Source: a virus
Lineage: Duplodnaviria; Caudoviricetes
Strand: one strand, 5' to 3'
DNA length: 59,803 nucleotides
IMG/VR virus record: IMGVR_UViG_3300008261_000020
Span: 1-59,803 of that record
Shown here: positions 1 through 59,803 of the stretch, one piece after another
How the letters are laid out: each line of letters begins with the position of its first letter
How positions within the stretch are numbered: position 1 is the stretch's first letter
The notes under the pieces: generated by a model
What the model was told of the DNA's origin: nothing
Database searches by the model: none
Seen by the model: the letters and a program-made list of their open reading frames with translations, nothing else
Translations under genes and position numbers: made by a program

Positions 1-100
1 ATATATTATTATTATTCTATAGAATATAAAGTAAAATAAAAATCGACATAATCGACAGCAAGTTAACAATCAATTACTTAGGTGACATAAAATCGACACA
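1..100. repeat. AT-rich origin-like element with AATCGACA repeats (copy 1)
   Basis: AATCGACA at 41, 50 and 91 in an AT-rich leader upstream of the primase; similar to 51013-51140. Confidence 0.55.
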
Positions 101-103
101 GCC

Positions 104-2509
104 ATGACGAATTTCGACATAACAATATTTCAAAACATCAAGGAGACAGAGACCCCGTTCTTCAGAGACGTGCGTGTGATACTTGATAGGATAAAGGAGG
201 GGGCTACCAAGGAACTTGTAAAGAAGATTAGACTTGAGAAGAGGAAGCCCGAGCGTAATGAACTTAAGAAGCAGTTGCCCGCCATCTGTTTCAGTGGTAA
301 GTTCAATAAGAGAACAGACTCGGCAATCACCGAGCATAGCGGACTCATTTGCTTGGACTTCGATGGGTATACCAAACAGAAGGAGCTACTACAAGACAAG
401 GAGAACCTAAGCAAGAACAAGTACGTGTTCTCAGTCTTCATCTCCCCTTCGGGTAATGGGTTAAAAGTATTGGTCAAGATACCCGCAGATGCAGACAACC
501 ACGTGAACTACTTTAATAGCTTAGAAAAGTACTTTAATTCGCCTTACTTTGATAAGACGAGTAAGAATATTAGCCGAGTATGTTACGAGTCGTATGACCC
601 TCTAATACACGTTAACGAGAACTCATCAGTTTGGGACCTGATTGAGGAGGCTGAGTACACAGAGGTGAACAAGAACAGAGACCAAGCTACTATACCAATC
701 ACTGATGAGAATAAGATAGTCGAGATACTTGTAAAGTGGTGGCAAAAGAAATACCCAATGAGTGAGGGTCAGCGAAATCAAAATGCTTTCATCCTCGCCA
801 TGGCATTCAATGACTTTGGAATTAACAAGAGCCTTGCATCGTATGTGTTAAATCAATTTGCTACTGATGACTTCACACTAAGGGAGATTCAGACAACGAT
901 TGACTCAGCGTACAAGCACACTGCTAACTTCGGTACCAAGTACTACGAAGACGAGGAGAGGGTAAATCAAATCAAAGCAAAGCTAAGAAGAGGTGTATCA
1001 AAAAAAGAGATTCGCTACCAACTGCAAGACTCCAACTTGGATAGCGACACGATAGACGCAGTGCTGTCTAAGGTGGAGGAGGAGAACGCAAAGCAAACCT
1101 TTTGGAATAAGAACGACAAGGGTATTATAAAGGTTATACATATTCAGTTCAAGCAGTTCTTGGAGGATAGCGGATTTTATAAGTACTGCCCCGAGGGTGG
1201 GAAGAACTATGTGTTCGTCAAAGTGACGAACAACTTGATTGACCACACGTCAGAGAAAGAGATTAAGGACTTCGTGCTGAATCACTTGCTTGAACTTGAT
1301 GACATTGCCGTATACAATTACTTTGCAGACAACACACGATTCTTTAAAGAGGAGTTCTTATCAATGCTATCAACGATTGACATCTACTTCATCGAGGACA
1401 CCAAGGAGTCTGCCTACCTGTACTACAGGAATTGTGCGGTCAAGATAACAATGGACGAGGTGGTTCCGATAGACTACTTGGACTTGGGAGGTTACGTGTG
1501 GAAAGACCACGTGATAGATAGGAACTTCACTATGTGTCAAGTGACACATAAGTGCGACTTCAAGAAATTTGTTAGGAATATTTGCGGTGATGATGACAGC
1601 AGGGTTAAAGCTATGGAGAGCACGCTTGGATTTCTTCAGCACGGATACAAGAACCTATCCTTCTGTCCTGCAGTCATCCTTAATGACGAGGTCATTAGCG
1701 ACAACCCTGAGGGTGGCACGGGAAAGGGACTATTCATGAACGCACTAAGTAATATGAAGAAACTTGTGGTGATAGATGGTAAGTCATTTACGTTTGAGCG
1801 AAGCTTCGCATATCAGTTGGTGTCAGCAGACACACAGATACTATGCTTCGATGACGTGAAGAAACACTTCGACTTCGAGCGACTCTTCAGCGTAGTCACT
1901 GAGGGTCTGACCCTCGAGAAGAAGAACAAGGACGCTATCAAGATACCATTCAGCAAGTCTCCTAAGATTGCCATCACTACGAACTATGCCATCAAGGGGT
2001 CGGGCAATTCATTTGCTCGTAGGAAATGGGAACTTGAACTACACCAATACTACTCGAAGGCGTACACGCCACTCGATGAGTTTGGTAAGTTGATGTTCGG
2101 GGATTGGAGCGATGATGATTGGTGTGAGTTTGATAACTACATGATAGGTTGTCTGAAGAGTTACCTGAGCACAGGTCTTGTCAAGAGTAAGTTCGTTAAC
2201 CTTAAGATTCGTCAGTTGTCAGCAGAGACTTGTCACGACTTTATTGAGTGGTGTGGATTGGTTGATGGTCAGCCAAGGAACACAAGCCTTGAGGTTGGTG
2301 CGAGGTTGTACAAACAAGACTTGTACTTTGATTTCATCAGCGAGTACCCTGACTACGGACCAAAGGCTAAGATGACAATAAGCAGAACAAGATTCTACAA
2401 GTGGTTAATATCTTATGCTATGTTCAAAGAGGGAACAATACCCGAGGAAGGAAGAGACTTGCAAGGAAGATGGATAATTATTCATAAGAAAAAAGATACC
2501 GATGATTGA
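104..2509 (+). CDS. Primase-helicase (VirE-N/BT4734-like primase domain, PriCT-like domain, P-loop helicase)
   Basis: LPAICFSG, CLDFD and SPSGNGLK motifs of the BT4734/VirE N-terminal family; GQRN PriCT-like segment; Walker A GGTGKG, Walker B LCFDD, ITTN sensor. Confidence 0.85.
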   Translation: MTNFDITIFQNIKETETPFFRDVRVILDRIKEGATKELVKKIRLEKRKPERNELKKQLPAICFSGKFNKRTDSAITEHSGLICLDFDGYTKQKELLQDKENLSKNKYVFSVFISPSGNGLKVLVKIPADADNHVNYFNSLEKYFNSPYFDKTSKNISRVCYESYDPLIHVNENSSVWDLIEEAEYTEVNKNRDQATIPITDENKIVEILVKWWQKKYPMSEGQRNQNAFILAMAFNDFGINKSLASYVLNQFATDDFTLREIQTTIDSAYKHTANFGTKYYEDEERVNQIKAKLRRGVSKKEIRYQLQDSNLDSDTIDAVLSKVEEENAKQTFWNKNDKGIIKVIHIQFKQFLEDSGFYKYCPEGGKNYVFVKVTNNLIDHTSEKEIKDFVLNHLLELDDIAVYNYFADNTRFFKEEFLSMLSTIDIYFIEDTKESAYLYYRNCAVKITMDEVVPIDYLDLGGYVWKDHVIDRNFTMCQVTHKCDFKKFVRNICGDDDSRVKAMESTLGFLQHGYKNLSFCPAVILNDEVISDNPEGGTGKGLFMNALSNMKKLVVIDGKSFTFERSFAYQLVSADTQILCFDDVKKHFDFERLFSVVTEGLTLEKKNKDAIKIPFSKSPKIAITTNYAIKGSGNSFARRKWELELHQYYSKAYTPLDEFGKLMFGDWSDDDWCEFDNYMIGCLKSYLSTGLVKSKFVNLKIRQLSAETCHDFIEWCGLVDGQPRNTSLEVGARLYKQDLYFDFISEYPDYGPKAKMTISRTRFYKWLISYAMFKEGTIPEEGRDLQGRWIIIHKKKDTDD

Positions 2510-3932
2510 AAGAATACCGGGATATAGTAATGAGGATATGGTTGAATACTGCGAGACTCTTAAGAGGATTATACTATCCACTAAGGAGGTCAAGGTGGGC
2601 AGGGGTAAAGCCATTGAAACAATAAAAGTATCCAAATATGGAAACGACCCTGATGTTGTAAAGAATATTTTAGATAGTTGCGAATATTATAAATCACCTA
2701 AGATGGAGTTCAGAGATTATCAGATTGATATAATAAAGAAAGGTAAGAAGCTATTGCTTCAACACCGATTCCTATACCTTGCCATGGAGGTGAGGACGGG
2801 TAAAACCCTGACAAGCCTTGGAATATTAGACGGGATTGAGTTGGAGCATGTCTTGTTTGTTACAAAGAAGAAAGCCATCGGAAGTATCGAAGATGATTAT
2901 GAGATGCTCAAACCTTCTTATCAGTTGACCGTAATCAATTATGAAAGCCTTCACATTGTAATGAATGACCAAGTATGGGACGCTGTTATCTTGGACGAGG
3001 CTCATTCATTGGGAGCGTTTGCTAAGCCAAGTGCAAGGGCTGAACTTGTAAGAGATATTCTATGGAACGTAAACCCATTTGTTATTCTACTGAGTGGTAC
3101 ACCAACACCCGAGAGTTATTCTCAGATGTACCATCAGGTATATGGCATCAGGAACAATCCGTTCAGAGAGTTCAGAAGCTTCTACAAGTTTGCCGAGAAG
3201 CACGTAAAGGTTAAGCAGAAGAAAATAAATGGGCTGTACATGAACGACTACAGCAAGGGACTTGATAGTATCATTGAGGCTATGGCTCCTTATACCATCA
3301 GCTACACGCAACAAGAAGCGGGGTTCGTAACTAAAACAATTGAGGAGGTTATTGAGGTAGAGCTAAAGCCAAGCACCATTCAGCTTATAAACAGACTGAA
3401 GAAAGACTTAGTTGTGGAAGGTAAGAACGAGGTGATACTTGCGGACACCCCCGCAAAGTTGATGATGAAGGTGCATCAGTTGTGTAGCGGAACGATTAAG
3501 TTTGAGAGTGGTAATAGCATGGTGCTTGACACCACCAAGGCAGACTTTATTAAGGAGCACTTTGCAGGTTGTAAGATTGGAATCTTTTATAAGTTCAAAG
3601 AAGAACTTGAAGCACTTCGTCAAGTATTTGGTACAGAAAACTTGACAACTGAGCTTAGTGTCTTTGAAGACACTGACAAGAACATAGCACTACAGATTGT
3701 GTCAGGTAGGGAAGGCATCAGCCTGAAGCAAGCCGACTACCTTGTATACTACAACATTGACTTCAGTGCTACAAGTTATTGGCAAAGCAAGGACAGAATG
3801 ACTACAAAAGATAGACAATTTAACCAAGTTTTTTGGATATTTGCAAAGGATGGAATAGAGTATGACATATATAAAGCAGTAACCAAGAAGAAAGATTATA
3901 CTTTAAAACATTTTGAAAAAACATTTTTATGA
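2502..3932 (+). CDS. SNF2-like superfamily 2 helicase
   Basis: FRDYQ Q motif, MEVRTGKT, ILDEAH, LSGTP, GREGISL, QSKDR. Confidence 0.85.
   Translation: MIERIPGYSNEDMVEYCETLKRIILSTKEVKVGRGKAIETIKVSKYGNDPDVVKNILDSCEYYKSPKMEFRDYQIDIIKKGKKLLLQHRFLYLAMEVRTGKTLTSLGILDGIELEHVLFVTKKKAIGSIEDDYEMLKPSYQLTVINYESLHIVMNDQVWDAVILDEAHSLGAFAKPSARAELVRDILWNVNPFVILLSGTPTPESYSQMYHQVYGIRNNPFREFRSFYKFAEKHVKVKQKKINGLYMNDYSKGLDSIIEAMAPYTISYTQQEAGFVTKTIEEVIEVELKPSTIQLINRLKKDLVVEGKNEVILADTPAKLMMKVHQLCSGTIKFESGNSMVLDTTKADFIKEHFAGCKIGIFYKFKEELEALRQVFGTENLTTELSVFEDTDKNIALQIVSGREGISLKQADYLVYYNIDFSATSYWQSKDRMTTKDRQFNQVFWIFAKDGIEYDIYKAVTKKKDYTLKHFEKTFL
3658..3673. repeat. Dispersed palindrome GTGTCTTTGAAGACAC
   Basis: Exact motif inside the helicase, encoding SVFEDT. 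Confidence 0.9.
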
Positions 3933-4240
3933 TTAGATGTGCTTGTGTAAATAGTAAGGACAGACCTAATGCGATACCAAAAGATAAGTGGATTAAGAAG
4001 GGTGAGATATACACCATCGTGTTCGCTATCGTGGTACTACCTCAGAGGGAGCTCGGCTTACAGCTTGATGAGATAACGCTTGATGAGAGTTGTGCACCAT
4101 ACGAATACTTCTTAGCTAATAGGTTTGCGTTTCTTAATGATGACCTATATAAGTTGCAAGAGTTTATAAGGGATTGTGCAAGGGTTAATATGTCCATAAA
4201 AGAATTAATGAAACAATCAAATATTTTAAACCATGCCTGA
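3929..4240 (+). CDS. Hypothetical protein
   Basis: ORF start overlaps the helicase stop. Confidence 0.7.
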   Translation: MIRCACVNSKDRPNAIPKDKWIKKGEIYTIVFAIVVLPQRELGLQLDEITLDESCAPYEYFLANRFAFLNDDLYKLQEFIRDCARVNMSIKELMKQSNILNHA

Positions 4241-4397
4241 TATAACACTATGCCCGGGCAATAATTGCCCACTAAAAGAAACTTGCTATAGGTATAAAGC
4301 TGAACCAAGTGATTATCAATCTTACTTTATTGATACACCATACTATTCAGGGATATGCGAACATTATTGGGAGATAGAAGAATCAAATTCTAATTAA
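4233..4397 (+). CDS. Small Cys-rich hypothetical protein (MPDITLCPGNNCPLKETCYRY...)
   Basis: 54-aa ORF read by hand, below the track cutoff; overlaps the upstream stop. Confidence 0.7.
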   Translation: MPDITLCPGNNCPLKETCYRYKAEPSDYQSYFIDTPYYSGICEHYWEIEESNSN

Positions 4398-4498
4398 TAT
4401 GATAATAATTTTATTTTTAACTTTAATTTCAGCAATAATACTTGGGTATTATTTAGCAAAACTTCACGAAGGTGATGACCCATTTTTATTTTAAAACT

Positions 4499-4702
4499 AT
4501 GAAACAACAAACAGCAGTAGAGTTTCTATTATCAGAATTAGATATAGCTAAATTGATTGAAAGAGAAAAGCTAACTATGGCAGCAGAAGTAGTAAGACAA
4601 TCCAAAGCAATGGAGAAAGAGCAAATAGAAAAAGCCTATGTAGATTCCCATATTTACTCACTTGATAGTGAACAATACTATAATTACAAATATGGAAAAT
4701 AA
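4499..4702 (+). CDS. Hypothetical protein, MKQQTAVE...AMEKEQI type
   Basis: Paralog of the next ORF; start moved to the ATG after an A-rich leader. Confidence 0.7.
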   Translation: MKQQTAVEFLLSELDIAKLIEREKLTMAAEVVRQSKAMEKEQIEKAYVDSHIYSLDSEQYYNYKYGK

Positions 4703-4892
4703 ACAAACTGCAATACAAGGATTTATAGAAGCATTAACAAGTAATGGTTATGTGATTATCAATCAAACATTGATAGATACTTATTTAGCAATGGAGAAGG
4801 AGCAAATAATAAATGCTCATGATAATGGTAAAAACATATTGCCTCCAAATGAAAATGGACAACAATACTACAATGAAACTTATGACAAATGA
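4692..4892 (+). CDS. Hypothetical protein, MENKQTAI...AMEKEQI type
   Basis: Tandem paralog sharing KQTA, AMEKEQI and QYYN. Confidence 0.7.
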   Translation: MENKQTAIQGFIEALTSNGYVIINQTLIDTYLAMEKEQIINAHDNGKNILPPNENGQQYYNETYDK

Positions 4893-5122
4893 AAAGAGAA
4901 GTACTACTTAGAATAAGAAGGGAGTTTACTGAAAAGGAAAAGTATAACATACTTATGGAAGATTACTTCAATATGATTAGGAAGGTTTCTCACATGGAAG
5001 AGTTGCAACAAAAGTATAACGACCTGCGTGAGCAACATAAGAATCTACAATCAAAGTATACTAAATTAAAAAACAAGTATGAAAAAAAAGATTCATGTGA
5101 ACCAACACAATATCAGGTCTAA
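4889..5122 (+). CDS. Hypothetical coiled-coil protein
   Basis: ATGA overlap; heptad pattern. Confidence 0.65.
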   Translation: MKREVLLRIRREFTEKEKYNILMEDYFNMIRKVSHMEELQQKYNDLREQHKNLQSKYTKLKNKYEKKDSCEPTQYQV

Positions 5123-5315
5123 TAAAACAAAAGGTACAGAGCTACCGGTAATTACAATAAAGCAAGGAAGAACAAACACCTATTGTAATGAGGTTGAAAT
5201 ATTGGGACCATCTAAAGTTGTTTACTCAGGATTTGGATGTGATACCAAGGCGATACTTTCTTGCGGTGCAAGGGTTGTTATAGAAACAGATAGTGAAATT
5301 AAAATAATATCATGA
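5079..5315 (+). CDS. Hypothetical phage protein
   Basis: ORF in a tightly packed operon. Confidence 0.65.
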   Translation: MKKKIHVNQHNIRSNKTKGTELPVITIKQGRTNTYCNEVEILGPSKVVYSGFGCDTKAILSCGARVVIETDSEIKIIS

Positions 5316-5506
5316 TGAGAGACAAGATACTTGACGCACTGATTGAGAAGTATAAAGAGAGAGCTGAGAAGGGTCAGCTTAAATATGGAACGACACTTGA
5401 CAGAGATGACCTACAGCTTTTGGATTGGATTAACCACGCACAAGAAGAAGCAATGGACTACTGTCTATATTTAGAAAAAATAAAACAAATGTTAAAACAT
5501 GAGTAG
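5312..5506 (+). CDS. Small phage protein, possible all-alpha NTP pyrophosphatase-like fold
   Basis: KYGTTLDR...HAQEEAMD..LYLEK motif. Confidence 0.5.
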   Translation: MMRDKILDALIEKYKERAEKGQLKYGTTLDRDDLQLLDWINHAQEEAMDYCLYLEKIKQMLKHE

Positions 5507-5675
5507 ACTTTACGATTGGGTGTTTCACTACAACCATTTTACAGAATTGTGGCATGCTGTCCCAAGAGAAATGTATAACAGGTATTGGGACAATGATGAC
5601 ATTAAAGGTGTACTTAAATCAAAGGATATTAATACACTGATTGAAATAATAACAAAAGGTATAAAGGTTAAATGA
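5499..5675 (+). CDS. Hypothetical protein (MSRLYDWVFHYN...)
   Basis: 58-aa ORF read by hand; overlaps both neighbours. Confidence 0.65.
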   Translation: MSRLYDWVFHYNHFTELWHAVPREMYNRYWDNDDIKGVLKSKDINTLIEIITKGIKVK

Positions 5676-5920
5676 CTGAACAGCAGATACAAAGCAAGAG
5701 GATAAGAGAACTTGAGGCTCAAGGATATTACGTTATTAAACTTGTTAGGACAAACAAGAACGGCATACCTGACCTTATCGCAATCCCAAGGGATAGCGAT
5801 GTGTTGTTCTGCGAAGTTAAAAGACCTGATGGCAGACTATCTAAATTACAAGAGTACAGAATAAAAGAATTAAATCAACATGGAATCAACACAGAAATTT
5901 ATCGAGGAGAAAAAGAGTGA
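5672..5920 (+). CDS. VRR-NUC family nuclease / resolvase
   Basis: GIPDL...FCEVK...GRLSKLQ signature. Confidence 0.85.
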   Translation: MTEQQIQSKRIRELEAQGYYVIKLVRTNKNGIPDLIAIPRDSDVLFCEVKRPDGRLSKLQEYRIKELNQHGINTEIYRGEKE

Positions 5921-6428
5921 CATAGATACTTTAAAAAATATAATCGAGATGGTAATGTCAGTAGGTTTAATGGAGACCAATAGGAAAAGATGTGTTGTTG
6001 AGGCACGTATGATGTATGCATACATACTAAGAGAGCTCAACTACTCTTTAAGCAGAATAGGAATGTCTCTAAAGAAAGACCACACCACAATAATACACTA
6101 CCTAACTGCCTTTAGAAAACTGCTTGAGACTGACAAGGAACTGCTTAGAAACTATCATAAGTGCAGGGACATGTTCATGGAAGACAGGGACCCTGAGCTT
6201 ATTAAAAAAAGAGATGACCTAAAGAGCGAGGTCTTTAGGTTGAGTACAAAATTAGAGGTGATGATGATAGAGAATAAGAATTTACAAACTGAAATTAAAA
6301 AACTAAAAGAGGAATCAAAGGTGGGTAATAAAAGATTTAACAGAGTAATAAAGTTTATGGAAGAGAACGTACCTATAGGTCACGAATTTATATTTGAAAG
6401 AAAAATAATAAAGATGTTCGATGAATAA
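5880..6428 (+). CDS. DnaA domain-IV-like HTH protein with C-terminal coiled coil
   Basis: RKRCVVEARMMYAY...SRIG...KDHTTIIHY resembles the DnaA C-terminal domain. Confidence 0.7.
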   Translation: MESTQKFIEEKKSDIDTLKNIIEMVMSVGLMETNRKRCVVEARMMYAYILRELNYSLSRIGMSLKKDHTTIIHYLTAFRKLLETDKELLRNYHKCRDMFMEDRDPELIKKRDDLKSEVFRLSTKLEVMMIENKNLQTEIKKLKEESKVGNKRFNRVIKFMEENVPIGHEFIFERKIIKMFDE

Positions 6429-6606
6429 CAAAGAAAAAGAAAGAGCACGCAGAATATCCTTCATGACCGAAGGCTTTCACATATCAATAACTACTATATA
6501 TGAAAACTTAGTAGACAAGGAATATGTTGAAGCAAAGAAGGATATAATTGATTTATTAAGAGACCTACGACAGGTAATAAAAATAATGGAAGACGATGAC
6601 TTTTGA
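6421..6606 (+). CDS. Hypothetical protein
   Basis: Overlapping ORF in the operon. Confidence 0.6.
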   Translation: MNNKEKERARRISFMTEGFHISITTIYENLVDKEYVEAKKDIIDLLRDLRQVIKIMEDDDF

Positions 6607-7009
6607 AACAGACCAAGACAAGCTAAGAGAAAAGAAAGCAATCGAAACATTCGTGAATGTGTTCAATGGTTCATTTAAGAAGTTGGACCCGCACGATGTA
6701 GACTACAAGGTGTTCGACAAGGAGAAGAATCTTATAGCATACGTAGAAGTTAAGGGAAGAAACAAAACCATAAGAGATGCGTACCCCTTACCAATATCAG
6801 TAAAGAAACTGATTAAGCTCATAGACAAGAGGCTGACACCCGTAATAATATGGGCATGCGAGGATGGTATTATATATGGAAAGGCTGTTAATCTTGTGGG
6901 TCAAATCAAGTGGGGAGGGAGGGCAACACGTGAAGGTTCCTTTAATGATGTTGAGGTGATGGCTTACTACGACAAGCAAAAAGAGTTCAAGTATGTAAGA
7001 TACCTATAG
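6596..7009 (+). CDS. PD-(D/E)XK family nuclease-like protein
   Basis: VDY...YVEVKGR motif. Confidence 0.6.
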   Translation: MTFETDQDKLREKKAIETFVNVFNGSFKKLDPHDVDYKVFDKEKNLIAYVEVKGRNKTIRDAYPLPISVKKLIKLIDKRLTPVIIWACEDGIIYGKAVNLVGQIKWGGRATREGSFNDVEVMAYYDKQKEFKYVRYL

Positions 7010-7285
7010 GCTACCATCTTGTAGTGGTTGTTCTTTATCCTCTTCAATTCTTCTGTATCTCTGATGCCATAGAGTGTTGCATAGTGCAACACTTTTTTTT
7101 ATTACATCCTCCTCGCTGTCATTCTCCCACAGCAGGTGTATACATTCGTGTATCAATATCTCTAATGCTTTCTTTCCTTTTAGCCTGCTGTCTATATACA
7201 CGGTACCGTTGGAGTCTGCCAAACCCCATGCCTTTTGCTTTCCCAACTTAGTATATTTAACTTTAATTTTCACCCTTGAGTTCAA
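7004..7285 (-). CDS. Small HEXXH metallopeptidase-like protein
   Basis: GTVYIDSRL...ILIHECIH. Confidence 0.6.
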   Translation of the reverse strand: MNSRVKIKVKYTKLGKQKAWGLADSNGTVYIDSRLKGKKALEILIHECIHLLWENDSEEDVIKKSVALCNTLWHQRYRRIEEDKEQPLQDGSL

Positions 7286-7451
7286 TTAAATCCATGCGTT
7301 CCCAATCGCTTGGCTCTATCTTGGTCTTGCCTCTAACCTTTGCAAGCGCCCTTCTATATATCTCTTCCTTCTTCTGCAGTTCAATTAACTTAGCTAACAA
7401 GTAGGACTCCTGTTGTTCAAGACTCATCTTTTCTAATTTTTTAGGTATCAT
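7263..7451 (-). CDS. Hypothetical protein
   Basis: Overlapping ORF. Confidence 0.6.
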   Translation of the reverse strand: MIPKKLEKMSLEQQESYLLAKLIELQKKEEIYRRALAKVRGKTKIEPSDWERMDLIELKGEN

Positions 7452-8182
7452 TTAGTATCTATTTTACTTGTAAATTTACCACAATCGTTGCACCTATACT
7501 GAACTCTTGATGAGCCTGAGGCTGTTGTTATCTTTTGGTTTATGACCAAGTAGTCAGAGCCACACTCAGGGCAATTACCTCTGTCTCCACCTATTAAAGC
7601 ACCATAGTGAGTCTTAGCTGCGATGTGATTATTTATTTCTTTAAATACTTTCTCAAGCAAAGTAACATCTTTTTTGCAATAGGCTATCATCTTGCCCATT
7701 GCTTTTTTATCATTATTCAAAACAATCTGTCTCCATAGGTCAAAGTTTGTTTTTATCTTTTGACCTATACCCAAGTAGTCTGCTATGTAGTTTAGTTTAT
7801 TTGAGTTGAACTTAAACTTTCCCCTCGCTATCTTGAGTGTATCTATTACTGTATACCTTGGAAAGACTTCTATCCTGTGGAACAAACACCTTGTCCTAAT
7901 CCAAGCAAGGTCGAACCTATCACCGTTGTGACCAACCATTTCAGATGCTTGGTTTGCCACCTTAATAAATTTCTGAAGCAGTGCCTTGTCTGATTGCTTT
8001 GCATCCCAATGTAGTTCGTGAACCTCCTTTTCTCCCTCCCACTTATAGCAGATACAAATGATAGCCCGTTCCTTTATTATATTAGAATAGTCTATGTTCT
8101 TTTTGTATCCTGCCTCCCAAAAGAAACCAATATTAGGAGAGGTTTCTATGTCGAAAAATAATCTTTTTCTTTTTAAATTCAT
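7448..8182 (-). CDS. RNase H-like / DnaQ-type exonuclease with C-terminal zinc ribbon
   Basis: FDIET, GHNGDRFD, YCKKD exonuclease motifs; CPEC...CNDC. Confidence 0.8.
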   Translation of the reverse strand: MNLKRKRLFFDIETSPNIGFFWEAGYKKNIDYSNIIKERAIICICYKWEGEKEVHELHWDAKQSDKALLQKFIKVANQASEMVGHNGDRFDLAWIRTRCLFHRIEVFPRYTVIDTLKIARGKFKFNSNKLNYIADYLGIGQKIKTNFDLWRQIVLNNDKKAMGKMIAYCKKDVTLLEKVFKEINNHIAAKTHYGALIGGDRGNCPECGSDYLVINQKITTASGSSRVQYRCNDCGKFTSKIDTK

Positions 8183-8192
8183 TTTGTTGAAT

Positions 8193-11100
8193 TTACCTGT
8201 ACATATCCTCTTTTATTTGCTTCTTTATTTTTTCTTGTTCTCTGTTTATTTCTTTCTTCATTTGTTCAACGTCATACAATGAACCACCGGGACCATACAA
8301 GTCGTTATACATATCAGGGAAGTACTTCTTCATATCTTCTTTACTCATCGAAGACCCTTTGCCACCCGTACCCTTTGTCTTCTCCAAGTCCTTGTACAAC
8401 TCAGCGTTTACTATTTTATGTATGTCTTTATATAACGGAACCATACCAATGTTACCAAAGAACTCAAGAGGAACACGGATGTTCTTTTCTTTTTCGCTAC
8501 GCTCAATCGCCTCTTCTTCCTCCTTTGGTTTCTCAAGTGCCTTCTTTGCAATAAGGTAGGCTGTCTTTGCAGAAGGAGAGAACGGACCCATCATATTAAA
8601 TAGTATCTGTTCAGGCTTTCCTTGCTTGTCTATTGGCAGTACACTGTATTGTATTGCGTCCTTGTATGGGTCGTACTCTCCCTCTCTTAAAAAGTCAAGG
8701 TACTCTTGGTTCACTTTCTCAACACCATAGTTTACAAGCGTCTTAGTAACGTTACCAAAGTCACGACCAAGAATCATTGACGAGAACGCAGACGCAAGTG
8801 CCTGACCAATTTTTTGGTAGAAGCTTTTCTCATCCTCTTCTTCATCATCCACAAACAATCCTGTCATAGCCGAGCCTAATACATTTACCAATAGTGTATA
8901 CAACACCATCCTTGCGGTAACACCTCCAAGCAATGCAACTCCCTGCTTCCTTGATATTTGCCCGCCCTTCATTGCTGCCATTATACCTGTTCTTGCAGTA
9001 ACATATTCATAAATCAAGAAGGTTGTCATAAAGTTATTGAACCTATTAAATGCCCTAATGAATCCACTCTGATTAGGTTTTGATGTGCCCTTTAAAATAC
9101 CCATAAAGGCATTGTCTGTTGCACCCATTAGAACACTCTTCTTGTCTGCAACCAACGTAGCCTTTTCAAGATTTTCTTTGTTTTCTGACATGTAGGCTTC
9201 ATCATTGTTTGCAATCTTATCAAAGTCAGGATTGGTTCCTGTAAGATTCTTGAACTCATTTGTAAACGCACCAAACCAAACGGGACGCATTGTTATTTTA
9301 TCAGGAGTGGATATGAGTGCGTCTGCTGTAAGCTCAACAGCATTTGTATACTTGCCCAATGAAAGGTTATATATCTGCTGTATCTTATTGGCAACATCAT
9401 TCTTGGCTCTGCTTCCTTTTACACCAACAGCATCACTCATCACAGATGTGTCAATCATTTTACCACTAAGCGTGTGATTGGGGAACAACCTATTCATCTG
9501 CTTACTGTTCAAATTAAATACAGCCTTTGCAGCATCAGAAGAAAATATAAACTTCTTCATTGATGCACCTGTAGAAAAATCTTTTGGTGCAACTATCGTA
9601 GCAAATGCTACGTTTGATGTAAGCTCAGACGCAAACCTTGGGATACTTGCAAGCACAGCTCTATATCCTTGCTTAGAAATATAATCAACAACATCGTCAG
9701 CAAGTGATGTTGACATGAATGCATTCGTCAATAAATTTTCTGTAGCCTCATCAAACGCACCTGATATTGCATTGAAAATATCACGCTGTTTTTTATCAGC
9801 CTTTCTCTCCTTTAACAACCTTGATGTTTCGTTGATTGTTTTTCTTGCTGTACGTATTGGCTCGGTAAGATAGTAGTCCATTAACACAAACTTAGCACCA
9901 CGCTGCGTAGCTGCAAACACATCAAAGTTTAATGGGGTAGCCTTACCTGTACGAGTAAGCAATGACTTCGCTCTTGTAGATGGTCTTAATGTATTTGAAT
10001 AAGTATTTAAAGATGACGCTCCTGTTATATCTTCCTGCTGACTGTCGTCAAGCAATGCATAGTGGTGAACGTAATCTGTCAGTGGAGAAATTTTATCACC
10101 ACGTATAATAGCCGATGTGTAAACAGCCTTATCACGCATGCTATCATTGATGTCTGATATTTCTTTTATTGCAGACTTCTCTGCTGAGTTAAATGAGTCA
10201 TATAGTTTCTTTGCATCTATCTGACCATCTGCATTTGAATACTTCTCTTGTATCTCCCTTAGCATCTCAACGTCTCTTTCAGTAAAGCTTGACTTCCCAT
10301 TTTCAATGTGGTCAATTGTAGACTCAAGAAACTTAGAAGCCGGGTTAACCTGTTTGTTATTGGGGTTGGACTCAAACTCACGCTGAAGCAGATATGCCAT
10401 CATCTTATACTTCGACATTGTCGTCTTGTTAGCGTTCATGTTAAAAGACTTAGCAACCTTTAACTCCGCCTCCTTTAACCTCTTGGCTATTTGCTTTTCT
10501 GAAAATGCAAACTTGGCTTGTGCCTCTGCAGCTTTTTCAAACAATGAATTAAATATTTCCTTTGTATTAAAGTTGCCAAACACTTGGTCAATATAATACA
10601 ATGGGTTCCTCCTTATGAGTTCAGAAAAGTTTTTATTCTTTGTAAACAGCGACTTAAATCTTGCATAAAGATTTGAAAAAGGGATAGGCTTTGCATTTGA
10701 TATAGCCTTGTCAAGAACAGCACTGTTGTCAAGTGCGGTTATTCTTTCGTAAAGCAATTGAGCGTAATGAGGTATGTACCCATTATTTATGTTGTCAATT
10801 ACTTTTAAAAGATTGTTCAGCTCTCTAACGCTTAACCTGTTTAAGTTCTTACTATTTAAAAGTTTAGAAAGATTCTTTGCCAAGTCACGCTCGTCTTTTG
10901 TTGGCAAATCATCAGCGTTTATCTTTGATGAATTTATTTGTTTTATAACATTTTGTTTCTCCTCTTCAGTGGACTCTTGCTCAGGCTCAACCTCCTCTGA
11001 TACTTCTTCCTGATACTTCATCATCACGTCAGCTTCCTTCTCGTCAATCTCTTTATTGTCGAGCATTGACTTTACTGTTTTGGAATAATCCAACTTGCCA

Positions 11101-14100
11101 TCTTCTTCTACTTTATTTTGAGAAGACTTCATTCTGTCAGCCAACTCAAGGACCTGTGACTGTTCAGCATTTATTTCGTCAAGAATTTCATTTACATCCT
11201 TTATTACCTTCTGCTTTTCCTCAAGGGTCAACACTGCCTTTCTCTCACCAAACATGTTAACCAACTCGGAATACCTGTCGAAATATTTCTGAGGTATTAG
11301 TGTTGGATTAATTGAAAATAATTTCTGCAATGGGACCATTAAGCCATCTGCTATACCAATTTTAGATACTATGTTTTTCTTTGCAGACTTTAGCTTTGAA
11401 TTGACCTCACTTATTTTTTGTGCGTATTCAGCATCATTAAATACCTTGGTCATGTAGTCTACAAACTTAGACACAGATACTTCGTTTAACATATTAACCT
11501 TTCCAAACCTTGCAATAATATTTGCGGCTTGCTTAACGGTTATCTTTCCTGTGTCAGCCAATGCTTTTATCTCTTTAGCTAAATCATTAGCGGCATCCTT
11601 TGACAGCTTCCTTATCTCACTTATTATTTTTAACTTATCTTTCCTTGATACATTGGTTATGTCTTTTAACGCTCCAAGAATCCTACCGATAGATGGTGCA
11701 CGTCTTGGTGATACTCCCATCTTACCACGAGCCTCACGCTCCATTATCTTTTTCTGTGCGTCATTTGCGTTTTGGTATACCTCAGAGTTCCTGACCAACG
11801 TATCTACGTTGCTTGTCATCCTACTCTGCTCAGTACCTCTTGCTGTCTGACGTTGTATCATCTCATCAACCTTGCCCATCAGCTCGTTGAAACCATCTTG
11901 AATAGGAGCAATGTTTAGTATATCCTTAACTGAATCCTGAGAGATATTATTATCAGCAGCCACTTTCCTTATTGCATCACGCAACTTCATACCACCCTTG
12001 ACTAATACTTTTGCAGCTTTTATTACTACTTGAACTGTGCTTAATGGTATAGCAAGAAGAGCTTCATTGGCTCCACTCCTTAATCTTTTTGTAATAGCTT
12101 TATCAACACTATCAAGAAAGTTAAAGACAACATTCATATTGTCTTCATTAGATACATCTAAATCTAAGACTTCGTCAATGCTTTCCCCTCCGGCAATTCC
12201 TCTACCCAATTCGGTATCGACTGTTCCCAAAATTCCCTCGGAGCGTCCCCGTAAATTAGATAAAGAGCTAATCCTTTGTTTAGCACGTAATTCCGCTCCT
12301 TGGCGAATTGAGTCACTAATGATTTGAGTTGTAATTCCTCCTGACTTTCCCCACTCAGGGTCTCCACTTCTGTTTCTTGCAATGAGTTCTGTTGCTCTTT
12401 CATAAGCTGATTTTTTGCTTGTTCTTGATTCGGATATATAATCGAATATTTCTTTTTTCTTTGATTCTGTTCTGTTCTTGTCGTTAATACCAACACGCTG
12501 TGCTTCCCAAGTTATTGACTGCATTTCCCTTGGTAGTATTCCTGCTATTTCAGAAGCCCTTATGTAAGCTTCTTTTACCAATGCGTATGTCGGCTCAAGA
12601 CTTCCGTTAAATAAACCAAATCCGCCTGCATCATTTGCTGATATTGGAGAATTCAAAGCTGCAGATAAAGCGTGAGTGTCTGCAGTTACGTAAGGAGTTT
12701 TTGAATTAGGGTCTACAATATTATTATAAAAGTTTCTAACCTTATTGCCGTTGCCTAAGTTTTCGTTTATGTTATTTACATCACCGTTTCTAAAAATATT
12801 TATTGCTTTTGATATTTCAGCTTCTGAGTTCCATCTTACAGGTGTTTTATCAAATCCAATAAATGCACCTGTTGGGTCTGTCATTGCAACTTTTGGAGAA
12901 TTTAATGCTTGGTCAAATGCTCTTAATATAGCAGCCTGAGTAGCTGTACTTTGACCTAAATTATTTAATTCATTTATAGAGACCTCTCCATACTGTTTAA
13001 ACAAATCAGCTATATCATTTGCATACCCGCTTGGCTCACCACCTCTTGAGTTATACTCAACAGCTTTGTCAACAATATCTTGAGTCAACTTAGTGTCAGC
13101 ATATTTGGTCATTACCTCTATGGTTCTTTCAGCAACAGAAACATTATTAAACCAATCATTCTGAGGACTAAGTGCAGCTATTATACCACCAACCTGTTCT
13201 ACAGATATATTATATTTATTAGCAATTGCATTAGCCATTCTATTAGCACCGACATACCACTCTTTACTATTCTTTATAAATTCAGGAGTAAGTGTATCAT
13301 ACAATGCTAATAGATTCTGAGACATTACGTCAGTAAAATCAGACAATATTCTTTTAGCAACCTTGTTTATATCCTTTTTAATCTTTTGCTTTTGCTCTGT
13401 TGCCTGCTTGCTTGCTCCTTTTATATTTCTATACTCTTCCCTAAGTGAAGATATTTTCTGATACAATGACTTGTTTATATACGGCAGTTTAAATTCTATT
13501 TTCTGACCGTCTTTATTATAACTGATTTGACCTGATGCAAGATTTGCAGCCACACTTACAACACGACTATTAGGTGCGTGTTCATTATCAAAAATATCAT
13601 TAGCACTATAGTCTTCCTTATATCCTTTTTCTGTTTTTACTGTTGGATTATTCTGTCCTTTAACAACATTCTCTTGTCCTGTTAGTTTAACACCAACACC
13701 TTCCGCTTGAAGGTCAGAAACTATACCTTCTTTAGACCTGTTAATTGCTTCAGTTAATTTATCTTCAGGTATATTATTATCTTTTGCTACTTTTCTTATA
13801 GCATCCCGAAGAATCATTCCTCCTTTTACTAAAGCTCTTACTGCTTTAATAGCTATTTGTATTGTAGATAGTGGTATGGCAAGTAATGCATCATTAGCTC
13901 CACTACGAAGTCTTCTGCCTATTGCAGCATCCCCTCTGTCGAGTGCGTTTAATACCCTCTGCATATTATCCTCATTCTCTACATCCAAGTCAAGCATTGC
14001 GTCTATCGAAGCAATATCCTCTGCAGTCGGTCCTTCTTCAGGTACTGCAGGTGCCGTAGGTTTAGGCTTCTTGGCAGCAGCTTTCTCAGCAGCCTTGGCT

Positions 14101-17100
14101 TTCTTTGCAGCTTCCTTTTCAGCAGCCTTGGCTAATATTTTAGCTTCTCTGTCAAATTCTTTTTTTCTTATTTTATTTGCCTTTTCAATTAGTGCCTTCT
14201 GAGCCTCTGCCTTTGTATCAAAGTCTTGCCTACCAACCTCAGTTCCATTTTCATCTTCTGCGTTCCAACTAACGACACCATCCTCGTCAACAATTTTAAC
14301 CAAGTTACCAATTGAATTTCCATCCTCGTCATTCAATGAAACCGATAGCCTTGATATGTATTCGTACTCCCTTCCATTGTCGCCCGTCTTGAAATCCGTT
14401 TCATAATCTACAGCATTGTCCCTTGTAAACTTATCATGGCTTACACTCTCTTCAGTTATTGGCACGTACTGCTCCTCCTCAACAACAGGAGCAGCCTCTA
14501 CAACAGGAGCAGCCTCAACGACAGGAGCTTTGTATATTGTAAATTGGTCAAAGTCTTCTCCTCCACCCGGAGCTTCTTGATAATATTTAAAATCTATATT
14601 AGCTAACTTGTCTTTATATTGTCCTAATATTTGATTGACTACTTTATCTAAGTTTGATATTTTATCAAGTGGGATAGAATCACTAAGGTCAACTATGTCT
14701 CCCTGCTTAGTATACACAAACAATTCAAATCTCCTATTACCATTCCTTCTTCTTGGTATAGAACGAACAGCATCCTTTATTTTTTCTTTTATCTTATCTG
14801 AAATCTTAACAGGTCCTTGAGCTACAGCAGATGCAACCTCCTGTGTCTTTGAAGACACTGTTGGAGCTATACCAAATATAGTGTCAACATCTTTAACCAA
14901 TTGTGACTCTACATTATTTCGCTTATCACTATTGTATGCATTAATTAATTCTGTAATATTTGCAAATTGTGATAATGGGCTGTTCGGGTCTAACAGTGAT
15001 TTGATATTTGTCAAGGCATCTTGTTTGCTTGCCTGTTCTTCATTTGCCCTGCTGCCAAAAGTAAATCCAAAAAAGTCATTTAACTTTTTAATTGCCTTAT
15101 TTGCCTTTGCAGTTGATGTTCTTTTCTCGCTTGTTGTTTGACCAACAGGAGCTTGAGAATAAGCTGTAGTAAAGTTCTCTACTAAATCATTTAATTGAGT
15201 AGCCATCCCTTCGGGAACTTCCTGTGTCTTTGAAGACACTACGGGATTATCTTTGAGGTCTGCTTCCAAATCAGCAATGTCTTGCTTTAATGATTCTATT
15301 AAATCTTGTGATGACTTCTTTGCTTCTTCGGGACTTCTTCCTCTTTCAATATCATTTTTTTCAGACTCTCCTGACTCAACCCACTTAATCAAATCTTTAC
15401 TACTTTGTAATGCCGCAAGCCTTGGGTCTTGGTCATATAGTTCTTTGTATTGGTATCCATATTTTTCAGATGAAGCAGTCTCATCGTAAATAATATATTC
15501 CAAATTGTCCTTAGCCCTTATCTTATCTCTTCTTTGCCTAACAGTCTCATCAAAATCTTCTAAGGTTTTCTTGGCTTTATTATATTCTTCTATTGCAGCT
15601 TCAACATCATCAGCACTACCTATTCTTTTTTGTGCATAAAATACTTCATCAGAAAGTTTACTTCTTTGGTAATCCTCTTCTATTTTTTTATTTCTTAACT
15701 CCTCTCTTTCTTTTATCTTTACTTCTTCTTCCGGGGTGATGACTTCTTCGACACCTTCTGTGGTAGTGACTTGAGGTTCTGCTTGGGGTTTTCCTTCCTC
15801 CACTTCTTCGCTAACTCCGGCTCCTGACTGTACAGATACTTCACCTGCTGCTTGCTTTTGAATGGCATTTTCTTGTATGGTTTTAATTTGTGAACGAATA
15901 GCAGCAGCCTTATCCTTGCCTGACTGCGTTTTATTATTTTCAAATTTCTTTAACTCTTTCTCTAATTCAACAAGAGTATTTAAACTTTCTTCATCAATAT
16001 CGGGATTAGCTTCTTTAACTTCTTTCCTTATTTGATTAGTTACAACTACATCTTGTATTTTATTATTATAACCCTTGTTGTCATTCTTTATTTCAATATT
16101 CATTTTTGAAATATCATCAGGTGTGCCCACCCTTAATATCTCCTCAATGTCTGCTTCAGTTCTATTCTCTCCATTAACCTTATACACAGGCTTTTTCATA
16201 ACCTCTGACACAATATCAATAGCTGCTGATGGTGTCTCTGATATACCTTCAAGAGCAATCTCAGACACGTCTAATGGTTGACCTGCAACTATTCTACCTG
16301 CTGCCTCTCCAACTGAACCGCCTACTCCTTCTATACCACCACCTGCAAGACCTGCCTTTACTTTTGACGCAGCAGTATTTCCAAGCATTTTTGCACCAAC
16401 CTTTCCCGCAAGCCTACCTGTCATGGCATCTATTATACCAATAGTAGCACCTCTTGCTGCTGACTTAACTCTTATTTCAGATAATGCTTTATCATCCTCA
16501 AGTATTTTCTTTACGTTTTCTTCTGTAAAGTCAAGTCCTTTTTCGTTTAATTTATCCTGCAATAGTTCTGAAAATGTAAGACCTGTCTCAAGTGTTGTTC
16601 CGGCAGCAGCCATTGCATAAGGTGCAGATGCTATAGCTGCAGGTGCCGCTCCTGCTCCTCCAAACAGTGCTCCTCCTGCTGCAGCTCCACCAACAACCGT
16701 ACCTGCAGATGCTAATGATGTTGGGTTTACCATTGCAGTATATGAACTCATAATAAGTTCAGGTATGGCTCCGGGATTTTTAACCAATCCTTTAAGCACA
16801 CCAAATATACCTTTACCTTCCTCCTCATAAATCTTTTGATAATTCATCATCTCATCAGAAGGTCCTGCGTTTTGCATTGCCTTAGATGCTGTGACAAATT
16901 TTTGTATTGTTTCAGGAGATGCATACTTGCCACTAACCATTAATTGATTTGATGGAGTAACAACAGCACCTTGCCTTCTTCCTGCGTCTACCGCCCTACC
17001 CATATCATCAATAAAGTCTCCAACTCCAAATGGTGATACCAAGTCCATTACTTCTAATGCAGCACCAAATTTTCCCGTAAAGAATGGCTTTTCTTTTGGA

Positions 17101-17435
17101 GTCTCGTCTATTGGGGCAACAGGCTTAGTAGGTTCGGGTGATACCGATGGACCAACTGCCGAAGGAAATTCCGTAAAATCTTGTACTTTTTCTGCGGGTA
17201 GTGGACCGACTTTTTTTTTAACAGGCTCTTCTACTGCAGGTGCTGCTTGAGACAGACCCATCAGTGCCTTATAATCTTCAATAGGTTTCTTGTATCCGTT
17301 CTGTACAAATAGATTGTATGAGTCATCTAAAGCCTGCGTGTTTGAGGCAATTAGTTTTTTGAATTCATCTATCGACTTGTTGTACCCGTTCTGTACAAAA
17401 AGATTATATGAGTCTTGTATCGCCTGTTCGTTCAT
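8193..17435 (-). CDS. Giant internal virion/ejection protein (3080 aa), multidomain
   Basis: Position at the end of the virion module; Gly/Ala-rich hydrophobic segments; internal repeats; embedded HhH-like domain. Confidence 0.7.
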   Translation of the reverse strand: MNEQAIQDSYNLFVQNGYNKSIDEFKKLIASNTQALDDSYNLFVQNGYKKPIEDYKALMGLSQAAPAVEEPVKKKVGPLPAEKVQDFTEFPSAVGPSVSPEPTKPVAPIDETPKEKPFFTGKFGAALEVMDLVSPFGVGDFIDDMGRAVDAGRRQGAVVTPSNQLMVSGKYASPETIQKFVTASKAMQNAGPSDEMMNYQKIYEEEGKGIFGVLKGLVKNPGAIPELIMSSYTAMVNPTSLASAGTVVGGAAAGGALFGGAGAAPAAIASAPYAMAAAGTTLETGLTFSELLQDKLNEKGLDFTEENVKKILEDDKALSEIRVKSAARGATIGIIDAMTGRLAGKVGAKMLGNTAASKVKAGLAGGGIEGVGGSVGEAAGRIVAGQPLDVSEIALEGISETPSAAIDIVSEVMKKPVYKVNGENRTEADIEEILRVGTPDDISKMNIEIKNDNKGYNNKIQDVVVTNQIRKEVKEANPDIDEESLNTLVELEKELKKFENNKTQSGKDKAAAIRSQIKTIQENAIQKQAAGEVSVQSGAGVSEEVEEGKPQAEPQVTTTEGVEEVITPEEEVKIKEREELRNKKIEEDYQRSKLSDEVFYAQKRIGSADDVEAAIEEYNKAKKTLEDFDETVRQRRDKIRAKDNLEYIIYDETASSEKYGYQYKELYDQDPRLAALQSSKDLIKWVESGESEKNDIERGRSPEEAKKSSQDLIESLKQDIADLEADLKDNPVVSSKTQEVPEGMATQLNDLVENFTTAYSQAPVGQTTSEKRTSTAKANKAIKKLNDFFGFTFGSRANEEQASKQDALTNIKSLLDPNSPLSQFANITELINAYNSDKRNNVESQLVKDVDTIFGIAPTVSSKTQEVASAVAQGPVKISDKIKEKIKDAVRSIPRRRNGNRRFELFVYTKQGDIVDLSDSIPLDKISNLDKVVNQILGQYKDKLANIDFKYYQEAPGGGEDFDQFTIYKAPVVEAAPVVEAAPVVEEEQYVPITEESVSHDKFTRDNAVDYETDFKTGDNGREYEYISRLSVSLNDEDGNSIGNLVKIVDEDGVVSWNAEDENGTEVGRQDFDTKAEAQKALIEKANKIRKKEFDREAKILAKAAEKEAAKKAKAAEKAAAKKPKPTAPAVPEEGPTAEDIASIDAMLDLDVENEDNMQRVLNALDRGDAAIGRRLRSGANDALLAIPLSTIQIAIKAVRALVKGGMILRDAIRKVAKDNNIPEDKLTEAINRSKEGIVSDLQAEGVGVKLTGQENVVKGQNNPTVKTEKGYKEDYSANDIFDNEHAPNSRVVSVAANLASGQISYNKDGQKIEFKLPYINKSLYQKISSLREEYRNIKGASKQATEQKQKIKKDINKVAKRILSDFTDVMSQNLLALYDTLTPEFIKNSKEWYVGANRMANAIANKYNISVEQVGGIIAALSPQNDWFNNVSVAERTIEVMTKYADTKLTQDIVDKAVEYNSRGGEPSGYANDIADLFKQYGEVSINELNNLGQSTATQAAILRAFDQALNSPKVAMTDPTGAFIGFDKTPVRWNSEAEISKAINIFRNGDVNNINENLGNGNKVRNFYNNIVDPNSKTPYVTADTHALSAALNSPISANDAGGFGLFNGSLEPTYALVKEAYIRASEIAGILPREMQSITWEAQRVGINDKNRTESKKKEIFDYISESRTSKKSAYERATELIARNRSGDPEWGKSGGITTQIISDSIRQGAELRAKQRISSLSNLRGRSEGILGTVDTELGRGIAGGESIDEVLDLDVSNEDNMNVVFNFLDSVDKAITKRLRSGANEALLAIPLSTVQVVIKAAKVLVKGGMKLRDAIRKVAADNNISQDSVKDILNIAPIQDGFNELMGKVDEMIQRQTARGTEQSRMTSNVDTLVRNSEVYQNANDAQKKIMEREARGKMGVSPRRAPSIGRILGALKDITNVSRKDKLKIISEIRKLSKDAANDLAKEIKALADTGKITVKQAANIIARFGKVNMLNEVSVSKFVDYMTKVFNDAEYAQKISEVNSKLKSAKKNIVSKIGIADGLMVPLQKLFSINPTLIPQKYFDRYSELVNMFGERKAVLTLEEKQKVIKDVNEILDEINAEQSQVLELADRMKSSQNKVEEDGKLDYSKTVKSMLDNKEIDEKEADVMMKYQEEVSEEVEPEQESTEEEKQNVIKQINSSKINADDLPTKDERDLAKNLSKLLNSKNLNRLSVRELNNLLKVIDNINNGYIPHYAQLLYERITALDNSAVLDKAISNAKPIPFSNLYARFKSLFTKNKNFSELIRRNPLYYIDQVFGNFNTKEIFNSLFEKAAEAQAKFAFSEKQIAKRLKEAELKVAKSFNMNANKTTMSKYKMMAYLLQREFESNPNNKQVNPASKFLESTIDHIENGKSSFTERDVEMLREIQEKYSNADGQIDAKKLYDSFNSAEKSAIKEISDINDSMRDKAVYTSAIIRGDKISPLTDYVHHYALLDDSQQEDITGASSLNTYSNTLRPSTRAKSLLTRTGKATPLNFDVFAATQRGAKFVLMDYYLTEPIRTARKTINETSRLLKERKADKKQRDIFNAISGAFDEATENLLTNAFMSTSLADDVVDYISKQGYRAVLASIPRFASELTSNVAFATIVAPKDFSTGASMKKFIFSSDAAKAVFNLNSKQMNRLFPNHTLSGKMIDTSVMSDAVGVKGSRAKNDVANKIQQIYNLSLGKYTNAVELTADALISTPDKITMRPVWFGAFTNEFKNLTGTNPDFDKIANNDEAYMSENKENLEKATLVADKKSVLMGATDNAFMGILKGTSKPNQSGFIRAFNRFNNFMTTFLIYEYVTARTGIMAAMKGGQISRKQGVALLGGVTARMVLYTLLVNVLGSAMTGLFVDDEEEDEKSFYQKIGQALASAFSSMILGRDFGNVTKTLVNYGVEKVNQEYLDFLREGEYDPYKDAIQYSVLPIDKQGKPEQILFNMMGPFSPSAKTAYLIAKKALEKPKEEEEAIERSEKEKNIRVPLEFFGNIGMVPLYKDIHKIVNAELYKDLEKTKGTGGKGSSMSKEDMKKYFPDMYNDLYGPGGSLYDVEQMKKEINREQEKIKKQIKEDMYR
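14843..14858. repeat. Dispersed palindrome GTGTCTTTGAAGACAC
   Basis: Exact motif in the giant gene (VSSKT). Confidence 0.9.
15224..15239. repeat. Dispersed palindrome GTGTCTTTGAAGACAC
   Basis: Exact motif in the giant gene (VSSKT). Confidence 0.9.
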
Positions 17436-17439
17436 TATT

Positions 17440-17447
17440 CAAATTTA
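17440..17447 (-). promoter_or_regulatory. Bacteroidota -7 promoter element TAAATTTG
   Basis: TAnnTTTG immediately upstream of the giant gene start. Confidence 0.45.
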
Positions 17448-17451
17448 AGAA

Positions 17452-19338
17452 TTAATAACCACTAATTCTGTTCTTTATACCTGCATCTTGTTTATTAGAA
17501 GATGATTTACTTTGTTCATCAAATACCCCTGTCTTCATAAGATTGCTTAAGAAAAATGCCTTGTCTTCCATTTTTGCTCCCGGTATATTTGAAAGTAAGA
17601 ATCCTCTAACTTGTTCTAAAGCATTAGGACTTTCAATATCTATCTTATCAGACTTTACACCATCTTTATTTTTAATAACAATATATTCTCCTGATGGGTC
17701 GTATGGTGAACTTACGCTAAATCCTATTGCTTTTAACTTTGGTGCTAAATCCTTTACAGCAGTTTCTTCATCTGTAGTTGAAAAAGACGGTATATTTTCA
17801 GCTACATATTTACCATAAAGTGCACTCGGGTCTTGTGTTCCCGCACGACCTCCACTTATTCCCTCCCAATCAATTCCTTGATTTCCAAATATATCTTTAG
17901 AAAATCTTGAGTATTTTCTTGTGTCGGTAATACCATGTAGCTCTGTTCCAAATGCAGCCCATTCATCTCCTGATACGGTGCGACCTGTCTCATCGTCAAT
18001 AATTTTAAACTCTCTATTTTTAGCCTTATCAGCATATATGAGTTTTACACTTTTACCATCCTTAGTATCAATGTCAATTAAACCTTGAGCTATTGCACGT
18101 GGAGAACCAAGTATACCTTGTTTAGCTGCTGACTTGCCACCTGTTGTTGTAGCTGAATAGAATTGCTGCCAAAGATTAAGTGCATCTTCCTGTTCTTTTT
18201 CCTTGTCTCCTCTCTCATATAAAAATGATGGAGCATATTCCTTACGTGGTTGGAAGAATGGCTCGACCTCAGTCTTCTGCTCAAGCATGCCACGCAATTT
18301 ATTTTTGGTATATTCTTCAGCGTTTTTATATTGCTCTCTACCATTTTCGGTAGACTCAAAGTCAGGCTGAAATATTCCCTTCTTATATGTCCAAAGAACA
18401 AAGTGAGAGCTTGAAGCAGCCTCAGTTTCGTCAGTAGTTACCTGATATGCCTTGCCTGTCTTAGGGTCAACACCACCTGCCCAATCAAAAAGAACTGAAG
18501 ATATATTAAAAGGGTTTGATAATTGAGCTTGCACTATTTTATTCTCAAGACCAATATATGCGTCAACAGCTTGCTGCCCTTCTTGTGCTAACCCTTTCCT
18601 AAGTGTTGGGTCAGTATATTTAGTTAAAAATCCTGCCTGAGTAGAACTACCTGTTTTGCTTACAAATTCTTTAACCACATCTCCCATCAACTTAGACTCA
18701 GCTTCTAATTGGTCATTAAGCTGATACTTATTAATTTTTTCTTTTATTCTATTTCTAAGTTGGTTTACAGTCATATAGTTATTAGAACCCTCAGCAAGAA
18801 CCCTAACACCATCTTTTCCCGTTGTCATCTTACCAACATTGATAGCACCCGTTGTTGGGTTTATTAATGCCTTTGTTTCATTAAGATTAGCAAACCCTTC
18901 AACCATTGCCATGAATTGAGTTTCAGACCCTGAAGAGATTCCATCTGCTCTTCTTTTTTGTTTCTCATCATATTCAGCTTGATATTCTTTGGCAAGATTG
19001 AAAAGATTCTTTGTGCCATCCACTGTGTTTTGACGAATTAAAGCATAGTCTTTTTCTTTTAACTTTCCTGACTTAAACAGTCTGTCAGTCATAAGTCTAT
19101 AGCTTTGCATATCACCTGAAAAGTCAGTCGTCCACTTGTTTACATCATCAGCATTTCCTTGTGGAGCATTTTCTAATTCTTCACCAAACTTACGAGATGC
19201 CTCATCGAGAGCTGCTTTCTTTTTTTCACGTGTCTCTACCTCTTTACTGAGCATGTCAGTAATATCCTTCCCAACTTGGAACCAATTTATTTGGCTATCA
19301 GCCTCCCGCTCAGCATATTTATAAAAAGTTCTTGCCAT
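17452..19338 (-). CDS. Putative internal virion protein
   Basis: 628-aa ORF between ejection-like genes. Confidence 0.55.
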   Translation of the reverse strand: MARTFYKYAEREADSQINWFQVGKDITDMLSKEVETREKKKAALDEASRKFGEELENAPQGNADDVNKWTTDFSGDMQSYRLMTDRLFKSGKLKEKDYALIRQNTVDGTKNLFNLAKEYQAEYDEKQKRRADGISSGSETQFMAMVEGFANLNETKALINPTTGAINVGKMTTGKDGVRVLAEGSNNYMTVNQLRNRIKEKINKYQLNDQLEAESKLMGDVVKEFVSKTGSSTQAGFLTKYTDPTLRKGLAQEGQQAVDAYIGLENKIVQAQLSNPFNISSVLFDWAGGVDPKTGKAYQVTTDETEAASSSHFVLWTYKKGIFQPDFESTENGREQYKNAEEYTKNKLRGMLEQKTEVEPFFQPRKEYAPSFLYERGDKEKEQEDALNLWQQFYSATTTGGKSAAKQGILGSPRAIAQGLIDIDTKDGKSVKLIYADKAKNREFKIIDDETGRTVSGDEWAAFGTELHGITDTRKYSRFSKDIFGNQGIDWEGISGGRAGTQDPSALYGKYVAENIPSFSTTDEETAVKDLAPKLKAIGFSVSSPYDPSGEYIVIKNKDGVKSDKIDIESPNALEQVRGFLLSNIPGAKMEDKAFFLSNLMKTGVFDEQSKSSSNKQDAGIKNRISGY

Positions 19339-19349
19339 TTATTTTTTAT

Positions 19350-20228
19350 TTATTGAGGTCCATAGTTAGTTTCAAATGGAGCTACTTGAAATGGATTTAT
19401 TGAGAATGGTGATATTTGTCCTGCAGAACCAAATCCTGCTTGATTCATTGCTCTTAGGTTACCAACATCTTGCTTAATCATGTAGTCTTGGAACTGCATT
19501 GGATTCATAGCACCAACACCTGACATGTCAATACCAAACCCATTAATTTTTGACATAGCTTGTTGAAAGCTTAATGGATTGCCACTTGCGTCTTTAAATT
19601 GTGAACCCAATGTTCCTTCTTTTATAGCCCTATTATACCCCTTTTCAAGATTACCAAATTGCCTTGTGCCTGCTGTCTTTTGGTACAGTGGGACAAGGTT
19701 CATTACTTGCTGACCTATACTTGCAACACCTTGTATGCCTTGAGTTGTTGCAGCAGCAGAAGCTTTTTGAGCTTGAGCCGCAGCATCCTGAGCACCTGCT
19801 ACCTCTGTCAAGTTAATGCCTACTCCCATATCCCTCAACCTGCTCTCTTCTTGTGCTGTCAACTTTTCAAGTCCAAGCAATTCTTGACCCATTGCAGAAG
19901 CGATTTGTCTTTGTGCTTCATTCTGAGCCATCTGAACACGACCTGCTGTAGCAGCAATACCACGCTCGCTTTCTTTTCCCGCCTCAATAAGCTGTGCTCC
20001 TGAAGAAAGTGCAGCTTCACGCTCAAGCTCATACGGTTCTTTTTGAATACCTAATTGCTCATAATAGTTCACATCAAGCTTTTTCTTTGCTTCTGCCAAT
20101 GCTCTTTCTGCATCACTCTCAGCTTCACGCATAAGTTTATTTTGCTTAGATGCTTGAGCAAAAGACATTCCCGTAGTTGCTGCTGTTGTTGTAAGACCTA
20201 TTACTGCGGCTGTTGTTGCAAATCCCAT
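19350..20228 (-). CDS. Putative small ejection/internal virion protein
   Basis: Ala/Thr/Gly-rich N-terminus followed by coiled coil, as in podovirus pilot proteins. Confidence 0.55.
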   Translation of the reverse strand: MGFATTAAVIGLTTTAATTGMSFAQASKQNKLMREAESDAERALAEAKKKLDVNYYEQLGIQKEPYELEREAALSSGAQLIEAGKESERGIAATAGRVQMAQNEAQRQIASAMGQELLGLEKLTAQEESRLRDMGVGINLTEVAGAQDAAAQAQKASAAATTQGIQGVASIGQQVMNLVPLYQKTAGTRQFGNLEKGYNRAIKEGTLGSQFKDASGNPLSFQQAMSKINGFGIDMSGVGAMNPMQFQDYMIKQDVGNLRAMNQAGFGSAGQISPFSINPFQVAPFETNYGPQ

Positions 20229-20229
20229 A

Positions 20230-20637
20230 TTATAATACTTTTATCATTTCTCCTGTATACTCATCGCCCTTTATGTACCCTAATTCTTCGTAGGTACCTA
20301 TCAGACTTTTGTTTTTAATTAAAGCATAACTATATTTATGCCCTGTATTTCTACATATATTGGTCAACTTGTTGACCAATAATGATATAGCTTCCTTTCT
20401 ATTGCCACCCCTGTATTCCTTATTGGATATAATCCAATCTACCCATGCCACCTTTGAGTTGGTGGTATATATAAACCCCGCACATATAGGCTCCTCACCT
20501 TCAAAAACTATTATACCACCCTTGCCGTCATCAGGGAGAAAGTCTCTTTGTGGAGGTTCCCATCCCCAATCTTTCCACCATCCTACAAGAATGGTATCGT
20601 AATCGGTTTCGTTTAATGGTCGTATATTAAATTCCAT
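20230..20637 (-). CDS. GNAT-fold acetyltransferase-like protein
   Basis: FNIRPL...ICAGF...YEELGY pattern; start moved to MEFNIR downstream of TAATTTTG (20644-20651). Confidence 0.6.
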   Translation of the reverse strand: MEFNIRPLNETDYDTILVGWWKDWGWEPPQRDFLPDDGKGGIIVFEGEEPICAGFIYTTNSKVAWVDWIISNKEYRGGNRKEAISLLVNKLTNICRNTGHKYSYALIKNKSLIGTYEELGYIKGDEYTGEMIKVL

Positions 20638-20648
20638 TCTATACAAAA

Positions 20649-21455
20649 TTAAGGATAACTTTTCATAATTTCTGACTCCACAGCAAACAGTTCAACCTTC
20701 TCAGTATTGCTGTTTTCAAGGGTAAATACGCAGTAGTGACCCAAGACTCCATGAGACTCAGCAACCGAGTTTTTGATGTACATTATATATGCATCATTTA
20801 TTGGAGGAATTGTTGCACCAAATAAAGTTGTTGTATCAACTACTATATAGTTGTCACCCTGTGGATAATTAATTACAATGTCAGTCACCTCCCCAAATAA
20901 AAATGGTGATGAATAGGTTGGAGGCAGACAATAATAAACTATATCCCCAATACTAAGAATACTTCCTATGTCTATTGGAGTAGGAGTTATTTGAAAGTCT
21001 ACTACTATTGCTGCTGCAGGACCCGACACGTTAAGGCTTCTACCTATACCATTTACCGACCTAAGTGGGTACTCGGCAGCAGAAGCGGGAACAGTTCCTG
21101 AATTTCTAACAAATGCAAACCAAGACTGCTCTTTCTTTTCAAACCAATCCAATTGTATAAATCCTGTATACTGAAGGTCTGTTATCATCTCAGCAGACCA
21201 ACTGTCATCCCCTTCTAAATTTAGGGTTTTAAATAACTTATTTTCAAGAGGTGATACATTGAATACACTCTTAACCAATGAAGCAAACTGCTCTCCATAA
21301 AAATTATTTCTCACCTCATTTACATTATGCCTATAAAGATTTCCTCCTTTGAAGGTATAAAAGTAATTGTTCATCCCTATCATCCAATCAGGATAGAAAG
21401 AAAAGAATGAGGTCCATCCTTGAACACCTTCGCTATATGATAATGTATAATTCAT
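20649..21455 (-). CDS. Tail structural protein
   Basis: TLSYSEGVQGWTSFFSFYP beta-rich segment; tail module context. Confidence 0.55.
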   Translation of the reverse strand: MNYTLSYSEGVQGWTSFFSFYPDWMIGMNNYFYTFKGGNLYRHNVNEVRNNFYGEQFASLVKSVFNVSPLENKLFKTLNLEGDDSWSAEMITDLQYTGFIQLDWFEKKEQSWFAFVRNSGTVPASAAEYPLRSVNGIGRSLNVSGPAAAIVVDFQITPTPIDIGSILSIGDIVYYCLPPTYSSPFLFGEVTDIVINYPQGDNYIVVDTTTLFGATIPPINDAYIMYIKNSVAESHGVLGHYCVFTLENSNTEKVELFAVESEIMKSYP

Positions 21456-21456
21456 A

Positions 21457-22374
21457 TTATGGACAAGTTGTTATTGCAATTACTACACCATTTGCATCAA
21501 CCTGAAGCAAGTTGCCTGATGTAGAAGCTGTTGTTTTATAATATCCTGCTCCTAATGGGAACTCTCCATTGGCATCCGAAAACACCAAGTCGTATATAAG
21601 CACGTTACCTGCAGAGCCCGTTACGTGAGCTACGTAATATGTTTGGTCTACAGTATCTGCACAGGCAGCAGTAGAGTCTACTCCAACTGTTGATGAGGCA
21701 AATGATGTTAGTGCAGCAGGGCAACTAACCTGTATATCAAATCCTGTAGTCACACATGGTCCAACAATTTTAACATTTAAAATAGATGGAGACGCTGCAG
21801 TTTTTGGTATAACCATTACGCAATTGCCCGGAGGATTTGCAGTAAGGTCCAACTGAGTGCTAAGTATTGTCACAGATTCTGTTCCACCCGATGGCACAAA
21901 AGAACCTCCTGAATAGTTATAAACATTTAATGTATGAGGACTTCCTGCAACAATACCACAATCATTACTTGAATCACCTATGTAAGTAGGTAAGCTTCCC
22001 AAAGCTCCTTCAAGCCATCCGTAAACGGGAGAAGAAACGCCATTATAGTATGTACTGTTATATGTAACAATTATACCATCAGGAACACTGAATGGGTCAA
22101 ACCTAACAATTACAGCACCTGTCGCTGAACCCAAGTCTGTATCAAGATAATAAACACCCTGATTACCCGAAGCAGTTATAACACCCCCACAAGGAGTAGC
22201 ACAAGATGGGCAAACTACTTGAGGAAGCAATACCCCTAATGATTGCTCTCTAACTATTGTACCGTCAGAATAAAACCCATCGGCAGCAAGTGTAGTTAAA
22301 TACACATCACTATATATGGCAGTAGCTGTTGATAGCGATGGAGAGTCTAAAAAAAATGTTGAACTAATAGCCAT
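21457..22374 (-). CDS. Structural protein (Ser/Thr/Gly-rich, Cys motifs)
   Basis: ADGFYSDG motif; beta-rich; tail module context. Confidence 0.5.
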   Translation of the reverse strand: MAISSTFFLDSPSLSTATAIYSDVYLTTLAADGFYSDGTIVREQSLGVLLPQVVCPSCATPCGGVITASGNQGVYYLDTDLGSATGAVIVRFDPFSVPDGIIVTYNSTYYNGVSSPVYGWLEGALGSLPTYIGDSSNDCGIVAGSPHTLNVYNYSGGSFVPSGGTESVTILSTQLDLTANPPGNCVMVIPKTAASPSILNVKIVGPCVTTGFDIQVSCPAALTSFASSTVGVDSTAACADTVDQTYYVAHVTGSAGNVLIYDLVFSDANGEFPLGAGYYKTTASTSGNLLQVDANGVVIAITTCP

Positions 22375-22389
22375 TGTTTATATTTTATA

Positions 22390-25300
22390 TTAAGTAGGTA
22401 CTTCACATCCACAACACGCATCCTGCTCGTCAATATCTGAATAACACAAAGTTACTGCATCTCCCGTTTCTAAACATCCGCAACAAGCATCAGACTCACT
22501 AAATGATGAATAGCAAAGCTCTACAGGTAATGAGTTTCTGTAATCCCATATTAAGTACAGGTACTGACCAACAGAAGGGACCGTAAAGTCAGCGTAAAAA
22601 TATGGAGCACCACCCGATATTGGAGTAGCTGTAGATGCAGCAGAAAGTAAACTTGATATGTCTACAGGAGTATTAGTATATAATGTATTACTTCTATAAT
22701 ACAAGAATTTGTCCTGAAGTGCATCAAATTCAAAGTCATCAAAGTTTATCTTATTTGAAGCAAGCCTCATAGTGCTTCCTGCAGGAGGAAATCCTCCCGT
22801 TCCCGGAGAACCACTAACAGCATTATACCTTGATACAAGTGGAGTTGCTGTCCCCGATGCGAATGTAACCAAAGAAGATTGAAGAGGAGATACAAATGCA
22901 CCATCTGTATACCTATATTCATTGTGTATAAACTTACCCGCCTCAACATCGCTTGTTACACAAACCTCTATTATGGTAAGCTCATCCGACAAAGGACAAT
23001 CTGCTGTAACCGTAACAGACACATCTTCTACGGCAACAACTTGAATGTCTGCTGTTTGTACTGTATTTGAATCTTTGTTTATTGTTAGAGTTCCTGATGT
23101 ACTAACAATTCCTGATGTATATGTTACACCATTATATTCAACAGATATTTCAAAATCCCCTGTTAATAAAGGAGAAACTTCGTAATTGATATAAGAAGTA
23201 CCTACAATAGGACCCAAGTCAACACAATAATTAACTTCTTCCTCAGCAGGTATTGTGAGTGTTTGAGAAACTCCACAATCAACACACACCTGTGGTTGAG
23301 GTATACCTATATTGTTTGTGCTTAGTACGTATTCATCAAGATATGGGTCATACCCACCAAGCTTTTGAGTTGTCAAGGAAGTAATGAACGTATCCCTAAA
23401 CCAAGTCCTCATTCCGCTTTCAGATACCACCCTTATTTGGTCACTACTATATGAGTTACCTTTTATTTGTATAACAGCACCACGTTTCACGTCAGTAAAA
23501 TACCTATCATATCCCCACTGAACATAGCTCTCAGGATTAAAACTGATACCGTATTTTTCTACTCTTGCTATTTGTGTTCCCAATACCTCAGGTACAGATG
23601 TAATTGCACCACCTGCTGCAGCATCTGAAAGTAAATTCTTTCCTGCCAATACGTAAGAAATCTTATCCTCTTGAAGAGTAAGCACATCTGTCTCTCTTCC
23701 GTCCATTTTATATATTGGACCAAAAGATTGTTCAAGATTTTTAAAGTTTAATAGACCTAAGTTAAACTCGTTTAGTTTATTTACGTTGGATTCAGTATTG
23801 TATATACCACTATATGTAATATCTGAAAACCTATCTGCCTCTTTATAATCCTGTGCAGATACAGACGTAACCCTGTTACCAAGATTAAATGTCTTACCAA
23901 CTATAGAATCAAGTATCTTATAGCTTTCAGCTCCATTACCAAAACAAAAGCAGTTAAAGAACTCTGTGTCTACAATACCCGGTATAACTCCTGCTATGTT
24001 TTGATTTTGAACGTTACCACTGTGGTTTCCGTCATCATCAATTTCAAATGAAAGATTATTTTCAAAGAACACATCAGGCAATGCATCTTGTGGCTGAGTC
24101 TCAAATATTAATGTAGTCTCAGCTCTAAACACTTCTAAGCTTGCAATTATTGTTGACCTTCTTTTTTCTCTTGATAATACTCCTCCACACCTTACAGTAC
24201 CGCTCAATATAAGAACAAGCCTATTACTGTTTGGGTCTCCTAATATAGTTGGGTATCTATAAAATCTATAATAGTTTGTTGTGGCACTTGTAGATATGTC
24301 ATTGTTTGAAGAGGCTAATGTAGGGATGTATACATTTTCTATGTCAGCTCCACTTCCTCCAACGTCTTGTATCCCTTCTGTAATTACATTTTCAACATTC
24401 TCGCCATCCCACCAATCTTTCATATTAGGATAACTTGCAGAAGATACCAACGTTTTTTCTAATGTATATATTCTTTTTTCGCAAGCATTGTTCCCATCAC
24501 CTGTACCAAGACGTTGAAACTTAAAATTAATTTTAATCCTACTTCCTGCAGGCACGTCATAGTCGACCCATTCATTTGCTGCGGTATCAAACCTATTCAT
24601 ACTATAGTTCAGAATAGGATAATCACCCGGAGTATTTTCGTCAACCTGAACGGTTCCCGGTGCTATTATAGATAACTCATCCTTTACAACTGCAAAGTTG
24701 CTTGGATTCATTTTCATATAAACACCTGACGGGACATTAATATCTACAGTAGGGTCAAGCTCACTTGGTATTGTTATAAAACCTTCAGCCTTTGATTCCT
24801 TTTCAAGAACAGTAGCATATACACATCCTGTTGTTGCACCTCCTGTGTCTGCCTTTACAATAAGCCTATCACCCGTTTCAACCTTTCTTGAATTTTCTCC
24901 TTCAAGTAAAAAGTAAACATCATTTGAGTTGGGGTCATTAAAAAATATACTGCTATAAATAACGTCATAGTTCTCTTCATCAGGCTTAATAACAAACTTA
25001 TATCTCTTAGCCCAATATGGAGCCCTTTGTGTTGTAGGTATCGTTACCTGTATTGAATTCTTTGTACTTGAATTTGCACATGGTATATGTATTGTATTGT
25101 TTGGACTAACAAAAGCAGTAGATGCCCTGTTAAATTCGTCCATATAAACGATACCAATCTCATAACCTCTATTACTATGCAAGCTGCGAGGTGAATTTAT
25201 TTTTTGATACGTCACCTCAGCAAAAGCAACAGAGTAATACTCATACACGTTAAATGTTGGAGCGGCAGTATTGTCAACGTATCTCATTGCCACAAACTGT

Positions 25301-26895
25301 AAACCTATAAGTTGACTTCCGGGGGTTGTAAGTACAGTTATTGGTTGACCGCCTGAGCTAATACCGCTTGCATATTTTGTAAGTGCATCCAAGTTTAATG
25401 GCAATGCATCATTAAATTGGTCAGTTAAAGTTGTCCCACCGGGAGTAAATGGATAAACAGGGTTTATATTTGATATTGTTCCTATAGCTTGCTGAAACTC
25501 TACGCTTGTAGCCAAGTCGTAAACAGAACTATAATCTCTATTTAATATAAATGAAAGTGTAATGTTTATGTTTTCAGATTGCTCTGTAGGCGGAGGCGTA
25601 TCTCCTGAGAATGAATAATGATTAAGCCTTACTTCAGCACTTATAGAAGAGCCTGTTACAAGTTCTTTTCCTGTTAGGTCAAAATAAAGTATTGAATTTG
25701 GTATTGATTGAGCTCCATCTATATTGTAAGTTCCATTGCCTGTAGTGTCCACAAGCTGAGTTGTGTCTACAGATTCTGTAATTAAATTTGCGGTGTACTC
25801 AAATCTTACGGGTTGACCAAGCTTGTCTATCATGTCATACCCTTCAACATAATTACCATACATAAGCCTGTTGCCCATTATGGTTTGAGCTTTTGCAAGA
25901 AGGGGTACGTTGTCGTACAACCTCAATAACTCTGACTGAGGAAGAACAGTAAATATTTTACTATTTGTAAATACGTATGTGTAGTCAGTATTGTCAGCAA
26001 GTCCAAGGTCAGACTTATCAAGCTTTTCAATAACTTTAATTACATTGCTTTGAGCCTCCTTAAATAAAAGGTCTATTCCAACTACAAGTGGTCCACCTGA
26101 ATTATATGTTATAATAGCAGAGTTTGCAAGGTTCACCATGCCTTCATTCAAAAAGCTGTTGATACTAAACTCAAATGCCTTTGGTATAAATGCAGGTTCT
26201 GAAAATTGAGATGTTGCGGTATACTCACCATCTTGGTATCTATACCTATAAGCAAAACATATATACCTTTCCTCCATAAAATTATCCTGCCCCCCTGTAA
26301 CTATTGGCTGTACAGATGGTGCAGCAGTAGGTGGCTTCTTTATTACAAGAATAGACTCTGCTGAGAATTGGTCTATATTAAGTATAGGATTTGGATAGTT
26401 TCTTTTCCTGTTTATAAACCTTGGAGGATTGTAGTCGTCTGTAAAAAATATTAAATCTTCAACAATATCAACTCCTGTAATGAGATATTGTGGATTAAAA
26501 TTAAGTGTTGTATTTACACCATCTCCATCATCAATACTAATAACGTGATACGTTAGTATGTTTGTGTTGGTGTTATATGACACAATCATATCAAGCTTTC
26601 CTGTGGCTCCTATAGGAAACAATGAGTCGTGAATAAACCAATATAGTGTTTCATTTGCACTATCGTCAATCGCACCTATACATCTTGCAAACTCACTTAA
26701 TGGGGTCCCATCAATGTATGTAATTCTTGTTAATGGTAAATTACCTTTTGCGTTCTCAATAACACCTATTTCTGACTTCTCGGTAGAACCCATGCGAATA
26801 TTAATAGCATCAATATATTCGCCATCGGGTATAAGGCGTTCATCAACAACCTTATTCATTCTACCTGCCGTAAAGTTCCTTGTAATATTTGCCAT
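22390..26895 (-). CDS. Tail nozzle/stabilization protein
   Basis: NFTAGRMNKVVDERLIPDGEYIDAINI N-terminus, FTDDYNPPRFIN, FAYRY, GNRLMYGNY as in Bacteroidota podovirus stabilization proteins. Confidence 0.75.
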   Translation of the reverse strand: MANITRNFTAGRMNKVVDERLIPDGEYIDAINIRMGSTEKSEIGVIENAKGNLPLTRITYIDGTPLSEFARCIGAIDDSANETLYWFIHDSLFPIGATGKLDMIVSYNTNTNILTYHVISIDDGDGVNTTLNFNPQYLITGVDIVEDLIFFTDDYNPPRFINRKRNYPNPILNIDQFSAESILVIKKPPTAAPSVQPIVTGGQDNFMEERYICFAYRYRYQDGEYTATSQFSEPAFIPKAFEFSINSFLNEGMVNLANSAIITYNSGGPLVVGIDLLFKEAQSNVIKVIEKLDKSDLGLADNTDYTYVFTNSKIFTVLPQSELLRLYDNVPLLAKAQTIMGNRLMYGNYVEGYDMIDKLGQPVRFEYTANLITESVDTTQLVDTTGNGTYNIDGAQSIPNSILYFDLTGKELVTGSSISAEVRLNHYSFSGDTPPPTEQSENINITLSFILNRDYSSVYDLATSVEFQQAIGTISNINPVYPFTPGGTTLTDQFNDALPLNLDALTKYASGISSGGQPITVLTTPGSQLIGLQFVAMRYVDNTAAPTFNVYEYYSVAFAEVTYQKINSPRSLHSNRGYEIGIVYMDEFNRASTAFVSPNNTIHIPCANSSTKNSIQVTIPTTQRAPYWAKRYKFVIKPDEENYDVIYSSIFFNDPNSNDVYFLLEGENSRKVETGDRLIVKADTGGATTGCVYATVLEKESKAEGFITIPSELDPTVDINVPSGVYMKMNPSNFAVVKDELSIIAPGTVQVDENTPGDYPILNYSMNRFDTAANEWVDYDVPAGSRIKINFKFQRLGTGDGNNACEKRIYTLEKTLVSSASYPNMKDWWDGENVENVITEGIQDVGGSGADIENVYIPTLASSNNDISTSATTNYYRFYRYPTILGDPNSNRLVLILSGTVRCGGVLSREKRRSTIIASLEVFRAETTLIFETQPQDALPDVFFENNLSFEIDDDGNHSGNVQNQNIAGVIPGIVDTEFFNCFCFGNGAESYKILDSIVGKTFNLGNRVTSVSAQDYKEADRFSDITYSGIYNTESNVNKLNEFNLGLLNFKNLEQSFGPIYKMDGRETDVLTLQEDKISYVLAGKNLLSDAAAGGAITSVPEVLGTQIARVEKYGISFNPESYVQWGYDRYFTDVKRGAVIQIKGNSYSSDQIRVVSESGMRTWFRDTFITSLTTQKLGGYDPYLDEYVLSTNNIGIPQPQVCVDCGVSQTLTIPAEEEVNYCVDLGPIVGTSYINYEVSPLLTGDFEISVEYNGVTYTSGIVSTSGTLTINKDSNTVQTADIQVVAVEDVSVTVTADCPLSDELTIIEVCVTSDVEAGKFIHNEYRYTDGAFVSPLQSSLVTFASGTATPLVSRYNAVSGSPGTGGFPPAGSTMRLASNKINFDDFEFDALQDKFLYYRSNTLYTNTPVDISSLLSAASTATPISGGAPYFYADFTVPSVGQYLYLIWDYRNSLPVELCYSSFSESDACCGCLETGDAVTLCYSDIDEQDACCGCEVPT

Positions 26896-26896
26896 A

Positions 26897-27820
26897 TTAT
26901 TTTAGCCACTTGTCCATGCCACGTAGATTCATAAGAAGTCTACCCGGATGTATGTTACTCATTCTAATTTTAGCGTTTCTAAGTAAAGCACTCTTTTCTT
27001 TTCTTGCCCTATTAATTACGTATTCTTGTACACCCAACTTGGAGTTAAGAATTTCGTATTGAATATACGCATATATATACTTTTCAAATAATTTATTTAC
27101 AGAAACATTTGCATCATTACCATTCTCCATACCATCTGATATATACTCAAGTATTACAGATTGGTTGTACATGTCTGAATTAAAATTAATAACACCCGCC
27201 TTCTTGTCAATATTGAATGTCGGGTTAAAGTTTGCTGTCTCAGTATTTAAACCATACCTTTCGCCAAGGCTATAATCAAAATACCAAACACCATTTACAT
27301 CCCAACCGTATTGACCGTTATATCTGCTCTGAGGATTTAGGTATATACTTTTCTTAGTACCCCTAAGTCTATCGTAATCTATCTCAGAGTTTTCGGGCTC
27401 AAGCACATTACCATTTTGGTCAAATAATATATTGCCCTGTTGGTCCTGCAAATAGGCGGTTGATGAAAGGACTTGTATATTTTCGGTCAGTGGTCTTAGA
27501 TAGCCATCTTTGTAAAGGTTGACTCTAACCCAATTCACGAAATCAGAGGGTAAAACATACCTGAGTCCATCATCAACCGTAAGTTCCAATACCTTTATTT
27601 CTTTAAAGGCATCATAATTAAGTTCTTGTATTGCACGTTTTGCATGAAACAATATCTTGTACCTCTGCTCATTGTTAACAAGAGAGTGGTTCCCCGAATA
27701 CATCAATAAAAAATTATTGACAATATCATAAAGGCTTACATACTGATATGAACCCCAATTTTTATTTTCAGGAGTTACTCCATTATTTGTGTAATACTGA
27801 TACTGAGATATATATGCCAT
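26897..27820 (-). CDS. Tail ring/adaptor protein
   Basis: AKRAIQELNYD, LPSDFVNWVR; lies between capsid and nozzle genes. Confidence 0.6.
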   Translation of the reverse strand: MAYISQYQYYTNNGVTPENKNWGSYQYVSLYDIVNNFLLMYSGNHSLVNNEQRYKILFHAKRAIQELNYDAFKEIKVLELTVDDGLRYVLPSDFVNWVRVNLYKDGYLRPLTENIQVLSSTAYLQDQQGNILFDQNGNVLEPENSEIDYDRLRGTKKSIYLNPQSRYNGQYGWDVNGVWYFDYSLGERYGLNTETANFNPTFNIDKKAGVINFNSDMYNQSVILEYISDGMENGNDANVSVNKLFEKYIYAYIQYEILNSKLGVQEYVINRARKEKSALLRNAKIRMSNIHPGRLLMNLRGMDKWLK

Positions 27821-27826
27821 AACTTA

Positions 27827-28585
27827 TTATTGTTGCTGACTAAATGTTGGTTGTTCATGCTGCTCTTGTGCAACACCAAATTGTACAGGAGCCATCTCTC
27901 TTATAGACACACCTGCATATTGTAATATTTTCATAACTAATTTATACTCATCCTCAATTGGAACCTCAAAGTCTTGATAGTCAAGTTGAGATTGGTCAAA
28001 TACAGGCTCGCCACTTCCAAGAGTAATATAGGTCCACTTAGGGTCTTTAGGATACCTGAAGTACTGTGCATCAACCTCATTAGGCAAGTTGATTGTAGAC
28101 GGATAAACAGTCATCACACCACCCTCTTGAATGTATGCAGGATATGTTTCTGTTGGAGCCGTAAGAAGAGAGTTGTTCAACATGGTTATTTTGCTGTGAT
28201 TAACCTTCTCAGCCTCTCCCATAAAAGTTCTTGTTATTCCTGATGCATCATAACAAAGAACTTTATTAATCATATAATAATCGTATCCTGTTGTAGATAC
28301 AGATGGAACATAATATCTATTTTGCCCAACAGCTACTTGAGATAAAGAAGACGTGACAGAGAATATCTCTATCGCCTCTTCTAAAACTTTTTTTAAGTCT
28401 GCATATTGGGTTCCCGACATGCGGGCATTTTCCATATTTATAATCTTATTGTATGAGGAAAAGTACTCCTCAAAAAATTCCATCTGTGCTTGTTTTGCAT
28501 ACAAATTAAAATCAGATGGAGATATATATCCATAGTTATTTTTATTCAAAATAGATAATACCGTATTTCTAACTGAATTAATCAT
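27827..28585 (-). CDS. Head-tail adaptor/ring protein
   Basis: NKNNYGYISPSDFNLYAKQAQ, YFRYPKDP. Confidence 0.6.
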   Translation of the reverse strand: MINSVRNTVLSILNKNNYGYISPSDFNLYAKQAQMEFFEEYFSSYNKIINMENARMSGTQYADLKKVLEEAIEIFSVTSSLSQVAVGQNRYYVPSVSTTGYDYYMINKVLCYDASGITRTFMGEAEKVNHSKITMLNNSLLTAPTETYPAYIQEGGVMTVYPSTINLPNEVDAQYFRYPKDPKWTYITLGSGEPVFDQSQLDYQDFEVPIEDEYKLVMKILQYAGVSIREMAPVQFGVAQEQHEQPTFSQQQ

Positions 28586-28599
28586 CTACGTTCTTTTTA

Positions 28600-28607
28600 C
28601 AAAGATA
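28600..28607 (-). promoter_or_regulatory. Bacteroidota -7 promoter element TATCTTTG
   Basis: Consensus match 14 nt upstream of the start codon, right after a terminator. Confidence 0.55.
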
Positions 28608-28611
28608 AATA

Positions 28612-28640
28612 AAAAAAAGGAGGGTACAGAAGTACCCCCC
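28612..28640 (-). terminator. Intrinsic terminator
   Basis: Minus strand GGGGGGTAC-TTCT-GTACCCTCC followed by a T run. Confidence 0.75.
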
Positions 28641-28667
28641 GGACTTTAAACCATGAGACTACATAAT

Positions 28668-29414
28668 CTAAGATATGCTGTTTTCTAACATTTTTAAAGC
28701 ATCAATACCCTCATCAGTCCTTAAATAATTAGCCACTGAGAAGTATGGGTCTTCCCCATAAGGTACAGTAAGCATCTTCTTTTTATTTGATACCGTGTTG
28801 AACCACACCTCTTTGCGACCATTCCTAAACGTCAATAACTTGTTTTCAAAGAATACATGAACATTAGACTGAACCTTAAGCATTGGGTCGTTTAGCATAT
28901 TTAAAAACCCTTTAGGGTCTTTTTTAGCATAAATAAGTACATCCCTTTTTAATTCTGCTGTGGTATACCTTGACGGGTCTTTACCAAAAAGAACTCTTGA
29001 AACTATTTCAAGTTGTTCTATACTAAGCTGACGGGCTTCAACCAATGCATCTACTTCAGCAGTAAGATTCTCAACCTCTTTTGTAGCATCTTTTTCATAA
29101 TCAACCTCAACAAAGGTTCTCCCATTTAAAGGGTGATAATGAAGAAACTGCTGTAATACAGGGTTTGTTCTTTGAACTCTAAGAAATCCATTTTCAAATA
29201 TAATAGGCTCCACAATAGCGTTACCATCTTGCTCATCCTCGAAAGGAGACTTTTGATTGATGGCATACCTAAGAGGTCTATTTACGTTATTCTCTTCATC
29301 AAACCAAAGAAGAGGGTATCTTTTATTATTTCGTGATGGAAGTGTGTAAGATAATGGAGCTGCTTCTCCTTTAAGTTTATATATCTTATCCGTTGATAAC
29401 AAATTCTTTTTCAT
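28668..29414 (-). CDS. Hypothetical protein downstream of the major capsid gene
   Basis: 248-aa ORF in the head module. Confidence 0.6.
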   Translation of the reverse strand: MKKNLLSTDKIYKLKGEAAPLSYTLPSRNNKRYPLLWFDEENNVNRPLRYAINQKSPFEDEQDGNAIVEPIIFENGFLRVQRTNPVLQQFLHYHPLNGRTFVEVDYEKDATKEVENLTAEVDALVEARQLSIEQLEIVSRVLFGKDPSRYTTAELKRDVLIYAKKDPKGFLNMLNDPMLKVQSNVHVFFENKLLTFRNGRKEVWFNTVSNKKKMLTVPYGEDPYFSVANYLRTDEGIDALKMLENSIS

Positions 29415-29435
29415 TTTATATAATTTGATTTAATT

Positions 29436-29476
29436 AAAAAATAAGGAGAGTGTCTTTAAAGACACTCCCCTTTTTT
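29436..29476 (-). terminator. Terminator after the capsid gene, built on the palindrome GTGTCTTTAAAGACAC (29450-29465)
   Basis: Extended hairpin flanked by A and T runs. Confidence 0.7.
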
Positions 29477-29480
29477 ATAT

Positions 29481-30902
29481 TTATGAACCGTAGCGGAACA
29501 ACACGAAGTTGTTAGCACCAAGAGTACATACGCAACGCTCAGAAAGGAAGTTAACCTCCATTGCATCGAGGTCGCTTGTTTGAGCACCTCCGGCAGAACC
29601 TGTAATCCAAGTCTTATACCTTCTGTCTTCTGTTTCAGAAGCACGGTATCTAACATGAAGGAATGGTCTCTTAGCATTCTTGCCAAGGATTTGGTCGTAC
29701 ACGGTTGTTGAACCTGCAGGAACCAAAAGACCTGTTACAGTACCTGAAGCAGAAGCTCCTGTTGGAAGACCACCACGCATAGTTGGGTCATTCAAGTATT
29801 TCCAATCAGACTTGTAGAAGTCATAACCCCTACGGAACCCTGTAAATCCAAGGTTAAGAGCCATGTCCTTATCGTTTTGGAAAAGACCATAAGAAGTACC
29901 ACCTGTACCGTAGCTGTTTTGAGCAGCAAGCATATCATCAATGTCAAAGCTGAACTGACGATTAACGAAGATTACGTTCTCTTCGATAGAACCTTGCTTG
30001 TCAAGACGAGAGATGATAGCATCGAAGTCAACCAATGTAGTTGGGTTACCGCCACCCCATACGTTACCACGGTCGTTAACAACGTAGAAGATACCTTCTG
30101 AACCTTTGTTACCGTAGATTGGGTTTAGGGCAGAGTTAGCAACACCTGAACCTGACTCAGCAGGAACAGCCTCAATCATTGCAGTCTCAAGATAATCCTC
30201 GAAACGAAGACGAGTTTCGTGCTCACTCTTTAGATACCAAAGATAACCTGTAGCACCATTCTCAGTTGTGATTTCAACCCAACCAATCTGTGCCATATCA
30301 GAACCGCTTACAGCGTATTTATCTTTGATGATGATTGGAGAGTTATCAAAAAACTCATCTTGAGCTTCAAGAGAACCAATCATTCCTACAGTTCCTTTTT
30401 TGAATTCAGAACCATAAATCCAAACAGAAAGTGTTGCACTAACTGCATAAGCTTGACCACCTGCTTCGTAGAAAGCAACATCAAACTCATTAGTTGTTAA
30501 ATCTACTGATGTTACGATACCCTTGTTAGATATACCTGTAGCATTATCAGAGATGTAAACTGTCTGTCCTGCACGGATAGCAATAGCTGTAACACCTGCA
30601 TCATTAACAGTGATTGTAGCTGAGTCATCACCTGCAACACCTGTTGTAGAACAATCTACATACTTAGTGTGAAGACGACCTTGTTCAGCCCACTTAATCA
30701 TGTCTGAGTTAGAAGGCATTTCAGCACCAACCAAACGAAGGAAAGATGCTACTGTACGATTACCATAACGCTCGAACTCCTTCTCGTAAGTATCAGGAAG
30801 ATACTGATTCAAGAAGTTAAAGTTGGTAATATAGTTTGTTGACAATGGGACCTGCTCCGCACTTGGCTGAAGCTGATACCCGGGATTTGGTAAAACTGCC
30901 AT
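29481..30902 (-). CDS. Major capsid protein
   Basis: 473 aa, follows scaffold and portal and precedes a terminator; IKWAEQGRLH, IIIKDKYAVSGSD, FLSERCVCTLGANNF. Confidence 0.8.
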   Translation of the reverse strand: MAVLPNPGYQLQPSAEQVPLSTNYITNFNFLNQYLPDTYEKEFERYGNRTVASFLRLVGAEMPSNSDMIKWAEQGRLHTKYVDCSTTGVAGDDSATITVNDAGVTAIAIRAGQTVYISDNATGISNKGIVTSVDLTTNEFDVAFYEAGGQAYAVSATLSVWIYGSEFKKGTVGMIGSLEAQDEFFDNSPIIIKDKYAVSGSDMAQIGWVEITTENGATGYLWYLKSEHETRLRFEDYLETAMIEAVPAESGSGVANSALNPIYGNKGSEGIFYVVNDRGNVWGGGNPTTLVDFDAIISRLDKQGSIEENVIFVNRQFSFDIDDMLAAQNSYGTGGTSYGLFQNDKDMALNLGFTGFRRGYDFYKSDWKYLNDPTMRGGLPTGASASGTVTGLLVPAGSTTVYDQILGKNAKRPFLHVRYRASETEDRRYKTWITGSAGGAQTSDLDAMEVNFLSERCVCTLGANNFVLFRYGS

Positions 30903-30922
30903 TTTCTTTAATTTTTAAATTG

Positions 30923-32008
30923 TTATATTTTTTTTATACTTCGTATTTTCAGACTCCTTCCTGAGTCCGGTGTCACCGATTTCACCTGCATTCCTCCCTT
31001 ATTAATAACCTCAGGTGTTCTACGTTCTGACATATTTATATTTTTTGTCTTACGCATAACATCGTCAGTTGCATCTGCTAATCCTTGTTCATAAAAGAAC
31101 TTAGCAAATTTTTCAGGGTTCATAGCTATTGACAAAGACTTATGGTATCCTGCAGCATCTTTAATCAAGCCATTGTCATCCAAAAACTTACCTATAAAGT
31201 TCATTGGATTTGATTGTGCTTTCTTTAGTTCTGCAGAGTCACCGGGAGAAAAAGTAATCTTCTTGTCGTTAAGATTGAATTCAAAACCTTTAAAGTCTTT
31301 ACTAAAGACCTCGTCTGATTTTTGCTCAAACCATTTACGCTTACGGTCATTCTCCTCCTGTATCGTCTTTGACTGTTGGATGTATTGCTTATAAGCCTCA
31401 TATTCTTCCTTTTCACTTTCAGAGATGCCTATCCCGCTTGACTCAAGCGGCAGCTTATACTTCTCCTTTTGTTCAGTAAAGAACTTTTTAGCTTCAGCAA
31501 TAACCTTCTTCTTTGCTATTTTTACTTTTTTGATTTTTGACTCATCATCGATATCTTCATCGTATCTGTAGTCATCCATCAAAGCCTCAATGTCGTCTTC
31601 GTCAAGACCAACTTGAGTAACAGCAAGATATTCTTTTAAAAGACTATCAGGCTCCATAGTTTCAAAGTCCTTCTTCAACTTGAGGAAGTCTTCAAATCCA
31701 CGACCTGTTTCTTTTTTATATTTCATATAAGCGGCTACATCTTCAGGGAGCGGCTCGCTCTCTTTACGTTCAGCCATCAATTCATCAAATGAACTGATTT
31801 GCTTATTATATCTTTTACCAATATATGAAAGAACTTTATCTTCACTTAACTCTTCTTCAAGAGGTTCTTGCACAGGTTCTTGTACAGTTTCCTGTACATA
31901 TTCTTGCACATTATTAATTTCTTCTTCATGCTTTTGAAGTAGTTCCTTTTCTACTTCTTGAACACTTTTTGGTTCAATCGTTTCAATTGCCCTTACTTTA
32001 ATTTCCAT
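30923..32008 (-). CDS. Capsid scaffolding protein
   Basis: Acidic coiled-coil protein between portal and capsid; TAATTTTG element at 32030-32037 upstream. Confidence 0.7.
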   Translation of the reverse strand: MEIKVRAIETIEPKSVQEVEKELLQKHEEEINNVQEYVQETVQEPVQEPLEEELSEDKVLSYIGKRYNKQISSFDELMAERKESEPLPEDVAAYMKYKKETGRGFEDFLKLKKDFETMEPDSLLKEYLAVTQVGLDEDDIEALMDDYRYDEDIDDESKIKKVKIAKKKVIAEAKKFFTEQKEKYKLPLESSGIGISESEKEEYEAYKQYIQQSKTIQEENDRKRKWFEQKSDEVFSKDFKGFEFNLNDKKITFSPGDSAELKKAQSNPMNFIGKFLDDNGLIKDAAGYHKSLSIAMNPEKFAKFFYEQGLADATDDVMRKTKNINMSERRTPEVINKGGMQVKSVTPDSGRSLKIRSIKKI

Positions 32009-32056
32009 TTAATTAAATTTAATTTGTTACAAAATTATACAAAAAATAATTAACTT

Positions 32057-34492
32057 TTATCGTGGCTCAAATTCAGCCATATCAAATCCATCCAAACTAT
32101 CTTCATTAGATTCAAAATTCATTGGAGGTAAATTATTTTTTCTTTGATTTATTAATTTAGATTGCTCAGTATTTTGCTGACTTATTCTTTTAGCTTTTGC
32201 TTTCTCTTTCATATCATCCCTTGAGGTAACTGCAGACTGTTCAATTCCTGCAAGTTGCATGCTGTAATTAAACTCTTCAGCCATTAACATCCTCTTAAGA
32301 TTTGCTTCGTTCTTCATCTTCTCAATTTCAAATGCAATCTCAGCTTGTTTAAGTTGCATCTTAGACTGTGTTTCTGTTTGTAACTTTTGCATAGCTACTT
32401 GTGCCGCCAACTCTTGAGACTTCAATTGTTGTTGTGCAATCATTGCCTGCTTTTGCATTGCCATCTTTTCTTCCCTATCCTGCTTTTTCACCCTCTTCAT
32501 TTTGAGTAATTGATTGGCAAGTTTAAGGTTTTTAATCTCACGAATGTCAATTGCATCTTCAAGATTAATGTCACCCTTGGATAAAGCCATTTGTATGTTG
32601 GCTTCAAGTTGTGCCTTCTGCTCTTCATCAGGAGAAATCTCTATGAAAATACCAAAGTCATATATGTATAAGTCTTTAATCTCTTCAAGTATTGATACAT
32701 TGTATTTACCAATCTTGTTTGCAAAGTCATCTTTGAAGTCAGCATACTGCAATATGTCACCAACTCTATATGTTAAAGCCTCAGCCAATGACCTATAAAT
32801 ATATAATCCTCCCTCAAGGATATGACGAGTTGCTGTATTAGAGTTAAGTGCTGCAAGTTTTTGCACACCAACCAATGAATTGGGGTCAGGCATAGAGCCA
32901 TCCCTTGCTTCATTAAGTCCTGTTACAGACCTAATCATGTCCATGTAATGATTATAGTTAGCTATAAGCATTTGAGTCTTGCTTGCTCCTGAGTTAGACG
33001 TAAGCTGCTGAATAGGAACTCTTGCATTATTAAACTCACCATCTTGCGTATAACTACGTCCAATTACACTACCTGTTTGGAAATAAAGACGCAATGCATC
33101 TTCAGGATTATAAGCTTGACCTGTACCCAAGTCAACCTCATTAAGTCCATCAGCATCAATGAATACCCCGTCAGGAACTGTACGAGCAATAACTTGTTGA
33201 AGCTTAAGATGAGTCAATTGAATTAGGTCTGCAAATGGAACCATTCTTCTAACTAAAGATTCTATAACACCCTTATACATTCTTGGTGCTACAGCAACAT
33301 AGTTTGGAAGTGCATGCTGTGATGCAGACTTTGGTCTAACCATATTCTCAGCCAACTCCCACTTAAGTAGAATATTGGTTCCCATGACCATAACACCATC
33401 ATACCATACATCAATGGTCTTCTCAATCTTTTCAAAATTACCTTCCTGCATCATTTCAACAGGAGGATTAAAGGTATCGTCTTTAGGAATTATACGAGTT
33501 CCACCATTCTCAAGAATCTTCTTCTTGTAGACCATCTTCTTGGTGGTCTTATAGTTGAAGTACAATAAAGTACATGTGTCCCTATAAAACAAACTGTTTT
33601 CGTAAAAACGAGCTACGTTATAATAATCATACCAACTCTGAGAATACATTGAAATTTCTTGCAACTGCTCTCTTGTTAGAGTTGGGTCTATCTTCATTAA
33701 CTCTGTTATTGGAAGTGTCTTAATCTCACCCCAATAAAAACAATCTTGGAAGAATGGGTCTTCTGTATAGCTATATACAATGTTTGCAGGGTCTACGTAT
33801 GACACTTGAACTCCTGCACCCGGAAGAAACTCATGCTTTGCAACACCAATACCAATAACAGTTAAGTCGTAGTCAATTCTTTTACGAGTGTCTTGGTAGT
33901 GATTCTCATCAAATATTGTATTGATAGCTTCCTCTTCAGCTATTTCAATTGCAGGCTTATAGTTAAGCTGCATATATAAAGACAATTCTTCATCAGTCTC
34001 AGGCAATTCTTCAGGGTCCATTATAAATGGATTGACTCCTGTCTCTTGCTGTATTGTAGAAAGAACATCCTTCGCAGCCATTTGACCCTCAAGCATGTCT
34101 TGATACTTGCTTCTCTTTGCTTGAGACATTGCATCTTGTGAATAAGCCTTAACCTTAAAGAGTCTGTCAGACATACCATTAACTACAATGTCTACAAACT
34201 TAGGAAGGATAGGAACAGGGGTCCAATCAAGATTTAAGTAAGACAGGTCTCCGTCTATAGCAAGTTCATTCTTGTACTTCTCTACAGACTGCTCACCTCT
34301 TGCATACAAACGCAGTCTATTAAAGTCTCTCCACTGAGAATAATACCTACATTGATTGCCGTCTTTTCTAAACCATTCGTATTGGATGGCTTGACCAACT
34401 TGAAGTCCAAAAGCATCAGAAGCCTTTTCGCTATCTGAAACAAATTGACCGGGGAAGCCGGTAGCTGATATGTTAACTACTACATCTTTCAT
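32057..34492 (-). CDS. Portal protein
   Basis: 811 aa after the terminase; PILPKFVDIVVNG, TGLNEARDG; Gln-rich C-terminal barrel helix. Confidence 0.85.
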   Translation of the reverse strand: MKDVVVNISATGFPGQFVSDSEKASDAFGLQVGQAIQYEWFRKDGNQCRYYSQWRDFNRLRLYARGEQSVEKYKNELAIDGDLSYLNLDWTPVPILPKFVDIVVNGMSDRLFKVKAYSQDAMSQAKRSKYQDMLEGQMAAKDVLSTIQQETGVNPFIMDPEELPETDEELSLYMQLNYKPAIEIAEEEAINTIFDENHYQDTRKRIDYDLTVIGIGVAKHEFLPGAGVQVSYVDPANIVYSYTEDPFFQDCFYWGEIKTLPITELMKIDPTLTREQLQEISMYSQSWYDYYNVARFYENSLFYRDTCTLLYFNYKTTKKMVYKKKILENGGTRIIPKDDTFNPPVEMMQEGNFEKIEKTIDVWYDGVMVMGTNILLKWELAENMVRPKSASQHALPNYVAVAPRMYKGVIESLVRRMVPFADLIQLTHLKLQQVIARTVPDGVFIDADGLNEVDLGTGQAYNPEDALRLYFQTGSVIGRSYTQDGEFNNARVPIQQLTSNSGASKTQMLIANYNHYMDMIRSVTGLNEARDGSMPDPNSLVGVQKLAALNSNTATRHILEGGLYIYRSLAEALTYRVGDILQYADFKDDFANKIGKYNVSILEEIKDLYIYDFGIFIEISPDEEQKAQLEANIQMALSKGDINLEDAIDIREIKNLKLANQLLKMKRVKKQDREEKMAMQKQAMIAQQQLKSQELAAQVAMQKLQTETQSKMQLKQAEIAFEIEKMKNEANLKRMLMAEEFNYSMQLAGIEQSAVTSRDDMKEKAKAKRISQQNTEQSKLINQRKNNLPPMNFESNEDSLDGFDMAEFEPR

Positions 34493-36735
34493 CTAATAAG
34501 TTGACTTGTACTGCCACTATTACTATACCTTGCGAAATTAATACTTATTTTTGATTCTTTTTTCTCAGGTAAATATACGTGTTTTTGATTTGCCATTATC
34601 GCCAAGCCCGAACTAATTGAAGCATCGAACTTTGTTCTGTCGTTTATATCGAACTTAGCCCAATCCTCAAGCGTTCTTGTAAAGGGCATAGTTCCCATCT
34701 CATCGGGGTCCCTATAAGTACCCGCTAAGTCCATTCCTATATATTTCTCAATGTAAGACTCAATAGCAGATGCGTGTGCCTGCTTAACATCTTCAGAAGA
34801 GTTTGGTATACCGCCAAGCTCACGCTCAGTCTTAGTAAGTTTTGAGTAATGTTTGTCGGGTCTGTTCATGCAAAATGCCCTATATCCCCTGTTCTTAAAG
34901 TGATACAATAGCCTTGGCTTATTGTTCTCTACAAGTATTGGCATGCCATAAAACACACAAGCCATAAGCACTTCCTCAAAAAATATCTCAGCAGTCTGAG
35001 GTCGAGCTACATACTCAAGGAAGAATTGATTTACGGGAGCCTCCTCCATGTGATACTTGGTCATACCGTGAAGCGAACCATTAGAACCCCTTCCTCCAAC
35101 GACAGCAGATATATCGTAAGAGTCGCATCCAAAGGTACCAAGGTGTTCATTGCCGGGATACTTCATGCCGTTTCGGGTGCTTACACTATTTTGTATTTTA
35201 CTGTTAGGTATCCAACTCACTAAAAACCTGCCCCTACTGTCAGGAGTCCATACTACCTTTGAGTCCTTTTCTCCATCCTTCCAATGGAATGAACCCCTTG
35301 TTACATGCTGCTCTTTTATCAATGAGTCATTGTAGTCAATCTGTTGATATATCTTGGTTAGATTAAATAAAGAAGACTTGCTCTCGTCCCTAAAAGCATG
35401 GCTTTCTGTACGAGGAAACTGTCTATAGAATTCATTTAATGCATCTGAATCATTCTTTAACGATTCAACCTCAGCCTCCCAATAGTCTATAGCACCATTG
35501 GTTATTATATTACCATCGACTCCCCTTATAGGAGATTGAGGCTTTCTATATACGGGCATTCCATGTATATCTATAAACCCTTCCATGTTCCATTCCATTG
35601 GAATAAAAAGGGAATACATGCCACTCTTGGTCTGTCCATTAGCATTTCGTGAATCAAGACGTGAGTCTTCATAAAGCTTCTTGTAGTTATCACCACCTTT
35701 GCTTAATGCATTTGACGTAGACCCCATCATACACTTGCCAATAATCTTACTACCCAACCTAAGACAAGTCTTAGTAACTCGCCAATTGTTTAATATGTTG
35801 TTTGGCTTAACCCACTTGGCACTCTCGTCATGAGCCAAGAACAATAACTTCTCTCCATCGTATGAGTTTTCTTCAGTATTTTTCCAATCTATTGTAGTAT
35901 CAAGACCTTTAACCTCTTCATTATCAACATCATACATATTCTTTTTTGTTATCTTTGATGCGGGAACCCTATACGCAAGCTCGGTCTTTGGCTTGTCCAT
36001 ACCATCCATAACGGGTCTAAAGAAAAAAGGCAACCTACTATTTATAGGAACAACCTTATCTGTAAACATTTTCTTCGCATCAGCACCCGTCTTTGATAGT
36101 ATGCCTACACGAGCATCCTTTGCAAGCGTGCCTATGTTCACGCACTCTGATGATGACATGAATGAAAATCCCGAACGTCTTATCTTCAGGTATATCATCC
36201 CAAAGCATCTTGGGTCAGCCTTGCATGCCTCCCAAAATATAAAGAATATTCTATTTGCTTCCCTGTAATCAGGATACCCTATGTCAATACTCGACCATTG
36301 CAGGTACATCCAATGAGACCCCGTTATGTAAGTAGGGACTCCATTGTTCATAAACCAAAAACCTTGTTCCCTATAGTCAAACTGTTTTTCAATGTAGTCA
36401 ACCCACTTGTCCTTAAATTCAGCAGGCATATCATTCCATTGGAATATAGATTGAATCCTATCTAACTCTTTAGGTGTTGATTCTCTCTGCCAATACTGTT
36501 CAGAGTCTTTAGAGTGTCTTTGAAGACACTCACTTGGTGCAAGCGGAAGTGCAATATATAGTCCTGAAATGTTTACAACCTCACCTATTTGACCCGTCTT
36601 AGATATAACGACCATATCATACTGTTCATTATATCCATACTTCCAAGACCGCACATTGTTTTTCTTTCCAATGGCTGTCTTTGGGATATAGTCTTTAACT
36701 ATTCTATATATACTATTTTGACCTTCGTTCTGCAA
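34489..36735 (-). CDS. Terminase large subunit
   Basis: KIRRSGFS Walker A, HDESAK Walker B, GSTSN coupling motif, GCDSYD nuclease motif, VENNK. Confidence 0.88.
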   Translation of the reverse strand: MQNEGQNSIYRIVKDYIPKTAIGKKNNVRSWKYGYNEQYDMVVISKTGQIGEVVNISGLYIALPLAPSECLQRHSKDSEQYWQRESTPKELDRIQSIFQWNDMPAEFKDKWVDYIEKQFDYREQGFWFMNNGVPTYITGSHWMYLQWSSIDIGYPDYREANRIFFIFWEACKADPRCFGMIYLKIRRSGFSFMSSSECVNIGTLAKDARVGILSKTGADAKKMFTDKVVPINSRLPFFFRPVMDGMDKPKTELAYRVPASKITKKNMYDVDNEEVKGLDTTIDWKNTEENSYDGEKLLFLAHDESAKWVKPNNILNNWRVTKTCLRLGSKIIGKCMMGSTSNALSKGGDNYKKLYEDSRLDSRNANGQTKSGMYSLFIPMEWNMEGFIDIHGMPVYRKPQSPIRGVDGNIITNGAIDYWEAEVESLKNDSDALNEFYRQFPRTESHAFRDESKSSLFNLTKIYQQIDYNDSLIKEQHVTRGSFHWKDGEKDSKVVWTPDSRGRFLVSWIPNSKIQNSVSTRNGMKYPGNEHLGTFGCDSYDISAVVGGRGSNGSLHGMTKYHMEEAPVNQFFLEYVARPQTAEIFFEEVLMACVFYGMPILVENNKPRLLYHFKNRGYRAFCMNRPDKHYSKLTKTERELGGIPNSSEDVKQAHASAIESYIEKYIGMDLAGTYRDPDEMGTMPFTRTLEDWAKFDINDRTKFDASISSGLAIMANQKHVYLPEKKESKISINFARYSNSGSTSQLIR
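36514..36529. repeat. Dispersed palindrome GTGTCTTTGAAGACAC
   Basis: Exact motif in the terminase (CLQRH), arms extend to 36512-36531. Confidence 0.9.
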
Positions 36736-36991
36736 ATCCTTGTTTTGTATCTGTTCTCTTAACTCCGTTATCTATCATGTCAAGGCTTTCCTTCTCTGCA
36801 TCAATACGGTTAAGTATTTCAAATGCATCAAAGATGGCAAGCTTCTTTGTAGCAGCAGCATTCTTTAGTCTATCTGCCGCAAGCTCATCATCAGGGTCAG
36901 GCTTAATAATGTCTTCCTTTGCAACCTTTATAAGTTGCTCAACAGCCTGTCTGCCCGCCTCTATTATTCTAAGCTTTATGTCCCTACTCAT
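36713..36991 (-). CDS. Putative terminase small subunit
   Basis: Small helical protein directly upstream of and overlapping the large subunit; call is by position only. Confidence 0.45.
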   Translation of the reverse strand: MSRDIKLRIIEAGRQAVEQLIKVAKEDIIKPDPDDELAADRLKNAAATKKLAIFDAFEILNRIDAEKESLDMIDNGVKRTDTKQGFAERRSK

Positions 36992-37464
36992 TTGTCTTTC
37001 TTTAGAAATGCAACCTGTATTAAACGACTTAAATCTCCTTCACCAAAGTTTTCGTATATGTTACGAGAGTGTGGTAATGCAGAATCAAAAATAAGCATCC
37101 TATTAAATCTTGAGTAAGCAACAAACGCAGGTTTCATGTCGTGGTCATAAATTGTTGTGCCATCTTCAGGCGGAGCCTTTTCACTCAAATATAGAATAGC
37201 CGTTAAGTCTCCCATCATCTCATCGGTATGTACAAAGTTTGGCTCCTCTTGTCCCTTTGGAGACTTCCTAATAAAGTTCCAAACTACCTTATACTCAGGA
37301 AAAAAGTCATTTACGTATAAAGCAAACTCATCATTGTGGTCTCTTGGTTGAATGTTTTTAAATACATTAGCCCCATCATATATGTCCACAAACTCATTGT
37401 CGAGTATGTCTTGAACGTACTGTTCGGGGAATTGAATTACATTGTCTGATAAAATTAGATTCAT
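36988..37464 (-). CDS. 2OG-Fe(II) oxygenase-like protein
   Basis: HTD...AILYLS...GTT...FNRMLIFDS..PH...RL. Confidence 0.75.
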   Translation of the reverse strand: MNLILSDNVIQFPEQYVQDILDNEFVDIYDGANVFKNIQPRDHNDEFALYVNDFFPEYKVVWNFIRKSPKGQEEPNFVHTDEMMGDLTAILYLSEKAPPEDGTTIYDHDMKPAFVAYSRFNRMLIFDSALPHSRNIYENFGEGDLSRLIQVAFLKKDK

Positions 37465-38024
37465 AGTTTTATGGTTATTTGGTGGTCAAACATTCTATAA
37501 AGCTTTTCTCCATCTACAGTAAACTCATATTCACTGTCAGGCTGAAAGCAAACCTTGTCCCCCATTTTGACCCCTTGGGTCAGCAAGTATTGATTAGGAT
37601 AGACCATCTCCCCCATTAATGGCTCGTCCGTAAAAGGTTTCTTGACGTACGAATCAATAGCAGGAATAGGCTTTACAAAGCAATATCTGTCGTAAGTATT
37701 CCATTTACCGTCATGACGGTAAAGGAAGAATTGGTCAGGCTCTATAAAGAATATGTCATCTCTGAAAAAGCTTCTACCGCTTTTCTGCTTTCCACGCATG
37801 TCGTTGTAAAACTTAAACACATTGTGGTGAACAAGAAGTATGTCCCCTACTTGAACAGGACCATTATACTTTAAAGGAACTTCTACGACTTCTGCGTATC
37901 TGTTTGAGAACTTGTGGTCTTCTTCTGACGTGCTTGTTATTATTTCAATCCCACCTATCTCTTTTGTATTGTCGTATCTTTTTCCATTTACCGGCTTCGC
38001 TATGAAGTTAAATGGTGATTTCAT
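37461..38024 (-). CDS. Tandem GroES-like co-chaperonin
   Basis: Two GroES-like halves (FIAKP...AEVVEVP...VQVGD; FVKP...GEMVYP...VKMGDKV...VDGEKLY). Confidence 0.6.
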   Translation of the reverse strand: MKSPFNFIAKPVNGKRYDNTKEIGGIEIITSTSEEDHKFSNRYAEVVEVPLKYNGPVQVGDILLVHHNVFKFYNDMRGKQKSGRSFFRDDIFFIEPDQFFLYRHDGKWNTYDRYCFVKPIPAIDSYVKKPFTDEPLMGEMVYPNQYLLTQGVKMGDKVCFQPDSEYEFTVDGEKLYRMFDHQITIKL

Positions 38025-38251
38025 TAATAATTTATATTATATTCAATAGATACAGGAATTGTAGCATTAAACTCTTTCCAAAGAATTACTTCTTTGTTTT
38101 CATTGATAATGTAAATCTTGTAAGACTGTTTGGCGTCATCATACTTTATGAGATGAATCTTATTAGTCTCCCCAAGAACATCTTGACCAACAATGTAATG
38201 CATAGCCCCTCCCTTGTAGTCGGGACCAACAGATATTTTCCTTATATCCAT
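38024..38251 (-). CDS. Hypothetical phage protein
   Basis: IRKISVGPDYKGGAMHYIVGQ; abuts the next gene. Confidence 0.65.
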   Translation of the reverse strand: MDIRKISVGPDYKGGAMHYIVGQDVLGETNKIHLIKYDDAKQSYKIYIINENKEVILWKEFNATIPVSIEYNINY

Positions 38252-38263
38252 ATTAGATTAAAT

Positions 38264-38500
38264 TTAATGTACTACCCCTAAATAGTCCGTACCCGTTATC
38301 CTATATACATTACCTGCCACAAGACCCCCCGAAAGGGCAGCAGCATTGTTTGCATATACGGGAACATTTGGCAATGGCAATGATAGTATGTCTGCAATTA
38401 AAAAATTCTTAGTTGCATTAGCATCTTCTGCGTCTGTTCCTATAAGTTTGTCAGCAATAGTAACATTACCATCGGTGCTATAATTGTTTATCTTAGCCAT
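38264..38500 (-). CDS. Small virion protein sharing the fibre N-terminal domain
   Basis: N-terminal ~38 aa similar to 39363-43526 and 45590-46408. Confidence 0.6.
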   Translation of the reverse strand: MAKINNYSTDGNVTIADKLIGTDAEDANATKNFLIADILSLPLPNVPVYANNAAALSGGLVAGNVYRITGTDYLGVVH

Positions 38501-38841
38501 TATACCAAAGTTAAAAGATAAAGAGTTTCGTGAACAAGACCAAGCATCTCGTCCATAATGTTTTGCAAATCAGAAGAGTAGTTGTCTCTTTCTGCTTCAA
38601 TGATAGCTTGCATGCTCTTCATGTGAGATGTAGCGTCTTGGTTCTTTGCCTCAGGTATAATAAGCTCAACCCTTCCATTAGCACCAAAGTACTTTTCAGT
38701 AAATGAGTCTGTTAGGTCAAGAATCTTGTCGTAGTACATGCCAAGAGCTTTATGCTCCGCAAATGAAGTAGTCTGAAGATGAGCGATATGCATCATGTCC
38801 CTTGACTGAAAAAGTGTTCCGATGAATTTTCCCGGTGCCAT
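38500..38841 (-). CDS. Ferritin/Dps-like four-helix protein (DUF5856-like)
   Basis: HIAHLQTTSFAEHKAL..YYD...LTDSFTE.Y.G...LQNIMDE...YLLTL. Confidence 0.7.
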   Translation of the reverse strand: MAPGKFIGTLFQSRDMMHIAHLQTTSFAEHKALGMYYDKILDLTDSFTEKYFGANGRVELIIPEAKNQDATSHMKSMQAIIEAERDNYSSDLQNIMDEMLGLVHETLYLLTLV

Positions 38842-38842
38842 A

Positions 38843-39076
38843 TTATTGTTTTTTTTGTGTTATTTCTCCTGTCTTCATATTTATTACGGCATCAACTCCG
38901 TACTTATCTATGAGATACTTCTCATTCTCATCAAACTCTTGTTTTAACTTATCTATCTCCTTGAGCATCTCATGCTTAGTTAGCTCTATATCACCAAGAG
39001 TCATCTTGGCTTTGCCATACTTTGTATTCATTTCATGAATCTTGGCAAGTTCTTCCGATGTAATTTTATTTGACAT
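38843..39076 (-). CDS. Hypothetical coiled-coil protein
   Basis: KYG...INMKTGEI; start moved to MSNK downstream of TATATTTG (39081-39088). Confidence 0.65.
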   Translation of the reverse strand: MSNKITSEELAKIHEMNTKYGKAKMTLGDIELTKHEMLKEIDKLKQEFDENEKYLIDKYGVDAVINMKTGEITQKKQ

Positions 39077-39094
39077 ATTACAAATATACAATTA

Positions 39095-39352
39095 TTATAC
39101 GATTGGAGGTACTATTACTACCCCAATTGCTTCTGCTACATATCCATCAACTACGGTGTTATCCTGACCCCAAGCAGCAAATTGCTCTTCTGTCATCATG
39201 TAATTTCCTATGGCACACTGAAGTCCTTCAGCAGTATTTAAAGTCCAAGTCGTATCTGTAGTTAAAGCATTAGTTGGAAACGAAAAAACAGTTACATTTA
39301 GTACTGTTGCTTCTCCATAAATAGGAAAATTAATTGGTTCAATGTTTGACAT
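39095..39352 (-). CDS. Small fibre-associated protein
   Basis: Directly downstream of the fibre gene. Confidence 0.55.
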   Translation of the reverse strand: MSNIEPINFPIYGEATVLNVTVFSFPTNALTTDTTWTLNTAEGLQCAIGNYMMTEEQFAAWGQDNTVVDGYVAEAIGVVIVPPIV

Positions 39353-39362
39353 AATTATTGTT

Positions 39363-42300
39363 TTATTCTATATATATTGTTGCATTAACTGCATATCCTG
39401 TATTAGACACAGGGTTTGTTGCCCAAGCAGGACTATTTAATCTAATCTGAACTGTATCACCAACAGCAACAGCAATACTTAATGAAGCGTTATTCCAATC
39501 TCTTGTACTTGTACTAACTGATATTGTTTCAATAAGTGTTGCAGTTGTTCCATTAATAAGAATATAAGCACTCCAATTCTCAGACGAACCAACTGTTGAA
39601 AATGATGCTACAACATGTGCGGCTTTTATTGTTCCTGCTTTTGTTATATAAATAGGATTTATGTTCAAATTACTTGAAAGTGCTAAACTTGGACCCATTC
39701 CAATATAATATAGTACGTTATCAGCCCAAGTAAAGTTGGCAGTTGCAATTGCAAATGCTTGAATAGTATATCCAAGAGGAGTACCGCTTAGTATATTTCC
39801 TGATGAGTCAAATCCAAGAAATCCTACAGCAGTTCCTGTAAAAGCTGACGTTGATGTGTAGTTGTTAAGCTGTAATTGCCCTGTGGTTTTTAAAACAAGT
39901 TGAGATGTAGATGAACCACCTGCCGCAAATTTAATAGTGCCTGATGTAAAGTCGTTTAGTATTCCAATATCTCCTGCAACAGCTCCATTATACAAATATC
40001 CATCCTTAGCTGCTATAATTTTATACGCTGTTGTTGTTGTTGAATATTTTCCAATTGAAGTAGCTCCTGATGTAGCGTCTGATATTGCTGAAATTTGTGA
40101 TGATGATGATGTCCCGCTTGTTGTGTTTGATGCTGATATTGAAGTTGCTGCATTTTGGTTTCTACTTAATGTCAATGTACCTGTTCCTGATAAAGACATT
40201 ATGTTGGTTGTGCCTGCATACCATTTATGAAAAGATGAAGCAGATGCATTAGGTACTGAATACCATAATGTAGATGATTCTATACCTAAAGCAAAATCAA
40301 CATCTGTTGCACTTACTCCCGGAAATAATACAATCTTTGTTCCTGTACTCCTTGTTGTAGTTGCAGGAGCAGCAACACCATTTGAGTTGAAGTCTATCCT
40401 ATTTGCTGTAGCTCCATTTAAGTAAATCTGTCCACCTCCTGTTGCTGTACTATTAGCTGCTGTAACTGTTAACGCTCCTGTAAATCTTCCTGTACCATTT
40501 GCATCAAGTATAAATGTACTCTCTGTTACTGTACCTAAGAGCAACCTACCTGCTGCTGTTAAAGACATTTGTGCTGTTGTAGAACCGCCTGCTGCAAATT
40601 TAATTCTTCCGGTTGAAAAGTTATTTGCAAATACCATGTGACCTGAAGAATAATTTGTTATAGAAAAATCACCTGCCAAAAGTGGTGCAACAGGTGCTCC
40701 AAAACTTGTAGATAATTTTTGCATTTGTGCAGTTTTGTTTGAATCTGCTATAAAATTCATAACTGCTTGTGCAGATGTTCCTGTGGTTGTATTTTTAATT
40801 TGATGAACTACTGCTGCATTTACACCTCTTGTTATGTCTATATCTGCTGTTGGTGTTGCAGTTCCAATACCTAATCTATTATTAGTATCATCCCAAAAAA
40901 AACTTGCATTGTCTTGAGCAAGAACACCTGATGTGCCTGCAAACAATACCGAACCTACTGTTGCACCTGTAATACTACCACCAATAGCCATGCTGCCACC
41001 ACCACTATACTGTGGGATATTAAGAGTAGAGCCAATTAATGTAGCAGCACCTGATGTACCCGTTGTAGTTAATGTAATTGCATCTTGTTTACCATTAAAT
41101 GTATTCCAATCGGTAGAGCTAAGGTAACCATCAGTAGATGTAGTAGCCTGATTAATTCCGATTGTACCCGTACTTGTTATTGTACCGCCCGTAATTGGTC
41201 CACTTGTTCCTATGCTTGTAACTGTACCAACCGACCACGTTCTATTTGCAGACAAATCATAAGTTGTACCATTGATAGTAAGCGTAGTGGCTTCATTAGC
41301 AGGAGTATATCCAAGTGCAGTAGCTATACTTTTATTTTCCCAAAGCTGAGTAGATGAAGTGTAGAATAATCCTTCGTTATTAAGAGGAGTGTCTATGTAA
41401 ACATTATGAAGCTCATCAAGCTCCCACCCGTTCATTATCTTAACATAAATCTTACCATTGTTAACGTGAGCATACTCAACGTATCCCATTACGACAATGT
41501 GCCCTGTAGACCCATTAGGTTTAATATTTGTTAATGCACCCGGAGTAGTTGGACTTAGATACAATACATCACCATCAGCCCATGTTTCACCCTGTAATGA
41601 CCCCGTTGTGTTAACATCTAAAAGTTGACCAACACATAAGATAAACCCTTCTTGATTAGTTGGTATTGTTTCGCATACCAATCCAAGAGTGTCTGCACTA
41701 TTAGGGTCATCATCAGCTTGAGCATAAGCAACAGCTAACCTTTGACCTTGTGCACCACTAACACGCACTGCAGCATATCCTGCTTTTGTTAGTGTAGTAT
41801 TAGGAGTAACTTTATTTACAACCCTTGCCACCAAGTCAACACCATTCTTTAATAAAACATCGCCACCCTTTAAGGTTGTTTCGCTACTTCCTATTGTATT
41901 ATTCCACCTTGTTGTACCAACGGTAGCAGTTCCTGTAGGAGATACATCAAGAGTTAATTGACCTGCTGTAAGCCCCCACTCCCCAAGATTTACATCTTGA
42001 GTAGCACCGGTATAAGGAACATACCCTGTAAGACTTGGACCTGAAACAGTTAATATATTTCCTGAAGCATCAAACCCAAGGTATCCTACTTGGGTTCCCG
42101 TAAATGAACTTGTTGTTGTGTAGTATGGTAAAACAAGTTGACCGCTTTGTAAATTTTGACTTACAACATTGCCATTAATCTGCTGTAATACGTTACCGTC
42201 TGTATATGCATGGTATGTTTGCCTTGGGCTACCTACATTATTCATCTGAATGGTGTAGGTATATGTAGTGCCACCTGTATTTGTGTAGTTTATTGTACCG

Positions 42301-43526
42301 CCTGATACAGAATTGTAGTTAAATGTTACAACGTTTGATGAGTAAGACAAGATGCTGTCGGTAAGAGCACTGACACCACTCCACATTGGAAGATAATAAA
42401 TGGTTCCCGTACCTGTAACAGGGTTTGTTAGTGCGTTTTGCTTGTTATTAAACGTATTCCAATCGGTGCTGCTCAGATACCCATCTGAACTGACACCCGC
42501 CTGCGTAATTCCTATGGTTCCACTACTCGTAATCGTACCACCTGTCAAAGGAGCTGAGGTCCCAACACTTGTAACCGTACCAACAGACCAAGACCTGTTA
42601 GCAGATAGGTCATAAGTAGTACCATTTATAGTTAACTCTCTTGTTGATGGTACACCACCAAGCCCTGAAAGCGTATAGTCAGGCACATTAAGTATACCCG
42701 TTAGATTACTGTAGGTAGAAGCACCACTATTTCCCGTGGTAGTCAAGCTTATAGCTTGGCGAGCTCTGCTGTCAGTGAAATAAAGGTTTGTTCCTTCAGC
42801 AATATTGGTAGTTGTAAGTACAACTACACCAACCTGACCGTTTACCGACACCACAGTGTCCGTATTGTCAACCTGTTGCCATGCAGTTCCGTCAAAAATA
42901 ATCCAATCGCCTACATTCCAATCTGTAATGCCATCAATGTTGGTACTTCCTGCAACATTTACTACATAGTACCAACCTTTTGTACCCACTCCACTTTGAA
43001 TAAGTGGATTATTTGTTGATGCATTCCACGTTCCCTTGTATACAACACCTCCAACAAGGCTATTTACTTGATTTTGTAGTTTACCAAAGGCTTGAAGTAT
43101 GCTATCCGTAGAAGAAACAGAGCCTCCTGTAATGGTAAGACCCGTAAGAACCTTGCCTATCACAGCACCGTTGCTTAATGTTACAGTAGCAACACCCGGT
43201 CCTGACCCTGTAGCCTCACCTGTAAGACTTGTTATATAGTTTCCTGCGGGTTGGTATACCGTTGAGTCAAGAGAACCATCAGCTTTTAGAAAGTCTGATG
43301 CTGTACCGTTACTATTAATTAAAGAATTTGCAGTTATATTAAACGCACCTAAGAAAGTATCTTGATTTGCTCCTACGTATGGCACATAATTACCTGTTAC
43401 TATCAAAGCACCTATGTCTCCTATAGTAAAATTCTTTGTCTCATTAACATTCTCTACATCAGTACCAATTAAAAGGTCGTTTAATGTAGGAACCGATATA
43501 ACAGGATATGTACTAATCTTAGCCAT
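39363..43526 (-). CDS. Tail fibre protein (1387 aa)
   Basis: Thr/Gly/Ser-rich; YKGTWNAS, GYLSSTDWNTFN repeats, NNRLGIGTATP. Confidence 0.8.
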   Translation of the reverse strand: MAKISTYPVISVPTLNDLLIGTDVENVNETKNFTIGDIGALIVTGNYVPYVGANQDTFLGAFNITANSLINSNGTASDFLKADGSLDSTVYQPAGNYITSLTGEATGSGPGVATVTLSNGAVIGKVLTGLTITGGSVSSTDSILQAFGKLQNQVNSLVGGVVYKGTWNASTNNPLIQSGVGTKGWYYVVNVAGSTNIDGITDWNVGDWIIFDGTAWQQVDNTDTVVSVNGQVGVVVLTTTNIAEGTNLYFTDSRARQAISLTTTGNSGASTYSNLTGILNVPDYTLSGLGGVPSTRELTINGTTYDLSANRSWSVGTVTSVGTSAPLTGGTITSSGTIGITQAGVSSDGYLSSTDWNTFNNKQNALTNPVTGTGTIYYLPMWSGVSALTDSILSYSSNVVTFNYNSVSGGTINYTNTGGTTYTYTIQMNNVGSPRQTYHAYTDGNVLQQINGNVVSQNLQSGQLVLPYYTTTSSFTGTQVGYLGFDASGNILTVSGPSLTGYVPYTGATQDVNLGEWGLTAGQLTLDVSPTGTATVGTTRWNNTIGSSETTLKGGDVLLKNGVDLVARVVNKVTPNTTLTKAGYAAVRVSGAQGQRLAVAYAQADDDPNSADTLGLVCETIPTNQEGFILCVGQLLDVNTTGSLQGETWADGDVLYLSPTTPGALTNIKPNGSTGHIVVMGYVEYAHVNNGKIYVKIMNGWELDELHNVYIDTPLNNEGLFYTSSTQLWENKSIATALGYTPANEATTLTINGTTYDLSANRTWSVGTVTSIGTSGPITGGTITSTGTIGINQATTSTDGYLSSTDWNTFNGKQDAITLTTTGTSGAATLIGSTLNIPQYSGGGSMAIGGSITGATVGSVLFAGTSGVLAQDNASFFWDDTNNRLGIGTATPTADIDITRGVNAAVVHQIKNTTTGTSAQAVMNFIADSNKTAQMQKLSTSFGAPVAPLLAGDFSITNYSSGHMVFANNFSTGRIKFAAGGSTTAQMSLTAAGRLLLGTVTESTFILDANGTGRFTGALTVTAANSTATGGGQIYLNGATANRIDFNSNGVAAPATTTRSTGTKIVLFPGVSATDVDFALGIESSTLWYSVPNASASSFHKWYAGTTNIMSLSGTGTLTLSRNQNAATSISASNTTSGTSSSSQISAISDATSGATSIGKYSTTTTAYKIIAAKDGYLYNGAVAGDIGILNDFTSGTIKFAAGGSSTSQLVLKTTGQLQLNNYTSTSAFTGTAVGFLGFDSSGNILSGTPLGYTIQAFAIATANFTWADNVLYYIGMGPSLALSSNLNINPIYITKAGTIKAAHVVASFSTVGSSENWSAYILINGTTATLIETISVSTSTRDWNNASLSIAVAVGDTVQIRLNSPAWATNPVSNTGYAVNATIYIE

Positions 43527-43529
43527 CTA

Positions 43530-43985
43530 CTAAATGTTTTTCTTTACCGCACTTCCAAAATAATAACCGAATATAGAAAGAACTACTCCTTCAGCAATGC
43601 CTATTAAATGTATAAATATTTCCTTATTGTCCTTAGGAATTTCTAAGTAAACTATTGCATACACTATAAAAACAAAAACACCAAGTCCAATAAGACCTGT
43701 TAAGTTAAATAAGTAATCAATCTTGCCTGACTTACCAACCTCAATCTCACGATTTCTTGCAGAGTCCCTGTCTTTTACCTCTAACTCATACAATTCTTTA
43801 ATTTGCTCATGAGCTAACTTCTTATCTTCAGGGGTCAGATTAGGAGATGTGTCAATTAAATTTTTTACAATACCTAAAACTCCCGAATCAGGAAGCAAAT
43901 CACCAACTTTGTCCAAAATTTTTGGAGCTTTCGTCTTAAGGAACTGACCAACTTTGGTATCTTTAAATTTTTTTTTATCGCTCAT
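43530..43985 (-). CDS. Putative holin
   Basis: DRDSARNRE followed by two TM helices and GYYFGS; adjacent to the endolysin. Confidence 0.65.
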   Translation of the reverse strand: MSDKKKFKDTKVGQFLKTKAPKILDKVGDLLPDSGVLGIVKNLIDTSPNLTPEDKKLAHEQIKELYELEVKDRDSARNREIEVGKSGKIDYLFNLTGLIGLGVFVFIVYAIVYLEIPKDNKEIFIHLIGIAEGVVLSIFGYYFGSAVKKNI

Positions 43986-44431
43986 ACCTTTAAGTATTGA
44001 GTTTTACCTTTTTCTTTTACAGCTTTTAAACACTGCTTTCTGTTTTTGCCTTCTGCATAGGACACATGAACCCATGAAGGCTCTGAGTCTGTACCAAACT
44101 CCCATATCAATTGGTCAAATTCAAGATTTTCTTTAATGAATTTAAACATCTCATGGTTTCTTCCTTCAACTTGCAGGTCAGCCGCTTGACCAAAACAATG
44201 TTGTGAGGTTGTCGACCCACCTATGATAGCATTAAGAGATGCAGCCCTGTATCCTGAAGTGACATTAATGCTACAATCCATGTGCTCACGTATTGGCTGA
44301 AGAACTTTTTCAGCAAGAATCTGCATATTTTTAATATGCTGCTCAGTAGGTTTGTTAGATATGCCCTTTTTAATGGCAGTAGGACTAAAAACCATTTCTT
44401 GAAGTGTAAAGTTTTTTGTTAAATTCATCAT
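43982..44431 (-). CDS. Endolysin, peptidase M15 family
   Basis: SGYR, SQHCFGQAAD, WVHVS zinc-binding motifs. Confidence 0.85.
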   Translation of the reverse strand: MMNLTKNFTLQEMVFSPTAIKKGISNKPTEQHIKNMQILAEKVLQPIREHMDCSINVTSGYRAASLNAIIGGSTTSQHCFGQAADLQVEGRNHEMFKFIKENLEFDQLIWEFGTDSEPSWVHVSYAEGKNRKQCLKAVKEKGKTQYLKV

Positions 44432-44718
44432 TGAGCTTTTAAAAATTCAATAACAATCTTTATAACACCAAGGCTAATTAAAGTTACAAGAGCATAAAAG
44501 TATGACTTGTACTTTTTTAACTCAGCCTTTATGGCATATACTTCTCTCTTTATCTGCTTGAAATCACTTATCAATCCATTAGAATCCTTGTCAATAGGAT
44601 TACCTGCAAGTAGGTTATGCATGTCTTTAACAATAGCCTTTACCTCAGCCATGTCATTCTTAAGCGTGTCTAACTCTGCCGCCATATAATCAAACCTACT
44701 ATTTTCGTGATTGTTCAT
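44428..44718 (-). CDS. Coiled-coil protein with C-terminal TM helix (lysis-associated)
   Basis: Single C-terminal hydrophobic helix; overlaps the endolysin start. Confidence 0.55.
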   Translation of the reverse strand: MNNHENSRFDYMAAELDTLKNDMAEVKAIVKDMHNLLAGNPIDKDSNGLISDFKQIKREVYAIKAELKKYKSYFYALVTLISLGVIKIVIEFLKAQ

Positions 44719-44737
44719 ATCTGTATGGAGATAGCAA

Positions 44738-45004
44738 TTACCATAGTGCTAAAATATTGGTTGCTGTTGTATCACTTGAAAATACTCTAAGTACTTGTAC
44801 AGGGATAAAGGTTCCATTAGCTACATTGTAAAATGTAACATCGTCTCCGCCTACAGTAAGAACACGAAGAACACCACCCGTTCCTGCTGTACCTACATAT
44901 AGAACGCATCCATTGTTTACCCCACCTGCCGGGTCAGGAATATTTACAGTGTCACTCTTGGTAACGACTGCTGCTCTGCCTGCTTGTAATTTTTGATATG
45001 CCAT
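44738..45004 (-). CDS. Small virion protein, head-spike-base-like
   Basis: AVVTKSDT...LYVGTAG..LRV...GDDVTF......FIPVQVLRV....TTATNILALW. Confidence 0.55.
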   Translation of the reverse strand: MAYQKLQAGRAAVVTKSDTVNIPDPAGGVNNGCVLYVGTAGTGGVLRVLTVGGDDVTFYNVANGTFIPVQVLRVFSSDTTATNILALW

Positions 45005-45183
45005 TATTGTGTTTTTTGATTGTTATAAGGGAACACACGATTAAGTGTGTCTTTTCTTTTTCCGCAACCACAGTCCTTACCTGTAACCTTAGCTACAGTC
45101 TCAACAACTTTTTTTATTCCCGTAACGGTTGTTAGTTTTTCTACCGTATCTCCGAGTCCTTTACTTTGTTCAGTTAATTTCAT
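45004..45183 (-). CDS. Hypothetical phage protein
   Basis: SKGLGDTVEK..TGIKK...DCGC..RK..LN. Confidence 0.65.
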   Translation of the reverse strand: MKLTEQSKGLGDTVEKLTTVTGIKKVVETVAKVTGKDCGCGKRKDTLNRVFPYNNQKTQ

Positions 45184-45568
45184 CGTCATTAATTTTTTCA
45201 GCTTCGATTCCCTCTACCCATTCCGCAAGGAATGTAAGGTCTTCAATGCCTTCTGTTGAAAATGTGAATTGATAAAACTCAAAAGTCTGCTCAAGAAGTT
45301 CTTTCAAATCTTGACCCAACTTCTTAGCACCTTCTTTAGTAAACTTATAGTCTCCCTTTTCATCTAACTCCAATATACCTTTCTCATTGGTATACGCATT
45401 GTCAAGTCTTACATCTGAACGCTTCTCATTAAACTCATCCAAGATTGGCTTAATCTTGTCAGCAATCTTTTTAAGTTTTAATTCTTTCTTGCTTCCCTTC
45501 TCAGCACCTGTAGCGTTTACATTTTTTACTAAGTCAAGAAGTTGTAAATACGTAAGTGTTACTTTCAT
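45170..45568 (-). CDS. Hypothetical protein
   Basis: 132-aa ORF with an AAATCAAATCAAATG leader. Confidence 0.7.
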   Translation of the reverse strand: MKVTLTYLQLLDLVKNVNATGAEKGSKKELKLKKIADKIKPILDEFNEKRSDVRLDNAYTNEKGILELDEKGDYKFTKEGAKKLGQDLKELLEQTFEFYQFTFSTEGIEDLTFLAEWVEGIEAEKINDDEIN

Positions 45569-45589
45569 TTGATTTGATTTTATTTATTA

Positions 45590-46408
45590 TTAATTTGTTG
45601 TTACTGTACATCCGTTTGATACAAGTGTAGCCACATATCCGGCACCCGTTACACTTGGTGCAGCATTTGTTCCTCCACTCAAATCAACACTTTTATTAGC
45701 AAGACCTACAACATTTGCAAGTTGGTCTAATATTGCATCTACTGTTACTTGAGTAAATGCGTTAACACTTCCATCAAAGTCTGAATCAAATGTTGTTAAG
45801 CTTGAAATGTCTAATGTAGTTAGTGCAATATTATTAAAAATACTTATTCTTGAATCAACCCTTTCTAAGTTACTTAAATTAAGTGTTGTTAAAAGAGGAC
45901 AATATTCAATTGTTAAACTTATAGAAGTATTAGAGTTGTATAATACTCTTAGTGAACTTAAGTTTAGTGTTTGTAAATATGGAAAATTACTTATATAAAG
46001 TGAATAATTTACAGATGCATCTGTTAATGATGATACTGTTTCTAAAGATGGTAAACTAATTGTATTTAGTATTGGGTCCCCATAACTTCCTGAACCCTCC
46101 ATATATATAGTACCATAAACTGTAACCAAATTAGGTGCAAGTATTTGCCTACTCCAAAAAACAATAGGAGAATATTCGCCTAACGAAATACCAATTCCAC
46201 CTGCAGTAGTTCCTGAATAAGTTATTACATCAGGCTGAAAGATTGGACTGCCAACAACTTCTTGCGGGTCAAGTTGAGACGCAAAAAGATTATATATGTC
46301 GCTTAACAAATAATTCTTTGTAGCATTAGTACTCTCAGCATCAGACCCTATTAGCTTGTCTGAAAGAGTTACGTTACCGTCAATACTATATGTACTAATT
46401 TTGCCCAC
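45590..46408 (-). CDS. Virion protein with the fibre N-terminal domain and leucine-rich repeats
   Basis: GTG start; shared N-terminus; repeats LNTISLPSL, LQTLNLSSL, LTTLNLSNL, LTTLDISSL. Confidence 0.65.
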   Translation of the reverse strand: MGKISTYSIDGNVTLSDKLIGSDAESTNATKNYLLSDIYNLFASQLDPQEVVGSPIFQPDVITYSGTTAGGIGISLGEYSPIVFWSRQILAPNLVTVYGTIYMEGSGSYGDPILNTISLPSLETVSSLTDASVNYSLYISNFPYLQTLNLSSLRVLYNSNTSISLTIEYCPLLTTLNLSNLERVDSRISIFNNIALTTLDISSLTTFDSDFDGSVNAFTQVTVDAILDQLANVVGLANKSVDLSGGTNAAPSVTGAGYVATLVSNGCTVTTN

Positions 46409-46550
46409 TCTTAATTTCTTTTATTCTGTTTTCTGCTTGTTCTTTGGTTTCAAATTCCTCAACATGAGGTTGCCCACTCAATAGCTTAGCATTTGGTTTC
46501 AATTCAACCAAATGAAATACATCAATATTATTATGACAAAGTACAAACAT
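46395..46550 (-). CDS. Hypothetical protein (MFVLCHNN...)
   Basis: 51-aa ORF read by hand, fills the gap. Confidence 0.55.
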   Translation of the reverse strand: MFVLCHNNIDVFHLVELKPNAKLLSGQPHVEEFETKEQAENRIKEIKSGQN

Positions 46551-46565
46551 ATTTTTACGAAGGTA

Positions 46566-46901
46566 CTAAACTTTTGAAACTCTTTTTCCCATACCAACCC
46601 TGCCCTTCTCAGCTTTCTTAGCAGCAAGCTTGGATGGGCTCAACTCAGACTTGGTAGTTGGTGTCTTTGAAGACACTCTCTTTGTTGGACGACAGTACTC
46701 ATTCTTACCACCTGCACCACAAGCCTTACCACTTTTAGTATCGACCCACTTCTCTGATTGCCATCTTTTTAACGCAGTTCCGGACTCAGTCCTTCGGACA
46801 GAGCCTGATTGTTTCCTACATTTAGCAATAGCCTGCGAAGCCCTTGCAGATGGGAACACATCGTAAGATGCCTTTACCTTTCTATAGCAAGAGTCTTTCA
46901 T
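46566..46901 (-). CDS. Basic Cys-containing phage protein
   Basis: CYRKVK...FPSARAS...LKRW..EKWVD....ACG....YCRP..RVSSKTP. Confidence 0.65.
   Translation of the reverse strand: MKDSCYRKVKASYDVFPSARASQAIAKCRKQSGSVRRTESGTALKRWQSEKWVDTKSGKACGAGGKNEYCRPTKRVSSKTPTTKSELSPSKLAAKKAEKGRVGMGKRVSKV
46661..46676. repeat. Dispersed palindrome GTGTCTTTGAAGACAC
   Basis: Exact motif (VSSKT). Confidence 0.9.
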
Positions 46902-46907
46902 TAATAT

Positions 46908-47150
46908 TTATTTTTTAGGAAATCCATTAGAATCATAACCGGGTTTTCCTTTAAGTTTTTGTCTATACCTATCTTGTTTTGCCTTCTCTGATTCTTTGAA
47001 ATACATATCCATTTGAGGTTTTGTATTTGAACCTAAAGCTTTAAGTTTAGAAATATATTCTTTAGTTCCGTAATAATCACTGCTATCAGCAGTTGGTTTT
47101 ACATTTTTACGAGGATTTGGAGTTTCTGCTAATGGATAATCTCTGTTCAT
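46908..47150 (-). CDS. Hypothetical basic protein
   Basis: ORF in a cluster of small basic genes. Confidence 0.6.
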   Translation of the reverse strand: MNRDYPLAETPNPRKNVKPTADSSDYYGTKEYISKLKALGSNTKPQMDMYFKESEKAKQDRYRQKLKGKPGYDSNGFPKK

Positions 47151-47257
47151 TTTTTCTTTTTTTTAGGTAGTGTTACATTGCCCTTCAAGAACTTCATCGG
47201 TCCGTCCAATGATTTCTTAGACTCGTACTTCTTAGCTTTTGCTTTTATTGCTTTCAT
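47147..47257 (-). CDS. Small Lys-rich protein (MKAIKAKAKKYESKK...)
   Basis: 36-aa ORF read by hand; overlaps both neighbours. Confidence 0.55.
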   Translation of the reverse strand: MKAIKAKAKKYESKKSLDGPMKFLKGNVTLPKKKKK

Positions 47258-47490
47258 TATAAACCGTATTTTTTTAAGCCGCCTGTTTTTTTAAGAATAT
47301 CATATTTTGCTGTTGGAAATAAATCTCCATCTTTTTCCTTAAATAATCCTGCTTTAATTAATTCTTTTGCAGACATAGACTTACCTTCAGGACCTCTTTT
47401 TGCAACAATATCTGTTGGCATCCATTTGTTAATTAACCTACTTTCAGTTATTAACTTAGTTGAGTCTTTTGGTACGGGACCGTTTTTCAT
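47257..47490 (-). CDS. Hypothetical basic protein
   Basis: Abutting ORF. Confidence 0.6.
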   Translation of the reverse strand: MKNGPVPKDSTKLITESRLINKWMPTDIVAKRGPEGKSMSAKELIKAGLFKEKDGDLFPTAKYDILKKTGGLKKYGL

Positions 47491-47780
47491 TAGTATTTTC
47501 CTTTTCTTGATTTAGGTGATGATTGAGTTGAACCTCCCGGTCCTGCCCAAAGATTTTTGCAAGCCCAATAGCGTGGTGTCAACTTATTGTTAGCTTCGCT
47601 ACAACCATGACGAGCACGAAATGACGACCGTGCTGCTGCTGAATAGTTATGCCCATAGCCTTTAGCCCCAAAGTGGAGCAGCTTCTCCTGACCATTAGCA
47701 CAAGCTAAGACCATTCGTTTCTTGCCGGGTCTATCCGATGCAACAACACGGTTACATTTCATTTTTGATTTGTCTGCCAT
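47490..47780 (-). CDS. Basic phage protein
   Basis: PGKK..V......KLLHFG......R.SFRARH.C....KLTPRYWAC..W. Confidence 0.7.
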   Translation of the reverse strand: MADKSKMKCNRVVASDRPGKKRMVLACANGQEKLLHFGAKGYGHNYSAAARSSFRARHGCSEANNKLTPRYWACKNLWAGPGGSTQSSPKSRKGKY

Positions 47781-47911
47781 TACTTCTTTAGCTTTTTTGC
47801 AGCTTTAGTAATCATCTTTACTGCTGCTTTCTTAGCAACTTTCTTTGCACCACCACTTGCAGGAGGTTGAAGCATTGAAGACTTTGGAAGATTTGGGATG
47901 TCTTTTTTCAT
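47780..47911 (-). CDS. Small Lys/Ala-rich protein
   Basis: 43 aa, AKKVAKKAAVKMITKAAKKLKK; read by hand. Confidence 0.6.
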   Translation of the reverse strand: MKKDIPNLPKSSMLQPPASGGAKKVAKKAAVKMITKAAKKLKK

Positions 47912-47918
47912 AATTATG

Positions 47919-47939
47919 TATTTTTGTACAACAAATGTA
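47919..47939. promoter_or_regulatory. Overlapping oppositely oriented -7 elements: TATTTTTG (+, 47919-47926) and TACATTTG (-, 47932-47939)
   Basis: Two TAnnTTTG matches in the 38-bp gap between divergent genes. Confidence 0.55.
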
Positions 47940-47949
47940 ATAAAATAAA

Positions 47950-48405
47950 ATGAAATCAGATTACCTCAAGTTTTGGAGAGTCATCCGATATTACGTAAAA
48001 GCACGCTACGGACTCAGCCAAGCAGACCTTGATATTCTCCTTTTCTTGTACTCAGAGAAGTACTTCTCAAAAGATGACTTTGATAAGTTTGACGAACTCC
48101 TATCTTGGGATAAGGACAGGTTTGAAAGACTACGACAGGAAGGGTGGATTGAAAACTTCAGAGCAAAGATAAATGCAAGGAAAGCTATCTATGGACTCTC
48201 AATAAAAGCATCGAGAATGATTAAGTCAATCTACAATAAACTTGAAGGGGAAGAGATACCAATGAACCCAACTAATAACCCACTATATAAACGTAATGTT
48301 GGCTACAACGATAAGGTCTATCGTAATATGATAACGAGAATGAATAAGGCTATACGAGACCACAAACTAAAGCACAATAACGACGTCACGTTCTTGGATG
48401 ATTGA
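47950..48405 (+). CDS. Putative winged-helix DNA-binding protein
   Basis: YGLSQADLDILLFL...RLRQEGWIE...IYGLS.KA, MarR-like pattern; only plus-strand gene within the minus arm. Confidence 0.55.
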   Translation: MKSDYLKFWRVIRYYVKARYGLSQADLDILLFLYSEKYFSKDDFDKFDELLSWDKDRFERLRQEGWIENFRAKINARKAIYGLSIKASRMIKSIYNKLEGEEIPMNPTNNPLYKRNVGYNDKVYRNMITRMNKAIRDHKLKHNNDVTFLDD

Positions 48406-48624
48406 ATACTGCACGTCATGTATAATCATCGTATACCCATGTGCCTTATCGTAGTATATCTCGTCACCTTGCTGCAAGGTGAGCACATCTGTTCCCGGTT
48501 CTACAACGATGCCACGCTTATAGCGTAGCTGATTGGTGTCGTCACCTGACAGCATTAAGCCGGAAGCCGTTTTAACTTCCTCATCTACGTTCTTAACTAC
48601 TATGTTCTTCCCTATCGCCTTCAT
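48367..48624 (-). CDS. groES: Co-chaperonin GroES
   Basis: MKAIGKNIVV...KTASGLML...GIVVEPG...GDEIYY...IIQERDVVIVL. Confidence 0.85.
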   Translation of the reverse strand: MKAIGKNIVVKNVDEEVKTASGLMLSGDDTNQLRYKRGIVVEPGTDVLTLQQGDEIYYDKAHGYTMIIHDVQYSIIQERDVVIVL

Positions 48625-48922
48625 CAGTTTTTTCTTTTTTGGTTCCAAAATAATATGAGAATATCATAAGTGTGAGTGTCTTTATCAAGTCAAACAGCTC
48701 AGCGTCTTGGTTATCAGATAGCAGTGGTATCTTGAATGCTACCACCTTGTCTACTATGTACACACCCACCAATGACGAGAATACAAGAAGAATAAACTTT
48801 ACAAGTATCTCCTTGGTATCATTGACAAATATCTTGTTGACGAAGTATACCCCCGCAACTATAAATGCAAGTGAACATATCACCGCTAATGCCGTAATAA
48901 ATATTGAACCCGTACTAAACAT
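48593..48922 (-). CDS. Membrane protein (3 TM)
   Basis: Three hydrophobic helices, SYYFG; start moved to MFSTG. Confidence 0.6.
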   Translation of the reverse strand: MFSTGSIFITALAVICSLAFIVAGVYFVNKIFVNDTKEILVKFILLVFSSLVGVYIVDKVVAFKIPLLSDNQDAELFDLIKTLTLMIFSYYFGTKKEKTDEGDREEHSS

Positions 48923-49100
48923 CTTCTCTTTCAATTTCAGTCCATCCACCACAGTTGGCACACTCAAGCAAATCACCATGGTGTAGTTCCACGTGGAACT
49001 CACTCCACTCAATCTTGCTCGCCTCTACCAATGCCAACCACTTGTATCCGCAGTGCTCGCATTTCATTGGGTATGCTACATTCTCAACGCCTACGTTCAT
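48915..49100 (-). CDS. Small zinc-finger protein
   Basis: CEHC...CANC. Confidence 0.6.
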   Translation of the reverse strand: MNVGVENVAYPMKCEHCGYKWLALVEASKIEWSEFHVELHHGDLLECANCGGWTEIEREDV

Positions 49101-49339
49101 AGCCTTGTGATGTATATAGGTGTTTTCTCGCCAACATAGGCTCCAACAATATTGTACCCATAATAGTCAATCGCCTCTTCCTCACTCATGTCCCTGCTAA
49201 GCACCTTGATGATTATCTCAGAGTCGTATACTACCCTGCCATCTTTTTCTTCAACACCAATTATCGCCTCGTCCATCCCATCAACCAATAAGGCATCGGG
49301 ATACATCTCAGCTATCTTATCGACTTTACTTTGCGTCAT
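49097..49339 (-). CDS. Hypothetical phage protein
   Basis: DGMDEAIIG...VVYD...EEAIDYY.YNI.GAYVGE.TP; start moved to MTQSK. Confidence 0.7.
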   Translation of the reverse strand: MTQSKVDKIAEMYPDALLVDGMDEAIIGVEEKDGRVVYDSEIIIKVLSRDMSEEEAIDYYGYNIVGAYVGEKTPIYITRL

Positions 49340-50927
49340 AGGTTCTTGCCATTGTGATGATAGCGTTAGTTGACAATATTGTCGTAGCAACACTGACTGC
49401 ATTCTGCAAGGCAGAACGAGTGACCTTAAGCGGGTCAACGACACCCATCTTGATTAGGTCCCCAAACTTACCTGTTTTTAAATTATATCCATCACCATCG
49501 TTACTTAATGAGCCATACACCTCACCATACTGAACCCCTGCGTTCTCAAGTATCTGAAGTAATGGTGCACGTAGTGCATTGGAGACTATTCTAACAGCAG
49601 CCTTCTTCTCATCAGACCAACTCTCATCAATTGCAATAAGACTCTCGCTGTATAGTGCCTTACCCGCTCCCGGCAGTATACCTTCCTCTAATGCTGCCCT
49701 TACCGCACATACCGCATCGTCAATCCTATCATACAACTCTTTTTGCTCAAGGTCAGTATTGCCACCCGCAAAGATGACACCAATCCCTCCTGTCAAGGAG
49801 GCAATACGCTCAAGCAAGAAATCTTTGTCAGCCTTCCTCTTGGCAGCCTTGTGTGCGTCCCATAGTTGGGTGACTCGTTCCTGAATTTTGACAGAGTCAA
49901 TCTTCAGGTCGGACTTGAGGATAATGGTCTTATCTTTACTCACTATCACCTTAGCAGCGTGACCTAAGTCAGCGTAAGTAATGTGAGATAAATCGTCTCC
50001 GGTCTTTTCTGAGAAGTAAGTGGCTCCAACGGAGACTGCAAGGTCTTGCATTAACTCGTGTTGCTTATACCCAAAACTTGGCGGTGGTATCGCACATATC
50101 TTCAAGTTGCCTTTCATCACATTCGCAGCCAATGTGTTTACCACATTAACGTGACAAGGAGCAACTATCAAAAGCTTCTTGCCTTCGGTAATGATTGGCT
50201 TCAGTATGTTCTCAATGTTTAGGATGTTCCCTATCTCAATATCAGCTACAAGAATCATAGTGTCCTCAAAGACACACTCATCTTTCTTTTGGTCGTTGAT
50301 AAATAGCGGACTCAAATACCCCCTGTCAATTTTCAATCCCATAGTTGTCTCGGCATAAGTCTCCGAAGTCTGAGACTTCTCTACCGTTACTATACCATTC
50401 TTCCCCACCTCTTTGTATACCTCGGCAATAATCTTTCCCAACTCTTTGTCATTGTTCGCTGATATAGTAGCCACGTCAGTTAAGGTGCTGCCTGAGACCT
50501 TCTTCGAACGTCTCCGGAGGTTCTCCACCACCTTGCCACTTATCTCCACCATGTTGCGTAGCACCTCGGTACGATTATGAGTTGGAAGAAGATGCTCAAC
50601 ACCACCCATCACCAATGCCTCTGTGAGCACAATAGCGGTCGTTGTACCGTCTCCGGCAGCAGTAGCTGTACGGTCGGCTGCCTCCTTCATCATCTTGACA
50701 GAAAGGTTCTCTACGGGGTCTAACAAGTCAACCGCTTTCGCAACAGTTACACCATCCTTGGTGACAGTGATACCATGAGTATGTGTTGGTGATTCTATAA
50801 CTACCGTGTTTCCATTGGGACCCAATGTACTCTTCACAGCATTTGCAATAGCATTAATTCCTTTGATTAGTTTAGACCTACCTTCCTCTCCGAAACGTAA
50901 GTCCTTAGGTGAATATCCGATTTCCAT
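49326..50927 (-). CDS. groEL: Chaperonin GroEL (Cpn60)
   Basis: AVKSTLGPNG, VTKDGVTVAK, AGDGTTTA, ISANND, VVDPLKVTRSALQNA; no GGM tail. Confidence 0.95.
   Translation of the reverse strand: MEIGYSPKDLRFGEEGRSKLIKGINAIANAVKSTLGPNGNTVVIESPTHTHGITVTKDGVTVAKAVDLLDPVENLSVKMMKEAADRTATAAGDGTTTAIVLTEALVMGGVEHLLPTHNRTEVLRNMVEISGKVVENLRRRSKKVSGSTLTDVATISANNDKELGKIIAEVYKEVGKNGIVTVEKSQTSETYAETTMGLKIDRGYLSPLFINDQKKDECVFEDTMILVADIEIGNILNIENILKPIITEGKKLLIVAPCHVNVVNTLAANVMKGNLKICAIPPPSFGYKQHELMQDLAVSVGATYFSEKTGDDLSHITYADLGHAAKVIVSKDKTIILKSDLKIDSVKIQERVTQLWDAHKAAKRKADKDFLLERIASLTGGIGVIFAGGNTDLEQKELYDRIDDAVCAVRAALEEGILPGAGKALYSESLIAIDESWSDEKKAAVRIVSNALRAPLLQILENAGVQYGEVYGSLSNDGDGYNLKTGKFGDLIKMGVVDPLKVTRSALQNAVSVATTILSTNAIITMARTYDAK
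50260..50275. repeat. Dispersed palindrome with one mismatch (GTGTCCTCAAAGACAC)
   Basis: Inside groEL (VFEDT). Confidence 0.75.
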
Positions 50928-50950
50928 TTTAGTTAATTTAGTATGCACAA

Positions 50951-50983
50951 CAAAGTTAATAATAACGAATCAAAAATTCCAAA
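50951..50983 (-). promoter_or_regulatory. Bacteroidota promoter for groEL
   Basis: Minus strand TTTG-N21-TAACTTTG. Confidence 0.65.
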
Positions 50984-51012
50984 AATAGTTTTATGACAAT
51001 TTTATCCTTCCC

Positions 51013-51140
51013 TATATATATATATATATTTACCTCCTTTTATTATTTATTTCCCATTAGAAAGTAAAGAAAAAATCGACATAATCTATCAGTAAGTTGA
51101 ATATCAATAAGTTAGAAAAGAAAAATCGACATAAAATCTG
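51013..51140. repeat. (TA)n tract plus AATCGACA repeats (origin-like copy 2)
   Basis: AATCGACA at 51074 and 51124; similar to 1-100. Confidence 0.55.
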
Positions 51141-51207
51141 TCATCTATTACCTGATTTTCAGGTAATAAAGACAAACTTGGGGTTAGTGTTATAAGCACA
51201 CAATAAT

Positions 51208-51236
51208 AAAAACAAAGCCCCTGTAAAGACAGGGGC
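51208..51236 (-). terminator. Intrinsic terminator
   Basis: GCCCCTGT-N4-ACAGGGGC followed by TTTGTTTTT on the minus strand. Confidence 0.75.
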
Positions 51237-51263
51237 AATGAATCACACTTTAACTAACCAAAA

Positions 51264-51464
51264 CTAAAATCTCATTTTCTCTTTAAGGTCTTCCATCATC
51301 TCGGCTTTTTGCATACCAAGAGATACTGCCTCTGACATCATCTGAATCTTCTCAGCCTTCTTCAAATCCTTTTTAATCTGAGCAGCCTGTTGGATTCCTG
51401 TCATACTATTTGGTCTGTTGTTTATAAGACGACCATTCTTAATTGTCAAGTCATTGTATTGCAT
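51264..51464 (-). CDS. Hypothetical protein
   Basis: 66-aa ORF, first gene of the minus arm. Confidence 0.65.
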   Translation of the reverse strand: MQYNDLTIKNGRLINNRPNSMTGIQQAAQIKKDLKKAEKIQMMSEAVSLGMQKAEMMEDLKEKMRF

Positions 51465-51519
51465 ACTATATAGTTTGGTATAAAGGTAGGAAAAATTTTA
51501 TTCAGATAATAGTAGTGTG

Positions 51520-51840
51520 GGGGCTATATACCGGTTCTGCGTGGCGGGACCCGAACCGAAAGTGACTTTTTTTTGAGGGGGTGGGGGTCGCTTTTCGTCC
51601 GACCCTCAGCAAATTTTTGGCTTTTTGCCGTGGCAATTGTCCCCGTCCCCGTTCCCCATCCCGTATTCGCCCCTCCTTTGTTCGTTCTACGTCCCCCGTC
51701 CCGTTCAAGGTCCCACGTAATTCGCCCCCGTTCCCCCGTCTGTAGTGTCTTTGAAGACACAAAGCAAAGAGAGTAAGGAGGCTGACCCCGTCCCTTTTCC
51801 CCCGTGCTTAAACTTTCCGCCCAATTTCCCCACGCTGAAA
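51520..51840. repeat. GC-rich, C-skewed noncoding region with CCCCGT repeats; palindrome copy at 51745-51760
   Basis: Many CCCCGT/CCCGT units between the divergent arms. Confidence 0.6.
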
Positions 51841-51902
51841 CCCTTTGTTTATCAATACTTTACAAAAATCTTTCCCTATTCAAAAAAATATTTGTAAAAA
51901 AA

Positions 51903-51934
51903 TTTGGTAATGTCAAAAAGTTAGACGAGATTTG
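51903..51934 (+). promoter_or_regulatory. Putative early promoter
   Basis: TTTG-N20-GAGATTTG, one mismatch to TAnnTTTG, upstream of the first plus-strand gene. Confidence 0.55.
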
Positions 51935-51971
51935 TCAAATAATTAATCAATCACTATTAAAATTTTAAACA

Positions 51972-52634
51972 ATGAGCACACAATTACTTGCAATCGAGAC
52001 AGCCTTCCTTCGTCAGTCAGAAGTCGCATCAGCACTGAACTTGAACGAAATCAGGAGCCTTCAAAGGACAATTCAGAACGGACAGAAGAAGAAGTTCGAG
52101 CAGTCTCTTACTCTGAGCCAACACGTAAACAATGCCTTCGAGTGGTTCAAATCTGCTGAGGGTCAAAGGAAGTTAAACGAGGAGGGCATTGCTTGGACCT
52201 CTGAGCAATTCGCTCAAAAAGTATTTGGGTTTCAAAAATCTTATTTCTACAAATTGGTGAAGGTGGCGAACCTTGAGTCTGAGGTGGTTGAAACGTTCAA
52301 AGCGAAATGCGATGAACTTGAGGGTCAAGGATCTGAACCAATTCGCTCAGTGGAAAACCTCCTCAAATTTGCAAGGGCTTCTGAGGAGACGAACAACGAG
52401 GGGGAAAGTGAAGAGGCTGAGGTGGAAACCCGCACTCAAACAATTTTCACTTTGACCTTCAAACATCCCGATGGTAACATCTCGGTGCGAATAGATGAGG
52501 CGGGGCAGATGAAGACAACCAATAACACTACAGAGTTATTGAGTGCAATTAAATTTCTTCAGCACGCTATTGTTGACGCGGTGGGTCGTGAGAATATCGA
52601 GGGATGTCGTGAGTGCGGTGGTATTTACGAATAG
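51972..52634 (+). CDS. Hypothetical early protein, possible HTH
   Basis: FAQKVFGFQKSYFYKLVK helix-turn-helix-like segment. Confidence 0.7.
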   Translation: MSTQLLAIETAFLRQSEVASALNLNEIRSLQRTIQNGQKKKFEQSLTLSQHVNNAFEWFKSAEGQRKLNEEGIAWTSEQFAQKVFGFQKSYFYKLVKVANLESEVVETFKAKCDELEGQGSEPIRSVENLLKFARASEETNNEGESEEAEVETRTQTIFTLTFKHPDGNISVRIDEAGQMKTTNNTTELLSAIKFLQHAIVDAVGRENIEGCRECGGIYE

Positions 52635-52639
52635 TCAAA

Positions 52640-52663
52640 GGTGGTGTCTTCAAAGACACCGCC
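52640..52663. repeat. Hairpin containing the palindrome GTGTCTTCAAAGACAC (52644-52659)
   Basis: GGTGGTGTCTT-CA-AAGACACCGCC directly 5' of hammerhead 1. Confidence 0.9.
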
Positions 52664-52714
52664 TCCGTCCGAGAGTGATTACTCTCGCTGATGAGTCCAA
52701 TAGGACGAAACGGA
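52664..52714 (+). ncRNA. Hammerhead ribozyme, type III (HH1)
   Basis: UCCG-UC^; stem I CGAGAGU-GAUU-ACUCUCG; CUGAUGA; stem II GUCC-AAUA-GGAC; GAAA-CGGA; predicted cut after 52669. Confidence 0.95.
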
Positions 52715-52734
52715 AACCAAAAAAATCTAATCAA

Positions 52735-53622
52735 ATGGAATTTAAAATGCATGGAGCAGGACCAAACAGATGGAATGACATCGTTTCACGTGGTGTGGTT
52801 CAAGGATACCACGACAAGCCTCACCCGATTGATATTTCGGGCGGAGCGAAAGCCTCAGACATTGCAAACCTCAAGAAAGCACAAAGGGGTAACCTTATTG
52901 AGTCTTTCGGTGACTATCGTTCAAGGTTTACCATCGGGTTTGAGGTGGAGAAAAACTCCCTTCATCGTGGAGCGGTGAGAGAGTACGAGCTACTTTGTGG
53001 GTTTGAGCGTGATGGGTCTTGCGGTTACGAAGCGGTTACCCACGTGTTACCCCTTGTTCCTAACTCTCAGTGGAGAACTGCCGTATTCGATATGATGTTC
53101 AAGGCTGAGAAAATTATTTCAGACAATTATAGCCCTTCAAATTCTCAGTGCGGTGGTCACTCAAACATCGGGGTTGAGGGGTTGACGGGTGATGAACTGA
53201 GGGTCCTTATTCGCTCTTACTCGGGCATTGTTATGGCACTCTTTCGCAATAGGTTGAAAAACTCTTTCTGCCGTCACAATTTACGTATGCAGGGGGGCAC
53301 TGAGACGGGCATTTATAACGGGTGGCACTCAAAGTATCAGATGTGTTTGGTAAAGAGCAACATCGTTGAATTTAGGGTGGTGGCTAAGTTTGAATCTGTT
53401 AAGCAGATGATGAGAAGGTACGAATTGTTCTATGAATTGGTGGACTATTCGTTGAACGTGAAGGGGTCGCATAGTGCCTTCCTTAAGCGTATCACCCCCA
53501 TCATCACCTCGATGTACAACGGGGACACTGACAAGGTGAACAAGGTATTAGGGTACGCTAAGCACTTTCAAAAGTTCATCAACGACGGGTCAATCCATCC
53601 CGACATCCGACAATATCTTTAG
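52735..53622 (+). CDS. Amidoligase (COOH-NH2 ligase)-like protein
   Basis: FTIGFEVE, ERDGS, GYEAVT, CGGHSN, VEFR; start moved to the ATG after a TAATCAA leader. Confidence 0.7.
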   Translation: MEFKMHGAGPNRWNDIVSRGVVQGYHDKPHPIDISGGAKASDIANLKKAQRGNLIESFGDYRSRFTIGFEVEKNSLHRGAVREYELLCGFERDGSCGYEAVTHVLPLVPNSQWRTAVFDMMFKAEKIISDNYSPSNSQCGGHSNIGVEGLTGDELRVLIRSYSGIVMALFRNRLKNSFCRHNLRMQGGTETGIYNGWHSKYQMCLVKSNIVEFRVVAKFESVKQMMRRYELFYELVDYSLNVKGSHSAFLKRITPIITSMYNGDTDKVNKVLGYAKHFQKFINDGSIHPDIRQYL

Positions 53623-53630
53623 AGTGCGAA

Positions 53631-53681
53631 GGGGGTGTCCTTCGGGTGCGTGTCTTTAAAGACACCGCCCCGACACTCCCC
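53631..53681. repeat. Long GC hairpin capped by the palindrome GTGTCTTTAAAGACAC (53650-53665)
   Basis: GGGGGTGTC...GACACTCCC outer stem; directly 5' of hammerhead 2. Confidence 0.85.
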
Positions 53682-53730
53682 CCGTCTCAGCGTGTGTACG
53701 CTGACTGATGAGCTCAAAAGAGCGAAACGG
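53682..53730 (+). ncRNA. Hammerhead ribozyme, type III (HH2)
   Basis: CCG-UC^; stem I UCAGCGU-GUGU-ACGCUGA; CUGAUGA; stem II GCUC-AAAA-GAGC; GAAA-CGG; predicted cut after 53686. Confidence 0.95.
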
Positions 53731-53789
53731 AAATAGCCACGCGAAGCGTGTCTATCCCCCATCGGAATCACACTTTAAACCAAACCACT

Positions 53790-53876
53790 ATGTTGTTAGC
53801 AATCTTTCTCTTGTCTGTTATCGTATCATTTTTTTTAACCAACGAAATCTTACCTAAAAAAAGCAAACTACTATGA
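53790..53876 (+). CDS. Small membrane peptide (28 aa)
   Basis: MLLAIFLLSVIVSFFLTNEILPKKSKLL; ATGA overlap with the next ORF. Confidence 0.45.
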   Translation: MLLAIFLLSVIVSFFLTNEILPKKSKLL

Positions 53877-54028
53877 AACAATCAAATTCACTGAACGTCC
53901 TTTACTTAGTCATCATCCTTTGTATGTTCATCTTTGGGCTCACCTTGACCTCTTGCGGTACGCAAGGGTACGGGTGCAAGGGGAACCAATCTTGGAACAC
54001 TATGGTAAAGCGAATCAACCGAGGTTAA
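53873..54028 (+). CDS. Small lipoprotein (51 aa)
   Basis: MKQ + hydrophobic helix + LTSC lipobox; stop codon lies in HH3 stem I. Confidence 0.65.
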   Translation: MKQSNSLNVLYLVIILCMFIFGLTLTSCGTQGYGCKGNQSWNTMVKRINRG

Positions 54029-54077
54029 CTGACGAGTCTTGAGTAGACGAATCGGGGGCATTGCCCCCGACTTAACC
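54023..54077 (+). ncRNA. Hammerhead ribozyme, type I core variant (HH3)
   Basis: Stem I GGUUAA/UUAACC; CUGACGA; stem II GUCU-UGAGU-AGAC; GAA-U; stem III CGGGGGC/GCCCCCG; A-C^; predicted cut after 54071. Confidence 0.85.
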
Positions 54078-54090
54078 AAACCAAATTACA

Positions 54091-54288
54091 ATGACGCTAA
54101 AAAAATCGTACGCTTTTGACTATGACAAATCACTTGTTGAGTTCTTGAATCAGAAGGGAATCAAGACCATCACCGGTGACGCTGACATCACGCTGATTGA
54201 ACTTGAGGTATTGGGCGGGTACAACGATACCCCGTTCATTGACCTCATCCTTGAGTTCAGTGCGTGGCTGAGGCACAATCAAGGTTAA
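54091..54288 (+). CDS. Hypothetical protein flanked by HH3 and HH4
   Basis: 65-aa ORF; stop codon lies in HH4 stem I. Confidence 0.7.
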   Translation: MTLKKSYAFDYDKSLVEFLNQKGIKTITGDADITLIELEVLGGYNDTPFIDLILEFSAWLRHNQG

Positions 54289-54334
54289 CTGATGAGTCTT
54301 GAATAGACGAATCCCCCTTCGGGGGGACTTAACC
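54283..54334 (+). ncRNA. Hammerhead ribozyme, type I core variant (HH4)
   Basis: Stem I GGUUAA/UUAACC; CUGAUGA; stem II GUCU-UGAAU-AGAC; GAA-U; stem III CCCCC-UUCG-GGGGG; A-C^; predicted cut after 54328. Confidence 0.85.
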
Positions 54335-54347
54335 AAATCAAATCACA

Positions 54348-54503
54348 ATGGAATCAAGCTACCTATTCAAAATCTATTACGACAAAAGGTTCGTCTGTCT
54401 GATGGTTGCCCACACTAAATGGGAAGCAGTTGACAGAGCGTACTTTAAGTACCTCTATTTGAATCCGAATCTGAATCGTAGCAGGTTCAGTGCCAAAAAA
54501 TAA
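54348..54503 (+). CDS. Hypothetical protein (MESSYLFKIYYD...)
   Basis: 51-aa ORF read by hand, with an AAATCAAATCACA leader. Confidence 0.65.
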   Translation: MESSYLFKIYYDKRFVCLMVAHTKWEAVDRAYFKYLYLNPNLNRSRFSAKK

Positions 54504-54504
54504 A

Positions 54505-54536
54505 TTTGGCGATGTCGAATTAATGTCGTACCTTTG
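54505..54536 (+). promoter_or_regulatory. Bacteroidota promoter
   Basis: TTTG-N20-TACCTTTG, full consensus. Confidence 0.8.
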
Positions 54537-54564
54537 TTTAAATTTAGTTCATTAATCGGGTTCT

Positions 54565-54580
54565 GTGTCTTCAAAGACAC
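54565..54580. repeat. Dispersed palindrome GTGTCTTCAAAGACAC
   Basis: Lies in the leader between the promoter and the GATase start. Confidence 0.9.
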
Positions 54581-54603
54581 TACCCACAAATCAAATCAAG
54601 CCT

Positions 54604-55707
54604 ATGTGCGTAATCATTATCAAACAGAAGGGGAAACTGCTACCCAAGGAGGTCGCCAAGACCTCGGGCAGAATCAATCCACACGGGTTGGGAATTATAT
54701 GGTTGGATACCTTTGAGGTTGCCTACCATAAGTCGTCTGAGTACAAGGTATTGGACACAGAGCGTCCGTTCATTGCACACTTTCGTTATGCCACCATTGG
54801 TGCGGTAAACAAGGAGAATACTCATCCGTTCAGATGCGGTGCGAATCGCAACGAATGGCTGATGATGAACGGGACCATCGCTAAGTTGGGTGATGCCAAG
54901 AAGAGTGACTCAAGGGTTCTTGCTGAATCGTTGGGTGACATACCACGTCACACGTGGAAGAAGGAGTTGGAGAAGTACGATAGCAGGTTCGTGACAATCA
55001 ACACACGTAACCGCACGTATCAGATATACAACAGAGAGTTGTGGACACAGAGGGATGGGATATGGTATAGCAAGAACAATGTACTTGAGGATAATTTGGT
55101 TGCCGTGTATGGCACACTGAAGAAGGGGTATAGCAATTACAATCGGTTCCTAACCTCATCCAAGCACGTTGGCAAGGGACACACCGAGGACAAGTACCCG
55201 CTTATCATCAAGGGTTTACCCTACCTTCTTGAGATGAAAGGTATCGGGCACAATGTTGAGGTTGACGTGTTCAAGGTGAGTGATGTTGTGGTGAAGGAGT
55301 TGGACGCACTTGAAGGTCATCCCTTTTGGTATTGCAGAAAGCAGATACCTATCAAGATGAAAGATGGGAGGGTTCTTACGTGTTGGATATACTTTAATCT
55401 TGCCGAGAAGTACAAGGGCGAAGAGGTCCACGAGACATACACTCAGACGTTTAGCTTCATAAGTGAAGCTAAGAGTAAGAAGTGGTGGGAAGAGGATGCT
55501 GAGGAAGTATTGGAGGCTGAGCGTATAATTGGTAAGCAGTTATACCTTGACGAGTTCATTGACGATGATGAGTTCGATGTGAAGAATGAGAAGCCCGTCT
55601 GTATAAATTGTTTTCACGACCTTGAGTTCGATGGGTTCAGTAACTTTCATTGCAGTGGGTGTAATGATTGGTTCTCAGAGAACGAGGTTCTAAAGTATAG
55701 TGCATAG
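54604..55707 (+). CDS. Class II glutamine amidotransferase fused to a gamma-glutamylcyclotransferase (AIG2-like) domain and a C-terminal zinc finger
   Basis: N-terminal MC, NPHGLG, HFRYAT, NTHPF, NG, SDS; VAVYGTLK, LDALEGHP; CINC...CSGC. Confidence 0.85.
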   Translation: MCVIIIKQKGKLLPKEVAKTSGRINPHGLGIIWLDTFEVAYHKSSEYKVLDTERPFIAHFRYATIGAVNKENTHPFRCGANRNEWLMMNGTIAKLGDAKKSDSRVLAESLGDIPRHTWKKELEKYDSRFVTINTRNRTYQIYNRELWTQRDGIWYSKNNVLEDNLVAVYGTLKKGYSNYNRFLTSSKHVGKGHTEDKYPLIIKGLPYLLEMKGIGHNVEVDVFKVSDVVVKELDALEGHPFWYCRKQIPIKMKDGRVLTCWIYFNLAEKYKGEEVHETYTQTFSFISEAKSKKWWEEDAEEVLEAERIIGKQLYLDEFIDDDEFDVKNEKPVCINCFHDLEFDGFSNFHCSGCNDWFSENEVLKYSA

Positions 55708-55720
55708 TGATTAGGTTTAC

Positions 55721-55802
55721 CTCCGAGCGTTTCCACGCTTGGAGATTTACACGGGGTGCAGAATGGTCTGTCAAGTGAAGGGTTCGATTCCCTCCCCGTG
55801 TG
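55721..55802 (+). ncRNA. Hairpin plus tRNA-elbow-like element A
   Basis: Closing stem UACACGGGG/CCCCGUGUG, CAGA-AUGG-UCUG arm, T-arm AGGG-UUCGAUU-CCCU; no anticodon arm. Confidence 0.6.
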
Positions 55803-55821
55803 CTCATCAAATTCAAATCAA

Positions 55822-56052
55822 ATGTCAAAAGCAAATGTTCTAACAATTCTCGTTGCATTATTCCCATCTTATGCTTCATTGTATTGCGACCAAGTTTCAT
55901 CAGGAATTTTATTGGTACTAAGTACTATAATTTTTGGTGTGGTAACGGGTGCTAATGAAGGAGAAGAAAAAATGAAAGACAAGATTCAAATGGGATGGAT
56001 ACTCCATATTGTAGGGGTGTTCATTGTCATCGGTGTAAAAAGTATTCAGTAA
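55822..56052 (+). CDS. Small membrane protein
   Basis: Two to three hydrophobic helices; start moved to MSKAN. Confidence 0.65.
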   Translation: MSKANVLTILVALFPSYASLYCDQVSSGILLVLSTIIFGVVTGANEGEEKMKDKIQMGWILHIVGVFIVIGVKSIQ

Positions 56053-56061
56053 TTTTAATAA

Positions 56062-56085
56062 GGCGGTGTCTTCAAAGACACTGCC
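56062..56085. repeat. Hairpin containing the palindrome GTGTCTTCAAAGACAC (56066-56081)
   Basis: GGCGGTGTCTT-CA-AAGACACTGCC, intergenic. Confidence 0.9.
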
Positions 56086-56110
56086 CATTTCTAAACCTAA
56101 ACGTAAACGT

Positions 56111-56281
56111 ATGTTATCAGAACAAGAAAGACTAATGTTATTGCAAGGCACAATTGATAGAATCCTCTACCTATCCGACAATGATAGGGAGGAGTTCCTT
56201 AACTACTTAGAGACACTCTATACCCTCTATCCTATACCAAAGAAGATAAGATATGGTGCTGAAATTTTCAATGAGGAGTAA
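56111..56281 (+). CDS. Hypothetical protein
   Basis: Start moved to MLSEQ. Confidence 0.6.
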   Translation: MLSEQERLMLLQGTIDRILYLSDNDREEFLNYLETLYTLYPIPKKIRYGAEIFNEE

Positions 56282-56329
56282 TCCTCAGACTGCGATGGTC
56301 TCAGTTCGGGTTCGACTCCCGATGCAGTC
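56272..56329 (+). ncRNA. Hairpin plus tRNA-elbow-like element B
   Basis: UGAGGA-GUAA-UCCUCA; closing stem GACUGC/GCAGUC; AUGGUCU; T-arm UCGGG-UUCGACU-CCCGA. Confidence 0.6.
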
Positions 56330-56348
56330 CTCATCAAATCAAATCAAA

Positions 56349-56573
56349 ATGCAAGTTTACAGAATCAACACAACAGCCTACGAAGAAGAAGACTTTTATC
56401 TATTAACTGACCTTACAGAGCAAGACATTGTTGAGGTAATCAATCCACTTGTCATGCAAGAGCGTGACGGGTACGAAGAGTATGACAATGACATACTTTT
56501 AAACGCCCTAAAGAAACGTTTTCACAAGGCAAAAATCTTTATGTTCACAGACTTTGAAACATTAACATTCTAA
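56349..56573 (+). CDS. Hypothetical acidic protein
   Basis: Start moved to MQVYR after an AAATCAAATCAAA leader. Confidence 0.65.
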   Translation: MQVYRINTTAYEEEDFYLLTDLTEQDIVEVINPLVMQERDGYEEYDNDILLNALKKRFHKAKIFMFTDFETLTF

Positions 56574-56578
56574 ATCAA

Positions 56579-56776
56579 ATGGCACACATAAAAATTGAGA
56601 AGGACGAAGAGAGGATAAGCGTACAAGTGGAGGGCGTAGCAGGAGAACTTGCTGAGATTATGTACAAGGCAATACTAACTGAGCCAATGCTTGGGCTAAT
56701 TCTTATTGATGCAATGGAAAGGATAAGCAAGTTAGCAGAAAGAGATAATTTATTTAACGACATAAATCTAAATTAA
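56579..56776 (+). CDS. Hypothetical protein
   Basis: ORF in the operon. Confidence 0.65.
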   Translation: MAHIKIEKDEERISVQVEGVAGELAEIMYKAILTEPMLGLILIDAMERISKLAERDNLFNDINLN

Positions 56777-56777
56777 A

Positions 56778-57176
56778 ATGGAAGTAAACATCAAAACAAA
56801 AATCGAAAGAGAGGTGTTGGAGAACATCTTCGTAAATGCTCTTGAGGGTGGCAGTAACTATTGGTATTACATAACCGATAAGGAGTACAACAAGATAAGA
56901 CAAGCCGTACCAAAGAGCGAGGAGGAAGCATTCTCAATGGCTATGTTCAAGGCAATCTTTGACAAGGGAGTTGAGGTCTTTATCAATGACGCAGAGAATC
57001 CGGAGGAGGAGTTGGGTATGCTCAGTTACCAAATCATCAGTCAAAGACTTAATAGGTTGGCAAGCAATCCGCACTATGCCAAGTTCCTAACTGCTGAGAT
57101 AGAAGGCAACGGAGATGCTGAGACAAGCGATGCCATCTTCCAATTGTTAACCATGAACGACATCGTATTCGGATGA
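56778..57176 (+). CDS. Hypothetical phage protein
   Basis: ALEGGSNYW...DAETSDAIFQ....DIVFG. Confidence 0.7.
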   Translation: MEVNIKTKIEREVLENIFVNALEGGSNYWYYITDKEYNKIRQAVPKSEEEAFSMAMFKAIFDKGVEVFINDAENPEEELGMLSYQIISQRLNRLASNPHYAKFLTAEIEGNGDAETSDAIFQLLTMNDIVFG

Positions 57177-57394
57177 TACACGAATTCAAAACAGCAATAC
57201 CCGTCCACACTCCTCACGGAGAGGGACGGGCTATCCTTATCATTGACTACGGGTTGGATACCAATTCGGTGTGGATAGTAAGGCTATCGGGTGGACATAT
57301 CAAACACTATTACTCAGAAGACATACGCATGTATGACAATCCAATGAATGGTAATGAGTGGGATATTGACATACCAAAAAGTTGGAAGCAATAA
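57173..57394 (+). CDS. Hypothetical phage protein
   Basis: IPVHTPHGEG.A..IIDYG. Confidence 0.7.
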   Translation: MIHEFKTAIPVHTPHGEGRAILIIDYGLDTNSVWIVRLSGGHIKHYYSEDIRMYDNPMNGNEWDIDIPKSWKQ

Positions 57395-57412
57395 AAAAAT
57401 GTACTATCTTTG
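57381..57412 (+). promoter_or_regulatory. Bacteroidota promoter
   Basis: GTTG-N20-TATCTTTG. Confidence 0.7.
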
Positions 57413-57434
57413 TACGAAACTAAATCAAATTAAC

Positions 57435-57698
57435 ATGAAAGAATTTACAATGGAAGTCCCCTCAATGACGGGGATAAACACAAAGGAAGAGTTCATAAAC
57501 ACGGGCAGAATAGTTCCACGTCTTGTGTTTGAGAGCAAGTATCCGACAGAGTATTTACACGTGAACACTACTGATGTAGTGGTATATGCGGGAGGTAGCT
57601 ACATTCAAATGCTTAAGACAAAGGGTTTTATGTTGGACCACAAGGTCTATGTTAAACTTGACTTGGCAGAGGATGTATTGTGGGAAAATATTTCTTAA
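57435..57698 (+). CDS. Hypothetical protein
   Basis: Start moved to MKEFT downstream of the promoter. Confidence 0.65.
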   Translation: MKEFTMEVPSMTGINTKEEFINTGRIVPRLVFESKYPTEYLHVNTTDVVVYAGGSYIQMLKTKGFMLDHKVYVKLDLAEDVLWENIS

Positions 57699-57756
57699 AA
57701 AAAAGTGACGAGTATTAAACATATTAACTATATTCGTACACACTAATTTAATCAAA

Positions 57757-58059
57757 ATGAAGCAAGATGTTTTTAATCAGTATGTTGACAGGATAGTTGA
57801 CCTGTTTGGGATAACTAAGGAAGAGTTGTTTTCTAAGTCTAAGAAGAGGGAGATAGTTGATGCGAGGTATCTACTATACTACCTATGCTTCAAGCGTCCA
57901 ATGACCATAGTATACATTCAAAAGTATATGAAGGAGAGGGGCTACGACATACAACACTCATCGGTTATTCACGGAATAAACGATGTGTCAGACAGAGTTA
58001 AGGAGGACGCAGACTACATGCAAATCGTTAAGGAAATAGACAAGGCAGTATTCATTTAA
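57757..58059 (+). CDS. DnaA domain-IV-like HTH protein
   Basis: FGITKEELFSKSKKREIVDARYLLYYL...HSSVIHG. Confidence 0.75.
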   Translation: MKQDVFNQYVDRIVDLFGITKEELFSKSKKREIVDARYLLYYLCFKRPMTIVYIQKYMKERGYDIQHSSVIHGINDVSDRVKEDADYMQIVKEIDKAVFI

Positions 58060-58075
58060 ATCAAAATCAAATACA

Positions 58076-58660
58076 ATGGAATCAGTTTACGGAAAATTAT
58101 CAGCCATCAGTGTCAAGGACAAAATCGAAAGGAAGGGTAACCTTGACTACCTATCTTGGGCAAATGCTTGGGCTATGCTTAAGGCTATCTACCCCGATGC
58201 TCAGCGTAAGGTATACGAGAGCGACCACACGGGTCTTAATTACTTTACAGATGGTGTTACCGCCTACGTAAAGGTTGGTGTTATAGTGAACGACATCGAG
58301 CACATTGACTACCTACCCATCATGGACTTCAAGAACAATTCAATTCCTATCGGCAAGGTAACATCAACAGATGTAACCAAGTCTATTCAGCGTAGCACAG
58401 CCAAGGCTATTGCTATGCACGGATTGGGACTCAGCCTATGGACGGGCGAGGACGTTCCCGAAATCGTAAGCGAACCCAAGAAGGAGACGGCTCCTCAGTT
58501 GGTTGAACTTAAGAAGGGGACAGAAGCGTGGGACAGAGTTGTTGCATACGTAACAGCTAACAAAGGTCTTGGCATTGAGAAGATTGGTCAGCAGTTGAAT
58601 ACCAAGTACAAGATTAGCCCCGCCCTAAAGAAAGAGATTGTCGCACTACTAAAAGACTAA
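58076..58660 (+). CDS. Sak3/DUF1071-like single-strand annealing protein
   Basis: LDYLSWANAW...YPDA...LPIMD..N...IQRSTAKAIAMHGLGL.LW.GED. Confidence 0.8.
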   Translation: MESVYGKLSAISVKDKIERKGNLDYLSWANAWAMLKAIYPDAQRKVYESDHTGLNYFTDGVTAYVKVGVIVNDIEHIDYLPIMDFKNNSIPIGKVTSTDVTKSIQRSTAKAIAMHGLGLSLWTGEDVPEIVSEPKKETAPQLVELKKGTEAWDRVVAYVTANKGLGIEKIGQQLNTKYKISPALKKEIVALLKD

Positions 58661-58661
58661 C

Positions 58662-59396
58662 ATGCAAGACATAATAAATCAATTGAAAGATGACAACGAG
58701 TACTACAATGGTATGGGTAAATACTACCTATCCAATTCAGACATTGGTGTACTACTTAGTAACCCCAAAAATTTTAGGGTACAAAGAGAAGACAATAAAA
58801 GTTTTGCAGAAGGAAGACTATTCCATCAGCTACTCATCGAACCCGAGAAGGCGGAGGTTGTACCTAACGTGGACGTAAGCACACGAACTACGAAGGATTA
58901 CAAGAACTACTGTGCAGAGCACAGTGTTGACTTCTGTCTACTCACCAAGGAGGTCGAAGAGATTAAGAACCTTGTCAGCGTGATGAAAAGCAATATCTTA
59001 TTTTACGATGAGATATACAGACCCAATAACATCTACGAGCAACCAATGATAGCAGAAATAAAGGGGATGCAGTGGAAGGGCAAGGCTGATATAGTCACGG
59101 ATGATAGTATCATTGACCTCAAGACAACGTCTGACATAAACAAGTTCAGATATACTGCGAAGCAGTATAACTATGACTCCCAATGCTACATATATCAGCA
59201 GTTGTTCGGCAAGCCATTGGTATTCTATGTGATAGACAAGGCTACTGCACAGCTTGGGATATTCAGACCATCAGAAAACTTCATACGTGGCGGTGAGTTG
59301 AAAGTGGAGAAAGCTATTGAGGTATACAACAAGTACTTCAGCCCCAATCCAACGGACGACATCGCTAACTACTACATTGACGAGACACTTGATTAG
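58662..59396 (+). CDS. PD-(D/E)XK exonuclease (RecE/DUF3799-like)
   Basis: LSNSDI, GRLFH..LIEP, KGKAD, IDLKTT, YDSQ..IY. Confidence 0.8.
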   Translation: MQDIINQLKDDNEYYNGMGKYYLSNSDIGVLLSNPKNFRVQREDNKSFAEGRLFHQLLIEPEKAEVVPNVDVSTRTTKDYKNYCAEHSVDFCLLTKEVEEIKNLVSVMKSNILFYDEIYRPNNIYEQPMIAEIKGMQWKGKADIVTDDSIIDLKTTSDINKFRYTAKQYNYDSQCYIYQQLFGKPLVFYVIDKATAQLGIFRPSENFIRGGELKVEKAIEVYNKYFSPNPTDDIANYYIDETLD

Positions 59397-59411
59397 TGTC
59401 TTTGAAGACAC
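59396..59411. repeat. Dispersed palindrome GTGTCTTTGAAGACAC
   Basis: Begins at the last base of the stop codon. Confidence 0.9.
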
Positions 59412-59441
59412 CTTTTATTTTAACATTTAAAAAACAAAACA

Positions 59442-59723
59442 ATGGCAGAGCAAAAAGAAAAAACATTTGCAGATGGGTTCGTATTCAAGAGAAGAGAAGA
59501 CGCACCCGACTTCGTAGTTGGCAGAGTATCTGTTAAGGTGGACGAAGCCATCGCATTCCTACGTAACCATCAGAAGAATGGTTGGGTTAACTTGGACGTG
59601 AAGACTGCACGTAGTGGTAACTACTATATGGAGCTTGACACATTTGAACCAAAGGCTAAGGGTGAGGCGAAGCCTGAGCCAAAGGCTAAGAAAGAAGAGA
59701 TAGAAGAGAATCTTCCGTTCTAA
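59442..59723 (+). CDS. Putative single-stranded DNA-binding protein
   Basis: Small beta-rich domain with acidic tail EEIEENLPF, next to recombination genes. Confidence 0.65.
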   Translation: MAEQKEKTFADGFVFKRREDAPDFVVGRVSVKVDEAIAFLRNHQKNGWVNLDVKTARSGNYYMELDTFEPKAKGEAKPEPKAKKEEIEENLPF

Positions 59724-59742
59724 TCCATATTCTATACCAATT

Positions 59743-59768
59743 AAAGGGGGAATCTTCCCCCTTTTTTT
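59743..59768 (+). terminator. Intrinsic terminator
   Basis: AAAGGGGGAA-TC-TTCCCCCTTT hairpin with a T run. Confidence 0.8.
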
Positions 59769-59803
59769 AGCTTAATCCTATGACAGAAATGACAAAACAA
59801 TAC

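Follow-up and report, generated by a model that had tools for sequence, protein, structure and literature searches.

What does a fixed 16-bp palindrome do when a phage genome repeats it from end to end, inside genes as well as between them, and is it read as DNA or as RNA? The window, i.e., the whole stretch of 59,803 nucleotides analyzed here, is the entire ~60-kb genome of a podophage of Bacteroidota-type bacteria, and a preliminary description had listed 13 copies of the palindrome in it, assigned them to a dimeric binding protein, and preferred a parS/matS-like role to that of an ordinary operator.

A palindrome particular to each lineage

All the listed coordinates proved correct. A motif scan of the whole window yielded 12 exact matches to GTGTCTTNNAAGACAC (Table 1), against a mean of 0.00 and a largest count of 0 in 100 dinucleotide-preserving shuffles. 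An exhaustive scan with up to two mismatches, which had been proposed as a check, added only the copy at 50260 (GTGTCCTCAAAGACAC, one mismatch), for a total of 13 observed vs 0.33 expected (largest shuffle count 2), and found no halo of degenerate copies in the window. The form is thus GTGTCTT-NN-AAGACAC (12 exact copies and one with a mismatch), and the centers are, as first noted, all YR (TG seven times, CA four times with 50260 included, and TA twice). Also as described, copies are densest in the early region, with 6/13 at 51.7-59.4 kb in a rightward small-gene block, and the six genic copies are read in three frames: VFEDT in the helicase (2502-3932) and GroEL (49326-50948) genes, VSSKT at two places in the 3080-aa ORF (8193-17435) and at a third in ORF 46566-46901, and CLQRH in TerL (34489-36735).

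Table 1. Palindrome copies and associated features in the window
Feature	Coordinates	Strand	Remarks
Palindrome copy	3658..3673	.	In helicase gene; encodes VFEDT
Palindrome copy	14843..14858	.	In 3080-aa virion ORF, VSSKTQEV repeat
Palindrome copy	15224..15239	.	In 3080-aa virion ORF, second VSSKTQEV repeat
Hairpin plus U-run, intrinsic terminator	29445..29470	-	Palindrome 29450-29465 at apex; just downstream of major capsid-like gene 29481-30902
Palindrome copy	36514..36529	.	5' part of large terminase gene; CLQRH
Palindrome copy	46661..46676	.	In ORF 46566-46901; VSSKT
One-mismatch copy	50260..50275	.	In GroEL gene; mismatch is a U.G pair on sense (-) strand
Palindrome copy	51745..51760	.	Divergent non-coding region, 212 bp upstream of gene 51972
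Putative early promoter	51903..51934	+	TTTG, 20 nt, GAGATTTG; one mismatch to Bacteroidota -33/-7 consensus
First early gene (A2), candidate palindrome reader	51972..52634	+	Helix-turn-helix-like segment; predicted homodimer
Palindrome copy on extended stem	52640..52663	+	Core 52644-52659; extension GGUG/CGCC
Type III hammerhead ribozyme	52662..52716	+	Directly after palindrome; 47.9 bits (gathering 48.5), E 1.8e-7
Palindrome copy on extended stem	53650..53665	+	-18.7 kcal/mol, z -5.3
Second type III hammerhead ribozyme	53679..53733	+	40.7 bits, E 2e-5
Palindrome copy	54565..54580	+	24 nt upstream of ATG of GATase/GGCT-like gene 54604-55707
Palindrome copy on extended stem	56062..56085	+	Core 56066-56081; extension GGCG/UGCC; -16.8 kcal/mol, z -6.4
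Palindrome copy	59396..59411	+	Overlaps TAG stop of exonuclease gene 58662-59396; then CUUUUAUUUU (terminator-like)

Across 82 sources (the window, MW202828.1, and 80 loci), 74 had one dominant 7+2+7 palindrome in at least three copies, one of these being the low-complexity TATATAT. The commonest arm was GTGTCTT (48 sources), and relatives yielded 13 further arm types, including GTGTCCT (5), GTCTCTT (4), GTCCGTT (3), GGGGGTT (3), GAGGGTT (2), GTCTGTT (2), and six types found once each. Each related genome had about 8-15 copies of its own palindrome; in complete genomes, the exact copies numbered 6-15, and a reversed-pattern control gave 0 copies there. The proposed comparison with related phages showed copies at homologous places, each written in the lineage's own palindrome, in TerL and the helicase, after the capsid gene, upstream of the first early gene (51972-52634, hereafter A2), and flanking the GGCT-like gene, where MW202828.1 has GTGTCGTTAACGACAC at the position homologous to copy 54565. 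The copy upstream of the A2 homolog was present in 17/17 complete genomes; among GTGTCTT genomes, helicase position 3658 was kept in 6/6 and copy 46661 in 5/6, while the GroEL copy was perfect in G004 and, in G014, perfect for that genome's own type. At the helicase site, the lineage's own palindrome encodes LFQQT in G008 and PFERT in G006 vs VFEDT in the window, and the homologous TerL codons carry the lineage palindrome in G013 (SLQRD), G014 (CPQRH), G009, and G015. Amino acids at genic sites change so that the lineage's palindrome is kept, which upholds the earlier view that selection acts on the nucleic acid and not on the protein. A suggested search of bacterial DNA found the motif singly among at least 120 bacterial stretches, except for one phage-like contig of 56 kb from a Cytophagales MAG, and no CRISPR-like arrays were seen among them. 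A literature search for such repeats gave no description, consistent with the initial remark that this is not a described element.

RNA hairpins, a terminator, and hammerhead ribozymes

An RNA hairpin had been mentioned before as a side possibility; the hairpin proved to be under selection at many sites. The post-capsid terminator hairpin folds at -20.5 kcal/mol (z -6.4), and 11/15 readable genomes have such a terminator capped by their own palindrome, with four genomes having it without the palindrome core. In the early block, copy 52644 lies 10 nt past the stop of A2 and 3 nt ahead of a hammerhead (stem 52640-52663, -18.4 kcal/mol, z -6.4), copy 53650 lies 28 nt past the stop of gene 52735-53622 and 14 nt ahead of the second hammerhead, so that the two ribozymes flank that gene, and copy 56066 falls between genes 55822-56052 and 56111-56281.

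Among 284 unique intergenic copies, 91 had a hammerhead core within 50 nt downstream and 18 were preceded by one; about a third are thus closely followed by a hammerhead, and sense-strand G·U pairs lengthen the stem of these copies. These hammerhead-linked stems were extended by at least three pairs in 80/96 cases on the sense strand vs 21/96 when read on the other strand, with G.U at flank positions 1 and 2 in 37 and 24 cases vs A.C in 4 and 0, and with centers CA 77, TA 11, TG 3, and CG 3 (loop UCAA preferred, 77/97). Core mismatches outside position 6 were likewise G.U rather than A.C on the sense strand (25 vs 3). Sites begin 0-20 nt past stop codons, and their distance to the next ATG is bimodal, either 15-23 nt or, with a hammerhead between, 71-86 nt. 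Hammerhead stem III begins within 1-2 nt of the palindrome's end in some modules; the palindrome must then lie on the same RNA and remain on the 3' terminus of the upstream product. An RNA hairpin is therefore under selection at many sites, and its signals (the G.U bias, the hammerhead link, and the extended stems) are not predicted by a pure DNA operator.

Other features of the copies speak for DNA as the form read. Position 6/11 tolerates T/C and A/G independently, and its sense-strand mismatches (G.U 28 vs A.C 23) make the pattern look like half-site degeneracy rather than RNA pairing. Stem extensions are absent from 100/193 non-hammerhead intergenic copies and from genic copies, whose centers (CA 104 vs TG 86) show almost no strand bias; where present, the extension next to the core is free to drift through compensatory changes.

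A candidate reader

A palindrome that is uniform within each genome needs a sequence-specific reader, so the dimeric binding protein proposed in the preliminary description stands to the extent that the phage must supply one; of the four candidates named there, A2 is the best and the likeliest reader. Its helix-turn-helix-like segment (WTSEQFAQKVFGFQKSYFYKLVKV) lies mostly outside a predicted dimer interface. The homodimer score was 0.59 vs 0.00 for the best of three controls, on a mark reached by 20/30 solved homodimers and 1/23 single chains, and contacts agreed by at least 88% between runs with partner pLDDT of at least 79. A homolog was found in 17/17 complete palindrome genomes and was missing in 2/2 outgroup phages, which are without any repeated palindrome. 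Whole-protein distance tracked palindrome distance best for A2 among 10 proteins (r 0.70; others 0.02-0.63), and the partial-correlation peak falls on the putative recognition helix. Window-scan covariation was nevertheless not specific to A2, as unrelated proteins had maxima that were similar or higher: 0.64 (52735-53622), 0.67 (56778-57176), and 0.56 (GroEL). One palindrome type accompanies different A2 helices (GTCTCTT has three variants), and the GTGTCTT helix occurs at one GTGTCCT locus.

The best structural leads for A2 were KorB/ParB DNA-binding domains (Z 5.6, 5.2, 4.9, and 4.3; atlas scores 0.88-0.90), all below the tools' caution lines, together with weak Spo0J and plasmid-partition leads; Foldseek returned nothing for its structure at E <= 0.001, and Pfam had no match. 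The window proteins scanned included no ParA, ParB N-terminal (CTPase) domain, ParA/IncC or KorA partner, integrase, plasmid-type maintenance gene, or transposase-like gene, and no RNA-binding protein was recognized among the 46 scanned. As for transcription, the putative early promoter has an exact -7 box in G002-G004 and lies ~190 bp downstream of copy 51745, which would thus probably be outside the early transcript, and a promoter-like match occurs at 54505-54536, near copy 54565.

What the palindrome may do, and its closest parallels

We tentatively favor, at a little under an even chance, a DNA site of the operator or stoperator/KorB-like kind that, once transcribed, also serves as a 3'-end hairpin; the identification of A2 as the reader, DNA as the form read, and the effect of binding are all things we infer. 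The palindrome would be the cognate site of a phage-encoded sequence-specific dimeric protein, most likely A2; its two helix-turn-helix units would each read one of the variable outer half-sites (positions 1-5 and 12-16), ~10 bp apart across the conserved T-YR-A center of double-stranded DNA. The 10-15 sites per genome would form one regulon, with a site ahead of the early promoter, a site at the majority of early cistron boundaries, and a few in the replication and late modules at constant positions, and would control transcription by elongation block or long-range silencing. Since a transcribed palindrome must fold, its RNA would have been built into useful hairpins, capping the intrinsic terminator after the capsid gene and the G-rich/C-U-rich stem left at the upstream mRNA 3' end after hammerhead self-cleavage. 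Reading of specific bases at five stem pairs, in either arm, typifies a helix-turn-helix dimer on B-DNA, and the switching of all sites together and in place appears to support a DNA reader, while blocking sites inside late genes such as TerL would have no obvious purpose. The main rival, which we hold to be rather unlikely, is an RNA tag. Here, the sense transcript would be the functional form: a stem of 6-7 bp closed by a U-Y-R-A loop would tag mRNA 3' ends, whether these arise by hammerhead cleavage, intrinsic termination, or other processing, and would be read by A2 or another phage protein for stability, processing, or translation, on the model of the histone stem-loop and its binding protein or of CRISPR repeats and Cas6. 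The placement after stops, the bimodal ATG distance, the palindrome-then-hammerhead order with retention on the upstream product, the G.U usage in extensions and core, the UCAA loops, and the capped terminator all speak for such a tag, as does GGGGGTT..AACCCTC, apparently a G.U step linking the GGGGGTT type to the GAGGGTT type. Against it, five identical stem pairs in all copies of a genome are unusual for hairpin-binding proteins, and the extension just outside behaves as a plain RNA stem should; position 6/11 has no G.U preference, many intergenic and all genic copies are unextended, four genomes terminate after the capsid gene without the core, the conserved copy upstream of the early promoter is probably untranscribed with the early genes, and no RNA-binding protein was recognized among the proteins scanned.

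The parS/centromere-like or genome-organizing role preferred in the preliminary description, with a ParB/KorB-like protein loaded near the origin to serve segregation, compaction, entry, or packaging and with gene control secondary, now seems improbable. The size, symmetry, and copy number (about 10-15) would suit it, as would the predicted A2 dimer with its partition-type leads and a cluster adjoining the divergent region, at the lowest point of cumulative GC skew (near 50-52 kb); the skew turn, however, coincides with the gene-strand switch and alone cannot locate an origin, the partition and maintenance genes listed above were not found among the proteins scanned, and sites at cistron boundaries after stops, at a terminator apex, and beside hammerheads would go unexplained, a placement that points to control of expression. 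Still less probable are boundaries of mobile or recombination cassettes (REP/RAYT-like or PeSL-like), alike through copying, or decoys of host CRISPR repeats. Some modules do share flanks (in MW202828.1, copies 44541 and 44808 are followed by one identical 22-nt flank), and small-gene content between sites varies among relatives, but homologous codons of conserved genes switch in place to the lineage's palindrome, no transposase-like gene was found among the proteins scanned, and the bacterial stretches offered neither repeated copies, outside the phage-like contig, nor arrays. We give the least credence, and very little, to N4-type promoters, in which an extruded DNA hairpin before each early gene directs a virion-packaged RNA polymerase to initiate just downstream. 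The giant 3080-aa virion ORF, a crAss-muzzle-like protein, and hairpins 15-23 nt upstream of many early ATGs with no U-run after them fit this idea. However, signs of a polymerase were not found: the giant ORF lacks a D.D.D motif, matches no PDB sequence at E <= 1, and hits no polymerase family in Pfam or PHROG. Moreover, the TerL, GroEL, and helicase genes contain copies, one copy forms a terminator, and where stem III starts 1-2 nt after the palindrome, as in some modules, transcription must start upstream. In the crAss-like phage phi14:2, early transcripts share no common upstream motif, as far as the available text of that report goes (bioRxiv 10.1101/2020.03.07.982082).

The closest described systems to the favored DNA site are mycobacteriophage stoperators and KorB operators. 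In the available accounts of Cluster A mycobacteriophages (L5, Bxb1), many phage-specific stoperators occur genome-wide, mostly off promoters and often in short intergenic gaps, and their motifs differ by lineage and track a repressor that blocks elongation (PMC6550527, PMC9283540). Shared with our phages are the many copies of one phage-specific site, spread genome-wide, mostly away from promoters and often in short gaps between genes, and the lineage-differing motif; unlike the 16-bp palindrome with its predicted dimeric reader, a stoperator has 13 bp, lacks symmetry, and binds a monomer. Stoperators are oriented with transcription and number ~30 per genome vs 10-15, they belong to temperate phages (here, an integrase was not seen among the proteins scanned), and they are not tied to RNA hairpins, terminators, or ribozymes; the palindromes also lie inside conserved genes. 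Plasmid RK2 carries 12 OB sites. These dispersed palindromic operators, some far from promoters, are bound by KorB, a dimeric helix-turn-helix silencer of the ParB family, according to the available text of one report (PMC11790492). The likeness is in the dozen or so dispersed palindromes and the (here candidate) dimeric helix-turn-helix reader; the differences are that no ParB N-terminal CTPase domain, ParA/IncC, or KorA was found, that fold similarity to A2 is weak (Z at most 5.6), and that KorB serves a plasmid, whereas here a phage couples its sites to stop codons, a terminator, and hammerheads. For the RNA, several hammerheads in phage and prophage operons flank single genes, which implies that long transcripts are cut to gene-length mRNAs, and a fixed lineage-specific palindrome directly upstream of the ribozyme, as here, is not mentioned in the available text (PMC3088659). 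The pair around gene 52735-53622 has that same arrangement. The histone mRNA 3' stem-loop is a 16-nt hairpin with a 6-bp stem and a 4-nt loop, cleaved a few nucleotides downstream. With its binding protein, it offers a functional analogy, a fixed-sequence 16-nt hairpin near many mRNA 3' ends, although that system is eukaryotic and not homologous, and many of the phage copies are internal or possibly untranscribed.

Copies of the palindrome in the window and across the phage family

The repeated 16-bp palindrome, GTGTCTT-NN-AAGACAC in the window, is a genuine and far from random signal that extends across the phage family and co-evolves. In the window, GTGTCTTNNAAGACAC occurs in 12 exact copies against a mean of 0.00 in 100 dinucleotide-preserving shuffles, and this exact-match scan confirmed the copy positions of the preliminary description. 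Tolerating up to two mismatches added a single copy, that at 50260 with one mismatch (13 sites observed vs 0.33 expected), so the palindromes form a sharp site class and not a diffuse motif. Their central dinucleotides are TG, CA, or TA, and 6 of the 13 copies lie within genes in three reading frames, i.e., as VFEDT in the helicase and GroEL, as VSSKT in the 3080-aa virion ORF (two copies) and ORF 46566-46901 (one copy), and as CLQRH in TerL. The arms contain GAAGAC, which we take to be a type IIS site; a restriction site or chance was nonetheless rejected as an explanation because relatives hold the geometry while altering the sequence.

MW202828.1, the sole near relative among GenBank phages, lacks the window's palindrome and carries GTGTCGTTAACGACAC 14 times in its place, with the change in one arm mirrored by the other. 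Relatives gathered by a search with the GGCT-like protein (see table) comprised 80 IMG/VR loci, mostly from ~60-kb contigs, and an unbiased count of 7+2+7 palindromes over 82 sources revealed one dominant palindrome with at least three copies in 74 (one being the low-complexity TATATAT), with fewer than three copies in the remaining 8. Dominant types were GTGTCTT (48), GTGTCCT (5), GTCTCTT (4), GTCCGTT (3), GGGGGTT (3), GAGGGTT (2), and GTCTGTT (2), and GTGTCGT, GTGTACA, GACGCCT, GGGTATT, GAGAGTT, and GTCTCGT were seen once each. Five complete GTGTCTT relatives carry 10–13 copies each (reversed control, 0 matches), 9 of 10 further complete genomes carry their own type in 6–15 exact copies, and the tenth (G015) uses a 6+2+6 form. 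The geometry is constant across types, with position 1 always G and position 7 almost always T, and lineage differences are carried by positions 2–6 of the arm. In one complete genome (G014) the sites are mixed, several of them being GTGTCCT..AAGACAC hybrids.

Two isolated phages, Flavobacterium phage elemoE and Maribacter phage Panino, were examined as outgroups. Their capsid genes match that of the window at 48–53% identity, and neither phage has a repeated palindrome or a homolog of A2 (the protein encoded by the first rightward gene); a cultured model of the system was thus not found. In bacterial stretches (at least 120 matches listed), the motif occurs singly and across unrelated phyla with one exception, L286, a 56,458-bp contig of a Cytophagales MAG (WTJX01000555.1) with four copies in 8 kb, which is the only multi-copy stretch among the matches listed from the bacterial collection. 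It is very likely a phage of the palindrome family binned with a Cytophagales genome, and gives a weak hint of the host. The same listed matches showed no CRISPR-like arrays, and a host element was rejected as an explanation given that the motif is single in the bacteria listed apart from the phage-like L286.

Projecting 17 complete genomes onto the window genes revealed recurrent sites 5′ of the A2 gene (17/17 genomes), immediately after it, to either side of both the GS-fold and the GGCT-like genes, 3′ of the exonuclease gene, directly 3′ of the capsid gene, within the helicase, the 5′ part of TerL, and ORF 46566-46901, and in or near the giant ORF. At the genic sites, TerL has CLQRH with GTGTCTT, CPQRH with GTGTCCT, and SLQRD with GTCTCTT, and other residues in the GAGAGTT and GCTCGT lineages; the helicase has VFEDT, LFQQT with GTCTGTT, and PFERT with GTCCGTT; and lineages without the genic site (e.g., MW202828.1 and the complete genome G012) have unrelated residues there. 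Judged from these residues, protein sequence yields to DNA at the genic sites, as had been suggested from the reading frames of the window alone. If the reading favored below is right, terminase and helicase would plainly illustrate how a signal in nucleic acid can override the protein sequence of essential genes. For sites to be uniform within each genome and yet to change in concert at set positions, a co-evolving, trans-acting, sequence-specific reader is needed.

Gene boundaries, hammerhead ribozymes, and terminators

The family site set comprised 594 sites with up to two mismatches from 73 sources (485 exact, 92 with one mismatch, and 17 with two), or 257 intergenic and 218 genic sites after duplicate removal. 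Intergenic copies start 0–20 nt past the upstream stop codon, and the spacing to the next ATG clusters at 15–23 nt or at 71–86 nt, the longer spacing because a hammerhead ribozyme lies between. Two putative ribozymes of this kind in the window matched Rfam RF00008 just under its gathering score (48.5), and one relative scored 49.2 bits. They bracket the GS-fold gene, and relatives have many such modules; cleavage by both would free a ~1-kb RNA with 5′-OH and cyclic-phosphate ends. Among 284 unique intergenic copies, a hammerhead core lies within 50 nt 3′ of the palindrome in 91 and 5′ of it in 18. Ribozyme stem III starts 1–2 nt past the palindrome in some modules, so the palindrome is co-transcribed with the ribozyme, and cleavage would leave it as a strong hairpin a few nt short of the upstream RNA's 3′ end. 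Separately, two further hammerhead-like motifs that no palindrome accompanies are located between small genes. Their topology resembles type I with the 15.1–16.1 pair swapped, they had no Rfam match at E ≤ 1, and if they cleaved, the upstream RNA would retain the ribozyme's own GC hairpin.

At least three contiguous extra stem pairs (G.U allowed) extend the palindrome in 80 of 96 hammerhead-linked copies on the sense strand vs 21 of 96 on the opposite strand, with G.U counts of 37 and 24 against A.C counts of 4 and 0 at flank positions 1 and 2. No extension was found in 100 of 193 non-hammerhead intergenic copies, nor in genic copies. Imperfect cores on the sense strand have G.U 53 times vs A.C 26 times overall (25 vs 3 outside position 6, and 28 vs 23 at position 6/11), and since several G.U cases come from three related genomes, the G.U/A.C counts overstate independent events. 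The centre is CA in 77 of 97 hammerhead-linked copies, CA in 157 vs TG in 39 intergenic copies, and CA in 104 vs TG in 86 genic copies; A/C-rich leader composition can explain much of the intergenic bias, which was therefore dropped as proof of an RNA role, and only the hammerhead-linked bias (77 to 3) stands apart. Folding energies in the window range from −12.9 to −20.5 kcal/mol (z −4.3 to −6.4) for copies with an extension and from −6.6 to −11.8 kcal/mol (z about −2) for genic copies.

An intrinsic terminator lies 3′ of the capsid gene in every readable genome (n=15). Its apex is the lineage's own palindrome in 11, set on a G-rich/C-U-rich lower stem and followed by a U-run, and an ordinary hairpin replaces the palindrome in the other four (G004, MW202828.1, G010, and G015). 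The window copy at 29450 has the G+C-rich hairpin and sense U-run of an intrinsic terminator, its extended stem being followed by UUAUUUUUU, and the copy at 59396 has a weaker form. Most copies do not take this form, with a U-run after non-hammerhead intergenic copies in 19 of 193 on the sense strand vs 17 on the antisense strand.

The pattern TTTG-N17-23-TANNTTTG, which we take to be the Bacteroidota promoter consensus, is not enriched in the window (6 matches vs 3.57 expected; TANNTTTG alone, 74 vs 69.5), so only single, sensibly placed matches are noted. About 190 bp separate the copy 5′ of A2 from a promoter-like TTTG-N20-GAGATTTG downstream of it, the −7 box of which is exact in three complete relatives (G002–G004), and this copy is probably outside the early transcript. 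No RNA data set was listed as containing 51500-59800, and sequence words of this stretch were next to absent from three listed lake metatranscriptome runs.

A candidate reader and its phage

The A2 alignment contains a helix-turn-helix-like stretch, and the AlphaFold model has a mean pLDDT of 83. Foldseek against the PDB returned nothing at E ≤ 0.001, Pfam returned no family at E ≤ 1 beyond noise, and 0 of 332 homologs carry a name. The exhaustive aligner (VIA-align) placed the KorB DNA-binding domain (1r71) second (Z 5.6, rmsd 3.1, 93 residues), with Spo0J (Z 5.2), KorB (4.9), and ParB-parS (4.3) as further leads, all of these scores falling under the tool's caution line for helical proteins. 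A protein atlas gave, as leads only, DUF3102, a Borrelia plasmid-partition family, and a "ParB HTH" cluster (0.88–0.90). An A2 homodimer was predicted with a score of 0.59 (best of three controls, 0.00), a mark reached in calibration by 20 of 30 solved homodimers and 1 of 23 single chains, with at least 88% contact agreement between runs and pLDDT of at least 79; the predicted interface (residues 5-73 and 158-204) leaves the helix-turn-helix mostly free.

Homologs of A2 are present in all 17 complete palindrome genomes and in 69 of the 80 loci, a good number of these loci being truncated. Palindrome distance correlated with A2 distance at r 0.70 (nine other proteins, 0.02–0.63), with a partial r of 0.51 in a partial Mantel test (0/999 permutations), and a window scan of A2 located the strongest partial correlation on the putative recognition helix. 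The same scan on the nine other proteins gave maxima of 0.37–0.67, with unrelated proteins peaking as high or higher, and helix type does not map one-to-one onto palindrome type; hence, the covariation weakly supports A2 as the candidate reader. The GS-fold protein ranked first by AUC against palindrome type (0.96), which was taken as phylogenetic signal and set aside.

The window is recorded as a complete virus of 59,803 bases. Its capsid gene shares 48–53% identity with its counterparts in isolated Flavobacterium (Elemovirus), Cellulophaga, and Maribacter phages, which makes a host from the Flavobacteriia/Bacteroidota very probable. A scan of 46 window proteins (~28 small ORFs lay outside it) recognised no RNA polymerase, DNA polymerase, integrase, or ParA, and the phage may be distantly related to crAss-like podophages while lacking a recognisable virion polymerase. 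The GS-fold gene lies near the GGCT-like gene, a pairing that resembles phage amidoligase gene sets.

Features of the window, with one from a related genome, by position
Feature	Position (strand)	Observation
Palindrome copies, start positions	3658, 14843, 15224, 29450, 36514, 46661, 50260, 51745, 52644, 53650, 54565, 56066, 59396	
Leftward block	~51.4 kb down to 7.3 kb	GroEL, lysis and tail genes, TerL, portal, capsid-like protein, crAss "muzzle"-matching protein, 3080-aa ORF
Rightward block	51.97 kb, over record end, to ~7 kb	Small genes, glutamine-synthetase-fold protein, GATase/GGCT-like protein, two DnaA-C-like HTH proteins, Sak, exonuclease, primase-helicase, helicase
Giant virion ORF (3080 aa)	8193-17435 (−)	No D.D.D motif or PDB sequence match; sole match DUF7178
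Giant-ORF palindrome copies	14843-15239	VSSKT within repeated peptide VSSKTQEV (two occurrences); shared nucleotide repeat runs 7 nt past palindrome
Neighbour of giant ORF (1501 aa)	22390-26895 (−)	Weak crAss "muzzle" match (PF25731, E 1.1e-7)
Palindrome copy in ORF 46566-46901	46661	VSSKT within RVSSKTPTT
Bacteroidota promoter pattern	47892-47926 (+)	Full match just 5′ of 47950-48405
Sole rightward gene within leftward block	47950-48405 (+)	No Pfam family; MW202828.1 homolog annotated "repressor protein"; protein distance does not track palindrome type (r 0.02)
Divergent non-coding region	51520-51745	Very C-rich on + strand, CCCCGTCCCC-kind repeats; T-run then GAGGGGTGGGGG kept among relatives; could be origin, structured leader, or non-coding RNA
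A2 gene, candidate reader	51972-52634 (+)	Palindrome ~212 bp upstream, another 10 nt downstream
Hammerhead, type III (RF00008)	52662-52716 (+)	47.9 bits, E 1.8e-7; begins 3 nt past a palindrome
GS-fold gene	52735-53622 (+)	Early gene; glutamine-synthetase-like fold (Foldseek E 1.8e-4, mean pLDDT 85); no Pfam family
Hammerhead, type III (RF00008)	53679-53733 (+)	40.7 bits, E 2e-5; begins 14 nt past a palindrome
Hammerhead-like motifs	~54020-54075, ~54283-54335 (+)	GGTTAA-CTGAYGAG-stem-CGAA-GC hairpin-GAC-TTAACC
GATase/gamma-glutamyl-cyclotransferase-like (GGCT-like) gene	54604-55707 (+)	
Competing hairpin	59384-59411	GACAC-N7-GTGTC 5′ of copy 59396 can pair with the palindrome's left arm; minimum-free-energy fold favours it over the palindrome hairpin
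Helicase homolog in related genome G012 (L364)	6210-7469 of that genome	Broken by 2 TAG and 1 TAA, record includes 10 N; possible broken gene, assembly fault, or insertion

Readings of the palindrome and comparison with known systems

Reading five pairs per arm in a base-specific way, over half-sites centred 10 bp from each other with a flexible YR step between them, is the habit of a helix-turn-helix dimer, while readers of RNA hairpins rarely read bases in that way and unread RNA stems drift freely. Consistent with a DNA operator, the stem extension beside the core drifts freely, position 6/11 behaves as a degenerate half-site position, A2 as a helix-turn-helix-like predicted dimer co-occurs with the sites, and one conserved site, 5′ of A2, is probably untranscribed. 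If instead the palindrome's transcript were the signal that a protein reads, this would agree with the order of palindrome then hammerhead, the sense-strand G.U pattern of extensions and cores, the loop preference, and the position at the terminator apex; we consider such an RNA tag possible, though on the unlikely side. More doubtful is the palindrome as an "mRNA end tag," i.e., a fixed stem-loop at 3′ ends made by hammerhead cleavage or termination and read as RNA by a co-evolving phage protein that sets the stability or translation of transcript classes, which, if true, would give bacterial viruses their own version of the histone stem-loop system, with the 3′ ends cut by ribozymes. We tentatively favor, at slightly less than an even chance, a composite in which the DNA-operator and RNA-side facts would be reconciled because a protein reads the DNA site and the hairpin of the transcript is co-opted, giving a regulator-site regulon with an RNA side. 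A phage protein would read the palindrome as duplex DNA, the unavoidable RNA hairpin would be put to use in transcripts, the extra stem would lock this hairpin so that the ribozyme is left undisturbed, and the hairpin would protect the new 3′ end after cleavage.

The preliminary description had ranked a parS/matS-like role over an operator, an order that we reverse in favor of the DNA-read composite. The palindrome resembles ParB/KorB-type sites, which are palindromic, 13–16 bp long, and present in several to a dozen copies, but those systems have a reader with a ParB N-terminal (CTPase) domain and a ParB-type helix-turn-helix, along with a ParA ATPase. Neither the CTPase domain nor ParA was found among the 46 window proteins, the fold leads from A2 to KorB, Spo0J, and ParB-parS fall under the caution line, and we regard a parS-like organising role as improbable. 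Copy-driven cassettes or decoys seem very improbable, as REP/RAYT elements are extragenic only and accompanied by a RAYT gene, whereas 6 of 13 copies here are genic and the scans gave no transposase-like family. N4-type hairpin promoters, at which a virion RNA polymerase initiates just past a DNA hairpin, are extremely unlikely here: a polymerase signature was not found in the window proteins scanned, and the nucleotides just past the palindrome are those where stem III begins in some modules.

If the DNA-read composite holds, an abundant freshwater and marine Bacteroidota phage family would be run by one small identical-site regulon, the site of which switched many times along with its reader, thus leaving a natural series of orthogonal protein–site pairs. 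Coupling of the site to hammerheads and a terminator makes the role of phage hammerheads and the protection of cleaved mRNA ends testable, and an easily recognised signature in every family member aids the annotation and grouping of metagenomic contigs.

The literature searched gave no description of the palindrome or of the family's regulation, in keeping with the preliminary description, which did not recognise it as a described element. Hammerheads flanking phage genes are known, and the available part of that report does not mention a fixed palindrome before them (PMC3088659). Where dispersed identical sites have been described in phages and plasmids, as stoperators and KorB operators, they are all DNA sites (PMC6550527, PMC9283540, PMC11790492), which adds to the case for a DNA operator. 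Stoperators of Cluster A mycobacteriophages are asymmetric 13-bp sites in one orientation to transcription, at which a phage repressor binds and stops elongating RNA polymerase, whereas here the site is a 16-bp palindrome, only its central two bases are asymmetric (genic CA 104 vs TG 86), and the putative binder is A2. Nothing in the stoperator or KorB systems matches the way the palindrome is coupled to ribozymes and a terminator, and no temperate functions were seen in the palindrome phage. Like stoperators, the palindrome occurs in many dispersed copies that are phage-specific and lineage-specific, and by analogy it would work most like stoperators or KorB operators while being a member of neither.

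Follow-up and report, generated by a model that had tools for sequence, protein, structure and literature searches.

The window analysed here, meaning the whole stretch of 59,803 bases, is a virus record with a completeness estimate of 99% that belongs to a freshwater phage, and its right-hand block of plus-strand genes holds four hammerheads, HH1 to HH4. The last two, which together with the 65-aa open reading frame (ORF) between them make up positions 54023-54334, carry an inverted base pair where stem III joins the catalytic core. The features of this region are listed below, each followed by its basis.

52662-52716, plus strand: HH1, a canonical type III hammerhead (GAAAC...GTC); RF00008 at 47.9 bits (gathering threshold 48.5), fold, descriptor
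53679-53733, plus strand: HH2, a canonical type III hammerhead with consensus core; RF00008 at 40.7 bits (gathering threshold 48.5), descriptor
53873-54028, plus strand: ORF of 51 aa with a lipoprotein-like signal (by eye); ORF list, conserved in the related contig L106
54023-54077, plus strand: HH3, a type I hammerhead with the swapped pair; sequence, minimum free energy (MFE) fold, descriptor, model R1, other contigs
54072-54090, plus strand: 19-nt A/C-rich leader after the predicted HH3 cut, up to the ATG of the 65-aa ORF; sequence
54091-54288, plus strand: ORF of 65 aa between HH3 and HH4; ORF list, other genes being found here in L106 and in the related contig L315
54283-54334, plus strand: HH4, a type I hammerhead with the swapped pair; sequence, MFE fold, descriptor, model R1, X9 contig
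54329-54347, plus strand: 19-nt A/C-rich leader after the predicted HH4 cut; leader and ATG letter-identical in L106 (alignment A1)
54348-54503, plus strand: ORF of 51 aa 3′ of HH4; conserved in L106 and L315
54604-55707, window coordinates: protein of 367 aa; Pfam/PHROG

Searches of Pfam and PHROG yielded no family match for the ORF at 53873-54028 or for the 65-aa ORF. Among the hammerhead-flanked genes, only the downstream 367-aa protein has family matches in these databases, namely a class II glutamine amidotransferase-like N-terminus (weak Pfam match) and a gamma-glutamyl cyclotransferase (GGACT) domain. This protein is widespread in the phage group, where it was found at at least 80 loci. 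Coverage of the window by the RNA run X20 was confined to positions 54648-54700. When the 55 nt of HH2 were folded in isolation, the MFE fold was not the junction. Type III copies are abundant in related phages, as 94 of 143 distinct descriptor matches were of this type.

HH3 and HH4 share stem I (GGTTAA/TTAACC) and stem II (GTCT/AGAC), with loop II reading TGAGT in HH3 and TGAAT in HH4. Their core strands, CTGACGA at 54029-54035 and CTGATGA at 54289-54295, agree with the C3-A9 consensus, and G12, A13 and A14 are present as GAA at 54049-54051 and 54309-54311, respectively. In both hammerheads, A15.1-U16.1 is replaced by U15.1-A16.1, formed by T 54052 and A 54070 in HH3 and by T 54312 and A 54327 in HH4, which results in a GAC cleavage triplet; apart from this stem III junction pair, all core bases match the consensus. 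Position 17, which must not be G, is C at both sites (54071 and 54328), and cleavage is most likely to take place directly behind it, at 54071/54072 in HH3 and 54328/54329 in HH4. Stem III of HH3 is a 7-bp G/C helix with a 3-nt loop, whereas HH4 has the unrelated stem III CCCCCTTCGGGGGG. For both sequences the three-way junction is the MFE fold (-21.6 kcal/mol for HH3 and -17.5 kcal/mol for HH4), and only 1 of 200 and 7 of 200 shuffled sequences, respectively, folded equally well. Type I topology, with stem I open and stems II and III capped, is seen in the MFE folds and in the R1 alignment.

A preliminary description of this DNA had read both sites as GAA-U...A-C, had proposed a natural core variant kept in two copies with differing stem III, and had pointed to a UGARU loop II in each. 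The GAA-U...A-C reading is exact at both sites and the two copies do differ in stem III as claimed. The variant is a natural one, and in the related phage L315 each copy is matched by a sequence carrying the swap. The UGARU loop is likewise present in both, yet canonical relatives commonly have this loop too, so that it is not specific to the variant. Since neither HH3 nor HH4 contains the A15.1-U16.1 pair (NUH triplet) of the hammerhead class, both are filed as a published rare core variant of this class and not as consensus members.

A covariance model, R1, was built from an alignment (A2) of 60 canonical type I hammerheads from other phage contigs. It aligned with both sequences over its full length (positions 1-53 of 53), scoring 58.3 bits for HH3 (E 3.6e-15) and 65.0 bits for HH4 (E 2.8e-17), so that both matches lie far beyond chance. 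Canonical type I relatives scored between 50.5 and 71.1 bits, the 71.1-bit sequence being a seed of the model. HH3 and HH4 can accordingly be assigned, on the strength of these scores, to the phage type I subfamily that has GGTTAA/TTAACC as stem I. The swapped pairs were also recovered in contigs from public runs of other studies: the X4 contig matches 53790-54310 with one difference at 54156 and the X7 contig matches 53859-54089 without any difference, both spanning HH3, and the X9 contig matches 54254-54459 without any difference and spans HH4. Because the same letters are found in contigs of three other studies, both swapped pairs are confirmed apart from the assembly of the window. A sequencing or assembly artefact or a chance look-alike can thus be dismissed with near certainty, being refuted by these identical letters, by R1 E-values of 1e-15 to 1e-17 and by the fact that both sides of the pair are altered, in two copies. 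Apparent joints of 54051 to 54282 in X4 and of 53733 to 54565 in X7 were given no weight, as the contigs behind them belong to other phages with the hammerhead core in common.

Hammerhead descriptors generally treat A15.1-U16.1 as essential, and matches without this pair are usually discarded. The suggestion that standard searches could miss the variant was supported insofar as an Rfam search of the whole window at gathering thresholds yielded no hits and, at E<=10, gave no hammerhead match for HH3 and only RF03152 with 21.5 bits for HH4. The swap, however, is not the cause, since the canonical type I hammerheads of L106 and L315 escape Rfam as well (best score 17.5 bits, RF02275), and the family-specific R1 finds both HH3 and HH4 easily. 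It is therefore this phage subfamily that Rfam covers insufficiently. In searches for phage ribozymes, either orientation of the 15.1-16.1 pair should be permitted.

Several searches were directed at the frequency of the swap. A pattern consisting of stem II and loop II with position 15.1 left free matched 31 loci in IMG/VR, many of them with the same stem I, and in all 31 an A followed GAA, with U in 0 of 31. When matched patterns were tied to the stem I motif TTAA, IMG/VR contained one locus with the swap (L186, described below) versus at least 120 canonical ones. A loose descriptor applied to 139 loci (59 + 80) of related phages of about 60 kb, which had been found via two neighbouring proteins, gave 143 distinct candidates, 135 of them canonical (types I and III), and no convincing U-A hammerhead was found at these relatives' loci. 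The other eight candidates, which lack an A-U pair, have a stem II of 2 bp and were judged to be chance matches; several of them lie inside the coding sequence of a homologue of the 220-aa protein. Running R1 on the window, L315, L186 and the 80 listed loci L106-L185 resulted in 32 matches, 28 of which were distinct. In the alignment of these 28 rows (A3), 23 have A-U at 15.1-16.1 and five have U-A, the latter being contributed by the window (two), L315 (two) and L186 (one), while all 26 type I matches in the 80 listed loci L106-L185 are A-U. All 15 pairs of A3 covary or are invariant (covariation in 13 of 15), and 99.8% of the cells are paired. A stricter descriptor run on 313 loci, a set biased by how the loci were fetched, yielded 209 type I A-U, 96 type III A-U and five type I U-A hammerheads; six further rows that were neither A-U nor U-A turned out to be mis-registered canonical hammerheads or chance matches.

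Other candidates from these scans were rejected. An IMG/VR pattern with free stem II followed by GAAT matched eight loci without a hammerhead recognizable by eye, as seven have no paired stem II and one (L036) has a stem II but no stem I that could be found. The corresponding type III swap pattern matched a single locus (L320), which by eye has no stem I or II. Among genome contigs, the swap pattern matched four loci, none of which folds as a hammerhead, and a blastn search of positions 54015-54350 against a collection of cultured phages gave no match. In the metagenome scan, three of 11 swap loci have a hammerhead fold (L314, L315 and L306, the last of which is contig L186 again) and eight do not. 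Within the loci examined, the swap is thus rare, with carriers in three phage lineages only.

The first of the other two lineages is represented by L314 and L315, overlapping contigs of one phage that are 99.9% identical to each other and whose flanking DNA is 68-78% identical to the window. L315 contains four hammerheads: one canonical type III, one canonical type I and two swap variants. One of the variants (L315:1406-1457) has the stem III of HH4 and differs from HH4 at four of 52 positions, namely by a compensatory pair in stem I, one base of loop II and an exchange of C17 for A17. The other (L315:2664-2718) has the stem III of HH3 and differs from it at three of 55 positions, by a compensatory pair in stem II and one base of loop III. 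So few changes are unlikely given a divergence of 22% (binomial P 0.006 for HH4 and 0.0008 for HH3), and all of them fall where a working hammerhead tolerates them: in a compensatory pair, in a loop or at the free position 17. This argues that both paralogues already had the U-A pair before the phages of the window and L315 split and that they have been constrained since. Hence, as judged from one pairwise comparison, the swap appears to be conserved in both paralogues of one sub-lineage. The preliminary description had named lack of conservation of the swap in homologues as a reason to abandon its proposal; most homologues, including those at both positions of L106, indeed do not share it, but the L314/L315 sub-lineage does.

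The second lineage is that of L186, a 10.9-kb contig of an unrelated phage that has one distant protein match, elsewhere on the contig. Its hammerhead (L186:7707-7764) is of type I, with U15.1-A16.1, a GAC triplet and an R1 score of 49.9 bits; stem I is that of HH3 and HH4, whereas stems II and III are different.

With respect to the flanking genes, the swap paralogues have traded places between the window and L315, and the genes enclosed by successive hammerheads are not the same in the window (53600-54620), L106 (L106:2470-4020) and L315. Hammerhead-bounded cassettes evidently shuffle, as follows from these exchanged positions and differing genes. Unlike the genes between them, the hammerhead flanks and the downstream leaders are nearly identical among related phages, and the hammerheads may serve as joints for cassette exchange. 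This last point bears on the notion that HH3 and HH4 do not cleave at all and are kept as structured intergenic RNA, either as 3′-end hairpins or as recombination joints between cassettes: the cassettes vary among relatives and common flanks could serve recombination. Moreover, A15.1-U16.1 is described as the most conserved pair of the hammerhead class, and its loss breaks the contact between A15.1 and G5, according to a report on natural hammerheads (Perreault et al., 2011; PLoS Comput Biol, PMC3088659). Nevertheless, 11 of 11 other conserved core bases are intact in the five variant sequences from three phages, although a relic freed from catalytic constraint should lose unpaired core bases as well, and no substitution between orthologues lies outside compensatory pairs, loops and the free position 17. 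As the natural U-A variant of that report was also found to cleave (PMC3088659), we regard a complete loss of activity as quite improbable.

A canonical counterpart is offered by L106, which is one contig with L048 and, among the matches listed, the nearest relative of the window. It is syntenic with the window (alignment A1), the identity being 88% for the 367-aa protein downstream and 65% for the 295-aa protein upstream. At the position of HH3, following the conserved small lipoprotein-like gene, L106 has a canonical type I hammerhead (L106:2838-2889), whose stem III is identical to that of HH4, and at the position of HH4, preceding the conserved 51-aa gene, it has another one (L106:3667-3735). 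HH4 and L106:2838-2889 differ by six bases, all accounted for by three compensatory exchanges of pairs, of which two fall in stem II and the third is the flip at 15.1-16.1. As only pairs are exchanged, the swap behaves like ordinary helix covariation. With a common stem III and differences only in paired exchanges, the two sequences constitute a natural control, and these near-twins make the cost of the flip directly measurable in a tertiary-stabilised scaffold.

The comparison raises the question of whether the flip is plain drift, with U15.1-A16.1 being about as good as A-U within a tertiary-stabilised scaffold. That the core swap is just one of three compensatory exchanges between HH4 and L106:2838-2889, and that no other core change in HH3 or HH4 compensates for it, would fit such neutrality. 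If it held, however, the flip should be common, yet the A3 alignment has 23 A-U as opposed to five U-A rows, all five from three phages, and the matched patterns found one swap locus as opposed to at least 120 canonical ones. In addition, a loss of activity has been published for this very pair: PMC3088659, with reference to Ruffner (1990) and Kore (1998), puts the activity of canonical ribozymes at 10-fold or more above that of 15.1/16.1 mutants. Neutral drift is therefore considered unlikely. Two further explanations of the swap were rejected. The flip creates GAATC, a GANTC site, but the window shows no depletion or enrichment of GANTC (182 sites versus 200.9 +/- 12.8 in shuffles), which leaves no reason at the level of the DNA. 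Nor can the swap have arisen by inversion of the hairpin of stem III, since a hairpin closed as A...T reads A...T again in its reverse complement.

The layout of the genes suggests a role in transcript processing. The TAA stop of the ORF at 53873-54028 lies inside the 5′ strand of stem I of HH3, and the stop of the 65-aa ORF lies inside the 5′ strand of stem I of HH4. With these stops in stem I, and with the leader and ATG behind HH4 being identical in L106, the layout fits the processing of long transcripts proposed for prophage hammerhead clusters that flank single genes, as described in PMC3088659. In the reading we prefer, to which we assign a probability of roughly 0.7, HH3 and HH4 belong to the phage type I family by descent and would self-cleave after C17, more slowly than their canonical neighbours, and thereby separate mRNAs. 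The junction pair of stem III would have flipped from A15.1-U16.1 to U15.1-A16.1 within this phage type I family. Cleavage after C17 would take place co-transcriptionally, at a rate that is likely to be lower than that of HH1 and HH2, and the four hammerheads together would divide the polycistronic rightward transcript into fragments of one gene each. Every fragment downstream of a cut would carry a 5′-OH, followed by the unstructured 19-nt A/C-rich leader and the ATG, while every fragment upstream of a cut would end just past its stop codon in the stem II and stem III hairpins with a 2′,3′-cyclic phosphate. That HH3 and HH4 cleave, that they do so at a reduced rate and that they take part in mRNA processing is what the sequences make most likely; put more briefly, both are probably active but slower.

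A reduced rate might itself have been selected, an idea that goes back to the tuned kinetics suggested in the preliminary description. The U-A pair would then have been favoured for slow or conditional cleavage that leaves transcripts partly joined and sets the ratio or the timing of the small genes. The persistence of the swap in two paralogues of two diverged phages and its recurrence in the unrelated phage L186 would be in line with this, as would the presence of canonical type III ribozymes in the same operon, which makes differing rates possible within one transcript. Furthermore, slow cleavage has been published for a natural U-A variant, and regulation is suggested there as a possibility for slow variants of phages (PMC3088659). 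On the other hand, canonical ribozymes serve L106 well at these positions, ahead of the same downstream gene, and the swap common to the paralogues may reflect a single origin followed by copying and not repeated selection. Attenuation by selection is thus put forward as a tentative idea, which we consider somewhat unlikely. The more specific claim that a freshwater phage sub-lineage fixed the GAC-cleaving U15.1-A16.1 pair in two paralogues for attenuated or conditional cleavage appears doubtful. If true, this would be the first demonstration that selection retains a “forbidden” hammerhead core pair as a means of tuning the rate.

Two other elements of the window were noted beside the hammerheads. 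The first is a 16-nt palindrome, GTGTCTT[C/T]AAAGACAC, which occurs at 13 sites (26 strand matches versus 0.22 expected):

3658, 14843, 15224, 29450, 36514, 46661, 50260, 51745, 52644, 53650, 54565, 56066 and 59396: palindrome sites of 16 nt each

At most sites, its CAA reading runs along the apparent direction of transcription. HH1 and HH2 each have a copy directly on their 5′ side, another copy precedes the ATG of the 367-aa gene by 24 nt, and in relatives the hairpin of the palindrome forms stem III of canonical type I hammerheads (L106:1506-1565 and L315:1699-1760). The palindrome may represent a hairpin in RNA or a site bound by a protein. The second element is an intergenic tRNA-like minihelix at 56284-56334 on the plus strand, in which an acceptor-like stem of 7 bp stacks on an arm of 5 bp whose loop, TTCGACT, resembles a T-loop. 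The minihelix lies just before an A/C-rich leader and ATG. It has a weak Rfam match to mascRNA-menRNA (21.4 bits), and ARAGORN detected no tRNA at this position. Over 52 nt it is 98% identical in L314, with flanks at about 76%. It might be a processing site for RNase P or RNase Z, with the same role as the hammerheads.

Among known systems, the canonical phage type I hammerheads (L106:2838-2889, L125:810-859 and the A2 seeds) are closest in build. They have stem I and the core in common with HH3 and HH4, likewise possess a 4-bp stem II and a 5-nt loop II, show overlapping R1 scores and are also placed after a stop codon and before an A/C-rich leader. They differ in having A15.1-U16.1 and a GTC or GTA triplet in place of U15.1-A16.1 and GAC. 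GAC triplets are reportedly cut at a few percent of the GUC rate. Kore in 1998, and Kore, Carola and Eckstein in 2000, reportedly observed cleavage 3′ of triplets with A16.1 paired to U15.1, and the NHH rule is said to stem from the former work; the constructs are said to have been minimal and trans-acting, unlike HH3 and HH4. Some resemblance exists to RAGATH-1 (RF03152), a type I hammerhead preceded by a hairpin, since HH4 has a hairpin at 54259-54277. This hairpin, however, is located in coding sequence and has no equivalent before HH3, and membership of HH4 was rejected at 21.5 bits (E 6.8) versus a gathering threshold of 56.3. Phage PaP3 was considered as the published U-A example and ruled out, as its hammerhead reads GAAA.

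The preliminary description had left it unsure whether the variant was already catalogued. This is settled by the report of 2011, in which a natural U15.1-A16.1 hammerhead is described that self-cleaves with low activity, a weakness attributed to the lost A15.1-G5 contact (Perreault et al., 2011; PMC3088659). Since both the variant and its weak activity have been published there, what is known of the hammerhead class as such is unchanged. Like HH3 and HH4, the published variant has a flipped junction pair in an otherwise consensus core, and the variant cores of that report come mostly from phage-like contexts (PMC3088659). While a single U15.1-A16.1 sequence is presented there, the present data comprise two paralogues in one phage, the corresponding two in another and, in a third phage, a near-twin with the canonical pair. 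The flipped pair is thus more than an isolated case: two paralogues retain it in diverged phages while the helices around it covary, and it recurs in an unrelated phage. HH3 and HH4 are therefore new, evolutionarily conserved examples of a known rare core variant.

Follow-up and report, generated by a model that had tools for sequence, protein, structure and literature searches.

We think it reasonably probable that HH3 and HH4, two hammerhead ribozymes of a ~60-kb lake-water phage, are compact intercistronic cassettes that act as mRNA-processing "punctuation" between the small genes of an operon, in a genome without Shine-Dalgarno (SD) sequences. The ribozymes are predicted to cut after C54071 and after C54328. 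Because both have type I topology, the whole ribozyme would stay on the upstream fragment. This fragment would retain the stop codon of its gene, and its 3' end would be compactly folded and carry a 2',3'-cyclic phosphate. On the other side of the cut, the RNA would begin with 5'-OH-UUAACC, followed by an A-rich and unstructured initiation region of 13 nt. We infer that the RNA is cleaved in vivo, as well as the chemistry of these ends and any effect on the stability or translation of the mRNA.

Two type I hammerheads between small phage genes

The window (the whole stretch of DNA that was analysed, 59,803 bp) is a viral record with an estimated completeness of 99% and a GC content of 38.6%. 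Its 52.6-54.4 kb region contains four hammerhead motifs (52665-54334). All four are on the + strand and each lies between small ORFs; this is the arrangement of intercistronic clusters in phages, in which several hammerheads flank single genes on one strand. HH1 (about 52665-52713, counted by hand; + strand) is a type III hammerhead with a canonical core and a predicted cut after C52669, and was found by a regular-expression scan. HH2 (about 53682-53730; + strand) is also type III, with a predicted cut after C53686. It was found by the same kind of scan and is matched by Rfam's Hammerhead_3 model (40.7 bits, versus a gathering score of 48.5). Neither of these type III ribozymes overlaps an ORF (two cases only).

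HH3 (54023-54077, + strand) is a type I hammerhead. The ORF just upstream (53873-54028, + strand) encodes 51 amino acids, with a signal-peptide- and lipobox-like LTSC, and ends in CGA GGT TAA. The GGTTAA (54023-54028) is the 5' strand of stem I (GGUUAA/UUAACC). Next come CUGACGA of the core (54029-54035), a 4-bp stem II (GUCU/AGAC), GAA, and an 8-bp stem III, UCGGGGGC-AUU-GCCCCCGA. These are followed by C54071 and then UUAACC, with the predicted cut at 54071/54072. The 3' product would carry a 19-nt leader (54072-54090, + strand), which consists of UUAACC and 13 A/C-rich nucleotides, with A at -3, -6, and -11 to -13. The next ATG is at 54091.

This ATG opens a 65-aa ORF (54091-54288, + strand) that lies between HH3 and HH4. 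It ends in CAA GGT TAA, and again the GGTTAA (54283-54288) is the 5' strand of stem I, this time of HH4 (54283-54334, + strand; type I). HH4 continues with CUGAUGA (54289-54295), stem II (GUCU...AGAC), GAA, and stem III (UCCCCC-UUCG-GGGGGA). C17 is C54328 and the predicted cut is at 54328/54329, which would leave a 19-nt leader (54329-54347, + strand) before the ATG at 54348. A second 51-aa ORF begins there (54348-54503, + strand).

Both HH3 and HH4 have the expected residues C3-U4-G5-A6-N7-G8-A9, G12-A13-A14 after stem II, and a non-G residue at the cleavage site (H17; C54071 and C54328). Their type I topology, with stem I open and stems II and III closed by loops, is seen in both folds and alignments. 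Stem I is only 6 bp long in each and has no bulge. If HH3 is folded alone, the minimum-free-energy structure is the hammerhead (-21.6 kcal/mol), and HH4 alone also folds as a hammerhead (-17.5 kcal/mol). When more of the flanking sequence is included, however, the 5' strand of stem I pairs with upstream coding sequence in the minimum-free-energy structure.

A previous sequence-only reading of this DNA had noticed that at both ribozymes the upstream ORF closes with GGU-UAA, its final sense codon and its stop, and that each predicted cut leaves 19 nt before the next AUG. Within the window, both descriptions are exact (54023-54028 and 54283-54288 for the codons; C54071 to the ATG at 54091 and C54328 to the ATG at 54348 for the spacing). 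Compared by eye, HH3 and HH4 differ at only 2 of the first 31 positions of the ribozyme (29 agree), and their leaders agree at 17 of 19. They are paralogous copies, so the two junctions are not independent, and "19 nt in both" amounts to one observation.

We also searched the surroundings for other signals. No tRNA genes were found in the window. Scanning 51300-56300 for sigma-70 promoters and terminators gave numbers at or below the shuffle expectation. Among the small ORFs beside the hammerheads, none matched a PHROGs family; the sole match was a 367-aa gene (gamma-glutamyl cyclotransferase). We found no link between a 16-nt palindrome and TAHHTTTG promoter elements: the element lies within 70 nt at only 2 of 13 sites. 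Finally, no public sequencing run contained this sequence as RNA; three lake-water metatranscriptome runs from one study each had next to none of the window's words.

A family of phage hammerheads and a rare core swap

At gathering thresholds, Rfam 15 found no family in the window. With relaxed thresholds, RF03152 (RAGATH-1-hammerhead) matched HH3 at 19.1 bits and HH4 at 21.5 bits, below its gathering threshold of 56.3. Rfam likewise matched none of twelve canonical type I relatives (from the loci L001, L182, L141, and L071) with an E value of 0.01 or below, so this phage subfamily appears not to be covered by current models.

Since Rfam was of little help with HH3 and HH4, we built a model from their relatives alone. 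Protein-anchored searches with two larger neighbouring genes gave 139 loci from ~60-kb IMG/VR phages, and a regular-expression scan of these loci found 48 type I hammerheads. The covariance model, R1, was aligned from 30 of 34 short distinct hammerheads, all from relatives (the window was excluded). In the window, R1 gives HH4 54.5 bits and HH3 53.2 bits (E about 1e-12). Across the whole 59.8 kb, the next best of the 21 matches with E up to 10 scores 15.8 bits. In an alignment of 131 members, which was fitted to the model and so favours pairing, 99.3% of the cells are paired and 414 cells are changed on both sides. None of 500 shuffles reached these values, and slid controls pair at 26-41%. 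All three helices have covariation support in this alignment. As judged by the model and the covariation, HH3 and HH4 belong to a large phage family of type I ribozymes.

For the statistics of the layout, we combined the protein-anchored loci with at least 120 further IMG/VR loci that were found by the family pattern, which gave at least 200 distinct type I hammerheads. (Searched as an exact pattern, the 5' half that HH3 and HH4 have in common had no match in IMG/VR.) Stem I is nearly invariant, with GGUUAA/UUAACC in 167 of the 200 listed matches, while stems II and III vary freely. Position 17 is a C in 155 and an A in 45 of the same 200. The base before stem I (position -1) is A in 98% of the matches listed and the base after it (+1) is A in 96%. 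Together with the loop II of the family, which is 5 nt of the form UNNNU, these adenines could form a stem I-loop II tertiary contact, of the kind that is needed for fast cleavage at low Mg2+. Among the matches listed, adjacent cut sites are a median of 511 nt apart, and the flanking ORFs have medians of 84 and 74 codons.

In one respect HH3 and HH4 stand apart from the family. In both, CGAAUC...GAC places U15.1-A16.1 where A15.1-U16.1 is near-universal. Of 200 listed matches, 197 have A-U at this pair and 3 have U-A, namely HH3, HH4, and L141:10379, which is from a distantly related phage contig. (The sequence-only reading did not mention the swap.) We therefore classify HH3 and HH4 as core variants and not as canonical members. 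According to a published account of clustered phage hammerheads, one natural U15.1-A16.1 hammerhead that was tested had "low, but detectable" self-cleavage, its low activity was attributed to the lost contact between A15.1 and G5, and mutants at 15.1/16.1 were at least 10-fold slower (PMC3088659). Cleavage by HH3 and HH4 is therefore probably slow or partial.

The swap might even have put an effective end to catalysis. HH3 and HH4 would then be intergenic hairpins or neutral remnants, with the genes translated from uncut polycistronic RNA. Such an end would fit the strong retention of A15.1-U16.1 in the family (197 of 200 among the matches listed) and the low published activity of the variant (as described in PMC3088659), and orthologous junctions do work without a hammerhead in 43 of 45 cases (see below). 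But all other core positions are intact, and the three helices are fully paired in both ribozymes. Also, the swap, a double transversion, is compensated and so preserves pairing, and it occurs in two copies that have different stem IIIs as well as in the distant contig. Stem II of HH3 differs from that of the closest relative (L001) by two compensatory pair exchanges, as counted by eye. And the sole natural U15.1-A16.1 example that was tested did cleave, by the account in PMC3088659. Overall, decay to inactivity seems quite improbable. With a compensated swap and the rest of the core intact, the ribozymes would be attenuated rather than dead.

Upstream stops and downstream leaders

To describe how the ribozymes meet the upstream genes, we used the members with an upstream ORF that begins with ATG and has at least 40 codons (174 of the matches listed), and we assigned the frame by the length of the ATG-ORF. 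(For 14 of the 174 listed matches, this rule leaves two choices, since an ORF of 40 codons or more is open in another frame as well.) Because the base that precedes stem I is almost always A, as given above, we counted it as part of the motif. By this definition, the upstream stop overlaps the ribozyme in 144 of the 174 listed matches: in 93 it is inside the motif, and in 51 it shares A(-1)/G1. Of the remainder, 22 stops lie 1-6 nt upstream and 8 are further off (174 listed matches again). In the subset that was found via proteins, for which GGTTAA was no selection criterion, 31 of 38 stops overlap.

The arrangement in the window, in which the stop is the TAA of stem I, accounts for 57 of the 174 listed matches. 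In 30 more of the matches listed, the stop overlaps the first G; in 23 it is the UGA of the CUGAUGA core; in 21 it immediately abuts the ribozyme; and in 8 it is in loop II. The overlap of the stop with the ribozyme, which the sequence-only reading had described for HH3 and HH4, thus recurs across the family (144 of 174 among the matches listed), but GGU-UAA is only one of several ways of achieving it. All three frames are used (87:65:22 among the matches listed). The upstream proteins end in G, VN, or RLTDEx, and these tails are encoded by the ribozyme. This shows that part of the catalytic RNA core would routinely be translated as protein C-termini.

The motif A-GGUUAA-CUGAUGA-...U[G/A]A offers a stop in all three frames, with the upstream ORFs running into the first one. 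Because a type I hammerhead is cut 3' of the whole ribozyme, an ORF can enter the ribozyme and still keep its stop after cleavage. With a stop in each frame and ORFs that end at the first, tight packing suffices and no tuned switch is needed. The overlap looks like such packing, and not like a tuned stop position.

The sequence-only reading had gone further and proposed that cleavage may depend on translation. A ribosome that is finishing the upstream ORF would hold the 5' strand of stem I and part of the core, so that folding and cutting would have to wait for a pause or halt in upstream translation, and the expression of the next gene would depend on this. The ribosome's footprint reaches some 12-15 nt beyond the A site on the 3' side, and so occlusion is expected. 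In fact, a terminating ribosome must physically cover stem I together with some of the core, so some interference between translation and folding is almost unavoidable. The stop overlaps the motif in most of the listed matches and is within 6 nt in 22 more, and in 31 cases among the matches listed the ribosomes must translate past stem I and enter either the core or loop II (offsets +8 and +18). The frames are also used unevenly among the matches listed, with the deepest-reading frame the rarest. On the other hand, the stops are spread over ~25 nt and three frames and follow a "first available stop" rule, which packing alone predicts; there is no fixed position of the kind that a tuned switch needs. 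And GGTTAA is retained even behind ORFs that already end in a separate TAA immediately upstream (21 cases with offset -2, among the matches listed). So we consider it rather unlikely that cleavage is gated by translation. The interpretation in the sequence-only reading is partly supported as a whole, with gated cleavage as a physical argument from the size of the ribosome.

Downstream of the cut, 193 of the matches listed have an ORF. The distance from the cut to the ATG is 18-24 nt in 146 of these 193 listed matches, with modes at 22 and 23 nt. It is exactly 19 nt in just 23 of them, and in the closest relative, L001, it is 18 and 19 nt. So the exact spacing of 19 nt is not conserved in homologous loci (23 of 193 among the matches listed, with modes of 22 and 23). 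What does recur is a short, unstructured leader, of 18-24 nt in the 146 listed matches, and 19 nt is at the short end of that range. The pattern that the sequence-only reading had seen is real and family-wide, with GGU-UAA and exactly 19 nt as one variant among several.

The composition of the leaders points to how initiation might take place. Family leaders have almost no G, and the frequency of A among the matches listed is 0.89 at -12, 0.78 at -11, 0.74 at -13, 0.69 at -3, and 0.61 at -6. Adenines at -3, -6, -12, and -13 promote initiation in Flavobacterium johnsoniae, according to the text of PMC6847099. With a leader of 19 nt, the adenines just after stem I would double as the A-13 to A-11 determinants. 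SD-like 4-mers precede 1 of 71 genes in the window, versus 7.5 expected. Folding predicts 3' products without structure (-0.8 kcal/mol for HH3 and -0.9 kcal/mol for HH4). The proposal that the leader suits SD-independent initiation is therefore supported by the initiation adenines in the family leaders, by a phage without SD motifs, and by products without structure. Even in the uncut RNA, though, the 13 nt after stem I have a mean predicted unpaired probability of 0.9, so cutting may add little to the access of ribosomes.

The host probably uses SD-independent initiation of the Bacteroidota type. The evidence on the host is indirect, and consists of the lack of SD motifs, short matches to Flavobacterium phages, and family members in loci with a Bacteroidota label. 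The DNA matches to named phages are all short (71-73% identity over ~129 bp), and 58 of the 60 records are Flavobacterium phages; none of these matches covers the hammerheads. Of 26 pattern matches in prokaryote genomes, 14 are real family members, and 6 of these 14 loci carry a Bacteroidota label. (The rest have other labels and are mostly small MAG contigs.) Among the 6 is a complete Paraflavitalea chromosome, which has two copies.

The near-invariance of stem I raises one more scenario. A released segment, such as 54072-54328, could pair its 5'-OH UUAACC with its own 3' GGUUAA to re-form a nicked hammerhead, which the reverse reaction or an RtcB-type ligase would then seal. The product would be a circular, exonuclease-resistant mRNA for a single gene, with SD-less internal initiation; the upstream ribosome would gate cutting, and stem I would be nearly invariant for this purpose. 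In 54 of 67 adjacent pairs of hammerheads (81%), the 3' strand of stem I fully matches the 5' strand of the next hammerhead, versus 74% for random pairs between contigs. This gives circularisation no support beyond the family-wide conservation of stem I, and we consider the scenario highly improbable.

Orthologous junctions, cassette exchange, and known ribozymes

The 51-aa gene downstream of HH4 is conserved in 69 related loci, mostly with no hammerhead upstream: a hammerhead precedes the orthologue in 2 of 45 distinct junctions and is absent from the other 43. This implies that the ribozyme is accessory, that cleavage is not needed for expressing the gene after HH4, and that any benefit is modest or conditional. 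By this comparison, the ribozyme is gained and lost at orthologous junctions. (That HH4 is accessory was not part of the sequence-only reading.)

We also considered whether the 19-nt leader is just an ordinary intergenic spacer. Of 29 hammerhead-free orthologous junctions, 14 have a spacer of -1 to 7 nt from stop to ATG, 7 have one of 12-20 nt, and 8 have one of at least 47 nt, with a full range of -1 to more than 100 nt. Given such wide variation (n=29), we rejected this idea as a general statement.

The closest relative, L001, has 88% identity to the window in the neighbouring gene for gamma-glutamyl cyclotransferase. It has canonical A-U orthologues of the ribozyme at both junctions (the orthologue of HH4 is L001:3667-3735). 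The orthologue of the ORF at 53873-54028 is 80% identical in L001 and likewise ends in GGT TAA inside a hammerhead. The 65-aa ORF is missing from L001. Its homologues (40-42% identity) lie just upstream of hammerheads in two other loci, L081 and L084, and this distribution fits the shuffling of cassettes. The stems tell a similar story. HH3 and HH4 have a common stem II, while the stem IIs of the L001 orthologues differ from each other. Stem III of HH4 is the same as in L141, and apart from a flipped pair it is also the same as in the L001 orthologue of HH3. This sharing of stems II and III suggests conversion or exchange among cassettes.

Is the cassette then a selfish or recombinational element? 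A unit of ~70 nt (A-GGTTAA...TTAACC plus the A-rich leader) would spread between junctions, its conserved ends would provide homology for the shuffling of small genes, and the links to translation would be side effects. Several of the observations above would be expected of such a unit: the variable presence of hammerheads at orthologous junctions, the 65-aa gene that is missing from L001 and sits beside hammerheads in L081 and L084, the stem II that is common to HH3 and HH4 but not to their L001 orthologues and suggests gene conversion, and the exact stem III of HH4 in the distant L141. The copy number can also be high, with up to 9 copies in 5.8 kb (in L279). However, strong purifying selection on the core and compensatory change in the helices indicate selection for the ribozyme fold and not for a mere repeat. 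We saw no mobility machinery or target duplication, although this was not a systematic search. We consider it unlikely that selfish spread is the main explanation, but it is compatible with mRNA processing, and the two could operate together.

Some of this is already known. For clusters of hammerheads that flank single genes in phages and prophages, a role in dividing long transcripts into mRNAs of gene length has been proposed, and three of these clusters cleaved in vitro (Perreault et al. 2011, PMC3088659). As described there, that work would cover the clusters, a role in cutting polycistronic RNA, and one natural U15.1-A16.1 variant; it also describes a halovirus hammerhead that is 13 nt upstream of a start codon. 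Our cluster resembles those of PMC3088659 in having several hammerheads close together around single small phage genes. Unlike the clusters as described in its main text (the supplementary figures may show more), ours have stops inside the ribozyme, a family-wide distance of 18-24 nt from the cut to the AUG, and a link to SD-less initiation. A word search of open-access full text (supplements were outside its scope) found no description of a systematic overlap between ORF ends and ribozymes in phage hammerheads. Nor did the same search of open-access full text, again with supplements outside its scope, find a narrow distance from cut to AUG, or a link to SD-less initiation regions, described for them.

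In eukaryotic RNA viruses, self-cleavage by a type I hammerhead was recently shown to have a role in cap-independent initiation of translation at the downstream ORF (2026; PMC13725137). As far as that account goes, those ribozymes are similar to ours in being type I, in having a long helix III, and in lying just upstream of a viral ORF. They differ in that ours are in a DNA phage, at intercistronic sites, and are known from sequence alone. For most hammerheads of bacterial and phage DNA, the same account still describes the biological role as elusive (PMC13725137).

The hammerheads in Rfam (RF00163, type I, in clan CL00010; and RF03152) have the same CUGANGA...GAA...H core, three-helix junction, and open stem I. 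HH3 and HH4 differ from those families in scoring below every gathering score.

Synthetic biology offers another comparison. In RiboJ-type insulators, a self-cleaving ribozyme upstream of the ribosome-binding region sets a defined 5' end, whatever sequence lies before it. RiboJ is engineered, and it stays on the downstream RNA. In contrast, the whole phage ribozyme would remain on the upstream fragment, and the leader would retain only 6 nt of stem I.

At present, Rfam misses this phage subfamily of type I hammerheads, and its layout is unusually regular. The ribozymes start on the upstream stop, would cut ~20 nt before the AUG, have leaders with Bacteroidota initiation determinants, and are present or absent at orthologous junctions. 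This regularity leads to a testable hypothesis: these may be natural ribozyme "insulators", through which genes without SD motifs obtain a defined 5' end. The natural alleles, which are active, weak (U15.1-A16.1), or absent, would be ready-made controls.

Hammerhead density and detection

Hammerhead density can be extreme, for example at L279, L183, and L182. Nine type I hammerheads lie on L279, a 5.8-kb MAG contig. The 3' strand of stem I is TTAATC in all nine, and the 5' strand is either GATTAA or GGTTAA. At L182 (a 3.8-kb locus), at least five pattern matches fall inside about 1.7 kb. From this phage family, we compared 12 type I hammerheads, canonical or variant, to Rfam 15; they come from L001 (the closest relative), L182, L141, and L071, and none was matched at E values up to 0.01. 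Standard annotation will therefore overlook them.

A repeated palindrome and the neighboring genes

The 16-nt palindrome GTGTCTTYAAAGACAC is present at 13 sites in the window, versus 0.1 expected (16 nt each from 3658, 14843, 15224, 29450, 36514, 46661, 50260, 51745, 52644, 53650, 54565, 56066, and 59396). A copy is found closely upstream of each type III hammerhead, HH1 (52665-52713, + strand) and HH2 (53682-53730, + strand), or two copies in all. As in a terminator, a T-run comes after the 29450 copy on the - strand. Two other copies are inside a single - strand ORF of about 3,080 amino acids (8193-17435), which takes up 15% of the genome. One type I hammerhead in each of two relatives (L001:1506 and L037:2806) has this same palindrome hairpin as its stem III.

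After the genes that are punctuated by hammerheads, TACCTTTG (54529-54536) fits TAHHTTTG, which is given in PMC6847099 as the -7 promoter consensus of Bacteroidota. This match hints at an internal promoter. About 70 nt downstream of it begins a gamma-glutamyl cyclotransferase gene (54604-55707). The encoded protein has 367 amino acids, with the cyclotransferase region at residues 162-279 and weak similarity to glutamine amidotransferase in its N-terminal part, and it is kept in 128 related loci.

Sequence shared with coding regions and possibly with initiation regions

Some phage ORFs of the relatives run on past stem I of the hammerhead as far as the catalytic core or loop II (for instance at L163:4142, L182:2495, and L203:910), so the ribozyme encodes the C-terminal tails of these proteins. 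Among the matches listed, the tails end in ...VN in 23 cases and in ...RLTDEx in 8 cases.

We also examined the bases that flank stem I (54022 and 54078-54079 for the type I hammerhead HH3; 54282 and 54335-54336 for HH4, also type I). Among the matches listed, 98% of family members have A directly 5' of stem I, 96% and 83% have A at the first and second bases directly 3' of it, and loop II is a 5-nt UNNNU family-wide. These A bases and loop II may form the tertiary contact in this family, whose stem I is short. If so, then the first bases of the leader (the nucleotides between the predicted cut and the next ATG) would be common to the ribozyme and the initiation region.
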